Source of the DNA: a virus
IMG/VR virus record: IMGVR_UViG_3300015360_000036
Location: 9,769-73,768 of that record
Strand: one strand, 5' to 3'
Length of the DNA: 64,000 nucleotides
Shown: positions 1 through 64,000 of the stretch, in pieces
Layout: every line of letters begins with the position of its first letter
Numbering within the stretch: position 1 is the first letter of the stretch
Position numbers and translations under genes: made by a program
Notes under the pieces: generated by a model
Told to the model about the DNA's origin: nothing
Databases searched by the model: none
What the model saw: the letters and a program-made list of their open reading frames with translations, nothing else

Positions 1-479
1 CTGTAAGAATCGAAAAGAAAAAGACGCAGCCACCACCAAGGTTTTCGCTAGACAAGTTAATTGATGAGCTTGTAAATAGAGGAATTGGTAGACCAGCTAC
101 CTATGCTGACTTGCTATCTAGAATTACTGCAAGGAATTATGTCGAGAAAAAGGGAAATGTATTCCATGCGACAGATCTTGGTAAGAAAATTACAGATACA
201 TTGATTAAGCATTTTACATTTATGGATTATGATTATACTGCTAAGATGGAGCAGCAACTAGACTTAATTAAACAGGGTAAAGTAAATCATATTGACGTGC
301 TTAAAGGATTCTTTCCATCATTCAAAGCAGAGCTTGATAAAGCTTATGTAGAGTTTGGTGGGGATCTTTGTGAGAAATGTGGTAGTCCGATGTCAACTAG
401 AACTACAAAAACTGGCGACAAGTTTATGGGGTGTTCTGCTTATCCCAAATGTAAAAATACTAAGCCTATCGCAAAGTAA
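1..479 (+). CDS. topA: DNA topoisomerase IA, C-terminal part (5' truncated by window)
   Basis: Frame is open from position 3: KTQPPPRFS..GIGRPATYA (TopA active-site region), YTAKMEQQLDLI, C-terminal Zn ribbon CEKC..FMGCSAYPKC. Confidence 0.93.
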   Translation, partial: VRIEKKKTQPPPRFSLDKLIDELVNRGIGRPATYADLLSRITARNYVEKKGNVFHATDLGKKITDTLIKHFTFMDYDYTAKMEQQLDLIKQGKVNHIDVLKGFFPSFKAELDKAYVEFGGDLCEKCGSPMSTRTTKTGDKFMGCSAYPKCKNTKPIAK

Positions 480-565
480 TCATTATCAATATGTTGGTTC
501 TAGCCGTCGATATAGATAGTTCGCAAGTAACAAACGTATTAAAATAATAGAAAGAACGAGCATTT

Positions 566-1897
566 TTGCTAATGAATAAAAATAATAAAGTGGCTGATAC
601 AGATTATCTTGCGCCAAAGGAGCTAGAAGGACAAGAGACTTTAAATAAAAGTGTTCTTATCAACATGACTCCACGTAGAACTGTGCATGATGTTAATAGT
701 ACTAGACCAACCCAAAACTTCATCGATGTAATGAAGTGGGCTGAATCTAATTTTACTAAAGTGTTAGCAGATAGAACTAATGTCAATAGATTTATTCACA
801 ATCGAATTGTAATAGATGGTCAATTTTTGCAATTTGCTAAAGAGCAAGGAATAAAAATTGAATGCTTGTACAAGGATTCAGTTATTTCTTGGAAGACTGA
901 ACATTCATTTGAAAAATTCTTTGTACAAGGGGTATTTCTTATTGAAGCTAAGGGCGTTGAATTTCTACATGCCGCTATTTTCCATAAGGGAAATCAATTC
1001 GAAGATGAAATTAGCTTCTTCGTTCTTTGTTCAGATTCAAACTTTGAAGCCTACATCAAACTTAGGAATTCGTTTGATGAGTGGGTAACTAAGAGAGATA
1101 GAGGTAATCTTCACATTAGAGTAATTGGTGGTGAAGATATTCCTTATACGAAGGATAGTTCATGGGAGGAGTTGTTCTTACCAGAAGATATTAAGACAGA
1201 TGTAAAAGATTTAGTTGAAGGATTTTTAGCATCAAAAGATTTTTATCTTGAAAACAGGATTCCTTGGAAACGTGGGGTGCTGTTATATGGTGAGCCAGGA
1301 AATGGTAAAACATCCATTATTCGTTCAATAATGGCAAATTACAATTTCAAACCAGTAACACCAGTTGCTGGTGCAAGTGATGATGCCATTAGAGAAACCT
1401 TTGCTTACGCAGAAGAGCAAAATCCTTCATTATTATATTTTGAAGATCTCGATTCAATGATTGAAAATGGATTAAATGTTTCATCTTTCTTGAACTTAAT
1501 GGATGGTATCTCTGCTAAGAATGGTCTTTTGGTTATTGCGACAGCAAATAATTTCAAAAAATTACCATATAGCATAACAGATAGACCATCACGTTTCGAT
1601 AGAAAATTTGAGATTCCATTACCAAATCAGGAAATGGCGTATATATATCTTAAGAGATGGTTCGGCGCGCTCATTACCGCAAAGAAATGCAAAGAGCTTG
1701 CTAAACTATCGGAGAAGTACGGATTCTCTTATGCTTACTTAAAGGAAATTTATATTTCTTCAATGTTTGAAGCTCTTGCTCATAAGAAGAAGGTTCCAAC
1801 GGAGAAGGATGTAGATAATGCGCTTAATAGGTTGATGAAAGATAAAAACATTCTAAGGAATGCGAATAAGATTAACACGGATAGATATTTCAAGTAA
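566..1897 (+). CDS. AAA+ ATPase (BCS1/FtsH-like AAA domain, no protease domain)
   Basis: KRGVLLYGEPGNGKT Walker A, LLYFEDLD Walker B, FLNLMDG, ATAN, DRPSRFDR arginine finger. Confidence 0.9.
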   Translation: MLMNKNNKVADTDYLAPKELEGQETLNKSVLINMTPRRTVHDVNSTRPTQNFIDVMKWAESNFTKVLADRTNVNRFIHNRIVIDGQFLQFAKEQGIKIECLYKDSVISWKTEHSFEKFFVQGVFLIEAKGVEFLHAAIFHKGNQFEDEISFFVLCSDSNFEAYIKLRNSFDEWVTKRDRGNLHIRVIGGEDIPYTKDSSWEELFLPEDIKTDVKDLVEGFLASKDFYLENRIPWKRGVLLYGEPGNGKTSIIRSIMANYNFKPVTPVAGASDDAIRETFAYAEEQNPSLLYFEDLDSMIENGLNVSSFLNLMDGISAKNGLLVIATANNFKKLPYSITDRPSRFDRKFEIPLPNQEMAYIYLKRWFGALITAKKCKELAKLSEKYGFSYAYLKEIYISSMFEALAHKKKVPTEKDVDNALNRLMKDKNILRNANKINTDRYFK

Positions 1898-1921
1898 GGT
1901 TAAATTAGGTTACAGGTAGAA

Positions 1922-2290
1922 ATGAAAGACAATTATTCTAAAGGTAGAAAACCATTTAAAAAGGCACTGAAAGGGGGTGATTCGCAAGCCGACGATATTA
2001 TTATCGATGAAGTTTCAAAAAATGAACCAGTACTCGGAGAATATTTAGAAGTAAAAGTTTTCAATAACTTTGAAAAGGCAATACGAGCTTTCAGGGCAGT
2101 AGTTCAAAAAGAGCGTATTTTATCCCTTTATAAGGAAAAGCAGTCATTTGAAAAACCTTCTGATAAGCGCAGAAGGAAGCGTAATGAGATGAAACGAAAG
2201 CGTTTAGAGTTAGAGAGTGATAATGGTTCAGAACCTAAGGTCAAAAAGACTTTCAAAAAGCACTCCTTTAAGGATACTTCTCCAGAATAA
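1922..2290 (+). CDS. rpsU: Ribosomal protein bS21 homolog with N- and C-terminal extensions
   Basis: VKVFNNFEKAIRAFRAVVQKERILSLYKEKQSFEKPSDKRRRK matches the bS21 pattern (E.ALR.F...., YEKPS.KR.RK). Confidence 0.85.
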   Translation: MKDNYSKGRKPFKKALKGGDSQADDIIIDEVSKNEPVLGEYLEVKVFNNFEKAIRAFRAVVQKERILSLYKEKQSFEKPSDKRRRKRNEMKRKRLELESDNGSEPKVKKTFKKHSFKDTSPE

Positions 2291-2301
2291 CTGGAGCCAA
2301 C

Positions 2302-3051
2302 ATGAATCAACAAACCAAGTTTTATAAAAATTCAGCAAGATCGAAAGATCCTACGCCTGAACATAAGCCATACGTTCCTCAATATCAAGTAATGGGTATT
2401 GAGCCAGAACCATATATTAGCCCTTTGGATCAAAATCAAACTCCACACCATACTCCAGTAGTATTACGTGGGGCGCCTAGAGAGCCATTACCTCTTGATA
2501 ACCCAAGGGGTCGTAAGGTTGGTATGAGAAATATGCCTTATGCAGAGACTTCTGTATCTCCTGTTGGAAGAGGTAGGGGTCCAGTTCCTAATGTTGGTAA
2601 TAACATGGAACATACTTGGTCAAGTGTTGATAGTGAAATAATCGATGATGTGTCTGGTTTATCTATTGATCAGACACATCATATGGTTGATAATAATGAT
2701 TTCGTATCTGATGAAGCGTTAGGTGTACAAACCAACGTTCAAACCTCTTCTTTAGGAGGTAAGGTTCGCATAGAGGGTGAAGAAGATAAGGCTTATTTAA
2801 CTGAAAATGATTTAAAGAAGATCTTATCAGATAAGAAAGAAATCACTTCTTTATCTTTATTGAAGGATAATCATTATATGGCTATACTTTTCGATAAAGT
2901 CGTCGCCACAGGACCAATTGATAAGGTTCAAGCAATAGTTTCATCATTAATTTTTGGTGAACATAAAGATTATCAAAACGTATCTATCTCTATAGATGAT
3001 ATAGTAGTCGTTAAGAAGATCAAGCTTAAAGTAGGTGTCTTCTTAGAATAA
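2302..3051 (+). CDS. Hypothetical protein
   Basis: 249-aa ORF with GGAG SD; no recognised motif. Confidence 0.7.
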   Translation: MNQQTKFYKNSARSKDPTPEHKPYVPQYQVMGIEPEPYISPLDQNQTPHHTPVVLRGAPREPLPLDNPRGRKVGMRNMPYAETSVSPVGRGRGPVPNVGNNMEHTWSSVDSEIIDDVSGLSIDQTHHMVDNNDFVSDEALGVQTNVQTSSLGGKVRIEGEEDKAYLTENDLKKILSDKKEITSLSLLKDNHYMAILFDKVVATGPIDKVQAIVSSLIFGEHKDYQNVSISIDDIVVVKKIKLKVGVFLE

Positions 3052-3060
3052 GGGACTACT

Positions 3061-3801
3061 ATGAGTGATGGACAAAGAAAAGTTACTGATGTTATTTTGG
3101 ATTTAGAAGCTAAAGTTAATGCATTATTAACTTCATCTAAAAATCAAGAAATGCTTGTAAAGATAATGTCAAACAAATTGAATGAATTATTACAAGCACA
3201 ATCGGTTCCAAAGCCTGTTGTAGGAAAACCTTTTGTTGAGGCAGTTAATACTACACATCAAAAGGCTATTGAGATTTCATCGGAAACTAAACTTCCAATG
3301 CAAGATCTTCCAAATGGATTTAGAAGAACTTCAAGACCTGAAACTTATTCTGGTGATAATCAATATTTACCAGTAACAGATCAAGGAGTAACCAAATTCC
3401 CTATGCAGTTGCCTAAACAGCCTGAGGCAGAAGTAAGGGTACCTGCGCCAGCTACTACAAAAAAAGAAACACCAACATTCACAGAGAAACCTGTACCTTC
3501 TGAAATTCAAAATAGGGTTGTAAGTAATGCAATTCCTGTTATTCAAAGAATTGTAGATTCAACTGGTAAATCTATATTTTTGGCAGATGTCGAAATCACA
3601 GATGTAGATGGTAAGACACCAACATATAAATCTAGAACAAATGGTACTGGTAAATGGATGGCAACATTAGCGCCTGGGCAGTATAAAGTAGTCATTCGTA
3701 AAAGAGAATCGTTGACAAAAGAGAAGTTAGAGTCCACACAGGAGATTACTGTGACTGGAGCTGTTAGTCCATTTGAACTGCCAATTCTTATTATGAGATA
3801 A
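3061..3801 (+). CDS. Hypothetical protein: N-terminal coiled coil, C-terminal prealbumin/carboxypeptidase-regulatory-like beta domain
   Basis: GKSIFLADVEI..RTNGTGKW...LAPGQYKVVIRK pattern. Confidence 0.55.
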   Translation: MSDGQRKVTDVILDLEAKVNALLTSSKNQEMLVKIMSNKLNELLQAQSVPKPVVGKPFVEAVNTTHQKAIEISSETKLPMQDLPNGFRRTSRPETYSGDNQYLPVTDQGVTKFPMQLPKQPEAEVRVPAPATTKKETPTFTEKPVPSEIQNRVVSNAIPVIQRIVDSTGKSIFLADVEITDVDGKTPTYKSRTNGTGKWMATLAPGQYKVVIRKRESLTKEKLESTQEITVTGAVSPFELPILIMR

Positions 3802-3825
3802 TGTCAATAAAAATACATATATGGC

Positions 3826-5616
3826 ATGACTATTGTAATTAGAAAAAAAATATCTAGTGATAATATAAAAGCTTATGAAATACAAGGTTTTATACACGAT
3901 TATTACAATAATGGATTTATTGCTCAAGAAAATAGAGATACGTACCAAAGAGGTGTTGTACCAAGATCAAAAATAGCTCTCTGGGATGCAAATGATGTTG
4001 TAAAATACTTAAAATCATTTGATGATAATACAAAACAAATGATTTCTAAATTGATTGAAATGACTCAATCAACTGATGTGATAGATCTTAAAAAGTATGT
4101 TGAGTTAGTAAAATTTGCTAAAGAAGTATTCATTAGACATTTTAGTAAATTAACAAATGAAGCAAAATCAATTCTATTTACTGTATTTAATACAGCCTCT
4201 TCAAAATTACAAGTTATGCGTAGTGAATCTAAACCAGATGCTATGATACCTTTAGCTGCGGCAGCCACACTACTTACTTTAACTGTAAATCAATTAAAAT
4301 CTGTAATAGATAAAGTAAATAAATTACCTAATAAGTATTCAGATGAAATTTCAGAATTGGAAGAAGAGTCCAAATATAACACATATGTTGGAATGGAAGA
4401 TCCAATACGGGCTCAAATTAATGAATTGAGTAAGCTTGCAGCTAACATTATTATTGTTAATGAAAATATATCTTCAAATATTGAGGTGAAAATTGATAAG
4501 ATAAAGATAAGTGATTTCAACAAATTAGCTGCATATGCACGTTATATGAGGCAGAATGAAGGTGACGATCCTATTATTGTTCCAGCAACAAATAACACCG
4601 CTAATCCAATATTAGATCAATCAAAAGAGTATTTATCATTGATTATGGATGATGGATTTCATGATTCACAAAATGCTTTAGTTGCTTTAGGACTAATTTA
4701 TGAATTAAGTGGTTCAAAATCAATAATTAATATATTGAAAAAGCCAAATATATCAGATAGAGTAATTGGTGCTATAGCTGAATTAATACAAAAAGGTAAT
4801 GATGTTGATTTGTTTGATCAAATTATATCACAGATTGAATCAATAGAGAAATATGACTTATTTCAATCAATGTTCATAAATGATGTTAATTACGAATTTC
4901 TTCACAATTTAATAGAAAAGAACATTGATAATGTAATATTTATGAATCAATTTGTTAATGGAACATTAAATAGAATTTCCGCAGCAGTAATACTTGATTT
5001 ACTTAGTAAATACCCTGAAAAATTCGCTAATATTGATCTTAATTTGCATAAGGTAATTGGGTACGTGTCAAGACATATTGATGATATAATCTATATTATT
5101 GAATCATTATTAAATAGCGGTAAACCTGAACAATTACTAAAGTACATCAATCAAATGTTAGGTTATTTATCTTACCCTATGTACGCTATAAAAATATTAG
5201 GTAAATATGGAAATATTATTTCCAGCAATGAATCATCAGTAATAGCATTTTTCAAAGATAAAAATGTAACAAAACAGATGGTCAAAGAAATGAATTGGCA
5301 AAATATTATTTCAGTTATGAAGATTGTAAATAAATACCCTAATTTGCAATCTATTTTCACTGGAATAGCTGAAGCAATTGAAGATCAACTAAACGATAGG
5401 GTTTATTCATTATTACTTAAAGCAATTCCATTTACACAAGAATATAAGAGCATATTAGATTCATATAGGGCAAATGTTCTTAAGACCCAAGAAGATGCTA
5501 AAAATTATATTCAGAAAATGGTAGAGCCGCAAACAGCTAATTTGCCAATAAATAATGAACAGCCATCTAAACAAAGTGTAGCAAATATGATTTTTGCATT
5601 AAGATCATCTAGATAA
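3826..5616 (+). CDS. Hypothetical alpha-helical protein, AT-rich accessory gene
   Basis: 596-aa I/N/K-rich ORF; no recognised motif. Confidence 0.7.
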   Translation: MTIVIRKKISSDNIKAYEIQGFIHDYYNNGFIAQENRDTYQRGVVPRSKIALWDANDVVKYLKSFDDNTKQMISKLIEMTQSTDVIDLKKYVELVKFAKEVFIRHFSKLTNEAKSILFTVFNTASSKLQVMRSESKPDAMIPLAAAATLLTLTVNQLKSVIDKVNKLPNKYSDEISELEEESKYNTYVGMEDPIRAQINELSKLAANIIIVNENISSNIEVKIDKIKISDFNKLAAYARYMRQNEGDDPIIVPATNNTANPILDQSKEYLSLIMDDGFHDSQNALVALGLIYELSGSKSIINILKKPNISDRVIGAIAELIQKGNDVDLFDQIISQIESIEKYDLFQSMFINDVNYEFLHNLIEKNIDNVIFMNQFVNGTLNRISAAVILDLLSKYPEKFANIDLNLHKVIGYVSRHIDDIIYIIESLLNSGKPEQLLKYINQMLGYLSYPMYAIKILGKYGNIISSNESSVIAFFKDKNVTKQMVKEMNWQNIISVMKIVNKYPNLQSIFTGIAEAIEDQLNDRVYSLLLKAIPFTQEYKSILDSYRANVLKTQEDAKNYIQKMVEPQTANLPINNEQPSKQSVANMIFALRSSR

Positions 5617-5652
5617 TTTGATTAAATTATCAGATTCTTACTTTGATATATA

Positions 5653-6372
5653 ATGAGTATGTCAACCAAAAATTTAAAATTCCAAGTAATAGTCAGTGAT
5701 CCCGCCTGGTCATTTTCAGATTCACTTTCCATGTCTGACGTAGCTAGAGGTGCTTCCGCTAACTATAAGACCATGACGCTTTCAGATATTAAAGCGCTTC
5801 CTGTAAAAGAGGTTGCTGACCCTACCGGAGCCGTGCTAGCTCTCTGGGTTCCGTCTTCTCTTTTGCAGGAAGGCTTAGATACTATTAAAGCCTGGGGATT
5901 TACTCACAAACAAACATATATTTGGGTAAAGACTAAGAAGACACCATTATCTAATTTTTTATCAGTAGTTAAGAAGCAAGTAAAGCAACTTAATAAAGCC
6001 AAAGGGACAGATATCCCAGATGGCATGATAAATACTATTTTGACTACATGTAAGAATTTTAAAATTAAAGATACATTGGCATTTGGAATGGGTCGTCTAT
6101 TTAGGCAAACGCATGAAATTTGTTTAATCGGTACTAATAAAAATGGTATTTATAAATTACTTAAGAACAAGTCACAACGTTCAGTATCATTTGCTGAAAA
6201 TCTTAAGCATTCAGCAAAGCCAGAAGATTTACAAGATTCACTAGAACAGATGTTTCCAGGTACAAATAAGTTAGAAATGTTTGCTCGAAGAGAACGTACT
6301 GATTGGACTTGTTTAGGAAATGAAGTTGGTTTGAAGGAAGATATTCGCGATTCAATCGCAAAATTAATTTAA
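5653..6372 (+). CDS. MT-A70 family N6-adenine methyltransferase
   Basis: VIVSDPAW (DPPW-like), Y.TM...DIKALPV, LALWV, WGF...YIWVK, HSAKP, LEMFAR. Confidence 0.9.
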   Translation: MSMSTKNLKFQVIVSDPAWSFSDSLSMSDVARGASANYKTMTLSDIKALPVKEVADPTGAVLALWVPSSLLQEGLDTIKAWGFTHKQTYIWVKTKKTPLSNFLSVVKKQVKQLNKAKGTDIPDGMINTILTTCKNFKIKDTLAFGMGRLFRQTHEICLIGTNKNGIYKLLKNKSQRSVSFAENLKHSAKPEDLQDSLEQMFPGTNKLEMFARRERTDWTCLGNEVGLKEDIRDSIAKLI

Positions 6373-6417
6373 TACGCGGTCCATTGACCGTTAATTTACA
6401 GGGATTACGGTGATGCT

Positions 6418-6936
6418 ATGTCCAAAAAAACACTGCTACTGAGCGCAAGCTATGAGGTTATTTCTTTCATTCCAGAGAGAAAAGCTTTCAAGTTATTTTT
6501 TAACGATAAAGACAAGGTGGAAGTCATCTCAAGCTGGGATGATGAAATCACTTGGTCTTCCGGTAAAGTTAAGCACCCATCAATCCTGAGACTAAAGAAT
6601 TACGTAAGAAGGAATTACTATAACTCAAACTTCAGCCGTAAGGCTTTGGTCAAAAGAGATAAGAGTACTTGCCAATTCTGTGCAAAGAAGCTTGTAGCAT
6701 CACAGATTACGATAGATCATGTTCTTCCAAGAGCGCAGGGAGGAGTTACATCTTTCACTAACTGTGTTGTATCTTGTCAGATTTGCAATAATAAAAAAGC
6801 AGATCGTACTCCAGAACAAGCTAAGATGACTTTGTTGAAGAAACCAACACATCCTTCATTTTCATCCAACATATATGTTGCTGATCCTCAAGAGTATTGG
6901 CATAATGATTGGGATGATTTCTTAGGCAATGTTTAA
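6418..6936 (+). CDS. HNH endonuclease (McrA/HNH_5-like)
   Basis: RDKSTCQFC...TIDHVLPRAQGG..SFTNCVVSCQICNNKK. Confidence 0.92.
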   Translation: MSKKTLLLSASYEVISFIPERKAFKLFFNDKDKVEVISSWDDEITWSSGKVKHPSILRLKNYVRRNYYNSNFSRKALVKRDKSTCQFCAKKLVASQITIDHVLPRAQGGVTSFTNCVVSCQICNNKKADRTPEQAKMTLLKKPTHPSFSSNIYVADPQEYWHNDWDDFLGNV

Positions 6937-6939
6937 TAT

Positions 6940-6973
6940 AAAAGACCATGTATTTAACGTACATGGTCTTTTT
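6940..6973 (+). terminator. Intrinsic terminator, probably bidirectional
   Basis: Perfect 13-bp inverted repeat AAAAGACCATGTA/TACATGGTCTTTT directly after the HNH stop. Confidence 0.75.
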
Positions 6974-7028
6974 GTCATGCGAATAATACAGAATACTATA
7001 TACCCTGAACTGATATATAGGAAGAACC

Positions 7029-7283
7029 ATGACAAACACGGTAAGCTGCAACTGTATAGTATGTGCTCAAGAGTTTCAACCAGAGGAACTTCAAAGCTTA
7101 GCATCGTCTAAGATTAATGCCACACGCTTTAAGATCTGCCAAGCTTGCTTGGATAAGTGTGATCCTGAAGACGACTATAATCAAGCTCGTGATATCGTCA
7201 ATTCATATTTGAATTTTGCATATGCTAAAAGCATGTACAATGAGGCTATGGATATTTTAGATTCTAGAAAGAAATTATCATAA
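7029..7283 (+). CDS. Small Zn-finger protein
   Basis: CIVC...CQAC. Confidence 0.65.
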   Translation: MTNTVSCNCIVCAQEFQPEELQSLASSKINATRFKICQACLDKCDPEDDYNQARDIVNSYLNFAYAKSMYNEAMDILDSRKKLS

Positions 7284-7442
7284 TATTTCTATAATAATTA
7301 CTCTATCCTCTTCATCTAAATAATCGTCTTTAGCTTTCTTTATTAATGGTGTAGGATCAACCTCTATATACAGAGGAATTTGCTCAAAATTGTTTTTCTT
7401 TCTATCCTTGCGCTCATGAATAAACGGGAGAAATGGTTCCAT
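7278..7442 (-). CDS. Small protein (54 aa), not in ORF track
   Basis: GGAGG SD then ATG; MEPFLPFIHERKDRKKNNFEQIPLYIEVDPTPLIKKAKDDYLDEEDRVIIIEIL-TGA; fills an intergenic gap. Confidence 0.7.
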   Translation of the reverse strand: MEPFLPFIHERKDRKKNNFEQIPLYIEVDPTPLIKKAKDDYLDEEDRVIIIEIL

Positions 7443-7493
7443 TTTGCCTCCACCAATTACTAATATACGATTTTAGTAATAAAGTAATAAATA

Positions 7494-7691
7494 ATGCTAT
7501 GTACTAGTTGCAGTAAACTTGCTCAATTACACACTAATAAGGTATGTTCACGCTGTAAAGGCAGTGTTTTTATTAGTATTTCTGTTATTTGTGAAAAATG
7601 TTCAAGCAAAACAAAACAATGCTCTGCATGTCTTAAAAATATATCTTCACCATCTAGTAAGTCAGGTGGATGTGGACAATGCGGTAAATGA
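7494..7691 (+). CDS. Small Cys-rich (multi-CxxC) protein
   Basis: Five CxxC pairs in 65 aa. Confidence 0.65.
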   Translation: MLCTSCSKLAQLHTNKVCSRCKGSVFISISVICEKCSSKTKQCSACLKNISSPSSKSGGCGQCGK

Positions 7692-7704
7692 TATACAGGA
7701 CCAT

Positions 7705-8232
7705 ATGATTATTACAAACAACGAAAGTGCTCTAAGAGTTACATGTGAAGAAGTACTACCTGAAGAGGTAGGTAGTCTTATCGAAATTTTAGAATTAGAA
7801 TTAGATAATAGCAATAGGCTCGGCAGGGGCGGAATTGGATTGGCTGGTCCACAAATCGGAATTGCTAAGAAAATAGCTATTGTAAGGTTAAACCAAAACA
7901 TGAATATCAATCTAATTAATTGTAAGATTGAGAAAGGCTATGACCCTACGATTTTCAGGGAGGAAGGTTGTTTATCTTTTCCTGGTAGAGTAGAAGATAC
8001 TATAAGATTTCAGGAGGTATATATTACTGGTAACCTAACTTATCCTCATAGTTTTGTTGCAACTGGTTTATTAGCTGTTGTATGTCAGCATGAAATTGAT
8101 CATCTAAATAGTATTATATTTACTGATAGAATAAACCCAAAGCCGATAATGATTAAAAAATCAAAAGTTGGTCCTAATGACCCTTGTTTGTGCGGTTCAA
8201 ACAAAAAATATAAGAAATGTTGTGCTAAATGA
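7705..8232 (+). CDS. def: Peptide deformylase with C-terminal SEC-C motif
   Basis: GIGLAGPQIG, EGCLSFP, QHEIDHL; tail VGPNDPCLCGSNKKYKKCC; start reassigned to ATG 7705 after AGGA. Confidence 0.93.
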   Translation: MIITNNESALRVTCEEVLPEEVGSLIEILELELDNSNRLGRGGIGLAGPQIGIAKKIAIVRLNQNMNINLINCKIEKGYDPTIFREEGCLSFPGRVEDTIRFQEVYITGNLTYPHSFVATGLLAVVCQHEIDHLNSIIFTDRINPKPIMIKKSKVGPNDPCLCGSNKKYKKCCAK

Positions 8233-8402
8233 ATAATGAACTTGATGTGCAGGTAGCAGAGATATTAGTCAGACTAATTGCTCTTGAAAATCTCCTAATA
8301 AAGAAAAATCTAATTCTTGGAGAGGAAATTGTCAAAGAGATGAAAGGTATAACAGACTCTGTGGTCGCTGCTTTAGCTTCTAAAGAATCAGAATCTAAAT
8401 GA
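8229..8402 (+). CDS. Small hypothetical protein (57 aa), not in ORF track
   Basis: ATGA overlaps at both ends; MNNELDVQVAEILVRLIALENLLIKKNLI... Confidence 0.65.
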   Translation: MNNELDVQVAEILVRLIALENLLIKKNLILGEEIVKEMKGITDSVVAALASKESESK

Positions 8403-8728
8403 TTTTCATAACTAAAGAAGAAGATTTGGTATACAACTCGAAATTAAGTTCCATTTATTTCTACTCATCATGGTTGCCATTTCATAAGAAGTTTTTAATC
8501 ATGATAGACAAAGTAAAAGAAAAACACTCTTCTTTAGAATTTTTCGCTATAGACGTTGATCAGTTCAGAGGATTATGCTCAAGATATGGAGTACTTTCTG
8601 TTCCAACTGTTATAGTAATGTATGAAGGTAAAGAACAAACTAGGATAGAAGGGCTGGTAATGACTAGTGCTTTTATAAAAGTTTTCGCTGATATATGTAA
8701 TAAGTATTCTGCAAATTTGGAGAAATAA
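8399..8728 (+). CDS. Thioredoxin-fold protein lacking CxxC
   Basis: IYFYSSWLPFH (WCxxC position), FFAIDVD, YGVLSVPT, RIEG. Confidence 0.75.
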   Translation: MIFITKEEDLVYNSKLSSIYFYSSWLPFHKKFLIMIDKVKEKHSSLEFFAIDVDQFRGLCSRYGVLSVPTVIVMYEGKEQTRIEGLVMTSAFIKVFADICNKYSANLEK

Positions 8729-9013
8729 ATGGTAAAAAAGCAAGAAAAAGTAGTAGTAGCAGCACCAGTAGTAGCTAAAGTAGAGTTAACTGAAGCTCAA
8801 AAGATTTGGAACGAAGTTAAAGGTTTAGAAATTGAAATGTTTGCATTGCCAAATCAAAAAGTACATCAATATGTAAAGCAAGTTTCTATCGATCCAAGTA
8901 GACTATTTTTAATCGCTAATGCTACATCAGTATTACCTGCATTAGAGCTAGTTGTTGATAAGAAGTTTACTATTGAAAAAATAGATAGATTTCTAGTTCT
9001 TACAAGGAAATAA
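8729..9013 (+). CDS. Hypothetical protein
   Basis: ORF with GGAG SD. Confidence 0.65.
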   Translation: MVKKQEKVVVAAPVVAKVELTEAQKIWNEVKGLEIEMFALPNQKVHQYVKQVSIDPSRLFLIANATSVLPALELVVDKKFTIEKIDRFLVLTRK

Positions 9014-9014
9014 G

Positions 9015-9500
9015 ATGCCTTTCGACGAAGAAGATCAAGATACAGGACCATCAGAACATTCTAAAAAAATTGGATTAAAAAAAGTAAGCGATCAAAAATC
9101 AATTTTTGATAATGCTCCTAAGAAACCAACTAAAGAAGAGTTTGAATTAAAAGTTAAAGAACGTCAAGATCGTCAAACTGGATATAAACAAAAAGCGGCT
9201 GATCTTGCTGTTAAGTTTAGAAGAATGATGGAAGATAAAACGCTTGTTCAAAATAGAAGTGTTTTCGCCAAAGAAATAGAGCGAGATGTTTTAAGTGAAA
9301 TGATTCAGCTTGCTATGGATATTAATGCTGATCCAAGCGAACAAGAAGGAATGGGTTCATTAAGTTGGATTACTCTATTATTCAAAACTTGTTTGTCACA
9401 AAGGGATAGATTGAATAATCTTGAATTTATTTCAGAAGATTTAGGAAAGAAAATTAAAAGTATTTCTGAGTCTCTTGACAGTAAAAAGTCCAGTGAGTAA
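9015..9500 (+). CDS. Hypothetical protein
   Basis: ORF, operon-like packing. Confidence 0.65.
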   Translation: MPFDEEDQDTGPSEHSKKIGLKKVSDQKSIFDNAPKKPTKEEFELKVKERQDRQTGYKQKAADLAVKFRRMMEDKTLVQNRSVFAKEIERDVLSEMIQLAMDINADPSEQEGMGSLSWITLLFKTCLSQRDRLNNLEFISEDLGKKIKSISESLDSKKSSE

Positions 9501-9503
9501 GTT
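9475..9503 (+). promoter_or_regulatory. Sigma70-type promoter
   Basis: TTGACA-17 bp-TAAGTT. Confidence 0.5.
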
Positions 9504-9507
9504 AGTC

Positions 9508-9687
9508 ATGATTACTAAAGAATCAATAATGACTCTTATTTCAGAAGAAAAAGAAACCTTTAGTAAGTATTCACAATCATGCGCAATATACAAAATCGAA
9601 ATGGACCCATTGGCTATGGCGAAACATCATGGGAAACTGGAGATACTACAGATGCTTCTACAAGAAAAGCCTTCTTCAAAAATTTAG
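9508..9687 (+). CDS. Small hypothetical protein
   Basis: ATG 9508 within ORF 9475-9687; overlaps next ORF. Confidence 0.45.
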   Translation: MITKESIMTLISEEKETFSKYSQSCAIYKIEMDPLAMAKHHGKLEILQMLLQEKPSSKI

Positions 9688-10184
9688 TAGATAGAGCTAA
9701 TTCTGTACCAATCGTAAAAATATTCAAAAGTTACGGTTTGAGACTTAGTGAATATAACAAAGATACTATTTGCCCATTCCTAGACCATAAAGGAGGTAGA
9801 GAGAGCTCTGCCTCCTTTACTTATTATCCTCCTACTAATAGTTTCTTTTGCCATGGATGCAGAAAAGGTATCTATGGTACTGATTTCGTTGTAGCTATGG
9901 ATGGAATTCCAAGAGCAAAAGCTGCTTATAAAATATTAGAATTATTTGGTGGCGATGTAGATGATGATGTAGAGTTTGAGACACTTGACATCGCTGAAAG
10001 ATTAGAAATTATGATGGAATTTTCTAATCGTGTGAGAGATTTTAGGCAAGACAATACAGATGAAAAATCACTTGTTTTCATTGAAAATATATGCCAGATA
10101 TATGACGATATGAATAATAAACACAAACTTGATAATGAATCTCTTAGAAAATTCATATCAATACTAATAACACAGATTAAGTAA
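9579..10184 (+). CDS. CHC2 zinc-binding domain protein (DnaG N-terminal domain, stand-alone)
   Basis: ICPFLDH...SASFTYYPPTNSFFCHGC...DFVVAMDG. Confidence 0.8.
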   Translation: MRNIQNRNGPIGYGETSWETGDTTDASTRKAFFKNLVDRANSVPIVKIFKSYGLRLSEYNKDTICPFLDHKGGRESSASFTYYPPTNSFFCHGCRKGIYGTDFVVAMDGIPRAKAAYKILELFGGDVDDDVEFETLDIAERLEIMMEFSNRVRDFRQDNTDEKSLVFIENICQIYDDMNNKHKLDNESLRKFISILITQIK

Positions 10185-10188
10185 TTAT

Positions 10189-11382
10189 ATGCCTTATGCC
10201 ATTATTTTAGGTGACGTTCATTTGGGAAAAGGTATCAACATTGGTAAAGCTGGTGTTGGAGCAAGCCTAAATAGTCGAGTCACAGATCAATTAAATCTTT
10301 TAGAGTGGACTTTAGATAGAGCATTATATCATACAGCAAGTCATATTATTATAACTGGAGATGTTTTTGAAGATCCAAAACCACATCCAGCGCTAATGAC
10401 ATTATTCATTGGTTGGTTGAAAAAATGTGAAGCCAATGGTATCAATGTTGATATTATCATGGGTAATCATGATATTCTTAGAAGTGGATTCATCTACAAT
10501 TCACCTCTAGACATTATTTCTGAATTTGAATTAGATAACATTACCGTACACAAACAGATAAGTACTATTTTTATAGAATCAACTGCTTTTACCTTAGTTC
10601 CATTTAGAGATCGTAAGTCATTTTTCTGTAATACCAATCAAGAGGCTCTAGCACTTCTTAAAGACAGTTTTGTTTATGAACTAGCAAGTATACCAGTGAC
10701 TTACAAAAAGGTTATGGTTGGTCATTTAGCCATCGAAGGCTCAATACCAATTGGCGATGAGATTGATGATATCACGAATGAATTATTCTGTACTATAGAT
10801 ATGTTCACTGGTTATGATAAAGTATGGATGGGTCATGTTCATAAACCACAGATCATGAGTAAGAACCCATATATAGCTCATACCGGAAGTATGGATATTT
10901 CTAATTTTGGTGAGAATGACCATAAGAAACAAATTGTAGTACTTGATTGTATTACAAATAAATTTACTTTAGAAGATATTCCAACTAGACAACTTAAGAA
11001 GATTGTTATTACTGTACCGAAAGATACCGTAGACACAACTGCTTACGTATTAAAACAATTAGAGTCAGAAGATACTTTAGATAGATCTATTGTTAAAGTA
11101 GAAGTTGCTTTTGCTTCTCCAGACTTAAAATCTATAAACAAAGGTTCTATAGAAAAATTTCTGATGAAACAAGGTGCATTTAATGTTACGAATATTTCGG
11201 AATCTAAGAAAATAGCTATTATCAAGAAAGATAATGCAAAAGTTATAGACACGAAAATGGATGTTTTATCTGCAATACAAACCTACTCCGAGTTGTATGT
11301 AGATGATAAAATAAGAGGTAAATTTGTTGAAGTAGCTAATTCGCTATACGCAGACTATAAGGAAGAAAATGAATCCAATTAA
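10189..11382 (+). CDS. sbcD: SbcD/Mre11 (gp47-like) nuclease
   Basis: GDVHLG, TGDVFE, MGNHD, GHL, MGHVH metallophosphoesterase motifs. Confidence 0.9.
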   Translation: MPYAIILGDVHLGKGINIGKAGVGASLNSRVTDQLNLLEWTLDRALYHTASHIIITGDVFEDPKPHPALMTLFIGWLKKCEANGINVDIIMGNHDILRSGFIYNSPLDIISEFELDNITVHKQISTIFIESTAFTLVPFRDRKSFFCNTNQEALALLKDSFVYELASIPVTYKKVMVGHLAIEGSIPIGDEIDDITNELFCTIDMFTGYDKVWMGHVHKPQIMSKNPYIAHTGSMDISNFGENDHKKQIVVLDCITNKFTLEDIPTRQLKKIVITVPKDTVDTTAYVLKQLESEDTLDRSIVKVEVAFASPDLKSINKGSIEKFLMKQGAFNVTNISESKKIAIIKKDNAKVIDTKMDVLSAIQTYSELYVDDKIRGKFVEVANSLYADYKEENESN

Positions 11383-13561
11383 ACTGTATATTGAAAATTA
11401 TATGTGTCATGGTAAATCTACAATAGATTTTACACAATTCAATATAGCTCTTATAGTTGGTAAAATTGGGAATAATGATTTATACTCTAATGGTGTAGGT
11501 AAAACTACAATTTTTAAGGCAATTGAATATGTATTATTCAATCAAGCAGATGTTAATCTAGAGAAGATTATTAGGGACGATACTAATCTATGTAAGGTTA
11601 TGTTTGATTTTAATTCTGACAACATTACATACCGCATTTCCCGTACAAGGACTAGAAAAGGTAGCTCAGATCTTTCTTTATACGAAAGAACGGCTAACGT
11701 TGGTACTGAAGTCGAAATTGATGACCCAGCATCAGATGCTAAGTTTTGGAAGGATATCTCTGGTAGAAGGGCGGCGGATACTGAAAAAGATCTGGCTAAA
11801 CTAATAAAGATAAATTTCAAATCATTTAGAAGTACAGTACATTTTATGCAAAATGATTTTTCAGGATTAACAACTTCTACACCAGAGAAAAGAAAAGGCA
11901 TATTAAAAGATGCTTTGAATCTTTTAGTATATTCTAAGTTGGAAAAAATGGCTAAGGATAAAACAACGCTTTTATCTAAAGATATTGATAAGCATAAAAC
12001 TCTTATAGATTCACTTGGTGATCCAAATTCCGAAATAACTCCACTACAAGATCAATTAGTTAATATTGAAATTGTAGTTCAGGACAAGAATATCGAGTTA
12101 AAAGGTTTACAAAAAGAACTAGCAAAAGTCAATGACAAAATAGCTGAGTTAATTCAAAAACATTCTTTATTGGAAAGTAAGACATCTTCTTTAGTTGCTA
12201 GAGAACAAAACCTTATTCTTGATAAGAAAAAGCTAGAATCATCTATAAAAGAGTACAATTCTAAGCAAACTAATGTTGCTAGTGCCGCTACAGAAATAAT
12301 CAATGAAATTTCAAAATTAAAAGAGCAGCAAACTGCTTTAGCTAAAATTGATTATTCAGAAGTAGATATCATTTCGAATACACTTGAATTGACAAAAACT
12401 AAAATAGCTCAATTGAATGGCGTCATACAAAATAATATGACACAGTATGAAGAATTAAAAATTCCTGTACCTGATGAGAACGTTTGCAAGCATTGTCGTC
12501 AAGGACTATCAGATGAGCATAAGTTACATTGTAAAAAAATGATTGCTGACGAGATGGATCAATGTCAAACTGCCATCAAAACTGCTAAAAAAGAAATAAC
12601 TAGCTTAAATACTACAATTATTGCTAATCAACAAAAGTTAAATAGCATTAATTTATCAAGACAACAATTAGAGAGTTTGAATACTAAAATAACTGCTAAA
12701 CATAAAGAAATACAAGATAAGCAGGATATTCATAAAGAATATGTAATTATATCAGCCAAGTTTAAAAAAGAGTTTTCTGAAAAGTTACTAGAGTTAGGCG
12801 CTGTACAAGAGGAATTAAAGACTTCTTCTTTAGAAGAGACTAATCTTATTAAGCAGAGTATTGGTACAGAAAATGTAATTGCATCAGGTATTAATACAAA
12901 AATCTTAAACATAAACAAAGATATTAGTCATCAGGCTGGGACTGTTGCGGTTTTAAAGCATTCAATAGCTCAAAAGAATAAAGATAAAAATAAGAAAGAA
13001 TCATTAGTAAAAGCATTACTTATGCTGGAAGAAAACTATAAAATTTACCCTTTAGTTGTTCAAGCTTTCTCTTCTACTGGAATACCAAACCTTATTATTC
13101 AAAATGTGTTGGACGATTTACAAGTAGAATCAAATGAATTACTCACTAAATTGAAACCAGGATTACAGTTAGCATTTTCTATAGAAAAAACTAAGGGTGA
13201 TGGATCGCAAGATGAAACTCTTGATATTCAATACTTTGTAAGCGGTAAATCTAGAGATTATGATCAATTGTCCGGTGCTATGAAACTTGCAGTTACTTTC
13301 AGTCTAAAGTTAGGACTTTCATTCTTATTGCAAAAGATGATTGGTACAGATATTAAGATACTTATGTTAGATGAAATTGATCAATCTTTAGATAAGGCAA
13401 GTGTTGATGCATTTGCTGATATTGTTAAGTTTTTTCAAAACGACTTTACGATCCTTATTATTACACATAACGATAGATTGAAAGATAAATTCTCACACGC
13501 TATATTGGTCGAACAAGATATGAATATGGTGTCAACTGCGAGCGTCGTCTCGTCTTGGTAA
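11369..13561 (+). CDS. sbcC: SbcC/Rad50 (gp46-like) SMC ATPase
   Basis: SNGVGKTT, coiled coil with CKHC zinc hook, LSGAMK, LMLDE, ITH. Confidence 0.92.
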   Translation: MNPIKLYIENYMCHGKSTIDFTQFNIALIVGKIGNNDLYSNGVGKTTIFKAIEYVLFNQADVNLEKIIRDDTNLCKVMFDFNSDNITYRISRTRTRKGSSDLSLYERTANVGTEVEIDDPASDAKFWKDISGRRAADTEKDLAKLIKINFKSFRSTVHFMQNDFSGLTTSTPEKRKGILKDALNLLVYSKLEKMAKDKTTLLSKDIDKHKTLIDSLGDPNSEITPLQDQLVNIEIVVQDKNIELKGLQKELAKVNDKIAELIQKHSLLESKTSSLVAREQNLILDKKKLESSIKEYNSKQTNVASAATEIINEISKLKEQQTALAKIDYSEVDIISNTLELTKTKIAQLNGVIQNNMTQYEELKIPVPDENVCKHCRQGLSDEHKLHCKKMIADEMDQCQTAIKTAKKEITSLNTTIIANQQKLNSINLSRQQLESLNTKITAKHKEIQDKQDIHKEYVIISAKFKKEFSEKLLELGAVQEELKTSSLEETNLIKQSIGTENVIASGINTKILNINKDISHQAGTVAVLKHSIAQKNKDKNKKESLVKALLMLEENYKIYPLVVQAFSSTGIPNLIIQNVLDDLQVESNELLTKLKPGLQLAFSIEKTKGDGSQDETLDIQYFVSGKSRDYDQLSGAMKLAVTFSLKLGLSFLLQKMIGTDIKILMLDEIDQSLDKASVDAFADIVKFFQNDFTILIITHNDRLKDKFSHAILVEQDMNMVSTASVVSSW

Positions 13562-13569
13562 GGAATAAA

Positions 13570-14154
13570 ATGTATAAAATAGCTATTGTTGGAAAAGCTA
13601 ACTCAGGTAAAGATACTATTGCAAAGCTTTTCGGTAGAAGATTGAAAGAAACTAAGCATGTCGGTAAATTCAGGAGCATGGCTTTTGCTGATCCAATTAA
13701 AGAGATTATCAGGGTCATGTTTCCTTCAATACCCAGAAAGCATTTATACGGTTCTTCAAAGTATCGCTCAGAAGTTATACCAGGGGCTTTCAAAGACGGC
13801 GTACCATTGACTATAAGGCAGTTGCTTATAGATATTGGTACCGGTCTTGGTAGAGGATATAGTGATTCTATTTGGTTGGATAATTTTGATAATAGATTAG
13901 ATCATCCAAATCGGTATCAAAGACATTCACCAGTTATTGTTACTGATACTAGGTTCAGAAATGAATTTGATCACCTTAAAAGCAAAGGATTCAAGATGGT
14001 TAAAGTTATTAGAGATTCGTACCTAGTAAGTAACCATATTAGTGAAACTGAACAGGACTCTATAAAAAATGGTGAATTTGATATCATTATAAATAATAAT
14101 GGTAGTCTTGCTGATTTGAAAGATCTTGTTTTTAAAGAAGCAGACGCTATATAA
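13570..14154 (+). CDS. Deoxynucleoside monophosphate kinase (T4 gp1-like)
   Basis: GKANSGKDT, FADPIK, RQLLIDIGT, VTDTRFRNE, HISE. Confidence 0.88.
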   Translation: MYKIAIVGKANSGKDTIAKLFGRRLKETKHVGKFRSMAFADPIKEIIRVMFPSIPRKHLYGSSKYRSEVIPGAFKDGVPLTIRQLLIDIGTGLGRGYSDSIWLDNFDNRLDHPNRYQRHSPVIVTDTRFRNEFDHLKSKGFKMVKVIRDSYLVSNHISETEQDSIKNGEFDIIINNNGSLADLKDLVFKEADAI

Positions 14155-14179
14155 TAGTATATTTGAGCATATAGTCAAG

Positions 14180-14494
14180 ATGAACCTAGACTTGCTTAAA
14201 AAAGAATTTTTGCCGAGATACTTGGCTGTTGGAGAGCAGGAGTTTTATAAATTTCTGCTCGTTTTTGCAATGACTAGGTTGGTAGCTATCGAAAAAGGCG
14301 ATTATAAGGGGTCAACACCGGATTTAGAGTTCTTACAATACTATGAAGGGTTTATAATATTGTATAGAAGGGAAGGTGATGAAAATTATATTAATGCTGC
14401 CAGATTATTCAGAAAGGCTGCACATAAAATTAATCGACTCATGCTTAAAAAAAACATGACAGTCAAAAGCCCTAAATTCTTAACTTTGGTATAA
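14180..14494 (+). CDS. Hypothetical protein
   Basis: ORF; ATG 14180 is the likely start. Confidence 0.6.
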   Translation: MNLDLLKKEFLPRYLAVGEQEFYKFLLVFAMTRLVAIEKGDYKGSTPDLEFLQYYEGFIILYRREGDENYINAARLFRKAAHKINRLMLKKNMTVKSPKFLTLV

Positions 14495-14495
14495 T

Positions 14496-15488
14496 ATGGT
14501 AGTAATAAGCATTGAAATAGAACAGTCAGCAGAAGAAATTGTTTCTGGTATTCCAAAAACAGTTACAATTACTGCAAGCACATCAGCCCCTATCTTTTAT
14601 ACTTTAGATGGTAGCGAGCCCACAATATTTTCAGAAATATACGTCAGCGCAATTTTCTTGCCAACGGACAGTTTAACACTTACATTGAAAGCGATGGCGA
14701 CTGACGGCATCGATACCTCACCGGTAATTTCTGAAACATATTTTACCAATTTAACAGTAGGCAAGAACGCTCGCTTAGCTCACTCAGCCACAAGTGCTCA
14801 AGCTGGCGACGTTATCGAAAGCCGATACCCCTTCGGTTCAAGTTCACCAGATCCTAATACAATATTTTTATCTTCTGGTGATGTTGGTATTACGGTTAAT
14901 GATCCATCATTAGAACAAATTATTGATGGTTATGGCGCTGATGGCGAACCTAATTCATTTACTAATGAAGAGTACACTACAGAAAACTATAGCATCAAAT
15001 ATTCTGATGATGATGCAATTGGTCAAATGGGCAATGGCATTGGAAGCCTTCCTAATAATATAACGGTCACTAGACCTGTTGCACCGCCAAATACAACTAA
15101 TCAATTCTCTGTAGCTTTCGATCCAAGAGCTTTGGTAATATTTCAAGACGTATCTTTGGAAGATCCAAATGATCCGCCATACATAAATAGAGAATTCTTT
15201 TCATTAGAAAATAGTGATGTTACAAGAGATGGTAATAATTATTACAATACTGGATTAGATTCTCCACCTGTATCTGGATCTTTTTTAAGATCTCATTTTA
15301 ATGCTAGAGATAATACTATGACTTATTACTATATGGATACCATAGCTAATAAGTGGATTATATCAAAAACTCCATATAATCCAACATCAAATTCAACGGA
15401 TAATTTGGGTGGAATGGCATTATCTAATAGACCTGGAGCAAAGTATGTTTACGAGTGGCGCCCATTTGCAAGAAGAGTTCTATTTTAA
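14496..15488 (+). CDS. Protein with N-terminal Fn3-associated/chitobiase-C-like domain
   Basis: IFYTLDGSEPT...Y...I.L....TLKAMA. Confidence 0.6.
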   Translation: MVVISIEIEQSAEEIVSGIPKTVTITASTSAPIFYTLDGSEPTIFSEIYVSAIFLPTDSLTLTLKAMATDGIDTSPVISETYFTNLTVGKNARLAHSATSAQAGDVIESRYPFGSSSPDPNTIFLSSGDVGITVNDPSLEQIIDGYGADGEPNSFTNEEYTTENYSIKYSDDDAIGQMGNGIGSLPNNITVTRPVAPPNTTNQFSVAFDPRALVIFQDVSLEDPNDPPYINREFFSLENSDVTRDGNNYYNTGLDSPPVSGSFLRSHFNARDNTMTYYYMDTIANKWIISKTPYNPTSNSTDNLGGMALSNRPGAKYVYEWRPFARRVLF

Positions 15489-15490
15489 TT

Positions 15491-15913
15491 ATGATTATAA
15501 GGGTGTTTAAGCCTAACAAGGGTACAAATAGTTTAAAGCTTTGTTATCGAAATGAAAATGGGCAACTACATAGAATAGATGGTCCAGCTAAAATTTATCA
15601 TGATGGTAGCGAAGAGTGGTGGCAAAATGGTGTACTACACAGAGATGGCGAGCCTGCTACTATTTGGATAAATACAAATGGTATAACTAAAAGATGGTTT
15701 TTTAATGGACTTCTGCATAGAGTAGATGGTCCTGCTGAAGAATATTCTGATGGTGATAAACATTAGTATATTCATGATGTACCGCATAGAGTAGACGGTC
15801 CAGCCATAGAAATTAATGATGGACGTAAGTATTGGTATTATAATGGAAGAAAAATTGATTGAAAAAATCAAAAAGAATTCTCAATAATGATAAAGTTACT
15901 GACGTTTTGCTAA
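15491..15913 (+). pseudogene. LHRxDGPA-repeat protein interrupted by two in-frame stops
   Basis: Repeats LHRIDGPA/LHRDGEPA/LHRVDGPA continue past TAG 15764 as YIHDVPHRVDGPAIE..KYWYYNGRKID*KNQKEFSIMIKLLTFC. Confidence 0.7.
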
Positions 15914-15961
15914 TCTGATATATAGAGCATTACACTATTTACAATTGAAAAGAATATATTT

Positions 15962-16777
15962 ATGACTCAGGAAGAAGAGTATAAGCCATTAAGGCTTAGC
16001 GTATCTAAAACGAAAACATTCTTAGATTGCAGACGGAAGTTTGAGTATTCTTATATACAAAAACTTCCCAAGAAAGATTGGGAGCATCACACTTTTGGTA
16101 AGTTCTGCCATAAAGTATTAGAAGATTTTCATCAGTACTATCTTGAAGGTAGCCAAGATCCATACAACATAAGTATGAACAAGGCTTTTAAAGCTGCCTG
16201 GACAGAGTACAAAGCACAAATGACTCCTGAAATGAAAAAGGATTGTTTTGCTATTATCAATAATTACTTGAAATTAGTTAGTGATGAAAAGAGGGATGGT
16301 ATTGCAGCAAATGTTCTGGCTTGTGAAAAGAAGTTTGAATTGCCAATAAAAAGAAGTGATGGTAATCATTTGGTTTTGAATGGTATGATTGATCGTATTC
16401 AATTAGATTCTGATGGAGTAATTCACGTAGCTGACTATAAGAGTACTAAGAATAAAAAGTATTTGAAGAATGATTGGTTTCAATTACTTACATATGCTTA
16501 TGTGTTAATATCAGAAGATCCTAATATAAAGAAGGTTAGAGGGTCCTATGTTCTATTGAGACATAATTTTGAGTATATTACTGCTGAGTTTGAAGTACCA
16601 GAAATTATGACAGTTGCAGAAAAGTATTTAAATTATGCTAATGAAATAGATAGTGAAAAGGAGTATCCTGCTAACCCTACAGGATTGTGCAATTATTGTG
16701 ATTTCCAGAATATGTGTGCCGAGGGGAAAACAAAATCTTTTGATTATCAAAAAATTTATGGCGAGGTAAGTTGGTAA
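15962..16777 (+). CDS. PD-(D/E)XK RecB/Cas4-like exonuclease
   Basis: LSVSKTKTFLDC, GKFCH, GMIDRI, DYKS, QLLTY, CNYCDFQNMC (Fe-S ligands). Confidence 0.88.
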   Translation: MTQEEEYKPLRLSVSKTKTFLDCRRKFEYSYIQKLPKKDWEHHTFGKFCHKVLEDFHQYYLEGSQDPYNISMNKAFKAAWTEYKAQMTPEMKKDCFAIINNYLKLVSDEKRDGIAANVLACEKKFELPIKRSDGNHLVLNGMIDRIQLDSDGVIHVADYKSTKNKKYLKNDWFQLLTYAYVLISEDPNIKKVRGSYVLLRHNFEYITAEFEVPEIMTVAEKYLNYANEIDSEKEYPANPTGLCNYCDFQNMCAEGKTKSFDYQKIYGEVSW

Positions 16778-16787
16778 ATACCAGCCC

Positions 16788-16815
16788 TTGACAGAAAAAA
16801 TATAGTTATTATAAT
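16788..16815 (+). promoter_or_regulatory. Consensus sigma70 promoter upstream of trigger factor
   Basis: TTGACA-16 bp-TATAAT. Confidence 0.7.
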
Positions 16816-16849
16816 GGTTAGTGCCAACATTGAGAAAATAGGAAGAAAA

Positions 16850-18100
16850 ATGCAAATCGAAGTTAAAGAAATTGAGCCATGCAAACTATCAGTTCATTAT
16901 GAAGCAAATGCTGAGCAGATTCTAAATAAAAGAGCGGAGGTGTTCCAAGCCTTTAAGAAAGCACCTGTACCGGGATTCAGACCAGGTAAAGTAGCTCCAG
17001 AAGCTATTAAAATGCATTACAAGAATCAGATTGAGGAAGCTCTTAAAAGGGGTTTAGCAGAAGATGCTTACCATAATACGCTTTTCGAGAAAAAGCTAAG
17101 AGCACACGGTGCTCCAAGGTTTACCACATTATCACTAATTGGTGGTAAGTTTAGTTGTGATTTTGATCTACACACTAAGCCAGATTTTGAGCTAGCTCCT
17201 TATCATAAGCTAAATGTACCAAAACCACACAGTCCTTTATCACAAAGTGATATAGCCGAAAAAATGCTTCAAGAAGTTAGAGTTCGTCTTGGAGAGCACA
17301 CCCCTTATTCAGATACTGATTTCGTTCAAATGAATGATAATGTCATTGTTGATTATGAGGGTTCAGTAGATGGTGTTAAAGTTGAGGCATTAACCGCTAC
17401 TGGTGAGATGCTTAATGTTGGAACCAGCCAATTACCAGCATTTGATGAAAATTTATTGGGTATGACTGTAGGCGAAACTAGGGAATTTTCCCTGGTAGCT
17501 CCAGCTAATTCTTTACCATCATTAGCTGGAAAGCTTGTTACATTTAAAGTAACGCTTACTATTGGTTCAAAGAACACTCCAGCAGCTTTGGATGATAGTT
17601 TAGCTGTAAAACTTGGTAAAAAAGATTACAATGAATTACGTGAATTTGTGACAGCCAATGCTGGCGCTCAAGTAATCAATACAGGAAAATCTGCATTAAA
17701 TGGTTCTATCACCGCAAAACTAGTAGAAGATAATAAAATTGATGTGCCAAACTGGCTTGCTCTTTCTGAAGCTCAGTATTTAGCTCATCATTCAAAAATG
17801 GATTGGAATACTATTTCTGATGCAGATAAGGATAAGCTTTTGATAATGGCAGAGAAAAATGTCAAATTATCATTGGTGTTAGATAAGATTAGAGAGACTG
17901 AGCCTGATGCCCAGCTAAGTGATAATGAAGTACTTAATATAATTAAGCACAATATGTCTAAAACTAAATTACAATCATCATCATTTGATGATGCGATTAA
18001 AGAGATGACAAGAACAGGTTATCTTCAAGTTTTATTCTCAAGAATAAAAGATGAATATACTCTAGACTACATCGTAAAATCAGCAATCATAACGGAATAA
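16850..18100 (+). CDS. tig: Trigger factor (ribosome-associated chaperone/PPIase)
   Basis: MQIEVKEIEPC, VPGFRPGKV signature, FKBP domain (VIVDYEGSVDG, FDENLLGM..GE), C-terminal LVLDKI...E. Confidence 0.9.
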   Translation: MQIEVKEIEPCKLSVHYEANAEQILNKRAEVFQAFKKAPVPGFRPGKVAPEAIKMHYKNQIEEALKRGLAEDAYHNTLFEKKLRAHGAPRFTTLSLIGGKFSCDFDLHTKPDFELAPYHKLNVPKPHSPLSQSDIAEKMLQEVRVRLGEHTPYSDTDFVQMNDNVIVDYEGSVDGVKVEALTATGEMLNVGTSQLPAFDENLLGMTVGETREFSLVAPANSLPSLAGKLVTFKVTLTIGSKNTPAALDDSLAVKLGKKDYNELREFVTANAGAQVINTGKSALNGSITAKLVEDNKIDVPNWLALSEAQYLAHHSKMDWNTISDADKDKLLIMAEKNVKLSLVLDKIRETEPDAQLSDNEVLNIIKHNMSKTKLQSSSFDDAIKEMTRTGYLQVLFSRIKDEYTLDYIVKSAIITE

Positions 18101-18113
18101 TAGGTAAAATATA

Positions 18114-18431
18114 ATGTCAACAGATTCAAATGATCCAGTAACGTTCGCGGAAAAATGGGCTAAAGTACTCAAGGAGCTTCCTGAGTTTAAAGAGAATGCA
18201 GATGCAGCAAGCGTAGAGGATTTAAAGAAAATCATCGTCACTTGTGAAGGTAACATTTATGAGACAGATAAAGCTAAAGAAGCTGATGTTAAATTAAATG
18301 CAGCTAAAGAATGTGTTAAAGATTTTTCAGCGCCATATCGTGATGCAATTAAAGTACAAACCGCAAAAATCAAATATGCTTTATTCTTACTTGATGGCAA
18401 GGGAGAAGATGTTGGTGATAGGGAAGAATAA
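18114..18431 (+). CDS. Hypothetical protein
   Basis: Helical ORF. Confidence 0.65.
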   Translation: MSTDSNDPVTFAEKWAKVLKELPEFKENADAASVEDLKKIIVTCEGNIYETDKAKEADVKLNAAKECVKDFSAPYRDAIKVQTAKIKYALFLLDGKGEDVGDREE

Positions 18432-18709
18432 TGAAGGTTGAAAGATTTACCGTCCAAGCTTGCTGTGGAAGGACATCTTTGATTTTCAAAACAGATCAGC
18501 CTCTTACAAAAACCATACTAGATCAATTAGTTAGTATGGGTTTTAAAGAGGCTGTGCATTTTACTAAAGCTGGAATCCTATGGGTAGATAATATGGACTT
18601 AATAGTAACAGGTCCGCTGGGTTCTAATAAGCTACAGGTGAAATGCAAGAAAGCTGATTGTAGTCAAAATCTTAATGAATTCGAGGATTTACTTCTAAAA
18701 ATAGGTTAA
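18431..18709 (+). CDS. Hypothetical protein
   Basis: Coupled ORF with CC and CxxxxC. Confidence 0.6.
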   Translation: MKVERFTVQACCGRTSLIFKTDQPLTKTILDQLVSMGFKEAVHFTKAGILWVDNMDLIVTGPLGSNKLQVKCKKADCSQNLNEFEDLLLKIG

Positions 18710-18711
18710 AT

Positions 18712-19377
18712 ATGACTAATAATGGTGTTGGCACAATAGCTAATGTAAGAAAAAAGTTTCATTCTACACATGAATTGATAACAACTTCATATCATGAAGC
18801 TGGTCATGCTGTGTACGGTTTACTCAAATGCATGAAAATCGAAGAGGTTTCTGTATTTGAAAATAAGAAAACCAAAAGAATTGAGGGTTTTACTTACTAT
18901 AAATCACCAACACCAGAACAGTTTATTGATCCAGATTTGACTTATTATTGGTTAATAGCTGAAATAAGTTGCAAATATGCAGGATTAGGTGCCGAAAAGT
19001 ATCATTTTAAGAGTATTTCAGGATCTGATAAATTCCCGATGTTCTTGAGAGATGGATCTTCTAGTGATACTTTGTCTGCCGCGGCGATGATAAGACAATT
19101 CAATTTATCACCACCAGGCAGGAAAACTTATAATTATAAGAAATTGCTTATAAAAAATACTTGCCGTAACTTGCAAGAACATTGGGATGCTGTTACACTA
19201 GTATCCCACGCATTATTTAAAAAGAAAAGATTAGATTATGAGGAGATTAAAAATCTCCTTATTAAAAAATCTAGTCATAAACAATTTTGGAAAGAAAGAT
19301 TCCAAATAATTTCAACTATTTATGGATTGCCTTCAACGATTGATGAAGCTGAACTAAAGCTGATTTTATTTATTTGA
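18712..19377 (+). CDS. Peptidase M41 (FtsH protease domain)-like zinc metalloprotease, stand-alone
   Basis: TSYHEAGHAV, AGLGAE, GSSSD, WDAVTLVSHAL...LDYEEI. Confidence 0.75.
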   Translation: MTNNGVGTIANVRKKFHSTHELITTSYHEAGHAVYGLLKCMKIEEVSVFENKKTKRIEGFTYYKSPTPEQFIDPDLTYYWLIAEISCKYAGLGAEKYHFKSISGSDKFPMFLRDGSSSDTLSAAAMIRQFNLSPPGRKTYNYKKLLIKNTCRNLQEHWDAVTLVSHALFKKKRLDYEEIKNLLIKKSSHKQFWKERFQIISTIYGLPSTIDEAELKLILFI

Positions 19378-19388
19378 AATTATTCCCT

Positions 19389-19455
19389 GACAATCATACG
19401 TGCCCCATTTTTATGGGGCATAGTGCTTTGTGCATAAGCCCGATATGATTTTGTT
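19389..19455 (+). promoter_or_regulatory. Structured RNA leader or terminator upstream of dnaE
   Basis: Stems AATCATA/TATGATT enclosing TGCCCCAT/ATGGGGCA and GCTT/AAGC. Confidence 0.45.
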
Positions 19456-19480
19456 ACAATACTAACCCTAAGGACATAAC

Positions 19481-22400
19481 ATGACTGATTACGTTTCTTT
19501 ACATAACCAAACCGATTTTTCCATTCTCGATTCAACAATTTCAGTCAAATCACTTTTTAAACGTGCAAAAGAGTTAAACCAAAAAGCTGTAGCTATTACC
19601 GATCATGGCACGTTTGCGGCTGCTTGGGATGCCCTAAAGGCATCAAGAGAAACTGGTGTTAAACTCATAATGGGTTGCGAATTCTATTTCAGGAATGATT
19701 GCAAAAACGAAGATGAGAGATTTAAGCATATAATCCTATTAGCTAAAAATGCTGTTGGATATAGAAATATTCTAACCTTAAACAAAAAAGGTTATGACCA
19801 AAATCTATTTGTAGGTAAGAGAATATATTCAGTAATTGATTGGAAATTACTAGAACAACACTCTGAGGGTGTAATTTGTTTAACGGCTTGTGGTAATGGT
19901 ATTCTTTCCCAGCCACTTATGAAAGGCAATGTAGATGAAGTTGAAGCTTCATTGCTAAAGTTAAAGAAGCTATTTGGTGAGAATCTAGGAATAGAGGTTC
20001 AGCCAAACAACATGAAGAGGGGATCTTCTGTATTTAATGATGAAATTGATCAGCAATTTCTCAATAAAAGACTTATTGAGTTAGGTAAAAAGCATGATGT
20101 AAAAGTCGTTGCTGCTAACAATGCTCATTATACTACGAAAGAAGAGCATGATACTCATAACGTATTACTAGCAATTGGCTCACATCAACCAGTACATTCA
20201 AATTATAGATTAAGATATCCTGTGCCTGATTTCTATATGAAGTCAGGTGATGAGGTTAAAGCATTTTTCTCTAGAAATTATGGGGAAGAATTCGCAGAAA
20301 CTGTTTGTGCTAACTCTATTATTTTTGCTGATATGTGCGAAATACCAGATTGGATTGATCCGAAGTTTTCAAATCCTTCAGGTAAAGAGCTTCCAATCTT
20401 TCCAGTTAAAGATGAGCATGACTATGATACATTTGTTATCTGGGCTTCCAAACAGTCAGATGATGTAAGAAAATTGGAGGATGATAAACTTTTCCTTCGC
20501 TACAGTTGCGAAAAGAAGTTTGCAAGTAGAGTAAAGAATCTCAGTGAAACACAGTTAATGGAATACAATGCTAGAATTGCTGAAGAACTAGATGTTTTAG
20601 AGTTCCATGGATTTTCTAGCTACATGTTAATTGTAGCTGATTATATTGATTGGGCTAGAAAGAATGACATTGCCGTTGGTGATGGTCGTGGTTCTGTTGG
20701 TGGCTCACTTATAGCTTATCTATTGGGAATCCATCAAGCTGATCCAATTAAATACAATTTAATTTTTGCACGTTTCCATAATAAGGAAAAATCAAGCTTT
20801 CCAGATATTGATACTGACTTTGCGCCATCAGGTAGAGAGAAAGTACAAAATTATCTACGTCAAAAATATGGTGCTGATCATGTCGCCCACGTTTCTAACG
20901 TTAATACAATCACGCCTAAGGTCTATGTAAGGGATATTGCCCGTGCTTGTGAACTAGGCGGATCACGAGAAGAAGCTATTAGAATCGGTACTGACGTTGC
21001 TGATTGCATTCCTGCTGATATTCATTCCATTGAGGATGCCCTTAATAAGGTACCCCTATTCTCTGAGTATTGCAAAAAGTACCCAGAGTTTATTAAGTAT
21101 TCAGCTATCTGTGGTAAGTACAGGGCATGGTCAACTCATGCTGGTGGTATCATCATATCTGCAAGACCTCTTACAGGGCTTGTGCCACTTAGGAATGATA
21201 AGGATGGTTCTTTAGCTATTGAGTACGATAAGGATAAAGCTGAAGAGAATGGTTTGGTAAAAATGGATACTCTAGGGTTATCTACACTCGATGTCATTGG
21301 TCAAGCTATGAAATTGATTAAAGCTTCTGGTAAAGAAATGCCACCAGATGTTCTTGATTATGATCAGTATGATGAGGCTACGTACAATTTAGTATCTCAG
21401 GGCGACACTTTATGTGTATTCCAGTTTGGCACTAGCAGTGGTACTATTGATCTTTGTAAGAGAATCAAACCTAAAACAATTGAAGACTTAGCAAACATCA
21501 ATGCTCTTGCTCGACCATCAGCAAGGGACATGAGAAATGACTTCATTAACGTTCGTGATGGTAAGAAAGCAATGGCATTACTACATCCTAAACTTGATCG
21601 AGCATTCGGAAGAACGAATGGTTTAGGTTTATATGAAGAGTGTCTAATGTATCTTGCGCAAGATATTGCTGGTTGGAGCTTGCATTCAGCAGATCGGCTT
21701 AGAAAACTAACTAAAGAAAAAGGTAAGAATCCAAAGAAGGCGCAGCAATGGAGGTCTGAGTTCATTACAGATGCAGTTTCACAGCAAGTAAATGAAGAAA
21801 TTGCTAAGCGTATTTGGGATGAAGTTGTTGATAAGTTTCAGGGCTACGGTTTCAACGTCAGCCATGCTGTTTTGTATTCCATGATTGGTTTTAAGACTGC
21901 ATACCTTAAAGCTCATTTTCCAATTGAGTTTATGCTTGCGAATCTTATGTCAGAAATTGTTTCTAATACACCAGATTCTAAATCTAAGATTGATAAGATT
22001 AAGACTGAATTAAGGAGTAATAAGGTAAAGATTCTGGCACCAGATATCAATACTTCACAGATCGCATATACAATTGTAGATGGTAATAAGTTAACTACTG
22101 GTCTAGATGCATTAAAGTTTGTTGGTGAAGATGCTATTAAAGATATTTTAGAAAAGAGACCATTTAATAGCTTTGCTGATTTTATGTCTAGAGTCGATTC
22201 AAAAAAGGTTAGAGCGAATACTATTCAAGCATTAGCTGCTAGTGGTTGTTTAGATTCTTTTAAGCTTCCAAGAAAATCAATGTTCCTATATTGTTCTGAT
22301 TACAGGAAGAAACTTCAAGTATGGATGAAGAAGCATGATCCAAAGAAGGAAGAATTTGCTTATCCATGGTTGAATGATGGTGAGTGGAATGTAACTGAGT

Positions 22401-23020
22401 TATATGCATTGGAACAGTTTTATCTTGGAGAATCATTTGTTTGTAAGCCTACTGATGCTTATGGCAAGTTTTTTAAGGATGAGCATATGACAACTAGAGA
22501 TGTAAAAAAATCAAAAGATAAGACCAGGATTTCTCCAATGAAAGGTATTATTAAGGATTTCTTTGAATTCAAAGTCAAGAAGGAAACTTCTAAGTACTAT
22601 GGTCAATCAATGGTAAAAGCGGTCATTGAGGATAAATATGGTGACCAATGTTCTTTCACTATCTTCCCAGACAGGTGGAAAGTAGTGCAAGATCGTATCA
22701 AACAAGTAAATAGTAAAGCTACGTTCTCAGTAGGATTAGCTTTAAGTTTTGCTGGTAATACAAATAACTATGAGGATGATATGGGTATTATTCTTGAATA
22801 TTTATTCGATCTTGCTATTCAGCCTGCATTGCCAGGTGATTTGAAGGCTAAGAAAATAAATATGAAAGAAGCTCGTACTAGATCAAATACAGAGCCAACA
22901 AATGTTGTTGTGACAAAGGATAGTGAAAAAGATGCATTTTCTAGATTATTTGAAGAAATTGAAGATCAAATGTATGATGAAGGTTTAATCGATTTAGACG
23001 AAGACTTTCAAGAAAGATGA
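19481..23020 (+). CDS. dnaE: DNA polymerase III alpha subunit (family C)
   Basis: PHP domain (ITDHG), GRGSVGGSL, FPDIDTD, HAGG, GLVKMDTLGL, YGFNVSHA, C-terminal OB fold. Confidence 0.97.
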   Translation: MTDYVSLHNQTDFSILDSTISVKSLFKRAKELNQKAVAITDHGTFAAAWDALKASRETGVKLIMGCEFYFRNDCKNEDERFKHIILLAKNAVGYRNILTLNKKGYDQNLFVGKRIYSVIDWKLLEQHSEGVICLTACGNGILSQPLMKGNVDEVEASLLKLKKLFGENLGIEVQPNNMKRGSSVFNDEIDQQFLNKRLIELGKKHDVKVVAANNAHYTTKEEHDTHNVLLAIGSHQPVHSNYRLRYPVPDFYMKSGDEVKAFFSRNYGEEFAETVCANSIIFADMCEIPDWIDPKFSNPSGKELPIFPVKDEHDYDTFVIWASKQSDDVRKLEDDKLFLRYSCEKKFASRVKNLSETQLMEYNARIAEELDVLEFHGFSSYMLIVADYIDWARKNDIAVGDGRGSVGGSLIAYLLGIHQADPIKYNLIFARFHNKEKSSFPDIDTDFAPSGREKVQNYLRQKYGADHVAHVSNVNTITPKVYVRDIARACELGGSREEAIRIGTDVADCIPADIHSIEDALNKVPLFSEYCKKYPEFIKYSAICGKYRAWSTHAGGIIISARPLTGLVPLRNDKDGSLAIEYDKDKAEENGLVKMDTLGLSTLDVIGQAMKLIKASGKEMPPDVLDYDQYDEATYNLVSQGDTLCVFQFGTSSGTIDLCKRIKPKTIEDLANINALARPSARDMRNDFINVRDGKKAMALLHPKLDRAFGRTNGLGLYEECLMYLAQDIAGWSLHSADRLRKLTKEKGKNPKKAQQWRSEFITDAVSQQVNEEIAKRIWDEVVDKFQGYGFNVSHAVLYSMIGFKTAYLKAHFPIEFMLANLMSEIVSNTPDSKSKIDKIKTELRSNKVKILAPDINTSQIAYTIVDGNKLTTGLDALKFVGEDAIKDILEKRPFNSFADFMSRVDSKKVRANTIQALAASGCLDSFKLPRKSMFLYCSDYRKKLQVWMKKHDPKKEEFAYPWLNDGEWNVTELYALEQFYLGESFVCKPTDAYGKFFKDEHMTTRDVKKSKDKTRISPMKGIIKDFFEFKVKKETSKYYGQSMVKAVIEDKYGDQCSFTIFPDRWKVVQDRIKQVNSKATFSVGLALSFAGNTNNYEDDMGIILEYLFDLAIQPALPGDLKAKKINMKEARTRSNTEPTNVVVTKDSEKDAFSRLFEEIEDQMYDEGLIDLDEDFQER

Positions 23021-23025
23021 TATAT

Positions 23026-23095
23026 ATGATATCAACTGCTAATAGAATTAGTCTAGAAAATAGTTGATATCATCAAAATGATAGATTTGATATCA
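23026..23095. repeat. Three TGATATCA palindromic boxes; two form a 12-bp inverted repeat
   Basis: TGATATCA at 23027, 23065 and 23088; ATGATATCAACT (23026-37) / AGTTGATATCAT (23062-73). Confidence 0.75.
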
Positions 23096-23123
23096 GATGT
23101 ATATGCATAAAGAGAGATAAATC

Positions 23124-23963
23124 ATGAAGCTTAGAGAATGGGCTGAAAAAACTGGTGTAAAGTACTTAACTGCTTATAGGTGGTTTAAGGCTGGTACACT
23201 TCCAGTTAAATCTTATCAAACTGAATCTGGGACAATCATAGTAGATGACCCAGAGTTGTCGGAGCAGCAAATGGCAAGTAATGCAAATAGTATACAAAAT
23301 GATGTTATGTCTATCTTTTTGAAAAAGATGGTAGAGTTCAGTAAAATTAATGCATCGGTAGAAGACTTTGCCGCATACATTATTTCAAATTTCGTTTTGA
23401 AACTGCCCTCTACACCTGAAACGGGACCAAAATACTCTAGGAACAAACCTAAAGCAGAAGAGGTCCAGAAGTATTTTCAGCAATTCCTTAAAAAAGGTGA
23501 TAAACCAGTACCACATATTGCAGTAGGTGATATCGATACAATTGATGATTTGGTAGCAAAAGCAGATACGTTATCAACTAAAGAGTTGGTAAGTGAGATC
23601 TCTAAAATTGGTGAAATTAAAAATGATGCACCTGATGTAGCAGAGCTTCAAAAAATAGTTGATGCATTTAAAGGTTTACAAATAACTAAAGTAAAAACTT
23701 ATGACAAGGTTTACGGCGGGGTAATCGCTAGAAGTATACACGATTCAACTCCACAAACCTATACCGACTTCTCAGATGATGAAGCCGCTGTAAGCCTTGG
23801 TCAAGAATTATCGGAACCAGAACCAATCTTAGTAAGATCGGTTTCAGCCGTAGGCGCAACGGGCGCATTCAAGCCCACAAAGAAAGAATTAGAATCAGCC
23901 TCTAAAGCAATAAAATCTGCTGGCGCCAATAAGAAGACCATCAAGTCATCAAGGAAGAAATAA
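23124..23963 (+). CDS. Protein with IS607-TnpA/MerR-type N-terminal HTH
   Basis: MKLREWAEKTGVKYLTAYRWFKAGTLPVKSYQTESGTIIV; no serine-recombinase YARVS motif. Confidence 0.7.
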   Translation: MKLREWAEKTGVKYLTAYRWFKAGTLPVKSYQTESGTIIVDDPELSEQQMASNANSIQNDVMSIFLKKMVEFSKINASVEDFAAYIISNFVLKLPSTPETGPKYSRNKPKAEEVQKYFQQFLKKGDKPVPHIAVGDIDTIDDLVAKADTLSTKELVSEISKIGEIKNDAPDVAELQKIVDAFKGLQITKVKTYDKVYGGVIARSIHDSTPQTYTDFSDDEAAVSLGQELSEPEPILVRSVSAVGATGAFKPTKKELESASKAIKSAGANKKTIKSSRKK

Positions 23964-24601
23964 TGAAAATTCTAAATAAAACACATCTTGTAAAAGTATT
24001 GGCTTATTTCCCAGAGGTACAAGAAAAGATAAATAAGACAACTATTGCTGGCGCGGCATTTGTAACTACAAATTTATCAAAAGTATTAAAAGCAGTTGTA
24101 GTACTTAATGGTCTTGATCCTGCTCGAAGCCAAAGAGATAGATTATTCGAAAGTATGAGTTTATGTTTCGCAACAGTGCATGATGGTGATTATGATAAAA
24201 ATTATAACCCTAATTTCTGGAGTAATAAAAAATTTCAAGAAGCAAAAGTTGTTAATCAAGAATTGACAGCTAAACAATTTGTTAGTGCAACTGATTTATC
24301 AGATTTAACAGACCCACCAGCATTACCTGTATCTGAAGAAGTTTCAGAACAATTATTATTGTTTACTGATGCAGTAGATGTTATAGAGCAATCAGAGTTA
24401 AAGGTAGCTATTGGGGTTAATGCTGGTACTTTGGTTGAAGATAAGTTAATGAGAAATCTTGAAGAATTAATAAAAACTACAGATGATCCACACTTTAAAG
24501 ATCAATTGAATCGTCAATATACTCATCAGGAAAATGGATTAAATGCTCCAACAAGAAATTTTGCTGAAATTGCTCGTGTTCGTAGAACATCCTTAGCTTA
24601 A
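23963..24601 (+). CDS. Hypothetical protein
   Basis: Coupled ORF. Confidence 0.65.
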   Translation: MKILNKTHLVKVLAYFPEVQEKINKTTIAGAAFVTTNLSKVLKAVVVLNGLDPARSQRDRLFESMSLCFATVHDGDYDKNYNPNFWSNKKFQEAKVVNQELTAKQFVSATDLSDLTDPPALPVSEEVSEQLLLFTDAVDVIEQSELKVAIGVNAGTLVEDKLMRNLEELIKTTDDPHFKDQLNRQYTHQENGLNAPTRNFAEIARVRRTSLA

Positions 24602-24617
24602 TATAAAGGAAATCAAT

Positions 24618-25451
24618 ATGAAATGTATGTCTTGTGAAGCATCAATTAATCCAAAATGGAAACATGCTATAGATAATAACACCTGTCCTTGCTGCGGTCT
24701 TTTCATCATGGAAGAGGAATTGAAGGAATTATTATTGTCATTAGGTGAAACCATAAATGATCTAAGTAAATATCAAGAGCAAGTAGATGATTGGTTACTA
24801 TCAAACCATAACTATATTAAAACTGATTCACCCAATCTTGTAAATTATATTCCTCAAGATATTATGGATCAAGTAAAAGAAGACGCTAAAGAAGCGGCTA
24901 TGAATGCTATTAAAGTTATAAAAAATAAAGATTTTGCTGAAAGAAAAGCTTCAGGCGGGAAATACACTGTTAAGGTAGAGACTGAGAATGGTGAGCAAGA
25001 TGTTGAAGTTGAAAAAATCCAAGATGAAGATACAACAAATGACTTCTTCAAAAGAGCAGAAGCAGTAAAACCAAATATTGATGGATTTAAAGATCCAGCA
25101 GATAAGACAAAGAAGTTAAAAAATCTAGTCCAACAAATCAAGAAAAATGGAACTGGCGGAATGGCTGGTGGTGGAAGCGCTATGTCAGAATATGCTGATC
25201 CAGAAGCTGTAGCTGAAATGGAAGGCTTCATTAGTGGTGGTGGAGAGATTAGCTCTGCATTATCATCTGATGGTGGTGACGATGACGCTATTCCATCCAT
25301 TGTATTATCAATGGCAAATAAAGCTAGAGGTAATGGAAATACAAGTGAAGCCAATGCTAGGGACTTACAAAAGCTAGAAGCTTTGCAAAGTAGAACTGCT
25401 TCAGCTAGAAGTAATAGTTTGAGCGGCAAAGGAGCATTTTCTAGATCATGA
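24618..25451 (+). CDS. Hypothetical protein with N-terminal Zn ribbon
   Basis: CMSC...CPCCG. Confidence 0.65.
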   Translation: MKCMSCEASINPKWKHAIDNNTCPCCGLFIMEEELKELLLSLGETINDLSKYQEQVDDWLLSNHNYIKTDSPNLVNYIPQDIMDQVKEDAKEAAMNAIKVIKNKDFAERKASGGKYTVKVETENGEQDVEVEKIQDEDTTNDFFKRAEAVKPNIDGFKDPADKTKKLKNLVQQIKKNGTGGMAGGGSAMSEYADPEAVAEMEGFISGGGEISSALSSDGGDDDAIPSIVLSMANKARGNGNTSEANARDLQKLEALQSRTASARSNSLSGKGAFSRS

Positions 25452-25753
25452 GTATGAGAATAATTGACAACAAAAAAATAGATTTAACGGATGATGAGTG
25501 GACAATGTACGAAAATATTGTCAAGTCATATACCACTGCGACGAACAAGGGCGAGGATCTATTTATCGATTTATTTGAAACTGGACCAGATGGAATTATT
25601 GTTTATCTGAAACCACCATCTAAGTTTAGAACTAGTTTCGAAGTGTTCTTGTATCTAATGAGCATTATGCAGCACCAACATCTTCGGCAAATGTATAAGA
25701 AGGTTGATGATGTTTGTGCGCAAATGAAACAAAAAATTGATAGTATAAAATAA
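25448..25753 (+). CDS. Hypothetical protein
   Basis: ATGA-coupled ORF. Confidence 0.65.
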   Translation: MSMRIIDNKKIDLTDDEWTMYENIVKSYTTATNKGEDLFIDLFETGPDGIIVYLKPPSKFRTSFEVFLYLMSIMQHQHLRQMYKKVDDVCAQMKQKIDSIK

Positions 25754-25806
25754 CATCATTTGTCGAGAAAAAGTTCGAAACATTACATATTTAAGGGAAG
25801 TCGATT

Positions 25807-26325
25807 ATGGAAAAGAAAGTTGTAACGCTTGCCGATATAGTTGGTGACGACTTAGAAGAAGAATTCTCTAAGTTCGATCTAACTGAAATTCAAGCAGTAC
25901 TTATAAGATTATCAGATGTTGATGCAATTGATATTGCACATGCCGAATTACTACAGCAACAAGCATTAAGAGGAGCAGATATTCTATGTGGGTATCTTGG
26001 TAAAATAGTAAAAACAGTTGGTTACCTTGAGGCTAGAGTTAATAGCACAAAGAATAAAGCATCTTTGGATTATCAAGCTCCTGAAGGAAAAACAACTGCT
26101 GATATGAAAAAATGGGCTGGAGAGTCTTCATCAGTCGTTGAAGACATTCAAATTAAGCTTGCAAAAGCCAAAGGCAGTAAATTAGTTTTAGAGAAAAAGT
26201 ATGATATTTTAATAAAGAGTCATCATCATTATAAAGATATTGCCGCAGGCTTACGTAAGACAATCCTTGGATATAGTCCTGGTGCTGGTGTCCCCAGCGA
26301 AAAAGTGCCGGAGGGTTATGAGTGA
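25807..26325 (+). CDS. Helical protein, possible UvsY-like recombination mediator
   Basis: All-helical, about 170 aa, immediately upstream of recA; weak UvsY-like pattern. Confidence 0.4.
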   Translation: MEKKVVTLADIVGDDLEEEFSKFDLTEIQAVLIRLSDVDAIDIAHAELLQQQALRGADILCGYLGKIVKTVGYLEARVNSTKNKASLDYQAPEGKTTADMKKWAGESSSVVEDIQIKLAKAKGSKLVLEKKYDILIKSHHHYKDIAAGLRKTILGYSPGAGVPSEKVPEGYE

Positions 26326-26435
26326 TTAAAAGAATCATAACTCCTGGCTAGATAATTAAATATAGTCGAATATGAAAAAATTGCCCATTAGATATAGCAG
26401 ATATGCAAACACGGGCGAAACAAATATAGGGAGTT

Positions 26436-27632
26436 ATGATGTCAAGTAAATTAGAATCATTTTTCAAAAGCTTTGCAGAGGCAGATGCACAATTAGATTT
26501 CAAAATGGCACATGAGACCGTAGGTGAGAAAGTCCCTGTAATTTCTACAGGGTCACTTGCTCTAGACGATGTACTATCATGTGGCGGTCTACCAAAAGGT
26601 AGAATAATTCAATACTACGGACCACCAGGCAGCGGTAAGACTCTTATGGCAATGATTGCTATGTTAGAGGCACAACAGCAAGATCCAAACTCACAACAAG
26701 TCTTCATTGATGCTGAGGGAACATTTGATCCTACTTGGGCAGAGATTCTTGGATTGGATACATCAAGAGTTATTTTAGTTGAAGGTGATACCGCAGTTAA
26801 TGGTCGTAAATGTTTCGAAATGCTTTTAGGTGAACCAAAGGAAGATGCAAAGACACATATCTTAAAAGGTAAGTCAAAAGAAGGCTTATTAGATAAGATT
26901 ATGAATAAAGACTTCAATATCAACATGATTGTATTAGATTCTTTGGGATCAATTATCCCACCCGGAGAAGATACATCAAAAGTTGGTAAGATGAACATGT
27001 CATTATTAGCTAGATTTTTAACAACCACTTTCAGAAAATTGTCTTTAGAGGTAAATAAGGCAGATGTAGTATTCATTGTTATCAATCATAAACGCGATAA
27101 CATGGACCCATACGGAGCAGATCATACATTCTCTGGTGGTAATACATATGCACATACACTTAGCGCCAACGTATACTTCGAAGCTATTCAGAGGAAAGAC
27201 GCTCGTATCGTAGACGAAAAAGAAAATAAGGTTGGTCATCCATTAAAAGGAACTATTGAAAAATCTAAGTTTGGACCTTGGCCAAGAGCCTGTGAGTTTA
27301 AAGTAAACTTTTCAATTGGAGTTATCGATAAGCATGAGGAAATTGCTCAACTAGCTTTAGATTATAATGTAGTAGTTAAAACAAGTAGCGTTTCACATGA
27401 ATATGGTGAAAGGAAGTGGGTAGGTTTCCCTAAGTATTCAGAGGCTATTAAAGATGACCCAATTTTAGCTAGTGAATTGATTTTAAAAGTCAATGAAGCT
27501 CGCGAAGCTAAGTTAGAGACTAAGAGGGCTGAACAAGCAGCTAAGAGAAAGAAATCTATGGCTGATGCCCCTATAAAAGCAGATGATAATGATTCAGATG
27601 AATCTGTTAAGAAAGTAAAGAAGGTTAAGTAA
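26436..27632 (+). CDS. recA: RecA/UvsX recombinase
   Basis: ISTGSLALD, GGLPKGRI, GPPGSGKT, FIDAEG, IVLDS, IVINH. Confidence 0.95.
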   Translation: MMSSKLESFFKSFAEADAQLDFKMAHETVGEKVPVISTGSLALDDVLSCGGLPKGRIIQYYGPPGSGKTLMAMIAMLEAQQQDPNSQQVFIDAEGTFDPTWAEILGLDTSRVILVEGDTAVNGRKCFEMLLGEPKEDAKTHILKGKSKEGLLDKIMNKDFNINMIVLDSLGSIIPPGEDTSKVGKMNMSLLARFLTTTFRKLSLEVNKADVVFIVINHKRDNMDPYGADHTFSGGNTYAHTLSANVYFEAIQRKDARIVDEKENKVGHPLKGTIEKSKFGPWPRACEFKVNFSIGVIDKHEEIAQLALDYNVVVKTSSVSHEYGERKWVGFPKYSEAIKDDPILASELILKVNEAREAKLETKRAEQAAKRKKSMADAPIKADDNDSDESVKKVKKVK

Positions 27633-27952
27633 TGTCTAATGATGTTGGAGTAGGAATAACTACAAACGTACCTAATGGTTCAAGGATATCACCAAAACCT
27701 AATTACTTAATCAGAGTACAAGATACTGTGGGTAAAGCCAAGGTAGTTAGAAATTTTGTAACTTTAGATAAACCGGAACTTTTGGTCGGATTTGTTTCGG
27801 TTAGAGGATTTTTTACAGAATTGTCGGAGGAAGAAATATCAAGCAAAATTACCGAGGTCTTGACAACGACGAAAAAAGACTTATTAATAGAAGTGATGTT
27901 CGCATCACATGCAATATTGAGTATGAGAAGCCTAGTTTATAAGGCAAAATAA
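27632..27952 (+). CDS. Hypothetical protein
   Basis: Coupled ORF. Confidence 0.6.
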   Translation: MSNDVGVGITTNVPNGSRISPKPNYLIRVQDTVGKAKVVRNFVTLDKPELLVGFVSVRGFFTELSEEEISSKITEVLTTTKKDLLIEVMFASHAILSMRSLVYKAK

Positions 27953-27983
27953 CCGAATAAATTGATAAAGAAAGACTAATAAA

Positions 27984-28283
27984 ATGACATCTAATAGTAA
28001 TATAAATAACACTGACAATACCGTTCTAAATGGAGCATTGTTGGTTATATCAAAAGCAAAAGATGGTATCTGGAACGGCACGATGACTGACTTGAACTCA
28101 GCAATGAGAAAAGTAGTTATTGGTAAGAAAGGTGATATAAGTGGAATGCCACGCTCACCCAGCTCTTTGAGAGTTGTTCTGAATAGAATCATAAATAGAT
28201 TACGAAGTAGGGGTGTTAGTGTTAAGTTTGGTAGAACAACAGATGCAACACGTACCCGTCACGTAGAATTTGTAATGAGATAA
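27984..28283 (+). CDS. Small basic protein, probable winged-helix DNA-binding domain
   Basis: WNGTMTDL..PRSPSSLRVVLNR...LRSRGVSVKFGR. Confidence 0.5.
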   Translation: MTSNSNINNTDNTVLNGALLVISKAKDGIWNGTMTDLNSAMRKVVIGKKGDISGMPRSPSSLRVVLNRIINRLRSRGVSVKFGRTTDATRTRHVEFVMR

Positions 28284-28363
28284 TCATTGCAGAGTTACAG
28301 TCCGATTATGTTAAATAGAACGTACATTTGTACAATAGATAAAACAACAGTAGGAGATAAAAT

Positions 28364-29086
28364 ATGACAACATTTGGTGAAGTTTCTTGGGAAGACGAAA
28401 TTGTTGGTTCTGATAAAAAACAATCAAATAATAAAGATATTTGGTTAAGATTAGATGAGGGCTCAAATGAGCTAAGACTAGTCACTCAGCCACATCAGTA
28501 CTTAGTTCATAAGTACAAGAAGGACGAGAACGATAAGAGAGATTTCGGTAGAAAAGTATCATGTTCAGCCATTCATGGTAGCTGCGTACTTTGTGATGCC
28601 GGAGATAAAGCCAAGCCACGTTGGTTGCTAGGTGTAATTAGCCGTAAGACTGGATCTTACAAGATTCTAGATATTTCATTTGCAGTTTTCTCACAAGTTA
28701 GAAAACTTGCAAGAAACACTCAACGTTGGGGTGACCCAACCAAGTATGACTTGGATATCGTAGTAGATAAGAATGGTGGAGCAGCTGGTTACTACTCAGT
28801 TCAACCAATTTCAAAGGAGCCACTATCGGCTGCTGATCAACTCATCAAAGATGATGCTGATCTAGAAGAGTTGAAGGCGAAGGTAACACCTCCAACTCCA
28901 GATGTTGTTCAGAAGATCATTGCTAAAATCAATGGTGCTGACACTTCCGGTGGCGCTCCTGTAAAGAAAGCAACTGTTGCTACGGCTGCTCATGTTGCGG
29001 CAAAATCAGCACCTAAGGTTGCACCAGTAAGTATGTCTGATGATGAAGAGATTGATGAGACCTTCCCAGCATACGATGCTAAGTAA
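28364..29086 (+). CDS. Single-stranded DNA-binding protein (gp32-like)
   Basis: WLRLDEGSNELRLV, Zn ligands H..C..C..C, YDLDI, acidic C-terminal tail. Confidence 0.7.
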   Translation: MTTFGEVSWEDEIVGSDKKQSNNKDIWLRLDEGSNELRLVTQPHQYLVHKYKKDENDKRDFGRKVSCSAIHGSCVLCDAGDKAKPRWLLGVISRKTGSYKILDISFAVFSQVRKLARNTQRWGDPTKYDLDIVVDKNGGAAGYYSVQPISKEPLSAADQLIKDDADLEELKAKVTPPTPDVVQKIIAKINGADTSGGAPVKKATVATAAHVAAKSAPKVAPVSMSDDEEIDETFPAYDAK

Positions 29087-29110
29087 GCATCAAGAAAATA
29101 AGTGATTGAT

Positions 29111-29146
29111 AAAGAGGGACCATGGCGTAAGCCTCGGTCCCTTTTC
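29111..29146 (+). terminator. Intrinsic terminator after ssb
   Basis: AGGGACC..GGC-GTAA-GCC..GGTCCCT followed by TTTT. Confidence 0.75.
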
Positions 29147-29178
29147 TAGTTTCTGCTTATCATGTTATATTCCAGTGT

Positions 29179-29766
29179 ATGATTAAAAAAATTTTAGGAT
29201 TTGATGCAAGTTCCACTACTATTGGCTGGGCTTGTCTTGAAATCAATGATATTGATAATTCAATAGTACATAAAAATTCTGGTTTTATTAAGCCTCCTAA
29301 AAAGGGTAATATAATCGAACGAATATACAAAACAAGAGCTGAAGTTCAGAAGGTAATTGATTTGTATAAGCCTGATCATATAGGAATAGAAGAAATTATA
29401 CAATTTATGCAGGGAAAAAGTACAGCAAAAACAATTATTATGTTAACAACGTTTAATCGCATGGTTGGATTAGTGTCATATGATTCTTTGGGTGTAACAC
29501 CGGAGTTTTTCAATGTTATGTCGATTAGACATGGATTAAAATTAAATAAAGATTTGCCAAAAAAAGAAGATATGCCAGATCTTGTTTCACAGCATTTAGG
29601 CATTACATTCCCTTATCAGTATAAAAAGACTGGTAAACCAATTGAAGAAAATTATGATAGAGCAGACGGAATTGCAGTTGCTCTATATTACGCATTAGTA
29701 TTGACTGGTAAAGTAAAACGAAAAATAAAGAAACCAAAAGATAAGAAGAGTAAGGTGACGAAGTGA
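29179..29766 (+). CDS. ruvC: RuvC-like Holliday junction resolvase
   Basis: ILGFDASSTTIGW, PDHIGIEE, DRADGIAVA. Confidence 0.85.
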   Translation: MIKKILGFDASSTTIGWACLEINDIDNSIVHKNSGFIKPPKKGNIIERIYKTRAEVQKVIDLYKPDHIGIEEIIQFMQGKSTAKTIIMLTTFNRMVGLVSYDSLGVTPEFFNVMSIRHGLKLNKDLPKKEDMPDLVSQHLGITFPYQYKKTGKPIEENYDRADGIAVALYYALVLTGKVKRKIKKPKDKKSKVTK

Positions 29767-30680
29767 ATTTACAAGAAGCGTATAAAACTCTGGATTTGAC
29801 ACCGGGCACGTCGAAGGATGATGCCAAGAAGAAATATCGGGAGCTTACTAAAAAGTACCATCCTGATATAAATAAGGAGCCCGGAGCCGAGGATAAGTTT
29901 AAAAAAATAAATGAAGCTTATTCATGTGTTCAAGCTGGAAAAGGTAATGAGCCACAAAGACAATCAAGCAATCCATTTGGCAGGCAAACGTATCATAACC
30001 AAGAAAATATTCAACTTAATGTAACAATATCATTTGCTGAATCTATATTAGGCTGTGAAAGACATTTTAAATTCAATAGGAAAGCAAAATGTAACTTATG
30101 TAATGGTAAAGGTGAAATTAATTTGCATAATGGGTGTGATAAATGTGAAGGTAAAGGCTTAATTGTAACCAGACAAGGTAATGCTATCTATAGTAGGACT
30201 TGTGATAAATGCTATGGTAAAACTGACACTCAATCTTGTAATGCATGTAACGCTGATGGTAGTGTTGATACCGATACTTCTATAAAGGTAACAATTCCAG
30301 GTGGAGTACAAAGCGGCAATATACTTCAATTAGCGGGTATGGGACATTTTGTTGGTTCTTTTATGCATATGGATCAACGAACTGATGCTCATGTTCATAT
30401 TTTAGTTACACCAGAACCAGGGCTTTCTCTATCTGGAGCTACTGTTGTATGTGATTTGCAGTTAAGTTTGATAGATGCCATTAAAGGTTGTAAGAGAACA
30501 GTAAAAACTGTTTTAGGTGATAAGGAAGTTGAAATTCCGGCACAATCAAGGAATAAAGATATAGTGGTAATACCAAACATGGGTGTAAACCGTGTTGGAG
30601 ATCAAAATGTAGTCTTGGATGTTAGATATTCTGAGCAGATTCTAAATATGATAGATAAACTAATGGATGGAGTAGAGTAA
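29763..30680 (+). CDS. dnaJ: DnaJ chaperone (type I)
   Basis: J-domain YHPD...FKKINEAY, four CxxCxGxG-like repeats, C-terminal substrate domain. Confidence 0.93.
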   Translation: MNLQEAYKTLDLTPGTSKDDAKKKYRELTKKYHPDINKEPGAEDKFKKINEAYSCVQAGKGNEPQRQSSNPFGRQTYHNQENIQLNVTISFAESILGCERHFKFNRKAKCNLCNGKGEINLHNGCDKCEGKGLIVTRQGNAIYSRTCDKCYGKTDTQSCNACNADGSVDTDTSIKVTIPGGVQSGNILQLAGMGHFVGSFMHMDQRTDAHVHILVTPEPGLSLSGATVVCDLQLSLIDAIKGCKRTVKTVLGDKEVEIPAQSRNKDIVVIPNMGVNRVGDQNVVLDVRYSEQILNMIDKLMDGVE

Positions 30681-31018
30681 TGGCATTTTCAACAAATTGT
30701 ACTAACAAAGGCTGCGGTAAACTTCAAGAGCCATATCTTGATCCTAATGATGATAAGGTATATTGCTCTGCATGTGATAAAGAAATATTGAATTTAACAT
30801 ATTTTGCTAAAGCTCAAATGAAAAGCTCAAAGCAGTATAAACAAAAGACTGCTGTAGCATTTGGTGTTAAGTGTAGTAAATGTGGTAAAGAAGGTAGACC
30901 CAAAATCAAAGATGATGAGGTTGTATGTGGCTCTTGTTTGAAAGAACTAGATAATCTTAGTTTACCATTTAAGAATATGTTGAAACAGAAACTCAGAACG
31001 GTGGATAAAGATATCTAA
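30680..31018 (+). CDS. Zn-ribbon protein
   Basis: Multiple CxxC. Confidence 0.6.
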   Translation: MAFSTNCTNKGCGKLQEPYLDPNDDKVYCSACDKEILNLTYFAKAQMKSSKQYKQKTAVAFGVKCSKCGKEGRPKIKDDEVVCGSCLKELDNLSLPFKNMLKQKLRTVDKDI

Positions 31019-31773
31019 TGCTTGATAATATAATAGAGAGCTGTCAGTATCTATTAAATAATTATCCAGATGCTCAGGCTTGTCGTGATTATCTTGATTC
31101 AAGGTTAAATACCGAAAGTCAATCCTTCTTTCAATTCGGATATTTTCCAAATGAATCTAATATTAAAGTTTTAACTACAATTATTGGTGATGATACATTG
31201 AGATCTTTAGAATTAGAATATTCTAAAGATATTGAAGATGCATTATCTCCAAGGAAAATAAACTTTTCATTCTTTGAAAATTATCCAATTGTAATGCCTT
31301 TTAAAGATGCTTATGGAAAAATAGTAGCGATTGTTGGCAGAACATTATTATCAGAAGAAGAAAGAAAAGAAAAAAAGATAGCTAAATATAAGAATACAAA
31401 ATTTACTAAAGGTAACAATTTATTTGGTTTATACGAAAATAAACAACATATTATTGAACAAGACTCAGTTTATATTGTCGAAGGACAGTTTGATGTTATC
31501 AAAGCAAATGAGAAGGGATTAAGAAATATTGTAGCTTTAGGTAGCGGAAATATGACTCCCTATCAATTTTCCATCATTAGCAGATACACTAATAACATAT
31601 TTTTGTTATTAGATAATGATGAGGCTGGTGTAAAAGGCAGAAAAGCCATAATTAAAAAGTATGGTTCACTAGCTAATATTCGTGATTTTTATTTATCTGA
31701 TGAGTACAAAGATGTTGACGAATTCTTTTCAGCGAATGAGTTAAGTGATCTTACTTTTAAGGTAAAGGGATAA
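31018..31773 (+). CDS. dnaG: DnaG primase catalytic/Toprim core (no Zn domain)
   Basis: YLDSR, IVMPF..GR, KYKNT, VEGQFDV, LDNDEAG, KDVDE. Confidence 0.88.
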   Translation: MLDNIIESCQYLLNNYPDAQACRDYLDSRLNTESQSFFQFGYFPNESNIKVLTTIIGDDTLRSLELEYSKDIEDALSPRKINFSFFENYPIVMPFKDAYGKIVAIVGRTLLSEEERKEKKIAKYKNTKFTKGNNLFGLYENKQHIIEQDSVYIVEGQFDVIKANEKGLRNIVALGSGNMTPYQFSIISRYTNNIFLLLDNDEAGVKGRKAIIKKYGSLANIRDFYLSDEYKDVDEFFSANELSDLTFKVKG

Positions 31774-31826
31774 TAGTAGTGATAACTATCAATATCAGAA
31801 TCTATGTATAAAACCTTATAATAGTT

Positions 31827-32663
31827 ATGATATATTTGTACAAAATAAGCAACATTGTTAATGGTAAAATGTATATAGGTCAAACTAATAATCCAAATTT
31901 ACGATGGTCACAGCATAAATCTAATGCTAAGTATAATAGAGGGAATCAAGTTATAACTAGAGCTATAACTAAATATGGACAAGATAAGTTTACATTTGAA
32001 GTAATAGCATTTTGTTTAACAAAAGAAAATGCTGATTTGTCAGAACAAGATATTATAATACAATATGATTGCCTTGATCCAATGAAAGGTTATAATATTG
32101 CTGCTGGCGGCAATACTTCTGTAAAAACTAAAGAAGTCTTACAAAAAATTTCTGATGGTCTTAAAAAACATTATGAAACTAATGATGGCTGGAATAAAGG
32201 CGGTACTCTTTCAGAAGAGTGGAAGCATAATATATCCATTGCCTCTATAGGTAAAGAGGGTACAAACATTGGTAAAAAATTTAATGATGATTGGAAAATT
32301 AAAATGTCCAAGTCATCATCTGGAAAAGATAAAAAATCAAGACGAAGGTTCTCTGATGAGGTTGAAAAGGAAATATGTGAATTATATGTTAATGAAAACA
32401 AATCTACATATTTTTTAGAAAAGAAATATTTATGTAATAGGTCTGTTATTAAGTCTATATTAATTCGAAACAGTATAGAAATAAGAATATCGAATTATAC
32501 TGGACACTCTAATGGTAAAAATATTTTTACCATTGAACAAGAAATAGAAATATGTAAAAAATATATTGCTGGCAACATATCTAGATCAGAACTAGCCAGA
32601 CAATTTAATTGTGGAAAAACAACGATAAGGGATATGTTGTTGAAACACAATATTAGACTATAA
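31827..32663 (+). CDS. GIY-YIG homing endonuclease with NUMOD3-like repeats
   Basis: YLYKISN..NGKMYIGQT, RWSQH, GYNIAAGG. Confidence 0.88.
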   Translation: MIYLYKISNIVNGKMYIGQTNNPNLRWSQHKSNAKYNRGNQVITRAITKYGQDKFTFEVIAFCLTKENADLSEQDIIIQYDCLDPMKGYNIAAGGNTSVKTKEVLQKISDGLKKHYETNDGWNKGGTLSEEWKHNISIASIGKEGTNIGKKFNDDWKIKMSKSSSGKDKKSRRRFSDEVEKEICELYVNENKSTYFLEKKYLCNRSVIKSILIRNSIEIRISNYTGHSNGKNIFTIEQEIEICKKYIAGNISRSELARQFNCGKTTIRDMLLKHNIRL

Positions 32664-32671
32664 GGAACAAT

Positions 32672-33112
32672 ATGGAAAAGAGACAGAATCGCTCAGATAA
32701 GTACCAATATGTACTCCTCGAAACAGTATGTAGTAATGATATGATGGAAGCTTTTTGTAATGAAGATAGTATTTACAATAGACTTAATCCTAATCATTAT
32801 GATGAAGATCTAATGAATCTGGAGGATAAGCTTAAAGTTGAATTTTGGAGAGTCGTAGATACGTTGTTAACCACAAGGCAGAGAGAAGTTATTAGACTTT
32901 ATGCAGATGGCTATACTCAAATGGAGATTGCTAAAATGCTTCATGTCAATCAATCCTCTATTACTAAGTCTTTGAATGGTAATGTTGATTACAAAAACGG
33001 CAAAAAAATCTACGGTGGGGCGAGAAAAAAAATTAGAAAGATCATAGAAAATGATGATAAGATCAAAGAAATTCTGGATCAGATGTCAGCAGTTCGTGAC
33101 GAAAAGTGGTAA
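32672..33112 (+). CDS. Sigma-70 region-4/LuxR-like HTH protein
   Basis: LTTRQREVIRLYADGYTQMEIAKMLHVNQSSI. Confidence 0.75.
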   Translation: MEKRQNRSDKYQYVLLETVCSNDMMEAFCNEDSIYNRLNPNHYDEDLMNLEDKLKVEFWRVVDTLLTTRQREVIRLYADGYTQMEIAKMLHVNQSSITKSLNGNVDYKNGKKIYGGARKKIRKIIENDDKIKEILDQMSAVRDEKW

Positions 33113-33143
33113 GAAAAATAGGTGTTAGCCCGTAAGGCGATAT

Positions 33144-34037
33144 ATGAAGCAATGTTTAAAATGTAATAAAACTAAAAATGATGATTGTTATGTTGTCCAA
33201 AGTAAAGCTAGTGATGGTCTTTTTCCATGGTGTAAGGAATGTCACAAAGAATATAGAAAAAGTAAATATAACGAAGACAAGCGGAAAAGTTTAAATTATA
33301 CAAATAGTAAGCGCAAATTACGTATTAAATGGCTTCAAGAATTAAAATCGAATACACCATGTACTGATTGTAAAGAAATTTATGATCCATGGTGTATGGA
33401 TTTTGATCACATTGCATCTCTTGGCGAAAAAGTAAGTGGTGTTTCAAGGATGGTATTAGAAAATAGATCAAAAGATTCAATTTTGGAAGAAATTAAAAAA
33501 TGTGAATTGGTTTGTTTACTGTGTCACAATAGAAGGACTAATAATAGATTGAATGATACGCTAGGCAGCACTAGAAAATATGGGTTGCATGAGCAAAGAA
33601 ATATTGATGTGATCAATAAATTCAAAAATAATCAATGCTCTATTTGCAGTAAACAATATGAAACGTTTAATATGCAATGTGATCATATCAATCCATCAGA
33701 AAAATTATTTGATATTAGTGCTTTAAAAAGCCGAAAGCTTGAAACATTAGAATTAGAACTAGCTAAATGTCAGGTTTTATGTGCATTATGCCATAGACAA
33801 AAATCTATTAATGAACAAAAATATAATAAATATAGTTCTGATAGACCAAAGTTCGTAAAGAAAAAGGAATTGCATTTCGACCCAATTACCGATACGAAAG
33901 AATGTGGTAAATGTAATCTTATGAAACATAGGTCTCTATTCCGTTTAAATAAGAATACAATATCAAAAATGGACACTTATTGTAAAGAGTGTTTTAATGT
34001 TTATAGAAAAGAGAATAGGCGTAAGAAGAAAATGTAA
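33144..34037 (+). CDS. Tandem HNH endonuclease with Zn fingers
   Basis: Two CxxC..DH..KC.V/LCxxCH units; terminal CxKC/CKEC fingers. Confidence 0.8.
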   Translation: MKQCLKCNKTKNDDCYVVQSKASDGLFPWCKECHKEYRKSKYNEDKRKSLNYTNSKRKLRIKWLQELKSNTPCTDCKEIYDPWCMDFDHIASLGEKVSGVSRMVLENRSKDSILEEIKKCELVCLLCHNRRTNNRLNDTLGSTRKYGLHEQRNIDVINKFKNNQCSICSKQYETFNMQCDHINPSEKLFDISALKSRKLETLELELAKCQVLCALCHRQKSINEQKYNKYSSDRPKFVKKKELHFDPITDTKECGKCNLMKHRSLFRLNKNTISKMDTYCKECFNVYRKENRRKKKM

Positions 34038-34043
34038 TCGATA

Positions 34044-34096
34044 TAGTATGGCTGAACCCAAAGAGGTGCAAGAGCACTTAGGAGTCAGCCATGCTA
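34044..34096 (+). promoter_or_regulatory. Hairpin covering SD and start codon of ORF 34091
   Basis: TAGTATGGCTGA/TCAGCCATGCTA outer stem, AGGTGC/GCACTT inner stem. Confidence 0.65.
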
Positions 34097-34807
34097 AGAA
34101 TAATAGAAACATTTAATAATTTACCACAAGCATATCAAGTAGACCCAGATTCCAATTTCGAACCTGGGCAAATCGGCTCTTTAAGAGTCAGGAGCGGTAA
34201 TGTTGTTGTCGGTATATCTGATGGATTGCATCCAGAAGGTATTATCGATGACATCAAAACCGAGAAATATAGGACTGTCAAGTGGGAAGAAGAGATAATT
34301 GCTAGTGTAGAAGACTTTGGAATGAAAGATTCTGCCGTTACTACAGCTAAAGATATTAAGTGCCAACTTGAAAAGTCTCACATAATTGTAAAATCATTTA
34401 TTTCAACTGTACCTGTTACATTAATTCCTATGAATGGAGTGGTTATTATTCCAGCAGGTACAATATGTAATCATGTATTAGATACGAGTAATAATTTTGC
34501 TAATGCAATACGATTTAGCTGTAATTATGCTTATAATATTCCAGCAAATTATGATGATAGTACTGTCAGTAGCGGTAGAGTTACTGTATGGAATAAAATG
34601 ATGATTGCTGAAACTGACATGTTTGACACAACTGCCAAATACGATAGATACTCTAGTTTGTATACTATCAATGGGTTATTAACTACCAATAGACCTAGCT
34701 ATGAGTGTAAATGTATTGGTTTTGTTCTTAACGAACCAAAAAGTAACTATGCTGTGGTTAGATTTATGTTTGATCCAGAAGGTAAAGTACAAACGGGTAG
34801 TAAATGA
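34091..34807 (+). CDS. Putative virion (head decoration-like) protein, paralog of 61737-62426
   Basis: Shared MLR, DP...F.PGQI, P.GIIDDIKT, DDST..SGRVTVW, GLLTT. Confidence 0.6.
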   Translation: MLRIIETFNNLPQAYQVDPDSNFEPGQIGSLRVRSGNVVVGISDGLHPEGIIDDIKTEKYRTVKWEEEIIASVEDFGMKDSAVTTAKDIKCQLEKSHIIVKSFISTVPVTLIPMNGVVIIPAGTICNHVLDTSNNFANAIRFSCNYAYNIPANYDDSTVSSGRVTVWNKMMIAETDMFDTTAKYDRYSSLYTINGLLTTNRPSYECKCIGFVLNEPKSNYAVVRFMFDPEGKVQTGSK

Positions 34808-35004
34808 GAACTAAAGTAGACAAAGCTATCAGTCTAATGAAAGTCCTAGAAATTCCATATACTGGTATTCTAAATAATAAGACTGAAGACGGTAAGTATC
34901 ATATTACAAGCTCAGTTAAGGTTGAGGCATTGTATGACATTCTTATGGATGAAGAAAAATTAAAGATTATACTGTCTAAGCTAAAGAACAAAGCGTTCTG
35001 GTGA
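34804..35004 (+). CDS. Small protein ending KLKNKAFW
   Basis: Coupled ORF. Confidence 0.6.
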   Translation: MRTKVDKAISLMKVLEIPYTGILNNKTEDGKYHITSSVKVEALYDILMDEEKLKIILSKLKNKAFW

Positions 35005-35086
35005 CGATATAGAACTATCAATATAGGTAATAAATTATGAGATAGTATCAATATTTCTCTATCTATAATGAAACATATTCTATTTA

Positions 35087-35560
35087 ATGGGAGACGTAAT
35101 GTCAAATTTCAAGATCGATTACTCAGGCTTAGCTGACAGAGTTACTAAGAGAGCCTACAAATTAGAAGATGTCAAAAACCAAATTGAGAAGGTAGCCTTC
35201 GATATCGTCCGTTTCAAAGATGGTGATAAGGGTGCTGACTTATGGCAAGTACAAAGTGCAGACGATGGTGAACAATACATCGTGTCTTTATATGAACTAG
35301 AGGCTGAGGTTAAGACTTCTGCTGACTGGAGTGTTACTATTAGTAAAACTGCGGGTGAAATTCAAGTTTCATATAAAGGTGACCCTTTGGTAAGAATTGC
35401 ATCCTCTAGACTTGGTATTCCAGTAAGCGAACTACATAAGGTAGAGAGCTATTTGCCATCAAAATTGGCAGAAAACAAGAAATTAGTTAAGGCTCTACTA
35501 AATGAGCTTAACAAATCAGCTAAAGAAGAAGTATTAAGTAAATACCCTGAGTTGGTCTAA
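35087..35560 (+). CDS. Hypothetical protein, head block
   Basis: GGAG SD before ATG 35099. Confidence 0.65.
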   Translation: MGDVMSNFKIDYSGLADRVTKRAYKLEDVKNQIEKVAFDIVRFKDGDKGADLWQVQSADDGEQYIVSLYELEAEVKTSADWSVTISKTAGEIQVSYKGDPLVRIASSRLGIPVSELHKVESYLPSKLAENKKLVKALLNELNKSAKEEVLSKYPELV

Positions 35561-35580
35561 TTATATAGAATAGGTGTTAA

Positions 35581-37191
35581 ATGAGCCTCGACAAAATGAA
35601 ACAAATGGTTACTTCTCTAGCTAATAGAATAGAGAACAGTGAAAAGATAGCCGTCCCATTATTGGCTGCCAAATTAGCTAAGTGTTCAGAAGCCTATCCA
35701 CATGACCAAACAATTGGTTCAATGTCTAGGGTTATTGAAAAAATGGCTTCAAACAATTCTCTTTTCATCAGCAAAGCGGATTTACAGTCATTATACACAA
35801 AACTTTATTCAAACAACACAAAGTTCGCTAAATTATTTGAATCTGAACTAGGTGGTGATATTAGTTATGAGCCTGCTCGTAAAGAGTATGCTCGTGACGA
35901 AGCAACAGAGTTGAATACATATCAAGTTGGTGATTCAATCTTAGCAAATGCTTTAAACAGCGTTTTCGATAAGACAATCCCATTGAAAATGTATTCTCAA
36001 GAAGTTGCTAACAAAGCAATGAACTCAGTTGCATCTGTTTTAGACTCATCTAATTTAAATCCAACAACATTAACTGTTGATAATGGGAGTGATAAGTTTA
36101 TCGTTGTTAGAGCTAGTTATGAAACCCCAAAGGGAGTAACTAGTTTTTATGTACCAGTAGAAGTAAGTGGTAATAAAATTGCAGAAGCTTCTGTATTTAT
36201 GGGTAATTCAGGTCCACAAGAGATTACTTATGCTAATCTAAAAAGATATCTTACCACGACCGCAGGCATGAAGCTAAAAGTCACAGCATCTATGGTTCTA
36301 GACGCTCTTACAAAGGCATCTTCAGAGAATAGAGTTGTCAGTGATGCTGAGATGGCTTTAATCAAATTAAATGCCACCAGAGAAGGCAAGTCTGAATTCT
36401 TCCAAAATCAAGTTGTAGGATTAAAAGTATCCGAAGCATCTGCAAAAGATGTGGAACTTCCAAAATCTAATGAATTTGAATCATTCGAAAAGAAGTTTAA
36501 CTCACCTCAAGGTCTTGCAACCTTTCAATTTGGTGCAGAAACACTTAAAACCGCAAGAGATTCAGTTGCTAGAGATGTAGTCGGATTTGGCTATAAGAAT
36601 CCACAAATTACTGTTACTGGTAGCGACGAAAAGACTGTATTTTATGGCGTTTCATTAGATGCAGGCAAAGTTGCTTTTACCGTACCAGTTAAAATTGCTG
36701 GTGGTAAAATTAGTAAACCAAATGTAATGTTATGTCAAGGTTCAGTATCTACTTTCAATAAGGATAGCATCAATGCACTTTATGTCAATAACCAAACTGA
36801 CTATAAAGTAGCTGCTGCTGCATCACCATTGTTTGGTCTTAAGCCAAGTGATTTAGTAAATAGTATTAGAACAGCATTGAGTGAAGGTAATCATTCTAAA
36901 GCTGAAGATGCTCTTAATGTATTAGCTCAAGCTGGCGATGTTAAGGCATATGCAGCAGGTTTCGGTGTCTATATGAGTGGTTTATCTAATAAGACAGCAT
37001 CGGCTCCAGAGCCAAGTTGTGCAATGATTGTAAAAAGCTCAGTAAGTGAACATGTAATGTGTGGACATACAGGATTACCAGTTCATAAAGTTTATCAAGA
37101 TCAACATGGTAACTGTCGCCCTCTTTACAGAAGAGGAATGGACGAGACCTATGAATGTGCTAGTTTCATGAACGCTAAAATTCTTGGATAA
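35581..37191 (+). CDS. Putative structural protein with two internal beta repeats
   Basis: SFYVPVEVSGNKI / AFTVPVKIAGGKI repeat; C-terminal Cys/His cluster. Confidence 0.6.
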   Translation: MSLDKMKQMVTSLANRIENSEKIAVPLLAAKLAKCSEAYPHDQTIGSMSRVIEKMASNNSLFISKADLQSLYTKLYSNNTKFAKLFESELGGDISYEPARKEYARDEATELNTYQVGDSILANALNSVFDKTIPLKMYSQEVANKAMNSVASVLDSSNLNPTTLTVDNGSDKFIVVRASYETPKGVTSFYVPVEVSGNKIAEASVFMGNSGPQEITYANLKRYLTTTAGMKLKVTASMVLDALTKASSENRVVSDAEMALIKLNATREGKSEFFQNQVVGLKVSEASAKDVELPKSNEFESFEKKFNSPQGLATFQFGAETLKTARDSVARDVVGFGYKNPQITVTGSDEKTVFYGVSLDAGKVAFTVPVKIAGGKISKPNVMLCQGSVSTFNKDSINALYVNNQTDYKVAAAASPLFGLKPSDLVNSIRTALSEGNHSKAEDALNVLAQAGDVKAYAAGFGVYMSGLSNKTASAPEPSCAMIVKSSVSEHVMCGHTGLPVHKVYQDQHGNCRPLYRRGMDETYECASFMNAKILG

Positions 37192-37233
37192 AAAATGAAG
37201 ATATACAGAGGATAAAAAATGAAAATATACAGA
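37186..37233 (+). repeat. 24-bp tandem duplication spanning a gene junction
   Basis: GGATAAAAAATGAAGATATACAGA / GGATAAAAAATGAAAATATACAGA (23/24 identical). Confidence 0.9.
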
Positions 37234-38358
37234 TTAGCACAACAATTAGACGCTAAGTACAACTTAATGTCTCAAGCAAAAGATCCAGATGAAGATAAGC
37301 CTTTCGTAAGTAATCCTGGTATAGAGAAAAAGAAATCTATAGAAGAAATTAATACTGCAAGAGTTGATAGGGCATTAGCCTCATGTAAACTTGAATTAAG
37401 AGATGCTGTCTCCAACTATATTCATGCTAAAAGTGGTACTAGAGCAAATTCTGTTTTAGAGAATCTTGCCAATTATCAAGAACCACTATCTATGTACCTA
37501 ATTAATGGTTTTACAGAACTTCACGAAAATTTTGATCATTACACGCCAGAAAAAATTTATAGTGGTCTTACTGGCTTGCATTCTATGTTAAATAGAAAAA
37601 GTGTGAATGAAGCTAAAGATAAAATAAAAAGCCTTGTAATAAATCCTGCTAGAAGAAAAGAGTACGAAACTAATTTTGAAGCAGTTACATCTACATTATC
37701 TTCAATAGTAAATAGAATAAGTATTCCATTACATAATGCTTTGCTTAAACCAAATGAATTTGGATCAGATACTGGAGTATTGGCTCGTGAAAGAGTTGCT
37801 CCATTAACACATAAAATAATGGAATTTGTTAAGTTTCATCCAGCCGCTAAAAAGATAGGTATTGAATCTGAAAAAATGCTTTCAGAATTGTTTCAAGGTG
37901 AAGACGGTGGCGCTTGGAAAGAGAGATTTATTACTTATATGAATGCTGCAACAAGTAATAAGAAAAATCCAAGAGATCGAGTAGCCCTTCATCAACAAGC
38001 AATGAAGATCAATGAACAACTTGCTGCTAAGAAACGTAATTCTAGTTTAGACTTTAAAGCCACTATGCCAGGTAGGCAAGATGATGATATTGAAAAACTT
38101 AAAGCTCGCCAAAAGAAAATTCAAGATAATCAACCTGAAGTAGATCGTGCTTTCAGAATGAAAAGAGATATTGCAAACGAATTGGAAGATAAGTATCAAA
38201 CTGATAAACTTCAAGAAGAAGAGGATGCAGTCGCATTACGTCATAATTATCTTAATGGTCCACAGGAAAGTAGAATGCCAGTAATAGATGAAGAAGCTCT
38301 TGAGAAGAAATATTCAAATATGTCATTTGAACAATGGTATAAAAGAGGTAGCAAATGA
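37219..38358 (+). CDS. Hypothetical protein
   Basis: 379-aa ORF. Confidence 0.65.
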   Translation: MKIYRLAQQLDAKYNLMSQAKDPDEDKPFVSNPGIEKKKSIEEINTARVDRALASCKLELRDAVSNYIHAKSGTRANSVLENLANYQEPLSMYLINGFTELHENFDHYTPEKIYSGLTGLHSMLNRKSVNEAKDKIKSLVINPARRKEYETNFEAVTSTLSSIVNRISIPLHNALLKPNEFGSDTGVLARERVAPLTHKIMEFVKFHPAAKKIGIESEKMLSELFQGEDGGAWKERFITYMNAATSNKKNPRDRVALHQQAMKINEQLAAKKRNSSLDFKATMPGRQDDDIEKLKARQKKIQDNQPEVDRAFRMKRDIANELEDKYQTDKLQEEEDAVALRHNYLNGPQESRMPVIDEEALEKKYSNMSFEQWYKRGSK

Positions 38359-39071
38359 GAATAGCTGAAATGTTGCAAGCAATTGCAGGTTGGTTAGAGA
38401 GTTCAGAGAATGAAGCTATTCTTTTGGCTGAATATGATGAAGATTGCCTTAAAATAGTTGCTGAATCATGTGTTGAAGCTGCATCTGCTTTACATAAAGC
38501 TGCTCAAATGGTCGATTCTATCGAACCACAAGAAGAATCTAAGATTACTCCAGAAGCTTTAGATAAATTAGCTGATTTAGCTGCTGCATTCGATGCTTCA
38601 GGTGATGAAGAGCTACAAAAACAAGCATCAGTAATCGATGAATTACTTCTATCAGTAGCTTCACCTCCAGGTGCTATGTCAGAAAGAAAGATGTCTGACG
38701 ACAAAAAGATCGAAGATCTTAAAAAAAAATATGAAGACCCTCGTAAAGCCTTAGAAGAGAGTAATAAAATTGCTGAATCTAATAAAGCTATTGAAAAAAG
38801 TAAGATGACCAAAGAGTATAGGATCATGGAAGCTCCTCTTAGTGCTAGGGGATGTCCAGATCATGCTGGTGGTCAATTAGCTCGCGTTGGTGAAAACATG
38901 TGGCAATGTGAAATGGATAAGAAAATTTACAATTTCGCCACAGGATTTGAATTAGCCAATGGTAATAAAGTTCCTGGTGGTGATGTATCATTACAAACTC
39001 AAGAAATTGATATACCTAATACCAATACTTTCGATAGCAGAGAGAGTAGACTAAATTCAAATAGGGATTAA
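38355..39071 (+). CDS. Putative virion protein
   Basis: Helical motif LADLAAAFDASG...ASVIDELL; CPDH..WQC C-terminal cluster. Confidence 0.55.
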   Translation: MRIAEMLQAIAGWLESSENEAILLAEYDEDCLKIVAESCVEAASALHKAAQMVDSIEPQEESKITPEALDKLADLAAAFDASGDEELQKQASVIDELLLSVASPPGAMSERKMSDDKKIEDLKKKYEDPRKALEESNKIAESNKAIEKSKMTKEYRIMEAPLSARGCPDHAGGQLARVGENMWQCEMDKKIYNFATGFELANGNKVPGGDVSLQTQEIDIPNTNTFDSRESRLNSNRD

Positions 39072-39073
39072 TT

Positions 39074-39544
39074 ATGACTTATACAAAGATAAAGAAGCTA
39101 GCAAATGAGATCAATAATAAAATAACTCAAAGATTTTCTGATACAATAGATTGGAAAGCATTAGATAGTCAATATACTGTATTATTTGATCCAATTTTTG
39201 ATGGCTTAAATGAAGCGGCATATTTTCTTGATAGTGAAAGGCATTCTGTAGTAATTGATCATAGGGAGCTTAAAGCTTCAATCACAGAAAAATTAGATCC
39301 TGCATTAGATGCTATTAACAGCGTTATTCTTTTCTTATATGAAATGAAGAATAATCCAATGTTACAATTAATTTCAGATAATATTGTTTTTAGAATTAAA
39401 AGGCTGAACGTTCTTGCTGAAGCAATAAAAGTTGCTCAAGAGGCAAAAAATGGAATCAAATATAATTTACAATTGATAAGCAGGATTTATGAGGCTATAA
39501 ATAAAGTAACTAGTATTTTAGATTTCAAGAGTTCTCTTGGATGA
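39074..39544 (+). CDS. Hypothetical protein
   Basis: ORF. Confidence 0.6.
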   Translation: MTYTKIKKLANEINNKITQRFSDTIDWKALDSQYTVLFDPIFDGLNEAAYFLDSERHSVVIDHRELKASITEKLDPALDAINSVILFLYEMKNNPMLQLISDNIVFRIKRLNVLAEAIKVAQEAKNGIKYNLQLISRIYEAINKVTSILDFKSSLG

Positions 39545-39566
39545 AGTTAGTTAGAAAGTTAGACAA

Positions 39567-39734
39567 ATGAATAAAATAGTATTAAAAAATTTACAGGTTG
39601 TAGATCAGCATATTTCAGTATTTCATGATGTAATCAAGGAAGTTTTATCTCAGATGGATTCAGATACATTACTGTATTTCATGGAAGTATTTGATGATAA
39701 AATGGCTAAATTAAAACAACATGAAACTAGTTAA
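39567..39734 (+). CDS. 55-aa internally deleted copy of ORF 39746-40501
   Basis: MNKIVLKN+LQVVDQHISVFHDVIKEVLSQMDSDTLLYFMEVFDDKMAKLKQ; 39590-39720 duplicates about 40282-40412. Confidence 0.7.
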   Translation: MNKIVLKNLQVVDQHISVFHDVIKEVLSQMDSDTLLYFMEVFDDKMAKLKQHETS

Positions 39735-39745
39735 ATAGTTGGAAA

Positions 39746-40501
39746 ATGAACAAAACAGCATTAAAAAAGATCTTAGATCATCCAGATAAAGATGAGATTA
39801 TATCTAAATTGGTAATAGGAATTTCGCCTTCTGACATTCATGACTGGTTAAAAGCCAAGTATACGAATGTTGGTGAGGCGAAATTTGTCATTGCAGAAAA
39901 GTCAGTAAAGCAGTTTCAAGAAAATTATCTTGACATATACAATATGATTCGAGAAGATTTATCTAAAACTAAATCAGCATTAGCATTAAGTACAGAAGAC
40001 CAATTGGAATTATCTGTTAAAGGCAATTCTGCATATAAGAATCGTATGCTTGAATTGGCTGGTAAAGAACTTGATATAAAAACAATGATTACTAATCTTT
40101 GTGTTGCAGTAGAAACACGTCTTGGTCAAATCTTCGATGAGATTCAGGAAGATCCTCGCAACATAAATACTAGAGTAGATCGTCTTCTTATAGAATATGC
40201 TGATACTCTAGGTAGTGTATTAGAAAAATATTATAAACTTACTACCGTTCAACCAGACCAAATTGTTCAGCATAACGTTACTTTACAGGTTGTAGATCAG
40301 CATATTTCAGTATTTCATGATGTAATCAAGGAAGTTTTGTCTCAAATGGACTTGGACACATCTCTGTATTTTATGGAAGTATTTAATGATAAGATGGCTA
40401 AGCTAAAACAACCATCTGCCGCAGAAGTACCAAATACGGATATGAGACTGGTAGAAGCTAAAGTTCTAAACGAAACCATTAACAAAAAAATCAACGAGTA
40501 A
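39746..40501 (+). CDS. Hypothetical protein, N-terminal HTH-like; possible terminase small subunit
   Basis: HPDKDEIISKL..G.SP..I..WL; helical; upstream of terL. Confidence 0.45.
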   Translation: MNKTALKKILDHPDKDEIISKLVIGISPSDIHDWLKAKYTNVGEAKFVIAEKSVKQFQENYLDIYNMIREDLSKTKSALALSTEDQLELSVKGNSAYKNRMLELAGKELDIKTMITNLCVAVETRLGQIFDEIQEDPRNINTRVDRLLIEYADTLGSVLEKYYKLTTVQPDQIVQHNVTLQVVDQHISVFHDVIKEVLSQMDLDTSLYFMEVFNDKMAKLKQPSAAEVPNTDMRLVEAKVLNETINKKINE

Positions 40502-40505
40502 TGCT

Positions 40506-42365
40506 ATGACAAAAAAACAACCAGCTAAAACGCCAGTAAAGAAACCATCAGAAAAGGCTAAGAAGCCAACTAAACGTCTTCTTTCTGAAGAAGAATTGGT
40601 TGTTGAAGAGGTTCCAGTTGTTATGGAGACTATCAATCCTTTTAGTGTTAAAGAGTATCCTGATTTCAAAAAGGAATTAGAACTTTCTGAATTTGAAAAA
40701 GCTAAGATTAAGAAACTAGAAGAATTTTTCAGTTTTGAGAAACCACAATCATTTAATATGCCTAAATTAAATCTTGATGCAAAAGCTTATCCAAATAATG
40801 ATGAGTATATAAACATTCCAGGTGCTCATGATACACAAAAATGGTTAGAAACAGTTAAGGCAATTTATACAGCAGAACAAAATGGACAAGCTAGGGAGTA
40901 CTTTTTACCTAAGATTACTTCTGGTTGGGGACCAACTGAAAAATATGACTTCTTAAATTGGTTGAAGTTCTACGAAGAAAACGCTCATCTAAAGTACAAA
41001 ACTGCTCAACAGCAATGGTACGAGAATGACCTTCCTGGGTACATTTTACCTTATAAAACAGATCCTGCAAAGCAAGATATTCATGTGGGTGGTCGAGATA
41101 TTGACTATGCTCGTGAAGCTATCGTTAGCGAAATGCCTGTTGCTGAAAAGAAAAGAATTATTGAGAACCAAAGAAGAAAAATAGTTGGTAGACTTGATTC
41201 AACAGAAAAGCTATTAAGATCTGAAGAGGGTCAAATGTTAGCTGGTAAAGAATTTGAAACACTTATTGAAGTAATTTATGCACTTAAGAAAAAGTTGCAA
41301 TTAGTTAATAAGATAAGCACATCAACGAAATTATATGAAGATATGATTGTTCGTGAAGCTAATGTTTTAAACAAAAATGGTTTTACTAAAGCCGCTAATG
41401 TTTTATATAAATTTGCCGATGAAACTGCCAGTAAAAATGCAATACCAAGCGCAGCCGAGCCAGCAAAAGAACCTGCTCTTGCTGCAACTCCACCAGCTCC
41501 ACCAGCACAACCAAGTGGTGCTCCTGGTGGTTTACCAGCGACACCACCAGGCGTAGCTCCAAAATCAGAAGGAATTAATAATTTCTTAAGTAATTTAGAT
41601 ACAAGTAAAATTACTGAAAAAGACAAGCAAGCTGTAGAGGATGAGCTATTTGTTGAAGATCATGAAGGTGAATTAATTGTTGAAGCTCAAGAAGCTCCAT
41701 TACCAGAACCAGTTGCACCGCCAGCAGCACCAGTAGAAAACCCTATTGAAGTTGAAGAGCCAGTTTCTGAAGCTCTAGTTGATCCAGCAATAGAACCAGA
41801 AGACACTGTAACAGAAGATACAACTGAATCTTTGAAAGCAAAAAATTTCGATGCAATGATTGGGCGCGCATTAAGCAATCTTAAAATAGACGATGTTGTT
41901 GCTAAGCTTGAAGATTTGGCTAAGGTATTCAAAACAAGAGAAATTCCAAGACAATTATCAATCATAGATATGATGCTTGATAGTTTAGGATTAGCGTCTT
42001 TTTTCCCTTCTCTTTCAGAAGCTACAAATAAGGCTTTGGAATCAAATAACTATATCTCTACTCGTGTTGAAGATGTTCTATCTAAACTTCGTGGTAGCAT
42101 GAAGACAAATGATATTGATTTAAAAAATGGGGAAGGCGAAAAAGCCCAATCACCTGAAGTTGAAGGAATGAAAGCTAGCCTTAAAAATAAAGAAGATAAA
42201 GAGAACAGTAGGAAAGAGATGAGAAAGAATTTGGCAGATGAGGCTTTAGAAGACCAAACTAAAGAAACGCCAGATGTAGAAATCGATGAAGATTTAGCTC
42301 CTGAAACTCCTCCAGCAGAAGCGCCAGTCGCACCACCAGCATTTCCACCTAAACCAGCAGTATAA
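40506..42365 (+). CDS. Putative virion protein with Pro/Ala/Glu-rich linkers
   Basis: 619-aa ORF; EANVLNKNGFTKAANVLYKFA motif. Confidence 0.6.
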   Translation: MTKKQPAKTPVKKPSEKAKKPTKRLLSEEELVVEEVPVVMETINPFSVKEYPDFKKELELSEFEKAKIKKLEEFFSFEKPQSFNMPKLNLDAKAYPNNDEYINIPGAHDTQKWLETVKAIYTAEQNGQAREYFLPKITSGWGPTEKYDFLNWLKFYEENAHLKYKTAQQQWYENDLPGYILPYKTDPAKQDIHVGGRDIDYAREAIVSEMPVAEKKRIIENQRRKIVGRLDSTEKLLRSEEGQMLAGKEFETLIEVIYALKKKLQLVNKISTSTKLYEDMIVREANVLNKNGFTKAANVLYKFADETASKNAIPSAAEPAKEPALAATPPAPPAQPSGAPGGLPATPPGVAPKSEGINNFLSNLDTSKITEKDKQAVEDELFVEDHEGELIVEAQEAPLPEPVAPPAAPVENPIEVEEPVSEALVDPAIEPEDTVTEDTTESLKAKNFDAMIGRALSNLKIDDVVAKLEDLAKVFKTREIPRQLSIIDMMLDSLGLASFFPSLSEATNKALESNNYISTRVEDVLSKLRGSMKTNDIDLKNGEGEKAQSPEVEGMKASLKNKEDKENSRKEMRKNLADEALEDQTKETPDVEIDEDLAPETPPAEAPVAPPAFPPKPAV

Positions 42366-42375
42366 TTGGAGATGA

Positions 42376-43143
42376 ATGAAACTTCGTGAATTACTCCAAA
42401 CATTAGAGCAAGTCCATCAAAAGATAGGTTGCTCTAAACCATACATCTGCGGTGGTACTCCAAGAGATAGATTTATGTCTAAGCTAGCTAATATAGCAGA
42501 CATAGATCTATGTACTGGAGATAAAACTATTGATTACTTATCAGAGGAATTCGCAAAAGTTCTTATGACTAAGTACAATATCACTAGAAAAGTTATGGAT
42601 GATGGTCATAGCACTGCTTATATTGGAAATCTGAAAATGGATTTTTCATCCAATTTCAATGCCCATAATATTGTACCTATTTTAGGTAAAATGGGCATTG
42701 CAACTCCAACGGAATTGCAAAAAGAAATGTTCAGCAGAGATTTTACTTGTAATGCTATGTTGTTAACCTTAGATCTTAAATCTTTATTAGATCCAACTAA
42801 TAAGGGTTTCAAAGATATTAAAGATAAAACAATTAGAACTTGCTTAAGTCCAGAAATAACATTAACAACAAATAAGAATAGAGTTGTAAGAGCAATATAT
42901 TTGGCATGTAAATTGGATTTCAACATTGATAGATCAATAATTGATTTAGTTTCTAGAAACCCAGAACTTGTAAGAATATCAACTGAAAAATCTATGGCTG
43001 AAAAATTAAACAGTGCTTTTACAAGTGATCCAGATAAAGCAGCTTCATTAATTACGCAAATGAATATTTGGAATCATATAATTATTACTGAAAAAATTTA
43101 TCCATATTATATTAAGCGTGGAAATGTAACAAATGTCAAATGA
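42376..43143 (+). CDS. Class II tRNA nucleotidyltransferase/poly(A) polymerase family protein
   Basis: ICGGTPRD, DIDL, SRDFTCNAM, DPTNKGFKDI...IR, RVVRA. Confidence 0.85.
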   Translation: MKLRELLQTLEQVHQKIGCSKPYICGGTPRDRFMSKLANIADIDLCTGDKTIDYLSEEFAKVLMTKYNITRKVMDDGHSTAYIGNLKMDFSSNFNAHNIVPILGKMGIATPTELQKEMFSRDFTCNAMLLTLDLKSLLDPTNKGFKDIKDKTIRTCLSPEITLTTNKNRVVRAIYLACKLDFNIDRSIIDLVSRNPELVRISTEKSMAEKLNSAFTSDPDKAASLITQMNIWNHIIITEKIYPYYIKRGNVTNVK

Positions 43144-43657
43144 TAAATTAGCCTATTATGGTGGCACAGAAAAACCAACCCCAAAAAAGACTAAATATAA
43201 AGCTGAACCTGCTTTGGTAGTTCAGCCAAGATTCAAAGAACCTTTCTATAACAATTACGATTTATACGAAACAGAAGGTGTAGATGGTGCTCCTAAGCAT
43301 GGACCAGGCGCCAGCTTATATCAAAATATGGACAAGTATGATAGCGTAGATGATTTCAAGAAGAAGAAAAAGAAGATAAAAGACAAGTATAAGGCTGATG
43401 ATTCTTGGATTCAGCCTGATGGTTCTATAACGAAAACGAAAAAAGCAAATAAAATAGCTAGAAGAATGGCATTGATGTCAATACTTACAAAAATGGCTAT
43501 TGACTTTCCAATAGATGAACAAATTTCAGAATCGATCGATGGAGAAGGTGTTGCTGGAAATACATCTCTTATTGGTGGGATGTTAAGTAGTAATGAGACT
43601 GTTCCTGATGAAGATAAACCATACGATTTGATACTAAAAAATGAATTTGTTGAATGA
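43133..43657 (+). CDS. Hypothetical protein, head block
   Basis: ORF; AYYGGTEKPTP motif shared with scaffold repeats. Confidence 0.6.
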   Translation: MSNDKLAYYGGTEKPTPKKTKYKAEPALVVQPRFKEPFYNNYDLYETEGVDGAPKHGPGASLYQNMDKYDSVDDFKKKKKKIKDKYKADDSWIQPDGSITKTKKANKIARRMALMSILTKMAIDFPIDEQISESIDGEGVAGNTSLIGGMLSSNETVPDEDKPYDLILKNEFVE

Positions 43658-43724
43658 TAGAATAGAACAATTGCGCCTTTTTCTACATATAGACGCATAT
43701 AAACATAAAGCCTAGAGGTACGTA

Positions 43725-44720
43725 ATGCCATTATTTGAAACTGATGAACTTGAAGTAAATGATATGCAGGACTCTGTAATGCTTGCTGATGGACCAAAAG
43801 ACCATAAGCATGATGACGAACATGGTGAACTGTTTGTACAGGAAATGCTTGAGGGAATGCCAGAATTAAAACATGAACATGACAGTGAACATAGTCATGA
43901 ACACGAAGGTATGCCTAGTATTGTCGTTGATCCTACTGAACAGGGTAATGCTGATATTGAAATTGAAATTCATGTAGGTGATTTACCAGGCGCACCACCT
44001 GGAACAACTCATCCTGAAATTGTCGTTGAAGACAAAGAGCATGAAGTTGATGAAAAATCTGAAGCTGATGATAATGAGGCTCGTAAAAGCAAGAAAAATG
44101 ATAAATGGGATTGGGCGTCAAAAGGTGCTACAGGTTTCGTTGCTTGGATTAAAGATAGAATTAGCTCTATTCCAAAACATTCTGGATATGATTCTGCTGG
44201 TTTAGAAAGAGCCGTAGCTTATCTTGATAAATTAGATTCAGAAATTTCTAAAGCCATGAGACTTGATTTAGAAGGTGAGTTAGATGCTAATAAGATTGAA
44301 GCTGTAAGATCTGAAATCGATGAAGGTATCAGTAGACTTAATGAAAGATTAGATAAAGTAAGCAAGAGCAAAAAAGCCAAAAGAAAAGGCAAGAAGGCGT
44401 CTGAAGAAGAGCTTGGTATGATCAAAGAGGCTCAAAAAGTTACTGGTGTTCAAGGTGTTTATGTAACTGTACCACTTCTTATTTCAAGAATTGCCAGAGT
44501 CTGTATTAATGGCATGGTTTCTGGTGGTCATGATATTGAAGATATCTACAGCAAACAAGTTGAGAGATACAAACTAACTCCTCGTGAAAGAGCTGAGACC
44601 ATGCAGCTTCTAGCTGACATGGGCTTTGCATTACGTCAAGATAGAGGTTACTTGGAAGATGAAGACGTTGATTTCTCAAGCAGCGACAATATGGATATGG
44701 CTGCTAACTACAAAGGATAA
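43725..44720 (+). CDS. Putative virion protein with acidic His-rich N-terminus
   Basis: GAGG SD; D/E/H-rich N-terminus, IKEAQK. Confidence 0.6.
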   Translation: MPLFETDELEVNDMQDSVMLADGPKDHKHDDEHGELFVQEMLEGMPELKHEHDSEHSHEHEGMPSIVVDPTEQGNADIEIEIHVGDLPGAPPGTTHPEIVVEDKEHEVDEKSEADDNEARKSKKNDKWDWASKGATGFVAWIKDRISSIPKHSGYDSAGLERAVAYLDKLDSEISKAMRLDLEGELDANKIEAVRSEIDEGISRLNERLDKVSKSKKAKRKGKKASEEELGMIKEAQKVTGVQGVYVTVPLLISRIARVCINGMVSGGHDIEDIYSKQVERYKLTPRERAETMQLLADMGFALRQDRGYLEDEDVDFSSSDNMDMAANYKG

Positions 44721-44722
44721 AT

Positions 44723-45364
44723 ATGTCTAAGTATACAAGGCACCAATCAGTAATATCTAGAAACGCAGATGATGTCGATGGTGAAGATCATTGGTTGAAA
44801 CAATTTGAAAAAAGTCTTCAAAAAGAGGCTGTTCAACCAAAAAGAACTGATGACTCATTGTTTAATCAAATCAATTCAATTATGAATGGTAGTAAAGCAA
44901 AATATCCTTCAGTACAATCTGCTGTCGATGATATGCAACAAAGAAGCGGTCTAACAGCTTATCTAGAAAAAGTTAAAATGTCTGGGACAGAAGAAGTAAC
45001 TAAGAAAGTTGCCTCTGAAGGTAAACCCGTAGAAAAAGACATGACACCTTCAGTTATTAAAAAGTTTCCTTCAATAAAGAAGACTTTTGAAAACTATATT
45101 AGGGAGTCAAAAGGGAATTTACCAATCCCAGCAATCATTTCGCATATCAGATCTATTCATCAAAGGGATGTATCTGATTCCAAAGATTGGGATGAGGATA
45201 ATCTTATAAGGTTTGTAAGTTCATTAAACTTAAGAGCTAAGAAAGAAAATGCCGAAAATTTCCACAACAACGATACTTTGGGCACAAGAGATAGAGGCAA
45301 TGCATCAGACATTGACATCTCTAATACTGATGCGTTTAGCGGATTAAATCCAGTTAAGTTCTAA
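44723..45364 (+). CDS. Hypothetical protein, head block
   Basis: ORF directly upstream of terL. Confidence 0.6.
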   Translation: MSKYTRHQSVISRNADDVDGEDHWLKQFEKSLQKEAVQPKRTDDSLFNQINSIMNGSKAKYPSVQSAVDDMQQRSGLTAYLEKVKMSGTEEVTKKVASEGKPVEKDMTPSVIKKFPSIKKTFENYIRESKGNLPIPAIISHIRSIHQRDVSDSKDWDEDNLIRFVSSLNLRAKKENAENFHNNDTLGTRDRGNASDIDISNTDAFSGLNPVKF

Positions 45365-45370
45365 TAAAGC

Positions 45371-47233
45371 ATGAGTGATAGTAAATATTTATTTGAAGAA
45401 TTAAAAAATCAGTTGTTAATGCTCGATCCAGTAAGTTTCGTTGAGAGATATTTAACACTAGATGGTAAGAAGTTTAGTTTACATAATAATGGTTATAAAC
45501 CATTTGCAGATATTTATAGGTATATTGGAATCAAGGCTTTAGAACCAACAGCAAAACCAGTTATACTTGTAAAAGGTCGTCAGGTCGGAGGAACAACTAT
45601 GGCTGGTGCTCTTGAAATGTATTTCATGGGCTCCGGCATTTTTGGTGTTGGCAATAATCCACCTATTAGAGTTATTCATGCATTCCCACAGCTAGAGCTT
45701 GCCGCAGCTTATTCTAAGACCAAATTAAATTCTATGATTCTTTCATCTATTCAGACAGGTGACGGCAAGCCTGGTTCAAAATCAAAATCATACATGCAAA
45801 GTTTGCTTGATACATCAAGCGCAACAAATGATTCATTACATTTCAAACAATTCATTAATGGCAATCATATTTGGATTGAATCAACAGGATTAGATGCAGA
45901 TAGAATCATGGGTCGTACTGCTGATGTTATCTTTTTTGATGAAGTTCAGAAGACCACTGGTCAAGCTATTGGTAATGCCTTAAAAATTCTAAATACTGCT
46001 AAATATGGCAGATCATCTAAAGGCGTACAAGTATTCTTCGGAACACCACGTCGTAAAGGATCAGATTTCCATAAAATGTGGCAGAGTTCTTCTCAACAAT
46101 ACTACTACTTAGGCTGTGAGAGTTGTAAAAAACATTTTCCGCTTTACACTCCTGGCTCTGATGAGTGGGAAAAAATTTGGTTACATGGATTTATTGTCAA
46201 ATGTACTCATTGTGGTTTTGAACAAGATAAGCGCCAAGCTGCTGAGCGTGGTAAATGGGTCGGACTAAAAGATCCGGGTGATGAGGATTGTAAAATGATT
46301 GGATTTCATATCAATCAAATATACATGCCTACTTTTACTAAAGAAGACTTAATGAGTGAAAAGCCTGGAACTCATCCAATCAATACTGAGAGAACTTTTC
46401 AAAATGAAGTTCTTGGAGAGTTTTTCCAAGGTGATACTAGCCCAATAACTCCAGAAGAAATTAGAGAAAATTGTGCAGACATAGGTAGAAAATTTCGTAG
46501 TGGAATTGCACCAGGCGAAGAACAAATGGTCGTATTAGGAATAGATTATGGTGCTCGTGCTGATGCTGAGCAAATGGCTAATCCAGAATCTAGTACTGTA
46601 AGAGGGCAATCATATAGTACTGCCGTCATCCTTACTGCAAAAGGTCCGGGTTTATTATCTATTGAGTTCGCAACTAAGTTTAAACGTAATGATCCTGAAA
46701 GTAAAAAAGGTCTTATAGATCAGCTAATGAGAAAATACAGCATTGATTTAGCTGTAGGAGATATTGGTTATTCTAATGACTTTTCAAATACACTTCATAA
46801 TGAATATGGTGATAGGTATTTAGTATCCAGAGCGCATTCTAAAGTTAATGATCATGTTAAATTTAGACAAGATGCATTTCCTAAAGAAATAGTATTCGAA
46901 AGAGATTACTATATTGCTGAGCTTTATGAGAAAATTAAAAGAGGAATGATTAAATTTCCTTTTGGTGATTATGAAAAGTTAGCATGGCTAATTGAGCATT
47001 GCGCTAGCATGGAAATCAAGCCATCTATTTCTAAAACTGGAGACCCTACAATACATTATATTAAAGGAAGTACACCAAACGACGGTTTCATGGCTTTGCT
47101 TAATGCTTACATTGCTTATAAGTTTTTGGTTAGTAAGGGATTCACAAATAACAACCCATTACTACAAGAACAATCATTTAAGGATAAGAATAAGCCATTA
47201 ATTTTGACTGGTTACATTAAAAGAAGGATGTAA
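45371..47233 (+). CDS. terL: Terminase large subunit (lambda GpA-like)
   Basis: VKGRQVGGT Walker A, FFDEVQ Walker B, GTP coupling motif, CESC/CTHC, NEVLGE, GIDYG nuclease. Confidence 0.9.
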   Translation: MSDSKYLFEELKNQLLMLDPVSFVERYLTLDGKKFSLHNNGYKPFADIYRYIGIKALEPTAKPVILVKGRQVGGTTMAGALEMYFMGSGIFGVGNNPPIRVIHAFPQLELAAAYSKTKLNSMILSSIQTGDGKPGSKSKSYMQSLLDTSSATNDSLHFKQFINGNHIWIESTGLDADRIMGRTADVIFFDEVQKTTGQAIGNALKILNTAKYGRSSKGVQVFFGTPRRKGSDFHKMWQSSSQQYYYLGCESCKKHFPLYTPGSDEWEKIWLHGFIVKCTHCGFEQDKRQAAERGKWVGLKDPGDEDCKMIGFHINQIYMPTFTKEDLMSEKPGTHPINTERTFQNEVLGEFFQGDTSPITPEEIRENCADIGRKFRSGIAPGEEQMVVLGIDYGARADAEQMANPESSTVRGQSYSTAVILTAKGPGLLSIEFATKFKRNDPESKKGLIDQLMRKYSIDLAVGDIGYSNDFSNTLHNEYGDRYLVSRAHSKVNDHVKFRQDAFPKEIVFERDYYIAELYEKIKRGMIKFPFGDYEKLAWLIEHCASMEIKPSISKTGDPTIHYIKGSTPNDGFMALLNAYIAYKFLVSKGFTNNNPLLQEQSFKDKNKPLILTGYIKRRM

Positions 47234-47304
47234 ATCAATAGAAATACTTATTTTTTGCTGTTATATTATTTATTGTGTATAGTGGTATAGTAAAATGAGG
47301 TTTC

Positions 47305-50271
47305 ATGACAGCACAAAAGAAGTCTAAATCCGAACAATATTTAGAAAATAGGTCTACAGTTCCACAAGTAAGCGCATTAATGGCGCAAGGCGTATCGCAT
47401 GTTCGTAGGGATGGTATATCAAACGAAGTCGATCAAGGCTTATTCAGAGATGGCTCTGGACCAACAGTCAAAGATAACGGATTAACAAGCAATTCAAATG
47501 TTTTGGCTTCTGTAGGTATCAAGAAAACTGCACAAGTTGTAAGCGGTGGAGGCTATAGGGGCGCTGGTGATACTGTTAAACAGGCACCAGAAGTCTATTC
47601 ACCATTATGGTTAAACAGTAACTTAAACTTACCTCGTGATAGAGCTACCATCAATGCCTGGTGTCGTAGCTTTTATGCTTTAAACCCATTTGTACATAAC
47701 GCTATTAACTTACATAGTACTTATCCAATAAGTAAGTTAAACATTAAATGCGCAAATAAAGATATAGAGAAGTTTTTCAATGATATGATTGAAGAAATTG
47801 ATCTAATGAACATTTGCGTACAGATAGCACAAGAATATTGGCTACTAGGAGAATCATTCGTTTACGGAGAGCTTGATGAAAGTAAAGGTAAATGGAGTAG
47901 ACTATTAATTCAAAATCCTGATTATATGATTGTTAAACGTACTGTAGTGGCTAATGAGCCTATAATAATGTTACGTCCAGATGAAAATCTAAAAACAATT
48001 GTAAAATCGAATAAACCAGCCGATATTGAACAACGTAAACAATTAAATCAGCACATTATTGATTCAGTTAAGCGTGGCGAAAATATTCCATTAGATAACT
48101 TTCACGTCTCACATCTTGCTCGCAGAATCAGTCCTTACGAAATTAGAGGGACTGGTCTTCCTGTATGTATTTTTAGACAATTAATGCTCTTTGACAAGCT
48201 CCGCGAATGTTATTCGACTGATTGCGAGGTTCTAACAGATAGTGGGTTTAAGACAATAGATCAATTAGTTCATAAGACAACCTCTATTTCAATCAACCCT
48301 AACTATGTTAATGGTATTGAATTAGATGAGGACGGTCAAGTATCATCTGTTCTTACTATGAAGGAAGATTTTAAAGTAGCTTGTGTAAATCAAGAAACAA
48401 ATGAGATAGAGTATCATAAGCCAATTGAATTACATATGTCGAAATATAATGGCAAAATGCTACATTTCGAAGGTAAAAAAATTGATACACTTGTTACACC
48501 AAATCATAAGATGTGGACTAAAGAGCAAACAAATGGTAAGTGGGGAGAAATGAAAAAAATTCCCGCCTCTAAAATGTTAGAAAAGAAAAAATATTGGAAA
48601 TTTAATTCCAAATCAAAATATGTTTCAAATGACCATCCTGAAACAATTAGTGTTTTTGGATTTGATGTACCATCAGAATTATATATGAAAATTTTAGGAT
48701 ATGTAGTTTCGGAAGGTTGTATATATGAAAATTTTGAAAATGGCAGATATGATACAAAAATTTTATTAAATCAACTTACATCAAGTGATTGTTTTGATGA
48801 TATGAAGTCATCTTTTGAAGAATTTGCTAAAAGTTTAAACAAAAAAGCTACTTCTTATATTTCTACAAAAGGTTCTGGATATTCTAAAAATACTCCAAAG
48901 GAAAAATGGGAAAGCTGTATTCATGGGAAAGATTTAACACAATATTTTAAAAATGAAATTGGTGTTAATGGCTCAACTATATCTCATGATAAACATTTGC
49001 CACGCTGGGTATTAAATTTATCACCCAATCTTCTAAAAATACTTTTAAATTCTTTATTGTTAGTTGATGGTTCAGAGTCTACAAGCAAATATGGGACTGA
49101 TTCAAAATCTTTTAAGTATTCTACAATATCAAAACAATTGGCAAACGATGTCTATGAGTTAGTTTATAAATGTGGATATGTTCCAAATTTATGCGTATCT
49201 ACTGCTAAAAAATCAGATGGTAGAATGGTGACAGAATATATTGTATTATGGTCATCAACTGATTATGGTAATGAGCCATTGGTTTATACTGGTACAAAAA
49301 ATGGGGGTGGTGCCTCTGTTAAAGAAATAGATTATGATGGTGTAGTATGGTGTTTTGAAGTACCTACTGGTTTATTTATTACTAGAAGAAATGGCAAGAT
49401 TTCTATTAATGGAAATAGTAAATATGCTCAGGCAGATAACATGATCAATCCTCTTACATTAGTAAAGATTGGTACTGAAGGAGCAGATGGTCAACATCCA
49501 GGGTTTGCTGATCTTGAAGCTTGGAGAGCTGTATTCGAAGAAGCTCAATATGATAAAGATTTCAAAATCTTTACTCATCCAGGCGTAACCGTTGAAAGAG
49601 TAGGTTATGGTGCTGGTATCTATGACATTTCAGGTGATATTACTCAAATCATCAAAGAAATTTATGTAGGTTTACAAGTACCATCTGCATTGATGGATGG
49701 TGGAGCTGATACTACCTATGCTAATGCTGGTGTAGCTTTGGACGTATTACGTCAACGTTATATGCAATTCAGAAATATGATGTCAACTTGGTTAAAGAGA
49801 AAAGTTTTTGCACCAATTTCTAAGATCCAAGGCTTTTATGATTATTCTGGTGGTGAGAAACAATTAATTGTGCCAGACATTGACTGGAATCATATGGCTT
49901 TGTTTGATGCTGGTGACTATATTACAAATCTAGTGGCATTAACACAGGGTGAAGATGGTGCCAAAAGAGCTTCACTTCATACACTATATAGATCTATGGG
50001 TCTTGAGTTTGAAGATGAAGTTAGAAAGATGCGTAAGGAAACCATTCAATTAGCTATTGGCGCTAAGGAAAAGATTGCATTGGCATCTATGGATCTTAAT
50101 GCGCTTCGTGCTCTTGATGAAGATGATGAAATTCCAGAGCCAAAAGCGAATGCAGAGGGTGGAGCAGGAGGCTCGCCACCAGTTCCTGGTGAAGCACCAC
50201 CAGGCGGTGAACCAGCATTACCTGGATTGGATATGGGTCTATCACCAGATGGACCTCCACCAGCACCTTAA
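47305..50271 (+). CDS. Portal protein containing an intein
   Basis: Follows terL; portal-like NPFVHNAI, EYWLLGESF, RGTG, EIYVGLQVP; Pro/Gly-rich tail. Confidence 0.8.
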   Translation: MTAQKKSKSEQYLENRSTVPQVSALMAQGVSHVRRDGISNEVDQGLFRDGSGPTVKDNGLTSNSNVLASVGIKKTAQVVSGGGYRGAGDTVKQAPEVYSPLWLNSNLNLPRDRATINAWCRSFYALNPFVHNAINLHSTYPISKLNIKCANKDIEKFFNDMIEEIDLMNICVQIAQEYWLLGESFVYGELDESKGKWSRLLIQNPDYMIVKRTVVANEPIIMLRPDENLKTIVKSNKPADIEQRKQLNQHIIDSVKRGENIPLDNFHVSHLARRISPYEIRGTGLPVCIFRQLMLFDKLRECYSTDCEVLTDSGFKTIDQLVHKTTSISINPNYVNGIELDEDGQVSSVLTMKEDFKVACVNQETNEIEYHKPIELHMSKYNGKMLHFEGKKIDTLVTPNHKMWTKEQTNGKWGEMKKIPASKMLEKKKYWKFNSKSKYVSNDHPETISVFGFDVPSELYMKILGYVVSEGCIYENFENGRYDTKILLNQLTSSDCFDDMKSSFEEFAKSLNKKATSYISTKGSGYSKNTPKEKWESCIHGKDLTQYFKNEIGVNGSTISHDKHLPRWVLNLSPNLLKILLNSLLLVDGSESTSKYGTDSKSFKYSTISKQLANDVYELVYKCGYVPNLCVSTAKKSDGRMVTEYIVLWSSTDYGNEPLVYTGTKNGGGASVKEIDYDGVVWCFEVPTGLFITRRNGKISINGNSKYAQADNMINPLTLVKIGTEGADGQHPGFADLEAWRAVFEEAQYDKDFKIFTHPGVTVERVGYGAGIYDISGDITQIIKEIYVGLQVPSALMDGGADTTYANAGVALDVLRQRYMQFRNMMSTWLKRKVFAPISKIQGFYDYSGGEKQLIVPDIDWNHMALFDAGDYITNLVALTQGEDGAKRASLHTLYRSMGLEFEDEVRKMRKETIQLAIGAKEKIALASMDLNALRALDEDDEIPEPKANAEGGAGGSPPVPGEAPPGGEPALPGLDMGLSPDGPPPAP
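48208..49416 (+). mobile_element. Intein (403 aa) with LAGLIDADG endonuclease in portal
   Basis: LRE|CYSTDCEVLT...VTPNHKM...LGYVVSEG...LLLVDGS...VWCFEVPTGLFITRRNGKISINGN|S. Confidence 0.9.
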
Positions 50272-50345
50272 TATACTTAGAATCAATTAGTATTTATGTA
50301 TAATCTTGTATTGTTTACGAATTGAATATAAGTGAAGGGTTTACT

Positions 50346-51689
50346 ATGGAAAAATACGCTCAAAGAAATATTGGAGATAGAGCATCTGGCTTTATAAATA
50401 AAATTAAAGAGAAAACTAATATTGGAGGCATTGCTTCTGAAAATCTTTTTAATCCAAAATTCACAAAAATTATGAATACTCTTAGGGATGATGTAGATGA
50501 TCCTATTAGAGCTATTTTATTTGGTGAAAAAATTAATGAAGCTTCTCCTCCAGAAGGATTAGTTGGCGCCAAAACTTATCTAAGGAATGCCAAAGAGAAT
50601 CTTGCAAAAAAGGAGTATATGAATACTCTTGGAAATATTGGCAAGTTTCATAAAAGCATGGAATTAATTACCAAGCGCTTATTATCTTTTAAAGGTAATG
50701 TTGATGATATTCATGAAGAATTCATTCAAAAAGATGTTGTTGATGATACTAAAGACGAGATAAGAAGATTGCAAGATCGTTATCTAAAAAGAAAACAACA
50801 AAAAGCAGCATCAGATAGAAATTCACTAATGACTAAACGAGCTGGTATTATGGAGTTCTTAATAGGTAAAGAAAGAGGTATGGCTACTTGGGAGAAGTTA
50901 TATCCAAAACAATTCAAAAGACTTAGAGAAGATTTAGGTGTTCTATTAAAAGAATCTAATTCCTTATTTAATTTGACATTATCTAATCTTAAAGATATGG
51001 CTGGATTTAGAGGTGCTAGAAAAGTTGGTGATTACATTACTTCTGGCGAAGTAATTGTCAAAGCTTATAATACATATGATACAAAGTTTGATACTTTGTT
51101 TGATACTCATAATGCATTGTTAGGTAAGATTAGCAGAAGTGTCCCTAAACCTGATGGTATTCCACCAACAGTAGATATGGTATCTGTGCCAGGTGATGCT
51201 CATCGATATGGTATTCCACCAACAGTAGATATGGTATATGTGCCAGGTGATGCTCATCAATTTAGTGGACCAAACACTTCTCCAATGGCTTCCAGTCCAG
51301 TGACAATTAATCAACCACCTGCAAGTGGCGCACATAATATTGGAGATAGACCAACAAGATTAAGCCCAGTAGTAGGTCCAGATGGTAAACCAAAAAGTGC
51401 GCCTCCACCAGTTTCAGTTGTAACGTTACAACCAACGATTCCAGATCTAGGACCATTACCAAGTTTTCGTGATCCAACTTCAGTTCCTGATAATGCTAAG
51501 GTTCGTTTGGTTCCAAATTCAGTTCCAGTTTTGGGTCATAGGAAATTTATTGAATCATTGGAATCAATGAGTGGTGAACATCCATTGATTTTAGCTAAAT
51601 TTATTTCTAAGTATGCTACATCGATACAAGGAAATGATCCAGATTCAGCAATTAAGCTATTTAAAATGGCAAAAAGCATTAGGGGTTAA
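50346..51689 (+). CDS. Putative virion protein with Pro-rich region
   Basis: MEKYAQ start; tandem repeat inside. Confidence 0.6.
   Translation: MEKYAQRNIGDRASGFINKIKEKTNIGGIASENLFNPKFTKIMNTLRDDVDDPIRAILFGEKINEASPPEGLVGAKTYLRNAKENLAKKEYMNTLGNIGKFHKSMELITKRLLSFKGNVDDIHEEFIQKDVVDDTKDEIRRLQDRYLKRKQQKAASDRNSLMTKRAGIMEFLIGKERGMATWEKLYPKQFKRLREDLGVLLKESNSLFNLTLSNLKDMAGFRGARKVGDYITSGEVIVKAYNTYDTKFDTLFDTHNALLGKISRSVPKPDGIPPTVDMVSVPGDAHRYGIPPTVDMVYVPGDAHQFSGPNTSPMASSPVTINQPPASGAHNIGDRPTRLSPVVGPDGKPKSAPPPVSVVTLQPTIPDLGPLPSFRDPTSVPDNAKVRLVPNSVPVLGHRKFIESLESMSGEHPLILAKFISKYATSIQGNDPDSAIKLFKMAKSIRG
51154..51258 (+). repeat. 54-bp-period in-frame tandem repeat
   Basis: GIPPTVDMV(S/Y)VPGDAH twice. Confidence 0.9.
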
Positions 51690-51691
51690 TC

Positions 51692-52969
51692 ATGCCTAAT
51701 TTGACGCCTAACTTTTACGATAAGTTAGTTAAGATTACCTCTGAATTAGGTATGAAGCCTGAAGATTTACTTAATGTAATGGCTTTAGAATCTGGATTGA
51801 ACCCAGCAGCCCATAATAAAAATGGAAATGCTTCTGGGTTAGTCCAGTTTATGCCAAGTACATTAAAAGGAATGGGCTATAAAGGTTCTCATGATGAATT
51901 TAGAGGTTTATCTGGTGAAGATCAACTTGACTATGTAAAAAGACTTATTCAAGGCAATATGAAATTCAATGGTGGACCATTTACATCAGCTCCACAATAC
52001 TATGTTGCTAATTTTTGGCCAGTTGGTCTTAAATTGCCTGGAATTAAAGCGGGTGATGATGCCGCAGTAATTGTTGAAAAAAATCCTGAATCAGTAACTG
52101 CCATGAGTAAGGATAAAAAGAATCCAGGCGAAGTTCAGTATTCAAAAAAATATATGGATGTTGGATTTAGAATATCTGTTAAGTCAGAAATAGCTGCTTA
52201 TAATGCTAATCCTGGTTTAGATACTGACAAAGATGGTAAGATAACATTTGCTGATTTGAAAGTAGTTTTAAAAAGAGCTACAGGTGGAAAGAATTATCTA
52301 GCTGCTTTGGAAGCAATGAAAAATGCAACTGGATATGAAGCAAAACCACAGGAACAAGTTGCAAGCAATGTGCGCAGTGTAAATACACAACCTGATAATG
52401 TACGTGATATAAGTACTGCTCCCAATAAACCATCAGATCCAGGCAAATCCTGGTATAACCTACATGATAACCATAGTGATGGATTTAAAGGACTTATGAT
52501 GCCAAACTCTACGGCTCCATCAGAAAATTATAATATTGATACTATATTAAATTCATATGTATCACAAATAGCTGCATCAGAAAAAGTTAACAGAAGTCTT
52601 TACAATAAATTCCTACCAAAACAAAAATATTTAATACAAATACAGGCTTCAAATTATACTAATGCAGTAGAAGCTTCTAGAGTATTATCTGCTGCATTAG
52701 AGGAAGACTTACTGGCAACATCAACTGTATATACAAATGGTAATGAAGTTGAAATTGAATCTTCCATTCCTGGTCCAAGTAAGGAATGTTTTGCCGCATT
52801 AGTTGGAATTACGGAATCATTTGAAGATGCATTTAAAATTGCAACAAAAAAAATAGGTGAAGTATCTATAAGTACTAATATCATTGTTAACGCCAAATCA
52901 TCATATCCAGAAATAACGTTAAAAACCGCTGAAATTCAGCACAATAAATTTTTACTAAAATTTGTATAA
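51692..52969 (+). CDS. Lytic transglycosylase (SLT-like) domain protein
   Basis: VMALESGLNPAAHN..ASGLVQFM; YNANPGLDTDKDGKIT. Confidence 0.82.
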   Translation: MPNLTPNFYDKLVKITSELGMKPEDLLNVMALESGLNPAAHNKNGNASGLVQFMPSTLKGMGYKGSHDEFRGLSGEDQLDYVKRLIQGNMKFNGGPFTSAPQYYVANFWPVGLKLPGIKAGDDAAVIVEKNPESVTAMSKDKKNPGEVQYSKKYMDVGFRISVKSEIAAYNANPGLDTDKDGKITFADLKVVLKRATGGKNYLAALEAMKNATGYEAKPQEQVASNVRSVNTQPDNVRDISTAPNKPSDPGKSWYNLHDNHSDGFKGLMMPNSTAPSENYNIDTILNSYVSQIAASEKVNRSLYNKFLPKQKYLIQIQASNYTNAVEASRVLSAALEEDLLATSTVYTNGNEVEIESSIPGPSKECFAALVGITESFEDAFKIATKKIGEVSISTNIIVNAKSSYPEITLKTAEIQHNKFLLKFV

Positions 52970-52977
52970 GGAATACC

Positions 52978-53361
52978 ATGGTAACCGAAAAAGAAGTCAT
53001 TGATGTAGTTGCTAGTTCTCAGGGATCTGGAAAAACATTTGCAGAATTTATAGCTGAAGTATTTAAAGGTAAATTCGTAGAAATATATGTAGGCGATTCT
53101 TATGAGGATATTAGTACTGAACAAGTATCAATGTCATATCCTGCAACATTTTGTGGTAAAGTGATTTCTGCCTATAAAGAATGCTTAGTAATAAGCTGTG
53201 CTTTTTCTGGAGTTAATAGACCTACACAAATGGGTAAATTGTTATTCATAAGTGAAAGAGCTATTAGAGCTATGACAGAAGTAGATGAAAAGGGCGTTTT
53301 TGAAGATACTATGTTAAGAAGTAAAGATAGCTTATCCGTTAAAAAATCTTTTGGAGAATAA
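52978..53361 (+). CDS. Hypothetical protein
   Basis: ORF with AGGA SD. Confidence 0.6.
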   Translation: MVTEKEVIDVVASSQGSGKTFAEFIAEVFKGKFVEIYVGDSYEDISTEQVSMSYPATFCGKVISAYKECLVISCAFSGVNRPTQMGKLLFISERAIRAMTEVDEKGVFEDTMLRSKDSLSVKKSFGE

Positions 53362-53975
53362 TGAATTCTATTGATGAACTATTGCTAATAACCGAAGCAT
53401 TTGAAAAACAATGCAATGGTAGCCTTGTATCTTTAGCATTTGCTAAAGAAAAGAAGGAAGAATCAGTAATAGATTTATCTAAGGCTGATGACTTTACGTA
53501 TTCAGCTATGATGCGTCAAATAAGAAAGAAGACTTCCAAGGAACAAACTAAAGAGTTTTTAAGGTTATTTAAAGATTATTTTGATATAACTATCAAAGCA
53601 GGAATTCAGCAACCTGAAAAAATAGCATTAAAGAAAGCATTGGATGAATTTGGCAAAAAATATAAACTTAAGTTAGACGATGAACTAATTAAGAATGCGG
53701 CGGTAACTGAATTAGGTAATCCAGTTCTTGTTGGAAAGTATTTATCTGATATTATTAGATTTACGCTCAATAGAATATCTCCTGAAAGAAGACCTAAATC
53801 AATTAATACAGTAAAACAAAAAATATATGCTTTGAATGAAAATGAAATTTCAACAAAGAATTTACCAGCATCTTCATCTATGGGGCAATCAATAACATTC
53901 GTTAAGACAATTCTATTTAATCATAATGCTAAATATATTAGAAGTGTCATAAATAATATAGTGAGAAACCTATGA
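53361..53975 (+). CDS. Hypothetical protein, head block
   Basis: Coupled ORF. Confidence 0.6.
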   Translation: MNSIDELLLITEAFEKQCNGSLVSLAFAKEKKEESVIDLSKADDFTYSAMMRQIRKKTSKEQTKEFLRLFKDYFDITIKAGIQQPEKIALKKALDEFGKKYKLKLDDELIKNAAVTELGNPVLVGKYLSDIIRFTLNRISPERRPKSINTVKQKIYALNENEISTKNLPASSSMGQSITFVKTILFNHNAKYIRSVINNIVRNL

Positions 53976-54721
53976 TACTTAGATTTAATGTTATTACATC
54001 AGGTCTTTATAGGGGGAGTGCTCCAAAGCCACAAGATGTAGTTGTTTTGCATGATAAGTACGATATAAAAAAAATAGTAAGTCTTGATCAAGCTTCGGGA
54101 GACAATATCAGTAAAGCTTGTAAAATGCTGGGTATTAAACAGGTAATGTTACCATTAGTTTTTAGTAAGGCATCATTGCTTGAATTGCTTTCTTATGATT
54201 TGAAAGATTTACTTATTAGTGGTGGACCAACGTTTGTACATTGTTATGCTGGTAAGGACAGGACTGGATTAGTTACTGCATTATTTAAATGTAAATATAT
54301 GGGTAAAGATCCAGAAGTTGCGATTAAAGAGGCTAAATCATTAGGGTTTGGTGTTGGGGTTGATCCAGAGATTGTATTATTATATGAGAAAGTAATACGT
54401 TCTTGTAAGCCGTCTAAAGATGTTAATAGTGCTGATATAGTTTCAAATGTTAGGGATGATGATAATTCATATTTGGCAGAAACTGGCAGAGGTTCTTTCG
54501 CTCCATATTTAGATGGCACCAAACAATATCCTTATGATTCCGTTTATAATTGGGTTAGTGAGGAATCTCCTAATAGAGAAAATTATTCTTCTTACAAGTC
54601 AATAACAGAACATGATAAAGAGGAAGAAGATTCTGTGCCTTTGGTCGGTCTTTACAATGGCGATTCAAGTGGAAGAGGCTCTGGACCAACAGGAAACTTC
54701 GGTGGATTCATAAATGATTAA
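53972..54721 (+). CDS. Cys-dependent protein tyrosine/dual-specificity phosphatase
   Basis: LYRGSAP, IVSL, VHCYAGKDRTG (CX5R P-loop). Confidence 0.88.
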   Translation: MILRFNVITSGLYRGSAPKPQDVVVLHDKYDIKKIVSLDQASGDNISKACKMLGIKQVMLPLVFSKASLLELLSYDLKDLLISGGPTFVHCYAGKDRTGLVTALFKCKYMGKDPEVAIKEAKSLGFGVGVDPEIVLLYEKVIRSCKPSKDVNSADIVSNVRDDDNSYLAETGRGSFAPYLDGTKQYPYDSVYNWVSEESPNRENYSSYKSITEHDKEEEDSVPLVGLYNGDSSGRGSGPTGNFGGFIND

Positions 54722-55367
54722 AAAAGCATACGTAATACAAATGTCATACGATGTCTCTGATGAAGAAAAAAGTCAGGGAGAGCTTGCCATTTCTTGTTTC
54801 AACGATGCTTTAAAGCTTTTGAACAAAGCTTCTGATCATCTTAACATAATGAAAACGCCATTTAAAAATAGTCCAGATATGGATACTGAATCTGTTATGG
54901 CAGCCAGGGCTGCCATTAGAAGATTTAGGGATAAAGCTGTAGAAAATTTCAACGCATTTAAAAAATCATCATTCAAATGTGTAAATATAATGCGCAATTT
55001 CGGTTCAGATACACAAACTGTTAAACTTATGAAGTCGTTTATATCTTCAATAGATATTGTAGAAATCAGAGTAAATGAATTTGTTGGCTTGATTGATGAT
55101 TTAGAATCAAAAGAATTTGCAAAAGATGTGGTAAAGGCTCTTGAAAGTATACAAGAGGAATGTGATGATCTTAAAGAGATCATTGATGATAGAATTAAGA
55201 ATCATATTCAATCAAACATACTAGCTCGTAGTTGGGTAGACTCTGTTAGCAATGAATTACAAATGAAAATGGAGCAAAAAACTCCTCTCATTATGGAATT
55301 GTTTGATAAAAGACAAGATCAACTAAACGACGCTATCAAAGATAAATCGCAAAATGGTACCAAATAA
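54714..55367 (+). CDS. Hypothetical helical protein
   Basis: Coupled ORF. Confidence 0.6.
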   Translation: MIKKAYVIQMSYDVSDEEKSQGELAISCFNDALKLLNKASDHLNIMKTPFKNSPDMDTESVMAARAAIRRFRDKAVENFNAFKKSSFKCVNIMRNFGSDTQTVKLMKSFISSIDIVEIRVNEFVGLIDDLESKEFAKDVVKALESIQEECDDLKEIIDDRIKNHIQSNILARSWVDSVSNELQMKMEQKTPLIMELFDKRQDQLNDAIKDKSQNGTK

Positions 55368-55493
55368 TCATACAAGCTAGGAATATTGCTGTATGATTAT
55401 GAAGTTTCTGCTAAATCTAGAAATTTTTGTAGCAATAACTAATTATATATTGTGAACCTATTGCGAACATCCTCTAAAATTTGGAGAATATAG

Positions 55494-55646
55494 ATGTTTA
55501 TTAAGCACGGCGACGGCAAAATAGTAACTGTTCTTGAAGAAGAAGAGGTAACTGAAGAACAAAAGAAGACTGCAAAAGAAGTTATGAAGCAACTTGTAAA
55601 GCAAACAATACAAACTGATTCTGATATTAAGAAAACAGGGAGATAA
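55494..55646 (+). CDS. Small protein (50 aa), not in ORF track
   Basis: GGAG SD; MFIKHGDGKIVTVLEEEEV...KTGR; stop 2 nt before next ATG. Confidence 0.65.
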   Translation: MFIKHGDGKIVTVLEEEEVTEEQKKTAKEVMKQLVKQTIQTDSDIKKTGR

Positions 55647-55648
55647 TA

Positions 55649-58600
55649 ATGTTTATCAAACTAGGTGAATTAATAGAGATTACTAGAGTAGAGAATGCTG
55701 AAGCATATCGCGAAACTATTAGTGCTGAAGTATTGGAACAATTTAAAAAAACTGCTGGTAACTTAAAGCGTATTGCCCCTAAAGCTGAAGACTTTTTATA
55801 TTTCTCAGCCGTTATGATGCACGCTGCTGAATCATCTGCATTGAATGATGATGGCTCTTCAAAAGTTAATGGAAAAGGTGAAGTTGTTAAAGTTAGTTGG
55901 GATAAAACCAATAATACTATGCGTTGGGTTAGTAATGATCCCAATGTCAAGCCTTATAGAAATTCTAATGGTGATATATTCCCAGAAGAAGAATTAATTA
56001 AGGCTCATAAAAAATGGGTACATAAACCTCTTTGCATCGATCATAAGTCAAGTTCTGTAGATCATGTCAGAGGTTTTATTGTTGATACTGTTTATGATTC
56101 ACAATTGAAAAGAGTAATTGCTCTTTGCGCATTAGATAAACAAAACTATCCAGATCTTGCTAGAAAAGTTTCTACAGGATACTCTAATTGTGTATCAATG
56201 GGTACAGCAGTAGGTAGAGCTATTTGTTCTGATTGTGCTAGAGTTGCTAGAGCAGAAGCTGATTTTTGTAATTGTATGAAGAACAAAAGCTGCTATGGTG
56301 AAATCAACGTTGACTTAAATCCAATTGAATTATCAATCGTGGTTAATGGTGCCGATCAAAAAGCAAAAATTAAACATATCATCGCAGCCGCAAACACTCT
56401 AAGCACTTATATTGAACAAAAAGAACAAGAGTTTAAGAAATTAGCTGGTAAGAGATACAGCGCTTCTTTTAGCGTATCTGATGATACAACTGATTACTCT
56501 GATTCTAGTAGTGCTAATTTAGTCGTTAGCAAAACAGATCTAAGTGAGTTCAAAGATGCAATAAATGAAACGATGAAAACATTAGAAAATCTAAATTCTA
56601 AAGCCGAAGAAGAAAATTCTGGCAATGAAAAGACATCTAATGATAAGAGTGACTCTGATTCAGCAAATGATTCAGATGACCTTACGGTTAATTCTTCATT
56701 ACAATCTTCTGATAAAGTATCATCCACTTTAGATTCAGAAGAAGCCCTTGCTGAACTTCGTAGCATGACAGAAGCTATGGGAGCCAAGTTAAGTCACATG
56801 AAACAAAGTTTGGATAAGTTAGCTAATACTTCAAATAAACAAGAGGAAAATATGTCTGGATCAAAAGAAATTAACAAGAACGCTTATCACCAAGGCACTG
56901 AAGAACCAAAGCCTGGTCAACAACAATACACAGTTGATCCACTTAACCAAAAGCTTAGAACTGATGGTGATAAGCAAATGTCAGGTCAAATGGATACAGG
57001 TCCAGTCGATGGAATGCATCCTGGTCCAGATTCCACTTCAATGAGTGAAATGGAACGTAAAAAAATGTTAGCTCGCGCTACCGCAGAAGAGAGAGCCATG
57101 AAACGTACAGCAGTTGTCAATCTTGCAAAGAAGGCTTTGGAAGACAAGAAAGCCTATTACTTAAATGATTCAGGTACCAAAGAAAATCCAGGTACACCAA
57201 CCCCAGGCAAGCCAAAATATCCAGTAGATAAACTAGAAGCTGATCTTCGTGAAGATGGTGATAGGCACATGTTAGGTCAAAAACCTTTCCCAGGTGTCGG
57301 ATCTGTTGATGGATTACATCCAAGCCCAGCATCAGCAGATGTCGCTGATGAAAAGAAACGTAAGGAAATGCTTGCAAGAGCATCTCGTATAAGAGCAAGG
57401 TTCGTAAGAGCTAGCAAATTTGACGGTACTCAAGATATGGGTAGAAGTGCATGGGAAGTATTCATGGGCGACAAGCTATTATTGAACGCATCAGTTAATG
57501 AACTTTCTGGTAATCGTGCCGAAATGTTATTTGATAGCATTGCAACAAAAGAATTCGGATCAAAATTGATTGAAAAAATCAAGGTCCATGGAGCTGATAG
57601 AGTTCGTAGTTTAGTAAAGAGCGCTGCTCCTGGTGACGCCGCTCCTCCTGCTGACGCCGCTCCTCCTGCTGCGGCTCCTGCCGCTCCTGCTGCTGGCGCC
57701 GAAGGTCCAGAAGCTGGTGCAGAAGCTCCAGTTCTAGATGATGCTGGTAACTCGGGCGATCCAAAAGAAGCAATTAAAGAGCTAAGTGGTAAATTAACTG
57801 ATGTAGCATCAGATTTAACTGAAGCCGTAGTTCTAATGAATGGTGAGAAGGCTGAAATGGGTGATGTAGAAGCTCCATCAGCAGACGTACCAATGGGAAG
57901 CAGTGCATCTTTTAGCACATCTCATCTTAATTCTCTTAGAAAAGAAATTAACGGAGCATTAACTCACGCAATGAAAGAAGCAGTTGCTGAACTGAATGAT
58001 CATGCACAAGAATTAGAAATGATTAGTGGGTTATATGATAGGGGTATTGGCGACGCAAATGAAGAAATGGTTAATCCAATTTTTGAAGATGCTGTTCAAG
58101 AAGCCAAGACTGCCGTTGCAGATGGTTTTAAACTTATGACAGCTTTCGTCAAGTATGCTCGTGGAACCAAAGCAATCGTTAAGCGCGCCCAACTTGAAGA
58201 TGAACTACAAGCATTAGACTTAGGAGGAGATTCAATAGGTGGTGAAGAATTAGGCGGAACTGGTGATGCAGAATTAGATGCAATCATCGAAAGTGCAAAA
58301 TTAGACTCAGATCTAGAATCTGGTGACTCATTAGAATCACTTGAAGCAGATGATGATTATAATGACGCTCTAGATGTAACAGTTAATCCAGACCAAGCAA
58401 GAAATATTAGTAATATGGGTCTTCCAGAAGATGCCAAGGTTACAGTCGCAAGTTTTGATAGCAAAGCTGGACGTGCAGCACTTCGTGCAAAACTAGCTAC
58501 TGATACTCTAAAGATTAGCCCAATGTTAGGTGAAGCGCATCCAAAGGGTGGATTCACAACTGACCTAGATGTCAATCCATCAGGTGACCTTGCTAAGGTT

Positions 58601-59176
58601 GAAGACTTAGAAGAAACGCATGATGCCATGATGGATCTTGCAAATGCACCAGTCAAGGTACGTAAAGAAGCAGAAGCAATCCATAGATTAGTATCTGAAG
58701 GAAAACTAGATCCACAAGATCTTGGAGCCCTAGTATCAGAAGGTCTTGATAAGGATGCAGTTGCATATTACAAGAAATACTACAGCCAAGCTGATGGTGG
58801 TTCAGAATTCGCAAGTGAACTTGTCAAGGAACACGTAAAGGCTCATATTGAAGACGAACTAAACACTTACAAAGTTAAAATGGCAAGAGCTTATGAACTA
58901 GCTCATGAAATGGTAGCAAGAGGATTATGCCGTAATGATAGAATGGCAGTCTCTGCACAAGTAGAAGAGCTTATGAAGTTCAATGACGAGAATTTCGATT
59001 CTCTAAAGAGAGTTGTTGCACAACATGCACCAACAATGCGTAAAGAAGCTGGTCGCATTCCACAAGTTGGAATGATTGGATCTGGTGAAATTACAGTAAG
59101 CAATGAGTCAGATGACGGGAACTTATTTGCACAACTATCAGCAGCACTTAGCAAATCTTCTAGAAAGATGTTCTAA
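55649..59176 (+). CDS. Prohead protease fused to scaffold-like region
   Basis: NSNGDIFPEEEL, KPLCIDH, VRGFIVD, VSMG, CSDC, ELSIV..GAD.KA; long acidic/helical C-terminal part; position after portal. Confidence 0.72.
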   Translation: MFIKLGELIEITRVENAEAYRETISAEVLEQFKKTAGNLKRIAPKAEDFLYFSAVMMHAAESSALNDDGSSKVNGKGEVVKVSWDKTNNTMRWVSNDPNVKPYRNSNGDIFPEEELIKAHKKWVHKPLCIDHKSSSVDHVRGFIVDTVYDSQLKRVIALCALDKQNYPDLARKVSTGYSNCVSMGTAVGRAICSDCARVARAEADFCNCMKNKSCYGEINVDLNPIELSIVVNGADQKAKIKHIIAAANTLSTYIEQKEQEFKKLAGKRYSASFSVSDDTTDYSDSSSANLVVSKTDLSEFKDAINETMKTLENLNSKAEEENSGNEKTSNDKSDSDSANDSDDLTVNSSLQSSDKVSSTLDSEEALAELRSMTEAMGAKLSHMKQSLDKLANTSNKQEENMSGSKEINKNAYHQGTEEPKPGQQQYTVDPLNQKLRTDGDKQMSGQMDTGPVDGMHPGPDSTSMSEMERKKMLARATAEERAMKRTAVVNLAKKALEDKKAYYLNDSGTKENPGTPTPGKPKYPVDKLEADLREDGDRHMLGQKPFPGVGSVDGLHPSPASADVADEKKRKEMLARASRIRARFVRASKFDGTQDMGRSAWEVFMGDKLLLNASVNELSGNRAEMLFDSIATKEFGSKLIEKIKVHGADRVRSLVKSAAPGDAAPPADAAPPAAAPAAPAAGAEGPEAGAEAPVLDDAGNSGDPKEAIKELSGKLTDVASDLTEAVVLMNGEKAEMGDVEAPSADVPMGSSASFSTSHLNSLRKEINGALTHAMKEAVAELNDHAQELEMISGLYDRGIGDANEEMVNPIFEDAVQEAKTAVADGFKLMTAFVKYARGTKAIVKRAQLEDELQALDLGGDSIGGEELGGTGDAELDAIIESAKLDSDLESGDSLESLEADDDYNDALDVTVNPDQARNISNMGLPEDAKVTVASFDSKAGRAALRAKLATDTLKISPMLGEAHPKGGFTTDLDVNPSGDLAKVEDLEETHDAMMDLANAPVKVRKEAEAIHRLVSEGKLDPQDLGALVSEGLDKDAVAYYKKYYSQADGGSEFASELVKEHVKAHIEDELNTYKVKMARAYELAHEMVARGLCRNDRMAVSAQVEELMKFNDENFDSLKRVVAQHAPTMRKEAGRIPQVGMIGSGEITVSNESDDGNLFAQLSAALSKSSRKMF

Positions 59177-59196
59177 GAATTACTAAAAGAGGATCT

Positions 59197-59874
59197 ATGA
59201 AAAACAAGAGCGTATCAGATTTCGTAGCTGCATCAATGGATGCAGTTCTAAAAAGCCAAGAACATCAATCACTATTCGGCACACAATATAAATTCGCCTC
59301 TGACGAGAACGATGCTAAATGTGAAAAATGCCAAGATGACTCATGCACCTGCGACTCTTCAGCCGCAGATGATGAAGAGTTAGAGTTAGACCCAGCAGAA
59401 GACGATGATGAAGAACTTGATGATTCAATGGCTGATGACACTGCCACTTCAAAAGCAGAAGAAGCAGATACCGCATTAGCATTTGACGTTGCAATTGACA
59501 GTCTTCTAACAGCTTCTGCTGCTCTAGATTCAGTCAATCTTAGCAGAGGGTCTGCCCTTAGCTTGAAACTAGCTTCTCTAGTTGTTGAAGCAAAGAAGTC
59601 AAGTGTTGATTCTAAGAAGAGCGACAAAGCAAAAGCCAATAAGAAGAAGGCTGATGAAAAAGCAAAAGCTGACAAAAATAAGGCTGATGACAAGAAGAAG
59701 AAAGAAAAAGAAAAAGCATTAGCCGATAAGAAGAAGGCTGATGATAAGAAGAAAGCCGATGCCAAGAAGAAGAGCAATGATGCAAGAGGCGGAAAGAAAG
59801 ACTCAGGCAAAGATTCTAAAGACTCTAAAGATGGCAAAAAAGGCGGATTCGTTCCTTTTCAAAAGAAGAAATAA
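59197..59874 (+). CDS. Protein with acidic N-half and Lys/Ala/Asp-rich low-complexity tail
   Basis: KKKADD/KKKADE repeats. Confidence 0.65.
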   Translation: MKNKSVSDFVAASMDAVLKSQEHQSLFGTQYKFASDENDAKCEKCQDDSCTCDSSAADDEELELDPAEDDDEELDDSMADDTATSKAEEADTALAFDVAIDSLLTASAALDSVNLSRGSALSLKLASLVVEAKKSSVDSKKSDKAKANKKKADEKAKADKNKADDKKKKEKEKALADKKKADDKKKADAKKKSNDARGGKKDSGKDSKDSKDGKKGGFVPFQKKK

Positions 59875-59897
59875 CAACATTAGTTGGTAACAATATA

Positions 59898-60161
59898 ATG
59901 ACCGATATAAATAACATTGAAGCCGAAATTGACCAGTTGATGGCTGATTCTTCGGCTTCGGTCGATTCTACACCAAAAACTCTTGATCTATATGAAGCAT
60001 GTGATATTATTTCCGCTAATATGAAGCAAGTAATAGATCAGATTAAAGCTTGCAAATTTGAATTGCATAACCCTTCTTCTAAAACAACCGTTATCAAGGT
60101 AATAAAACTTTTACGTGCTGCTGAAACTGAATTATCAGAAATAAAAGATATCATGGGCTGA
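59898..60161 (+). CDS. Hypothetical protein
   Basis: ORF. Confidence 0.55.
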   Translation: MTDINNIEAEIDQLMADSSASVDSTPKTLDLYEACDIISANMKQVIDQIKACKFELHNPSSKTTVIKVIKLLRAAETELSEIKDIMG

Positions 60162-60200
60162 TTAGAAGATGGTTTACCAGGTAAATAATTAAGGAATAAT

Positions 60201-60416
60201 ATGTTTAAACAAAGTAGCTTTGAGACAGAACTTTTTGAATCTATGGAAAAACAATTGAAAACCAATGAATTGGAATCCAAGAAAGGCTTTAATAGACTAG
60301 CCAAAGCTGCTGATTTATTAAACACTGCTGCAATTATCTTAGATAAAGCTGGCATGACCAGCGAAGCAGATGCAATCACTAAAATACTAACTAGTATGAC
60401 AAAGGTAGGTAAGTAA
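60201..60416 (+). CDS. Small helical-motif protein, paralog of next gene
   Basis: FETEL...RLAKAADLLNTAAIILDKAGMTSEADAITKIL. Confidence 0.65.
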   Translation: MFKQSSFETELFESMEKQLKTNELESKKGFNRLAKAADLLNTAAIILDKAGMTSEADAITKILTSMTKVGK

Positions 60417-60784
60417 TGATTAATAAATCTGTATTTGAAGAAGATTTAGTTAATGGAATGTATAATATTGTAACTGCTGGAGATAAAGCAGCTAACATGG
60501 ACAGATTATCAGAAGCTGTCGATTGCTTAAGCTCTGCTTCAGAAATATTAGCAGAAAATGGCTTGATGAAACAATCAAATGCTATTATGGCATTACTTAC
60601 CAAAATAGCTAATGACCCACATACAAATGGATTAACTCCAAACAAAATGGTAGGTAATCTTAAAGATCATGGTCATGAATTTAACTTATCAGATGATATG
60701 AATGATGTTCTTGATTCTGATTTAGGTATGTTAGATGGTGAAGTAATAGAAGATACCGAAGCTAGTTTTGAGGATGAAATATAA
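60416..60784 (+). CDS. Small helical-motif protein
   Basis: FEEDL...RLSEAVDCLSSASEILAENGLMKQSNAIMALLTKIA. Confidence 0.65.
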   Translation: MINKSVFEEDLVNGMYNIVTAGDKAANMDRLSEAVDCLSSASEILAENGLMKQSNAIMALLTKIANDPHTNGLTPNKMVGNLKDHGHEFNLSDDMNDVLDSDLGMLDGEVIEDTEASFEDEI

Positions 60785-61608
60785 TTCTTAAATTCTATAT
60801 ATTTGTCATATTTTCTTGGTAAATATATAGTAGAATTTATATATAGCCAATCAAGCATTTTTATACATTGTAAATTACCACCTACAGATAATGTAGTGGT
60901 AATTTTATTTGTTTTTGGTCTTGATAATGACTGTGAACAATTAATACTTAGTACTTTTTTTAATAGTATGGCTGTTTGTTCGCAGAATTGTTTAGTAGAT
61001 ATTATTTTCCATATAGTATTAATACCTTTTCTATTTTTATATATAGTTCCATCTCCATCACTATAACCACGTAAAAAATGTCTAATTAATTCATCGGGGA
61101 TTGTTTTGGGGAATTCTAATATTAATGATTTATTGGGAATACATCCATGACTAATCAATTGATCACATATTTCTTTTTGATTGATTCTAAAATAAGAGTA
61201 AGTGGTGTCTGATTCTTTATTTTTGGTTGCTTTAATTGTAGATGACGGCGACATAATATCTCTAAATTTCTCTATAATACATAGATCGTCTGATTTTAAT
61301 TTTAAACATACTGTATATGCATTATTTTTTATTTGTACACATCCATCTGCATATAAAAATCCTAAAAAGTAAGCACTTTCTTCCGTATTTATTTCTTTAA
61401 AAAAAGCAATGTTAATATCAATGTATTTTATATTTTTGAAAACAGAGATTCTGTCTCTACATTTAATTCCCCTACGTTTAAAGATTTTAGAAACATTAGT
61501 TTGACTACATTTTAATATCTCAGATATTTCTTTTTGTGTTTTCCCGGAATTATACAATTCAATCATAAATTGTATTTTTTTATCTTCAATCATATTATAA
61601 TTGTCCAA
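60673..61608 (-). CDS. LAGLIDADG homing endonuclease with N-terminal HTH
   Basis: YFLGFLYADG and HFLRGYSDGDG; largest - strand gene in window. Confidence 0.88.
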   Translation of the reverse strand: MDNYNMIEDKKIQFMIELYNSGKTQKEISEILKCSQTNVSKIFKRRGIKCRDRISVFKNIKYIDINIAFFKEINTEESAYFLGFLYADGCVQIKNNAYTVCLKLKSDDLCIIEKFRDIMSPSSTIKATKNKESDTTYSYFRINQKEICDQLISHGCIPNKSLILEFPKTIPDELIRHFLRGYSDGDGTIYKNRKGINTIWKIISTKQFCEQTAILLKKVLSINCSQSLSRPKTNKITTTLSVGGNLQCIKMLDWLYINSTIYLPRKYDKYIEFKNYISSSKLASVSSITSPSNIPKSESRTSFISSDKLNS

Positions 61609-61629
61609 TTGTGTTATTTATTTAACATA

Positions 61630-61643
61630 TGATATATATATCA
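61630..61643. promoter_or_regulatory. Palindromic TGATATATATATCA between divergent genes
   Basis: YGATATA motif on both strands. Confidence 0.5.
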
Positions 61644-61736
61644 ATGAGACATAATATGGTTATAAGGATAGTTAATGAATATAATAAATGATTTTTTTGT
61701 TAGGGGCATTGAGATAAAGATCTCAATGATTTCATA

Positions 61737-62426
61737 ATGTTGCGCTTGGTCCAGGTGGGTAATGCACTTCCAGCCAGTTTTATATGCGATCCATCGGCAC
61801 AATTTCAGCCAGGACAAATAGCTGAATTGACTGTCATCAATAACCAAGTAATGATAACTGTCAGCAATGGTACAGCTCCAATTGGTATTATTGATGATAT
61901 TAAAACAGTAGCTTTCACTAACATTTCTTGGAACGAAGTAGTTATAGTTCCGGCAGTAGGCATAGATAACGGTTCTGGAACTTTAGTTACACCAATTGAT
62001 ATTAAAGCTGAATTAAGAAAGCCAAATATTGTATCTACAAGTTTTAGTTCCAGTATCAGCGTAACATTGAATCCAATCAATGGTGTTATTACATTCATTG
62101 CTGGAACACCATTGAATTTTGATTTGAGTGGAACTGGTTCACCTAATGCTATTAGAACCATCGTTAACTATACGTATCAAGTTCCTAATATTCCAGGCGA
62201 TGATAGTACGCAAGGATCGGGCAGAGTTACGGTTTGGTTCAATAGGATGTTTTTTCAAACAAATCAATATGAAAGTAATCAACAGTATCCAGTAAAAGCT
62301 AATTTGTATGTTAGCGAACTCGGATTCTTGACTACTAGAAGAGCTAGTCAGTATCATCCTGCTATTGGTATGGTTACGGCTCCGCCAACTCCGAACAACC
62401 CCATGTTGGAGATTTTGTATTTTTAA
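61737..62426 (+). CDS. Putative virion (head decoration-like) protein, paralog of 34091-34807
   Basis: Shared motifs listed for the paralog; beta-rich. Confidence 0.6.
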   Translation: MLRLVQVGNALPASFICDPSAQFQPGQIAELTVINNQVMITVSNGTAPIGIIDDIKTVAFTNISWNEVVIVPAVGIDNGSGTLVTPIDIKAELRKPNIVSTSFSSSISVTLNPINGVITFIAGTPLNFDLSGTGSPNAIRTIVNYTYQVPNIPGDDSTQGSGRVTVWFNRMFFQTNQYESNQQYPVKANLYVSELGFLTTRRASQYHPAIGMVTAPPTPNNPMLEILYF

Positions 62427-62467
62427 AATTTCCGTTTTAGCTGATATATAGTGCTTTGGAGGTCACA

Positions 62468-63505
62468 ATGACTACAGAGCACCAAGTTGAACGGATTATT
62501 TATCTTTATAAAGTAACATGTATCACAAATAATAAAATTTATATAGGACAATCAGTTGATCCAACAGGAAGATGGCGAGCACATAGAAGAGACTCTTCTG
62601 ATCCTAAAGTACAATTTCATTATGCAATCAAAAAATATGGTTCTCATAATTTTGAATTTGAGGTAATAGCTTGTTGCAAAACTCAAGATGATGCCAATGA
62701 TATGGAAACGGAGTTAGTTGCACAATATAATAGTTTCGTATCAAGTGGTTATGGATACAATGCAACTCATGGAGGTATGAATGCACCGAAATCTGAAGCT
62801 TGGATTCAAGCTATGAAAAACTGGCACGCATCTTTATCACCTGAAGAAAAAGCAGCAAGAAGTAAAATGCACTCAGAAAGTATGTTAAATATTATTGCTA
62901 CTAAAGGTCATCCGGCTCAAGGAACTAAACGTACTCCAGATCAAGTTCAAAACTTAATTCAAGCTAGAAAAGATCATCCAGTAGTTTACACAGATGAAAT
63001 AAGAGAAAGAATGTCTTTAGCTCATCTGGGTAAAGAGTTACCTGCTGAGCAAATAGAAAAAATGGCGGTAGCTATAAAAGAAAATTGGGATAAAAGATTA
63101 GCTGAATTAGAATCCACTGGAAACATAAAGTGTCATGCTGAAGGTTGTACAGTATATGGTACAAAGATAAAGTATATCATTCTTAATGAAATTAGGTACT
63201 GTTCTACACATGGACAAAGATTGAGAAATACGGGTTCATTGCAGCTTAATACAAATCGTTCATCTCATAATAAAGGTGTGCCAATGTCAGAAGAGGCTAA
63301 GGAGAAGGTTAGGCTAGCTAAACTCGGCAAGGTACCGCCAGGACAAATTAAATTTACTAAGGAGCAAGTTGAATCTATTTTAAATGATAGTAGACCTAGT
63401 AGATTGATAGCAAATGATTTCAATGTTTCTCAAAATACGATTCTTAGGTTGAAAAACAGAAAAAATGATTTCTTGATATCTATAATACTACATATTGTAG
63501 AGTGA
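62468..63505 (+). CDS. GIY-YIG homing endonuclease with NUMOD3-like repeats
   Basis: GGAGG SD; YLYKVT..NNKIYIGQS, RWRAH, GYNATHGG. Confidence 0.88.
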   Translation: MTTEHQVERIIYLYKVTCITNNKIYIGQSVDPTGRWRAHRRDSSDPKVQFHYAIKKYGSHNFEFEVIACCKTQDDANDMETELVAQYNSFVSSGYGYNATHGGMNAPKSEAWIQAMKNWHASLSPEEKAARSKMHSESMLNIIATKGHPAQGTKRTPDQVQNLIQARKDHPVVYTDEIRERMSLAHLGKELPAEQIEKMAVAIKENWDKRLAELESTGNIKCHAEGCTVYGTKIKYIILNEIRYCSTHGQRLRNTGSLQLNTNRSSHNKGVPMSEEAKEKVRLAKLGKVPPGQIKFTKEQVESILNDSRPSRLIANDFNVSQNTILRLKNRKNDFLISIILHIVE

Positions 63506-63526
63506 AATAATACATCAGAGGCACTA

Positions 63527-64000
63527 ATGACTTTTAAGCACAGCAAATTTATAGATTCAGTAACAATGCGTTCATTTGAAAAAATCGCAATGGAGAAAGG
63601 CTTAATTACGGCGGATTCTCTATATAAAAAAGCCTCAAAGAAGCTAGATCTTAGAGCATCAGATAATATTATGCAAAATGTCTTTACATTATGTGCAGGC
63701 TTGAAGCAAATAGGTTTAGAAGCATATGCTCATGACCTACAAAAGAAGTTTTTAAATTACAAACAATCATCTAGTGAGTCTGGCGAAGACTTAATCGAGC
63801 AAGCTCATCCAAAGGGTGGACATGAGGTAGCTGATGTTGAAGGTGATGCATTAGTTGAAACAATCTTAGAGCAACATCTTAAGATGATTACAATGGTTAA
63901 TAAGAAGCCAACTGGTAAAGTTTCAAGTGCATCAACAAGTAGAGATATCATTAATGCTGTCAAGTATAGTTTAGGTCAAGCAATTGCTCCAACAGTAGAT
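63527..64000 (+). CDS. Putative virion protein (3' truncated by window)
   Basis: GAGG SD, MTFKHSKF...; AHPKGG..VE..E.H..M motif shared with scaffold region. Confidence 0.65.
   Translation, partial: MTFKHSKFIDSVTMRSFEKIAMEKGLITADSLYKKASKKLDLRASDNIMQNVFTLCAGLKQIGLEAYAHDLQKKFLNYKQSSSESGEDLIEQAHPKGGHEVADVEGDALVETILEQHLKMITMVNKKPTGKVSSASTSRDIINAVKYSLGQAIAPTVD

Follow-up and report, generated by a model that had tools for sequence, protein, structure and literature searches.

The 64,000-nucleotide stretch analysed here (the window) covers positions 9,769 to 73,768 of the IMG/VR viral record IMGVR_UViG_3300015360_000036, which is 73.8 kb long and rated 17% complete. It encodes a homologue of ribosomal protein bS21, a peptide deformylase (PDF) with a SEC-C tail, a trigger factor, and a DnaJ co-chaperone (Table 1). 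A sequence-only reading of the same DNA had called rpsU, def, tig, and dnaJ at these positions, and all four calls hold, with Pfam gathering scores passed. The four genes are flanked by phage replication genes on one side and by a terminase-portal block on the other, all on one strand. They are dispersed over a 29-kb replication/recombination block and show no operon grouping.

Table 1. Positions of the four genes and of accessory genes in the window
Feature	Coordinates	Strand	Length (aa)	Start codon	Pfam match
AAA+ ATPase, classic clade	566..1897	+	443	TTG (as listed)	PF00004, 71 bits
bS21 homologue	1922..2290	+	122		PF01165, 46.9 bits (residues 44-94)
PDF with SecA-type SEC-C knuckle	7705..8232	+	175	ATG	PF01327, 90.2 bits; PF02810, 30 bits
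Thioredoxin-fold protein	8399..8728	+	109		PF00085, 36.2 bits
Trigger factor, full-length	16850..18100	+	416		Trigger_N/FKBP_C/Trigger_C, 74/23/27 bits
Stand-alone metallopeptidase-like protein, FtsH-type HEAGH	18712..19377	+	221		PF01434, 26 bits (cut-off 29.9)
DnaJ co-chaperone	29763..30680	+	305	GTG	PF00226, 57 bits; PF01556, 78 bits; PF00684, 25.6 bits (below its cut-off)

Features of the encoded proteins

The bS21 homologue is extended by about 40 aa at its N-terminus and by about 25 aa at its C-terminus. Its core is conserved among 18 orthologues, and the extensions are variable. Al-Shayeb et al. 2020 (Nature, PMC7162821) described phage PDF and N-terminally extended phage bS21, and proposed that the bS21 extensions bind RNA and favour phage mRNAs. 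The sequence-only reading was thus right that both proteins were already known from phages; phage DnaJ is published as well.

The PDF contains the motifs GIGLAGPQ, EGCLS, and HEIDH and terminates in CLCGSNKKYKKCC. The three motifs and the CxC...CC tail are conserved in 18 orthologues, with CS in one of them. In the AF2 model, the core stops at a helix formed by residues 121-134, residues 143-160 have low pLDDT and no structure, and residues 161-175 form a knuckle with a pLDDT of about 80. The long C-terminal helix is missing from this model; in its place are a disordered linker and a zinc knuckle like that of SecA. The metal-binding domain of SecA binds SecB and ribosomes (10.1101/613315, PMC6620043). 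PDB 6j45 and 7d80 contain both E. coli trigger factor and PDF chains. About 128 GenBank phage records have a PDF; the GenBank phage PDF matches all stop short of the SEC-C tail, covering the query no further than residue 159, and are at most 36% identical.

The trigger factor start is placed at 16850 because the orthologues are 414-416 aa long. The protein comprises an N-terminal ribosome-binding domain with the GFRPGK loop, an FKBP-like domain, and a C-terminal arm. Its AF2 model has a pLDDT of 85, and the top Foldseek matches are the E. coli trigger factor structures 1w26 and 2vrh (E 1e-23, 428 columns). The three Pfam domains and this full-length structural match bear out the description of the gene as a full-length tig. 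The motif reads GFRPGKVAP in the translation, and all 17 orthologues compared keep G42, F43, R44, and G46. Relative to the GFRxGxxP signature, one additional residue precedes the proline, which is not conserved within the clade. The PPIase pocket is partly kept in comparison with E. coli: F198 and F233 are the same, F168 is replaced by Y, F177 by V, F185 by M, and Y221 by G, and I195 aligns to a gap.

In DnaJ, the J domain contains HPD and is followed by a short linker where the normal G/F region would be, then by a four-repeat zinc finger with four Cys pairs and a C-terminal client-binding domain. HPD and the eight cysteines are invariant in 21 orthologues. The search of large relatives yielded neither Hsp70/DnaK nor GroEL, so the phage DnaJ would have to pair with a host Hsp70.

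Three further genes had been listed with the four, and they fare differently. The AAA+ ATPase is real (PF00004); among solved structures, it matches B. subtilis YjoB best (7w42, 125 bits) and VCP/Cdc48 D2 domains next. It is possibly an unfoldase or chaperone, and its membership in the set is uncertain. The M41-like protein has the HEAGH motif yet scores below the Pfam cut-off; its gene is conserved in all 21 related loci. The AAA+ and M41-like genes stand apart as putative members of the set. The thioredoxin-fold protein, whose gene occurs in 16 of the 21 related loci, has SWLPFH at the active-site position in place of CxxC and is predicted to be redox-dead. Nothing links it to translation, and it probably lies outside the set. 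Related genomes have a ClpP pair in addition to an AAA+ ATPase and an FtsH-like peptidase.

Conservation in related phages and phage origin

A trigger factor 46-65% identical to that of the window is present in 46 IMG/VR contigs, and more divergent lineages add others. Among 33 related records searched, DnaJ was found in all, bS21 in 30, and PDF in 29. The gaps are confined to three fragments of less than 23 kb and one record with a completeness rating of 62%. Seven relatives are 95-100% complete (338-459 kb), one of them with terminal repeats, and each encodes all four genes. The order bS21, PDF, trigger factor, DnaJ is kept wherever coordinates were compared. Since the four genes recur in related viral records with their order kept, their co-occurrence is not due to chance. 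The near-complete relatives additionally encode IF1, and six of the seven encode a Peptidase_M24 (methionine aminopeptidase-like) protein; both are absent from the window's fragment. These two genes strengthen the nascent-chain theme.

The dN/dS values are about 0.18 for PDF, 0.19 for trigger factor, 0.20 for bS21, and 0.28 for DnaJ, all rough values with dS near saturation. Diagnostic motifs do not vary among orthologues. The four genes are intact, retain their catalytic and docking motifs, and are under purifying selection over a deep huge-phage lineage. This virus group therefore appears to bring its own factors for nascent-protein handling.

The phage trigger factors form one deep clade (SH-aLRT 100), which took in 41 sampled representatives of the 150 best clusters and is separate from 41 named bacterial trigger factors. 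The conserved peptides of the clade had no match in any GTDB genome. These results point to an old and single acquisition. The phylogeny had been proposed as a way to the donor or host; it resolved the deep clade, but placed it apart from all bacterial phyla sampled. The gene had also been regarded as rare in phages. In agreement with this, BFVD contains no match to the trigger-factor fold, and the GenBank "phage" matches are all less than 30% identical. The single match checked is bacterial DNA with tig-clpP-clpX.

Such contamination raises the question of whether the stretch is itself host DNA, from a chimeric assembly or a mis-called provirus, with ordinary bacterial housekeeping genes. Two related records are labelled "provirus" in IMG/VR, a Chitinophagales MAG contains one 383-kb relative, and two other MAGs contain short relatives. 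However, a separate trigger factor of the Bacteroidota type is present in the MAG that contains the 383-kb contig, and the phage trigger factor lacks the bacterial tig-clpP-clpX context. Phage replication genes and terminase-portal genes flank the set, GC is uniform (about 29-40% in 2-kb windows), and the terminase, portal, and protease-like head genes are on the same strand. Furthermore, no contig longer than about 485 kb occurs among thousands of database matches, one relative rated 100% complete has direct terminal repeats, and the trigger-factor clade is separate from all bacterial phyla sampled. The contig is phage DNA. A host chimera, named in the sequence-only reading as what would overturn it, is ruled out by the viral record, the terminase and portal genes, and the syntenic viral relatives, and the host-DNA explanation as a whole is largely refuted and extremely improbable.

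Possible function of the four-gene set

The best explanation, to which we assign a probability of about 0.6 as a whole, is that the source is a huge phage of about 430-480 kb from a Judaphage-like lineage, with Bacillus phage G as its distant nearest cultured kin (the top cultured match of the portal, at 32% identity). This lineage would long have carried its own factors acting on the ribosome and the emerging polypeptide, as working replacements for or supplements to those of the host. The presence of the genes, their intact motifs and predicted folds, their conservation under purifying selection, and the phage rather than host origin of the DNA are shown here; each step of binding or activity in the following scheme is inferred. 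The bS21 homologue with its basic extensions would join host 30S subunits and act in initiation, as would the IF1 of near-complete relatives. PDF would then strip the N-formyl group while tethered near the tunnel exit via its flexible linker and SecA-type zinc knuckle, a tether that may replace the C-terminal helix used by E. coli PDF. The methionine aminopeptidase-like enzyme of near-complete relatives could trim Met. The GFRxGK loop would dock trigger factor, and nascent chains would be shielded. DnaJ would finally pass clients via HPD to host DnaK, because the phage is without an Hsp70. The set may thereby sustain phage protein output in a long infection, in which very many and very large virion proteins are made and the host supply is shut off or degraded. 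The further proposal that the phage remodels host ribosomes is purely inferential.

In bacteria, nearly every nascent chain is handled by trigger factor and PDF. A selective take-over, in which phage bS21 (with IF1) and the exit factors displace the host copies and bias ribosomes to phage mRNAs or phage nascent chains, would thus require a new mechanism, and the sequence gives no sign of discrimination between phage and host messages. We consider this rather unlikely, although several features are in its favour. The extensions of bS21 are lineage-specific at both termini, with the RNA-binding role already proposed (Al-Shayeb et al. 2020). Only a short AGG-centred ribosome-binding motif is present at -9 to -11, with GGAG/GAGG before 15 of 67 starts in the window. 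Both trigger factor and PDF have diverged strongly from their bacterial counterparts, scoring 66 bits and 62 bits, respectively, against the closest homologues of solved structure, which would leave room for altered specificity.

Another reading is that the phage copies replace or mimic proteostasis factors monitored or disabled by host defence, or sequester partners in the host (DnaK or SecB, for example), thereby avoiding abortive infection. Phage sensing by bNACHT25 is reported to require host DnaJ (PMC12169576, via PMC12619734), and the Rki J-domain protein of the T4-like phage RB43 to bind host DnaK and to manipulate DnaK and sigma-32 (PMC3486835). SecB binding is a known property of the SecA-type zinc knuckle, and the same genomes carry the ClpP pair, AAA+ ATPase, and FtsH-like peptidase. 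However, the PDF catalytic motifs and the client-binding architecture of trigger factor and DnaJ are under purifying selection, which fits working enzymes and chaperones better, and no defence or anti-defence genes were identified beside the four genes. A decoy role is thus quite unlikely. Working factors for the phage's own nascent proteins remain the preferred reading.

Comparison with known systems

The huge phages of Al-Shayeb et al. 2020, including the Judaphage clade, are similarly uncultured, 400-480 kb in size, and equipped with a DNA Pol III alpha gene. In their supplementary GenBank file, BM_PHAGE_CIR_35_55 (437,772 bp) encodes methionine aminopeptidase, DnaJ, "Trigger factor", and PDF in that order, and near-identical genomes carry the Judaphage label (PMC7162821). 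The N-terminus of its trigger factor matches the consensus of the window's clade. An IMG contig of sample 3300010403, with a trigger factor 65% identical to that of the window, sits in their clade tree. The main text is silent on trigger factor, DnaJ, methionine aminopeptidase, and the SEC-C tail (PMC7162821); for the Judaphage clade, the first three are published only as automatic best-hit labels. The window represents a new, more divergent member, its trigger factor being 62% identical to that of BM_PHAGE_CIR_35_55.

The phage trigger factor shares the three-domain architecture, GFRxGK loop, and full-length fold of bacterial Tig (E. coli 1w26, 2vrh). In contrast, it is only about 20-25% identical, belongs to a separate deep clade, has the signature proline shifted or lost and the FKBP pocket partly replaced, and is virus-encoded outside the tig-clpP-clpX context. 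Phage J proteins such as RB43 Rki (PMC3486835) and those of moraphages (PMC12619734) are likewise phage-encoded, possess HPD, and need Hsp70. Some moraphages encode DnaK (PMC12619734), whereas the window's relatives searched encode none. Instead of a bare J domain, the window's DnaJ is a near-complete, class-A-like protein with a zinc finger and C-terminal domain.

PDFs of cyanophages and vibriophages (S-SSM7, PDB 3uwa; Frank et al. 2013, PMC3660681) also have intact catalytic motifs and a shortened C-terminus, but the window's PDF continues past the catalytic core into a linker and a zinc knuckle of the SecA type. A disordered linker that leads into a (G/R)PND-x-C-x-C-GS-x-KKYKKC-C/H knuckle is likewise seen in the C-terminal tail of SecA and in MBD proteins (YecA). 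In SecA, this tail is attached to a translocation ATPase, whereas in the window the putative metal-binding tail is attached to a deformylase.

Four predicted nascent-chain factors

The trigger factor of the window passes the Pfam cut-offs for Trigger_N, the FKBP-type PPIase domain and Trigger_C, in that order. Its start is at 16850 and not at 16814, because its orthologues are 414-416 aa long. The AF2 model has a pLDDT of 85, and its top solved matches are the full-length E. coli structures 1w26 and 2vrh (E 1e-23 to 5e-22; 428 columns aligned, ~20% identity). The sequence-only reading had described a full-length tig with a GFRPGK signature. The three domains and GFRPGK are present, and the signature loop is altered: it reads GFRPGKVAP, in which the Pro of GFRxGxxP comes one residue late. 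In 17 orthologues, the G, F, R and G of this loop are invariant and the Pro is variable. A profile alignment with E. coli trigger factor shows that, in the FKBP-like aromatic pocket for prolyl isomerase activity, F198 and F233 are kept, F168 is replaced by Y, F177 by V, F185 by M and Y221 by G, and a gap stands opposite I195. Trigger factors dock at uL23 on the ribosome and act as chaperones of nascent chains, a role that is putative for the window protein.

Trigger factor had been called rare in phages, and this was borne out. BFVD contains no trigger-factor-like viral structure, and trigger-factor matches in GenBank 'phage' records are all < 30% identical to that of the window, with Bacillus phage G not among them. 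An annotated trigger factor in one GenBank 'phage' record lies in bacterial tig-clpP-clpX DNA. No paper discussing a viral or phage trigger factor was found in a search of largely open-access literature.

The peptide deformylase (PDF) was judged by the PF01327 motifs GxGxAAxQ, EGCLS and HExxH. Its catalytic motifs are intact (GIGLAGPQ, EGCLS and HEIDH), and all three are kept in 18 orthologues. The C-terminus is CLCGSNKKYKKCC, which scores 30 bits against PF02810 (cut-off 20.4) and contains the CxC-x(8-9)-C-C/H motif after a flexible linker by which a C-terminal SEC-C is recognized. The predicted PDF-SEC-C gene is real. The long C-terminal alpha-helix of the E. coli-like type 1B PDF was not found in the AF2 model. 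After the HExxH helix (121-134), there is only one 4-residue helix (139-142). Residues 143-160 are unstructured, with pLDDT mostly < 60 and a minimum at 148-152, and the knuckle (161-175) is more confident than the preceding linker. The tails of orthologous PDFs are Pro-/Lys-rich linkers of ~10-20 residues followed by GPND-x-C-x-C-GSGKKYKKCC. This tail is kept across the PDFs of the clade, with CS for CC in one orthologue, and is present in eight of ten readable PDFs of more divergent lineages.

GTDB genomes contain at least 579 PDF loci, and of the best 80, 77 are without the SEC-C tail. The three tailed PDFs are on one 383-kb phage-like contig and on two short ones of 7.3 kb and 5.6 kb. Of these two, the longer has a GC of 29% and carries ClpP and Metallophos genes, and its MAG has two other PDFs. 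Among 128 GenBank phage PDF records, the SEC-C tail was reached by none of the 25 best listed matches, and nearly all of the best 120 PDF matches in the protein database have PF01327 and PF02810. By these sequence comparisons, the PDF-SEC-C fusion seems to occur in this huge-phage group only. In Saccharibacteria and Patescibacteria MAGs, the PDF reading frame runs on into a long C-terminal extension. The start of this extension presumably resembles a formyltransferase N-terminus, and the protein could be a PDF-Fmt fusion.

The calls of bS21 and dnaJ were also confirmed. The bS21 core (residues 44-94) scores 46.9 bits against PF01165 (cut-off 27) and is flanked by extensions of ~40 residues at the N-terminus and ~25 residues at the C-terminus. 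DnaJ has a GTG start, the HPD motif, eight Cys in four pairs and a C-terminal domain, and HPD, the Cys and this domain are conserved among orthologues. Compared with a class-A (type I) DnaJ, the G/F region has shrunk to a short linker of ~20 residues, and two of the four CxxCxGxG repeats of the zinc finger are without the full GxG (Pfam 25.6 vs cut-off 32.7). Phage PDFs and phage bS21 with N-terminal extensions are already described by Al-Shayeb et al. 2020, and phage DnaJ and J-proteins in PMC12619734 and PMC3486835.

Diagnostic residues of the four proteins are invariant among orthologues. Median dN/dS values (pairwise NG86, pairs with dS < 2.5) are 0.18 for PDF, 0.19 for trigger factor, 0.20 for bS21 and 0.28 for DnaJ. 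These values are rough because dS is near saturation, and they indicate, as estimates, purifying selection on all four genes.

Three further proteins had been listed with this set. The closest resemblance of the AAA+ protein is to B. subtilis YjoB and VCP D2 domains. The M41-like peptidase stood in part: it has HEAGH and is kept in 21 of 21 related loci, and it is a stand-alone ORF that scores 26 bits in Pfam, below the cut-off of 29.9. A split FtsH formed by these two genes was rejected, because the peptidase-like ORF is alone and sub-threshold and the AAA+ gene is 17 kb distant. The thioredoxin fold itself is supported by PF00085 (36 bits). SWLPFH occupies the active-site position, however, with no Cys pair, and a role as redox partner was rejected for the absence of CxxC. 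Since 16 of 21 related loci nevertheless keep the ORF, the protein probably has a structural or chaperone-like function without redox activity.

Gene neighbourhood and related huge phages

The window covers bases 9769-73768 of a 73,768-bp IMG/VR viral record rated 17% complete by CheckV, so the whole genome would be some 430 kb. Nearly every long ORF of the window is on the + strand, the GC is ~29-40% (2-kb windows) and the GC skew is steadily positive. No tRNAs were found within the 64-kb window. All four genes are in a replication and recombination block.

Features of the window and its contig (window positions unless stated otherwise)
Feature	Position	Setting
Two adjoining ClpP genes	record bases 1937-3114	same contig, upstream of window
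AAA+ ATPase	566-1897	
bS21	1922-2290, + strand	replication/recombination block (1922-30680)
MT-A70 methylase	5653-6372	replication/recombination block
HNH endonuclease	6418-6936	replication/recombination block
PDF with SEC-C tail	7705-8232, + strand	replication/recombination block
Thioredoxin-fold ORF	8399-8728	
Trigger factor	16850-18100, + strand	replication/recombination block
M41-like ORF	18712-19377	
DnaJ	29763-30680, + strand	replication/recombination block
Topoisomerase gene (end only)		replication/recombination block
Primase zinc-ribbon protein		replication/recombination block
SbcD/SbcC-like genes		replication/recombination block
dNMP kinase		replication/recombination block
PD-(D/E)XK nuclease		replication/recombination block
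DNA Pol III alpha		replication/recombination block
RecA		replication/recombination block
RuvC-like gene		replication/recombination block
PolyA_pol/CCA-type nucleotidyltransferase head domain protein, 255 aa	42376-43143	inside head-packaging block
Terminase large subunit	45371-47233	downstream of replication/recombination block
Portal, 988 aa	47305-50271	downstream of replication/recombination block
Large head protein with prohead-protease-like stretch		downstream of replication/recombination block
GIY-YIG-type homing endonuclease	62456-63505	

The MT-A70 methylase is missing from all 21 related loci, and the HNH endonuclease is found in 10 of 21 (~82% identity). Together with the GIY-YIG-type gene, they give the impression of mobile or variable elements inserted into a syntenic backbone. 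By portal, the nearest cultured relative is Bacillus phage G (32% identity). The phage G portal is matched by the portal ORF in two pieces, jointly residues 25-912. The middle of this ORF (~residues 300-708) has no Pfam match and resembles mycobacteriophage 'nucleotidyltransferase/HNH endonuclease' ORFs (24% identity); it may represent a domain inserted in frame, or else an intein-like element.

When IMG/VR was scanned with one protein, 21 loci with trigger factors 46-64% identical were obtained, on contigs of up to 452 kb; an alignment-based scan brought the number to 46 trigger-factor contigs, the largest of 481 kb. In 20 of these records, bS21 and PDF are each found in 17 and DnaJ in all 20; the only misses are three fragments < 23 kb. 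Two of the 20 are rated 100% complete, one of them with direct terminal repeats. The order of bS21, PDF, trigger factor and DnaJ is constant, and the neighbouring genes are syntenic. A survey of co-occurrence in large phage genomes, as had been proposed, found the four genes together in 7 of 7 records at least 95% complete, six of which also have a methionine aminopeptidase-like gene. The best 120 trigger-factor matches in the protein database are all 415-435 aa long and, the window's own protein apart, 60-80% identical, and the longest contigs behind the best 120 trigger-factor or PDF matches reach at most ~485 kb. In four large close relatives, IF1 and two ClpP genes are present in all four and IF3 in one. 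Neither Hsp70 nor GroEL was found in these large close relatives, nor any EF-Tu-type GTPase except for one 74-aa fragment.

The set is already visible, though undiscussed, in published annotation files. In the supplementary GenBank records of Al-Shayeb et al. 2020 (PMC7162821), at least 11 huge-phage genomes have a gene labelled 'Trigger factor'. Among them is BM_PHAGE_CIR_35_55 (437,772 bp), with methionine aminopeptidase, DnaJ, trigger factor and PDF in the same order. Its near-identical relatives are labelled Judaphage, a huge-phage clade, and the published trees group it with Judaphage-labelled GD_PHAGE genomes. The window shares its DnaJ, trigger factor and PDF order, and the two trigger factors are 62% identical (database protein P0074). 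By trigger-factor identity, gene order and these trees, the window is classed as a Judaphage-like huge phage.

Origin and host

When 1.84 billion cluster representatives were searched with HMMER, 155 trigger-factor clusters were obtained at E <= 1e-30, and identity across them falls smoothly to ~27%. In a tree, 41 cluster representatives and the IMG/VR phage trigger factors form one clade (SH-aLRT 100) with a stem of ~1 substitution per site. The 41 named bacterial trigger factors in the tree fall outside it. They comprise 15 from Bacteroidota, among them the resident copy from a MAG in which a 383-kb phage-type contig is also binned. Huge IMG/VR contigs (338-459 kb) carry the deeper branches as well. 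Thirteen records of this kind were searched: bS21 and DnaJ are in all 13, PDF in 12 and Peptidase_M24 in 7. The single clade and the spread of the set over deep huge-phage branches argue that trigger factor is an old, single acquisition retained by a broad huge-phage lineage. GTDB species representatives scanned with the trigger-factor alignment gave no match to the conserved peptides of the clade, which we read, not as proof, as the lack of a close bacterial donor among these representatives.

Contig JAIXLO010000160.1 (383,427 bp) was binned in a Chitinophagales MAG. It has a PDF-SEC-C gene (60% identity), and a trigger factor of the phage type (43% identity) lies ~8 kb away. The MAG's own trigger factor, of Bacteroidota type, is on a different contig. 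JAIXLO010000160.1 is likely a mis-binned huge phage, and the MAG is at most a weak host lead. The bS21 chains of solved ribosomes align to the window bS21 at low scores (~25 bits), too weak for host inference. Shine-Dalgarno use in the window is weak. Within ~20 nt upstream of 67 + strand starts, ribosome-binding signals are short, AGG-centred and at -9 to -11; ATAGG is ~12-fold enriched, and GGAG or GAGG precedes only 15 of 67 starts vs 5% at random positions. The taxonomic profile of Al-Shayeb et al. 2020 weakly favours Proteobacteria. Since these leads disagree, we name no host.

Possible roles of the set

We favour the reading that the four genes provide a working replacement or supplement of host nascent-chain factors, with a probability of about 0.6. 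The partly conserved PPIase pocket and altered signature loop of trigger factor, a DnaJ without the full G/F region, and the scattering of the genes without an operon are caveats to this reading. The set could instead serve a selective take-over of host ribosomes by phage factors, which we consider unlikely. A counter-defence or decoy role of phage proteostasis factors seems, if anything, more doubtful. It is very unlikely that the genes are actually host DNA in a chimeric contig: the contig is phage, with terminase and portal downstream, and the set is syntenic on related viral contigs.

At the tunnel exit, every nascent chain encounters three factors: PDF, methionine aminopeptidase and trigger factor. 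In the boldest reading, which we consider rather unlikely, a deep huge-phage lineage would encode a virus-specific tunnel-exit set of these three. In its PDF, a SecA-type zinc knuckle at the end of a flexible linker would stand in for the usual docking helix, as a new tether to the ribosome or a partner chaperone. Together with bS21 and IF1, this set might produce functionally distinct 'phage ribosomes'. The published discussion of huge-phage translation genes covers PDF and the factors of initiation, elongation and termination, and goes no further. With a conserved viral trigger factor, a zinc-knuckle-re-tethered PDF and a methionine aminopeptidase-like enzyme, control by the virus would also reach N-terminal processing and co-translational folding. 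The set also offers a natural experiment in ribosome sharing among exit-site factors, supplies divergent trigger-factor and PDF variants for biochemistry, and suggests a testable reason why very large phages, whose virion proteins are very large too, invest in chaperones.

E. coli PDF docks on the ribosome via its C-terminal helix. The tail of the window PDF has the same layout as the C-terminal tail of SecA, a linker followed by a metal-binding knuckle. From this likeness and the predicted model, we infer that the zinc knuckle may replace the docking helix as the tether of PDF. In SecA, the metal-binding domain of the tail binds SecB and ribosomes (PMC6620043; 10.1101/613315).
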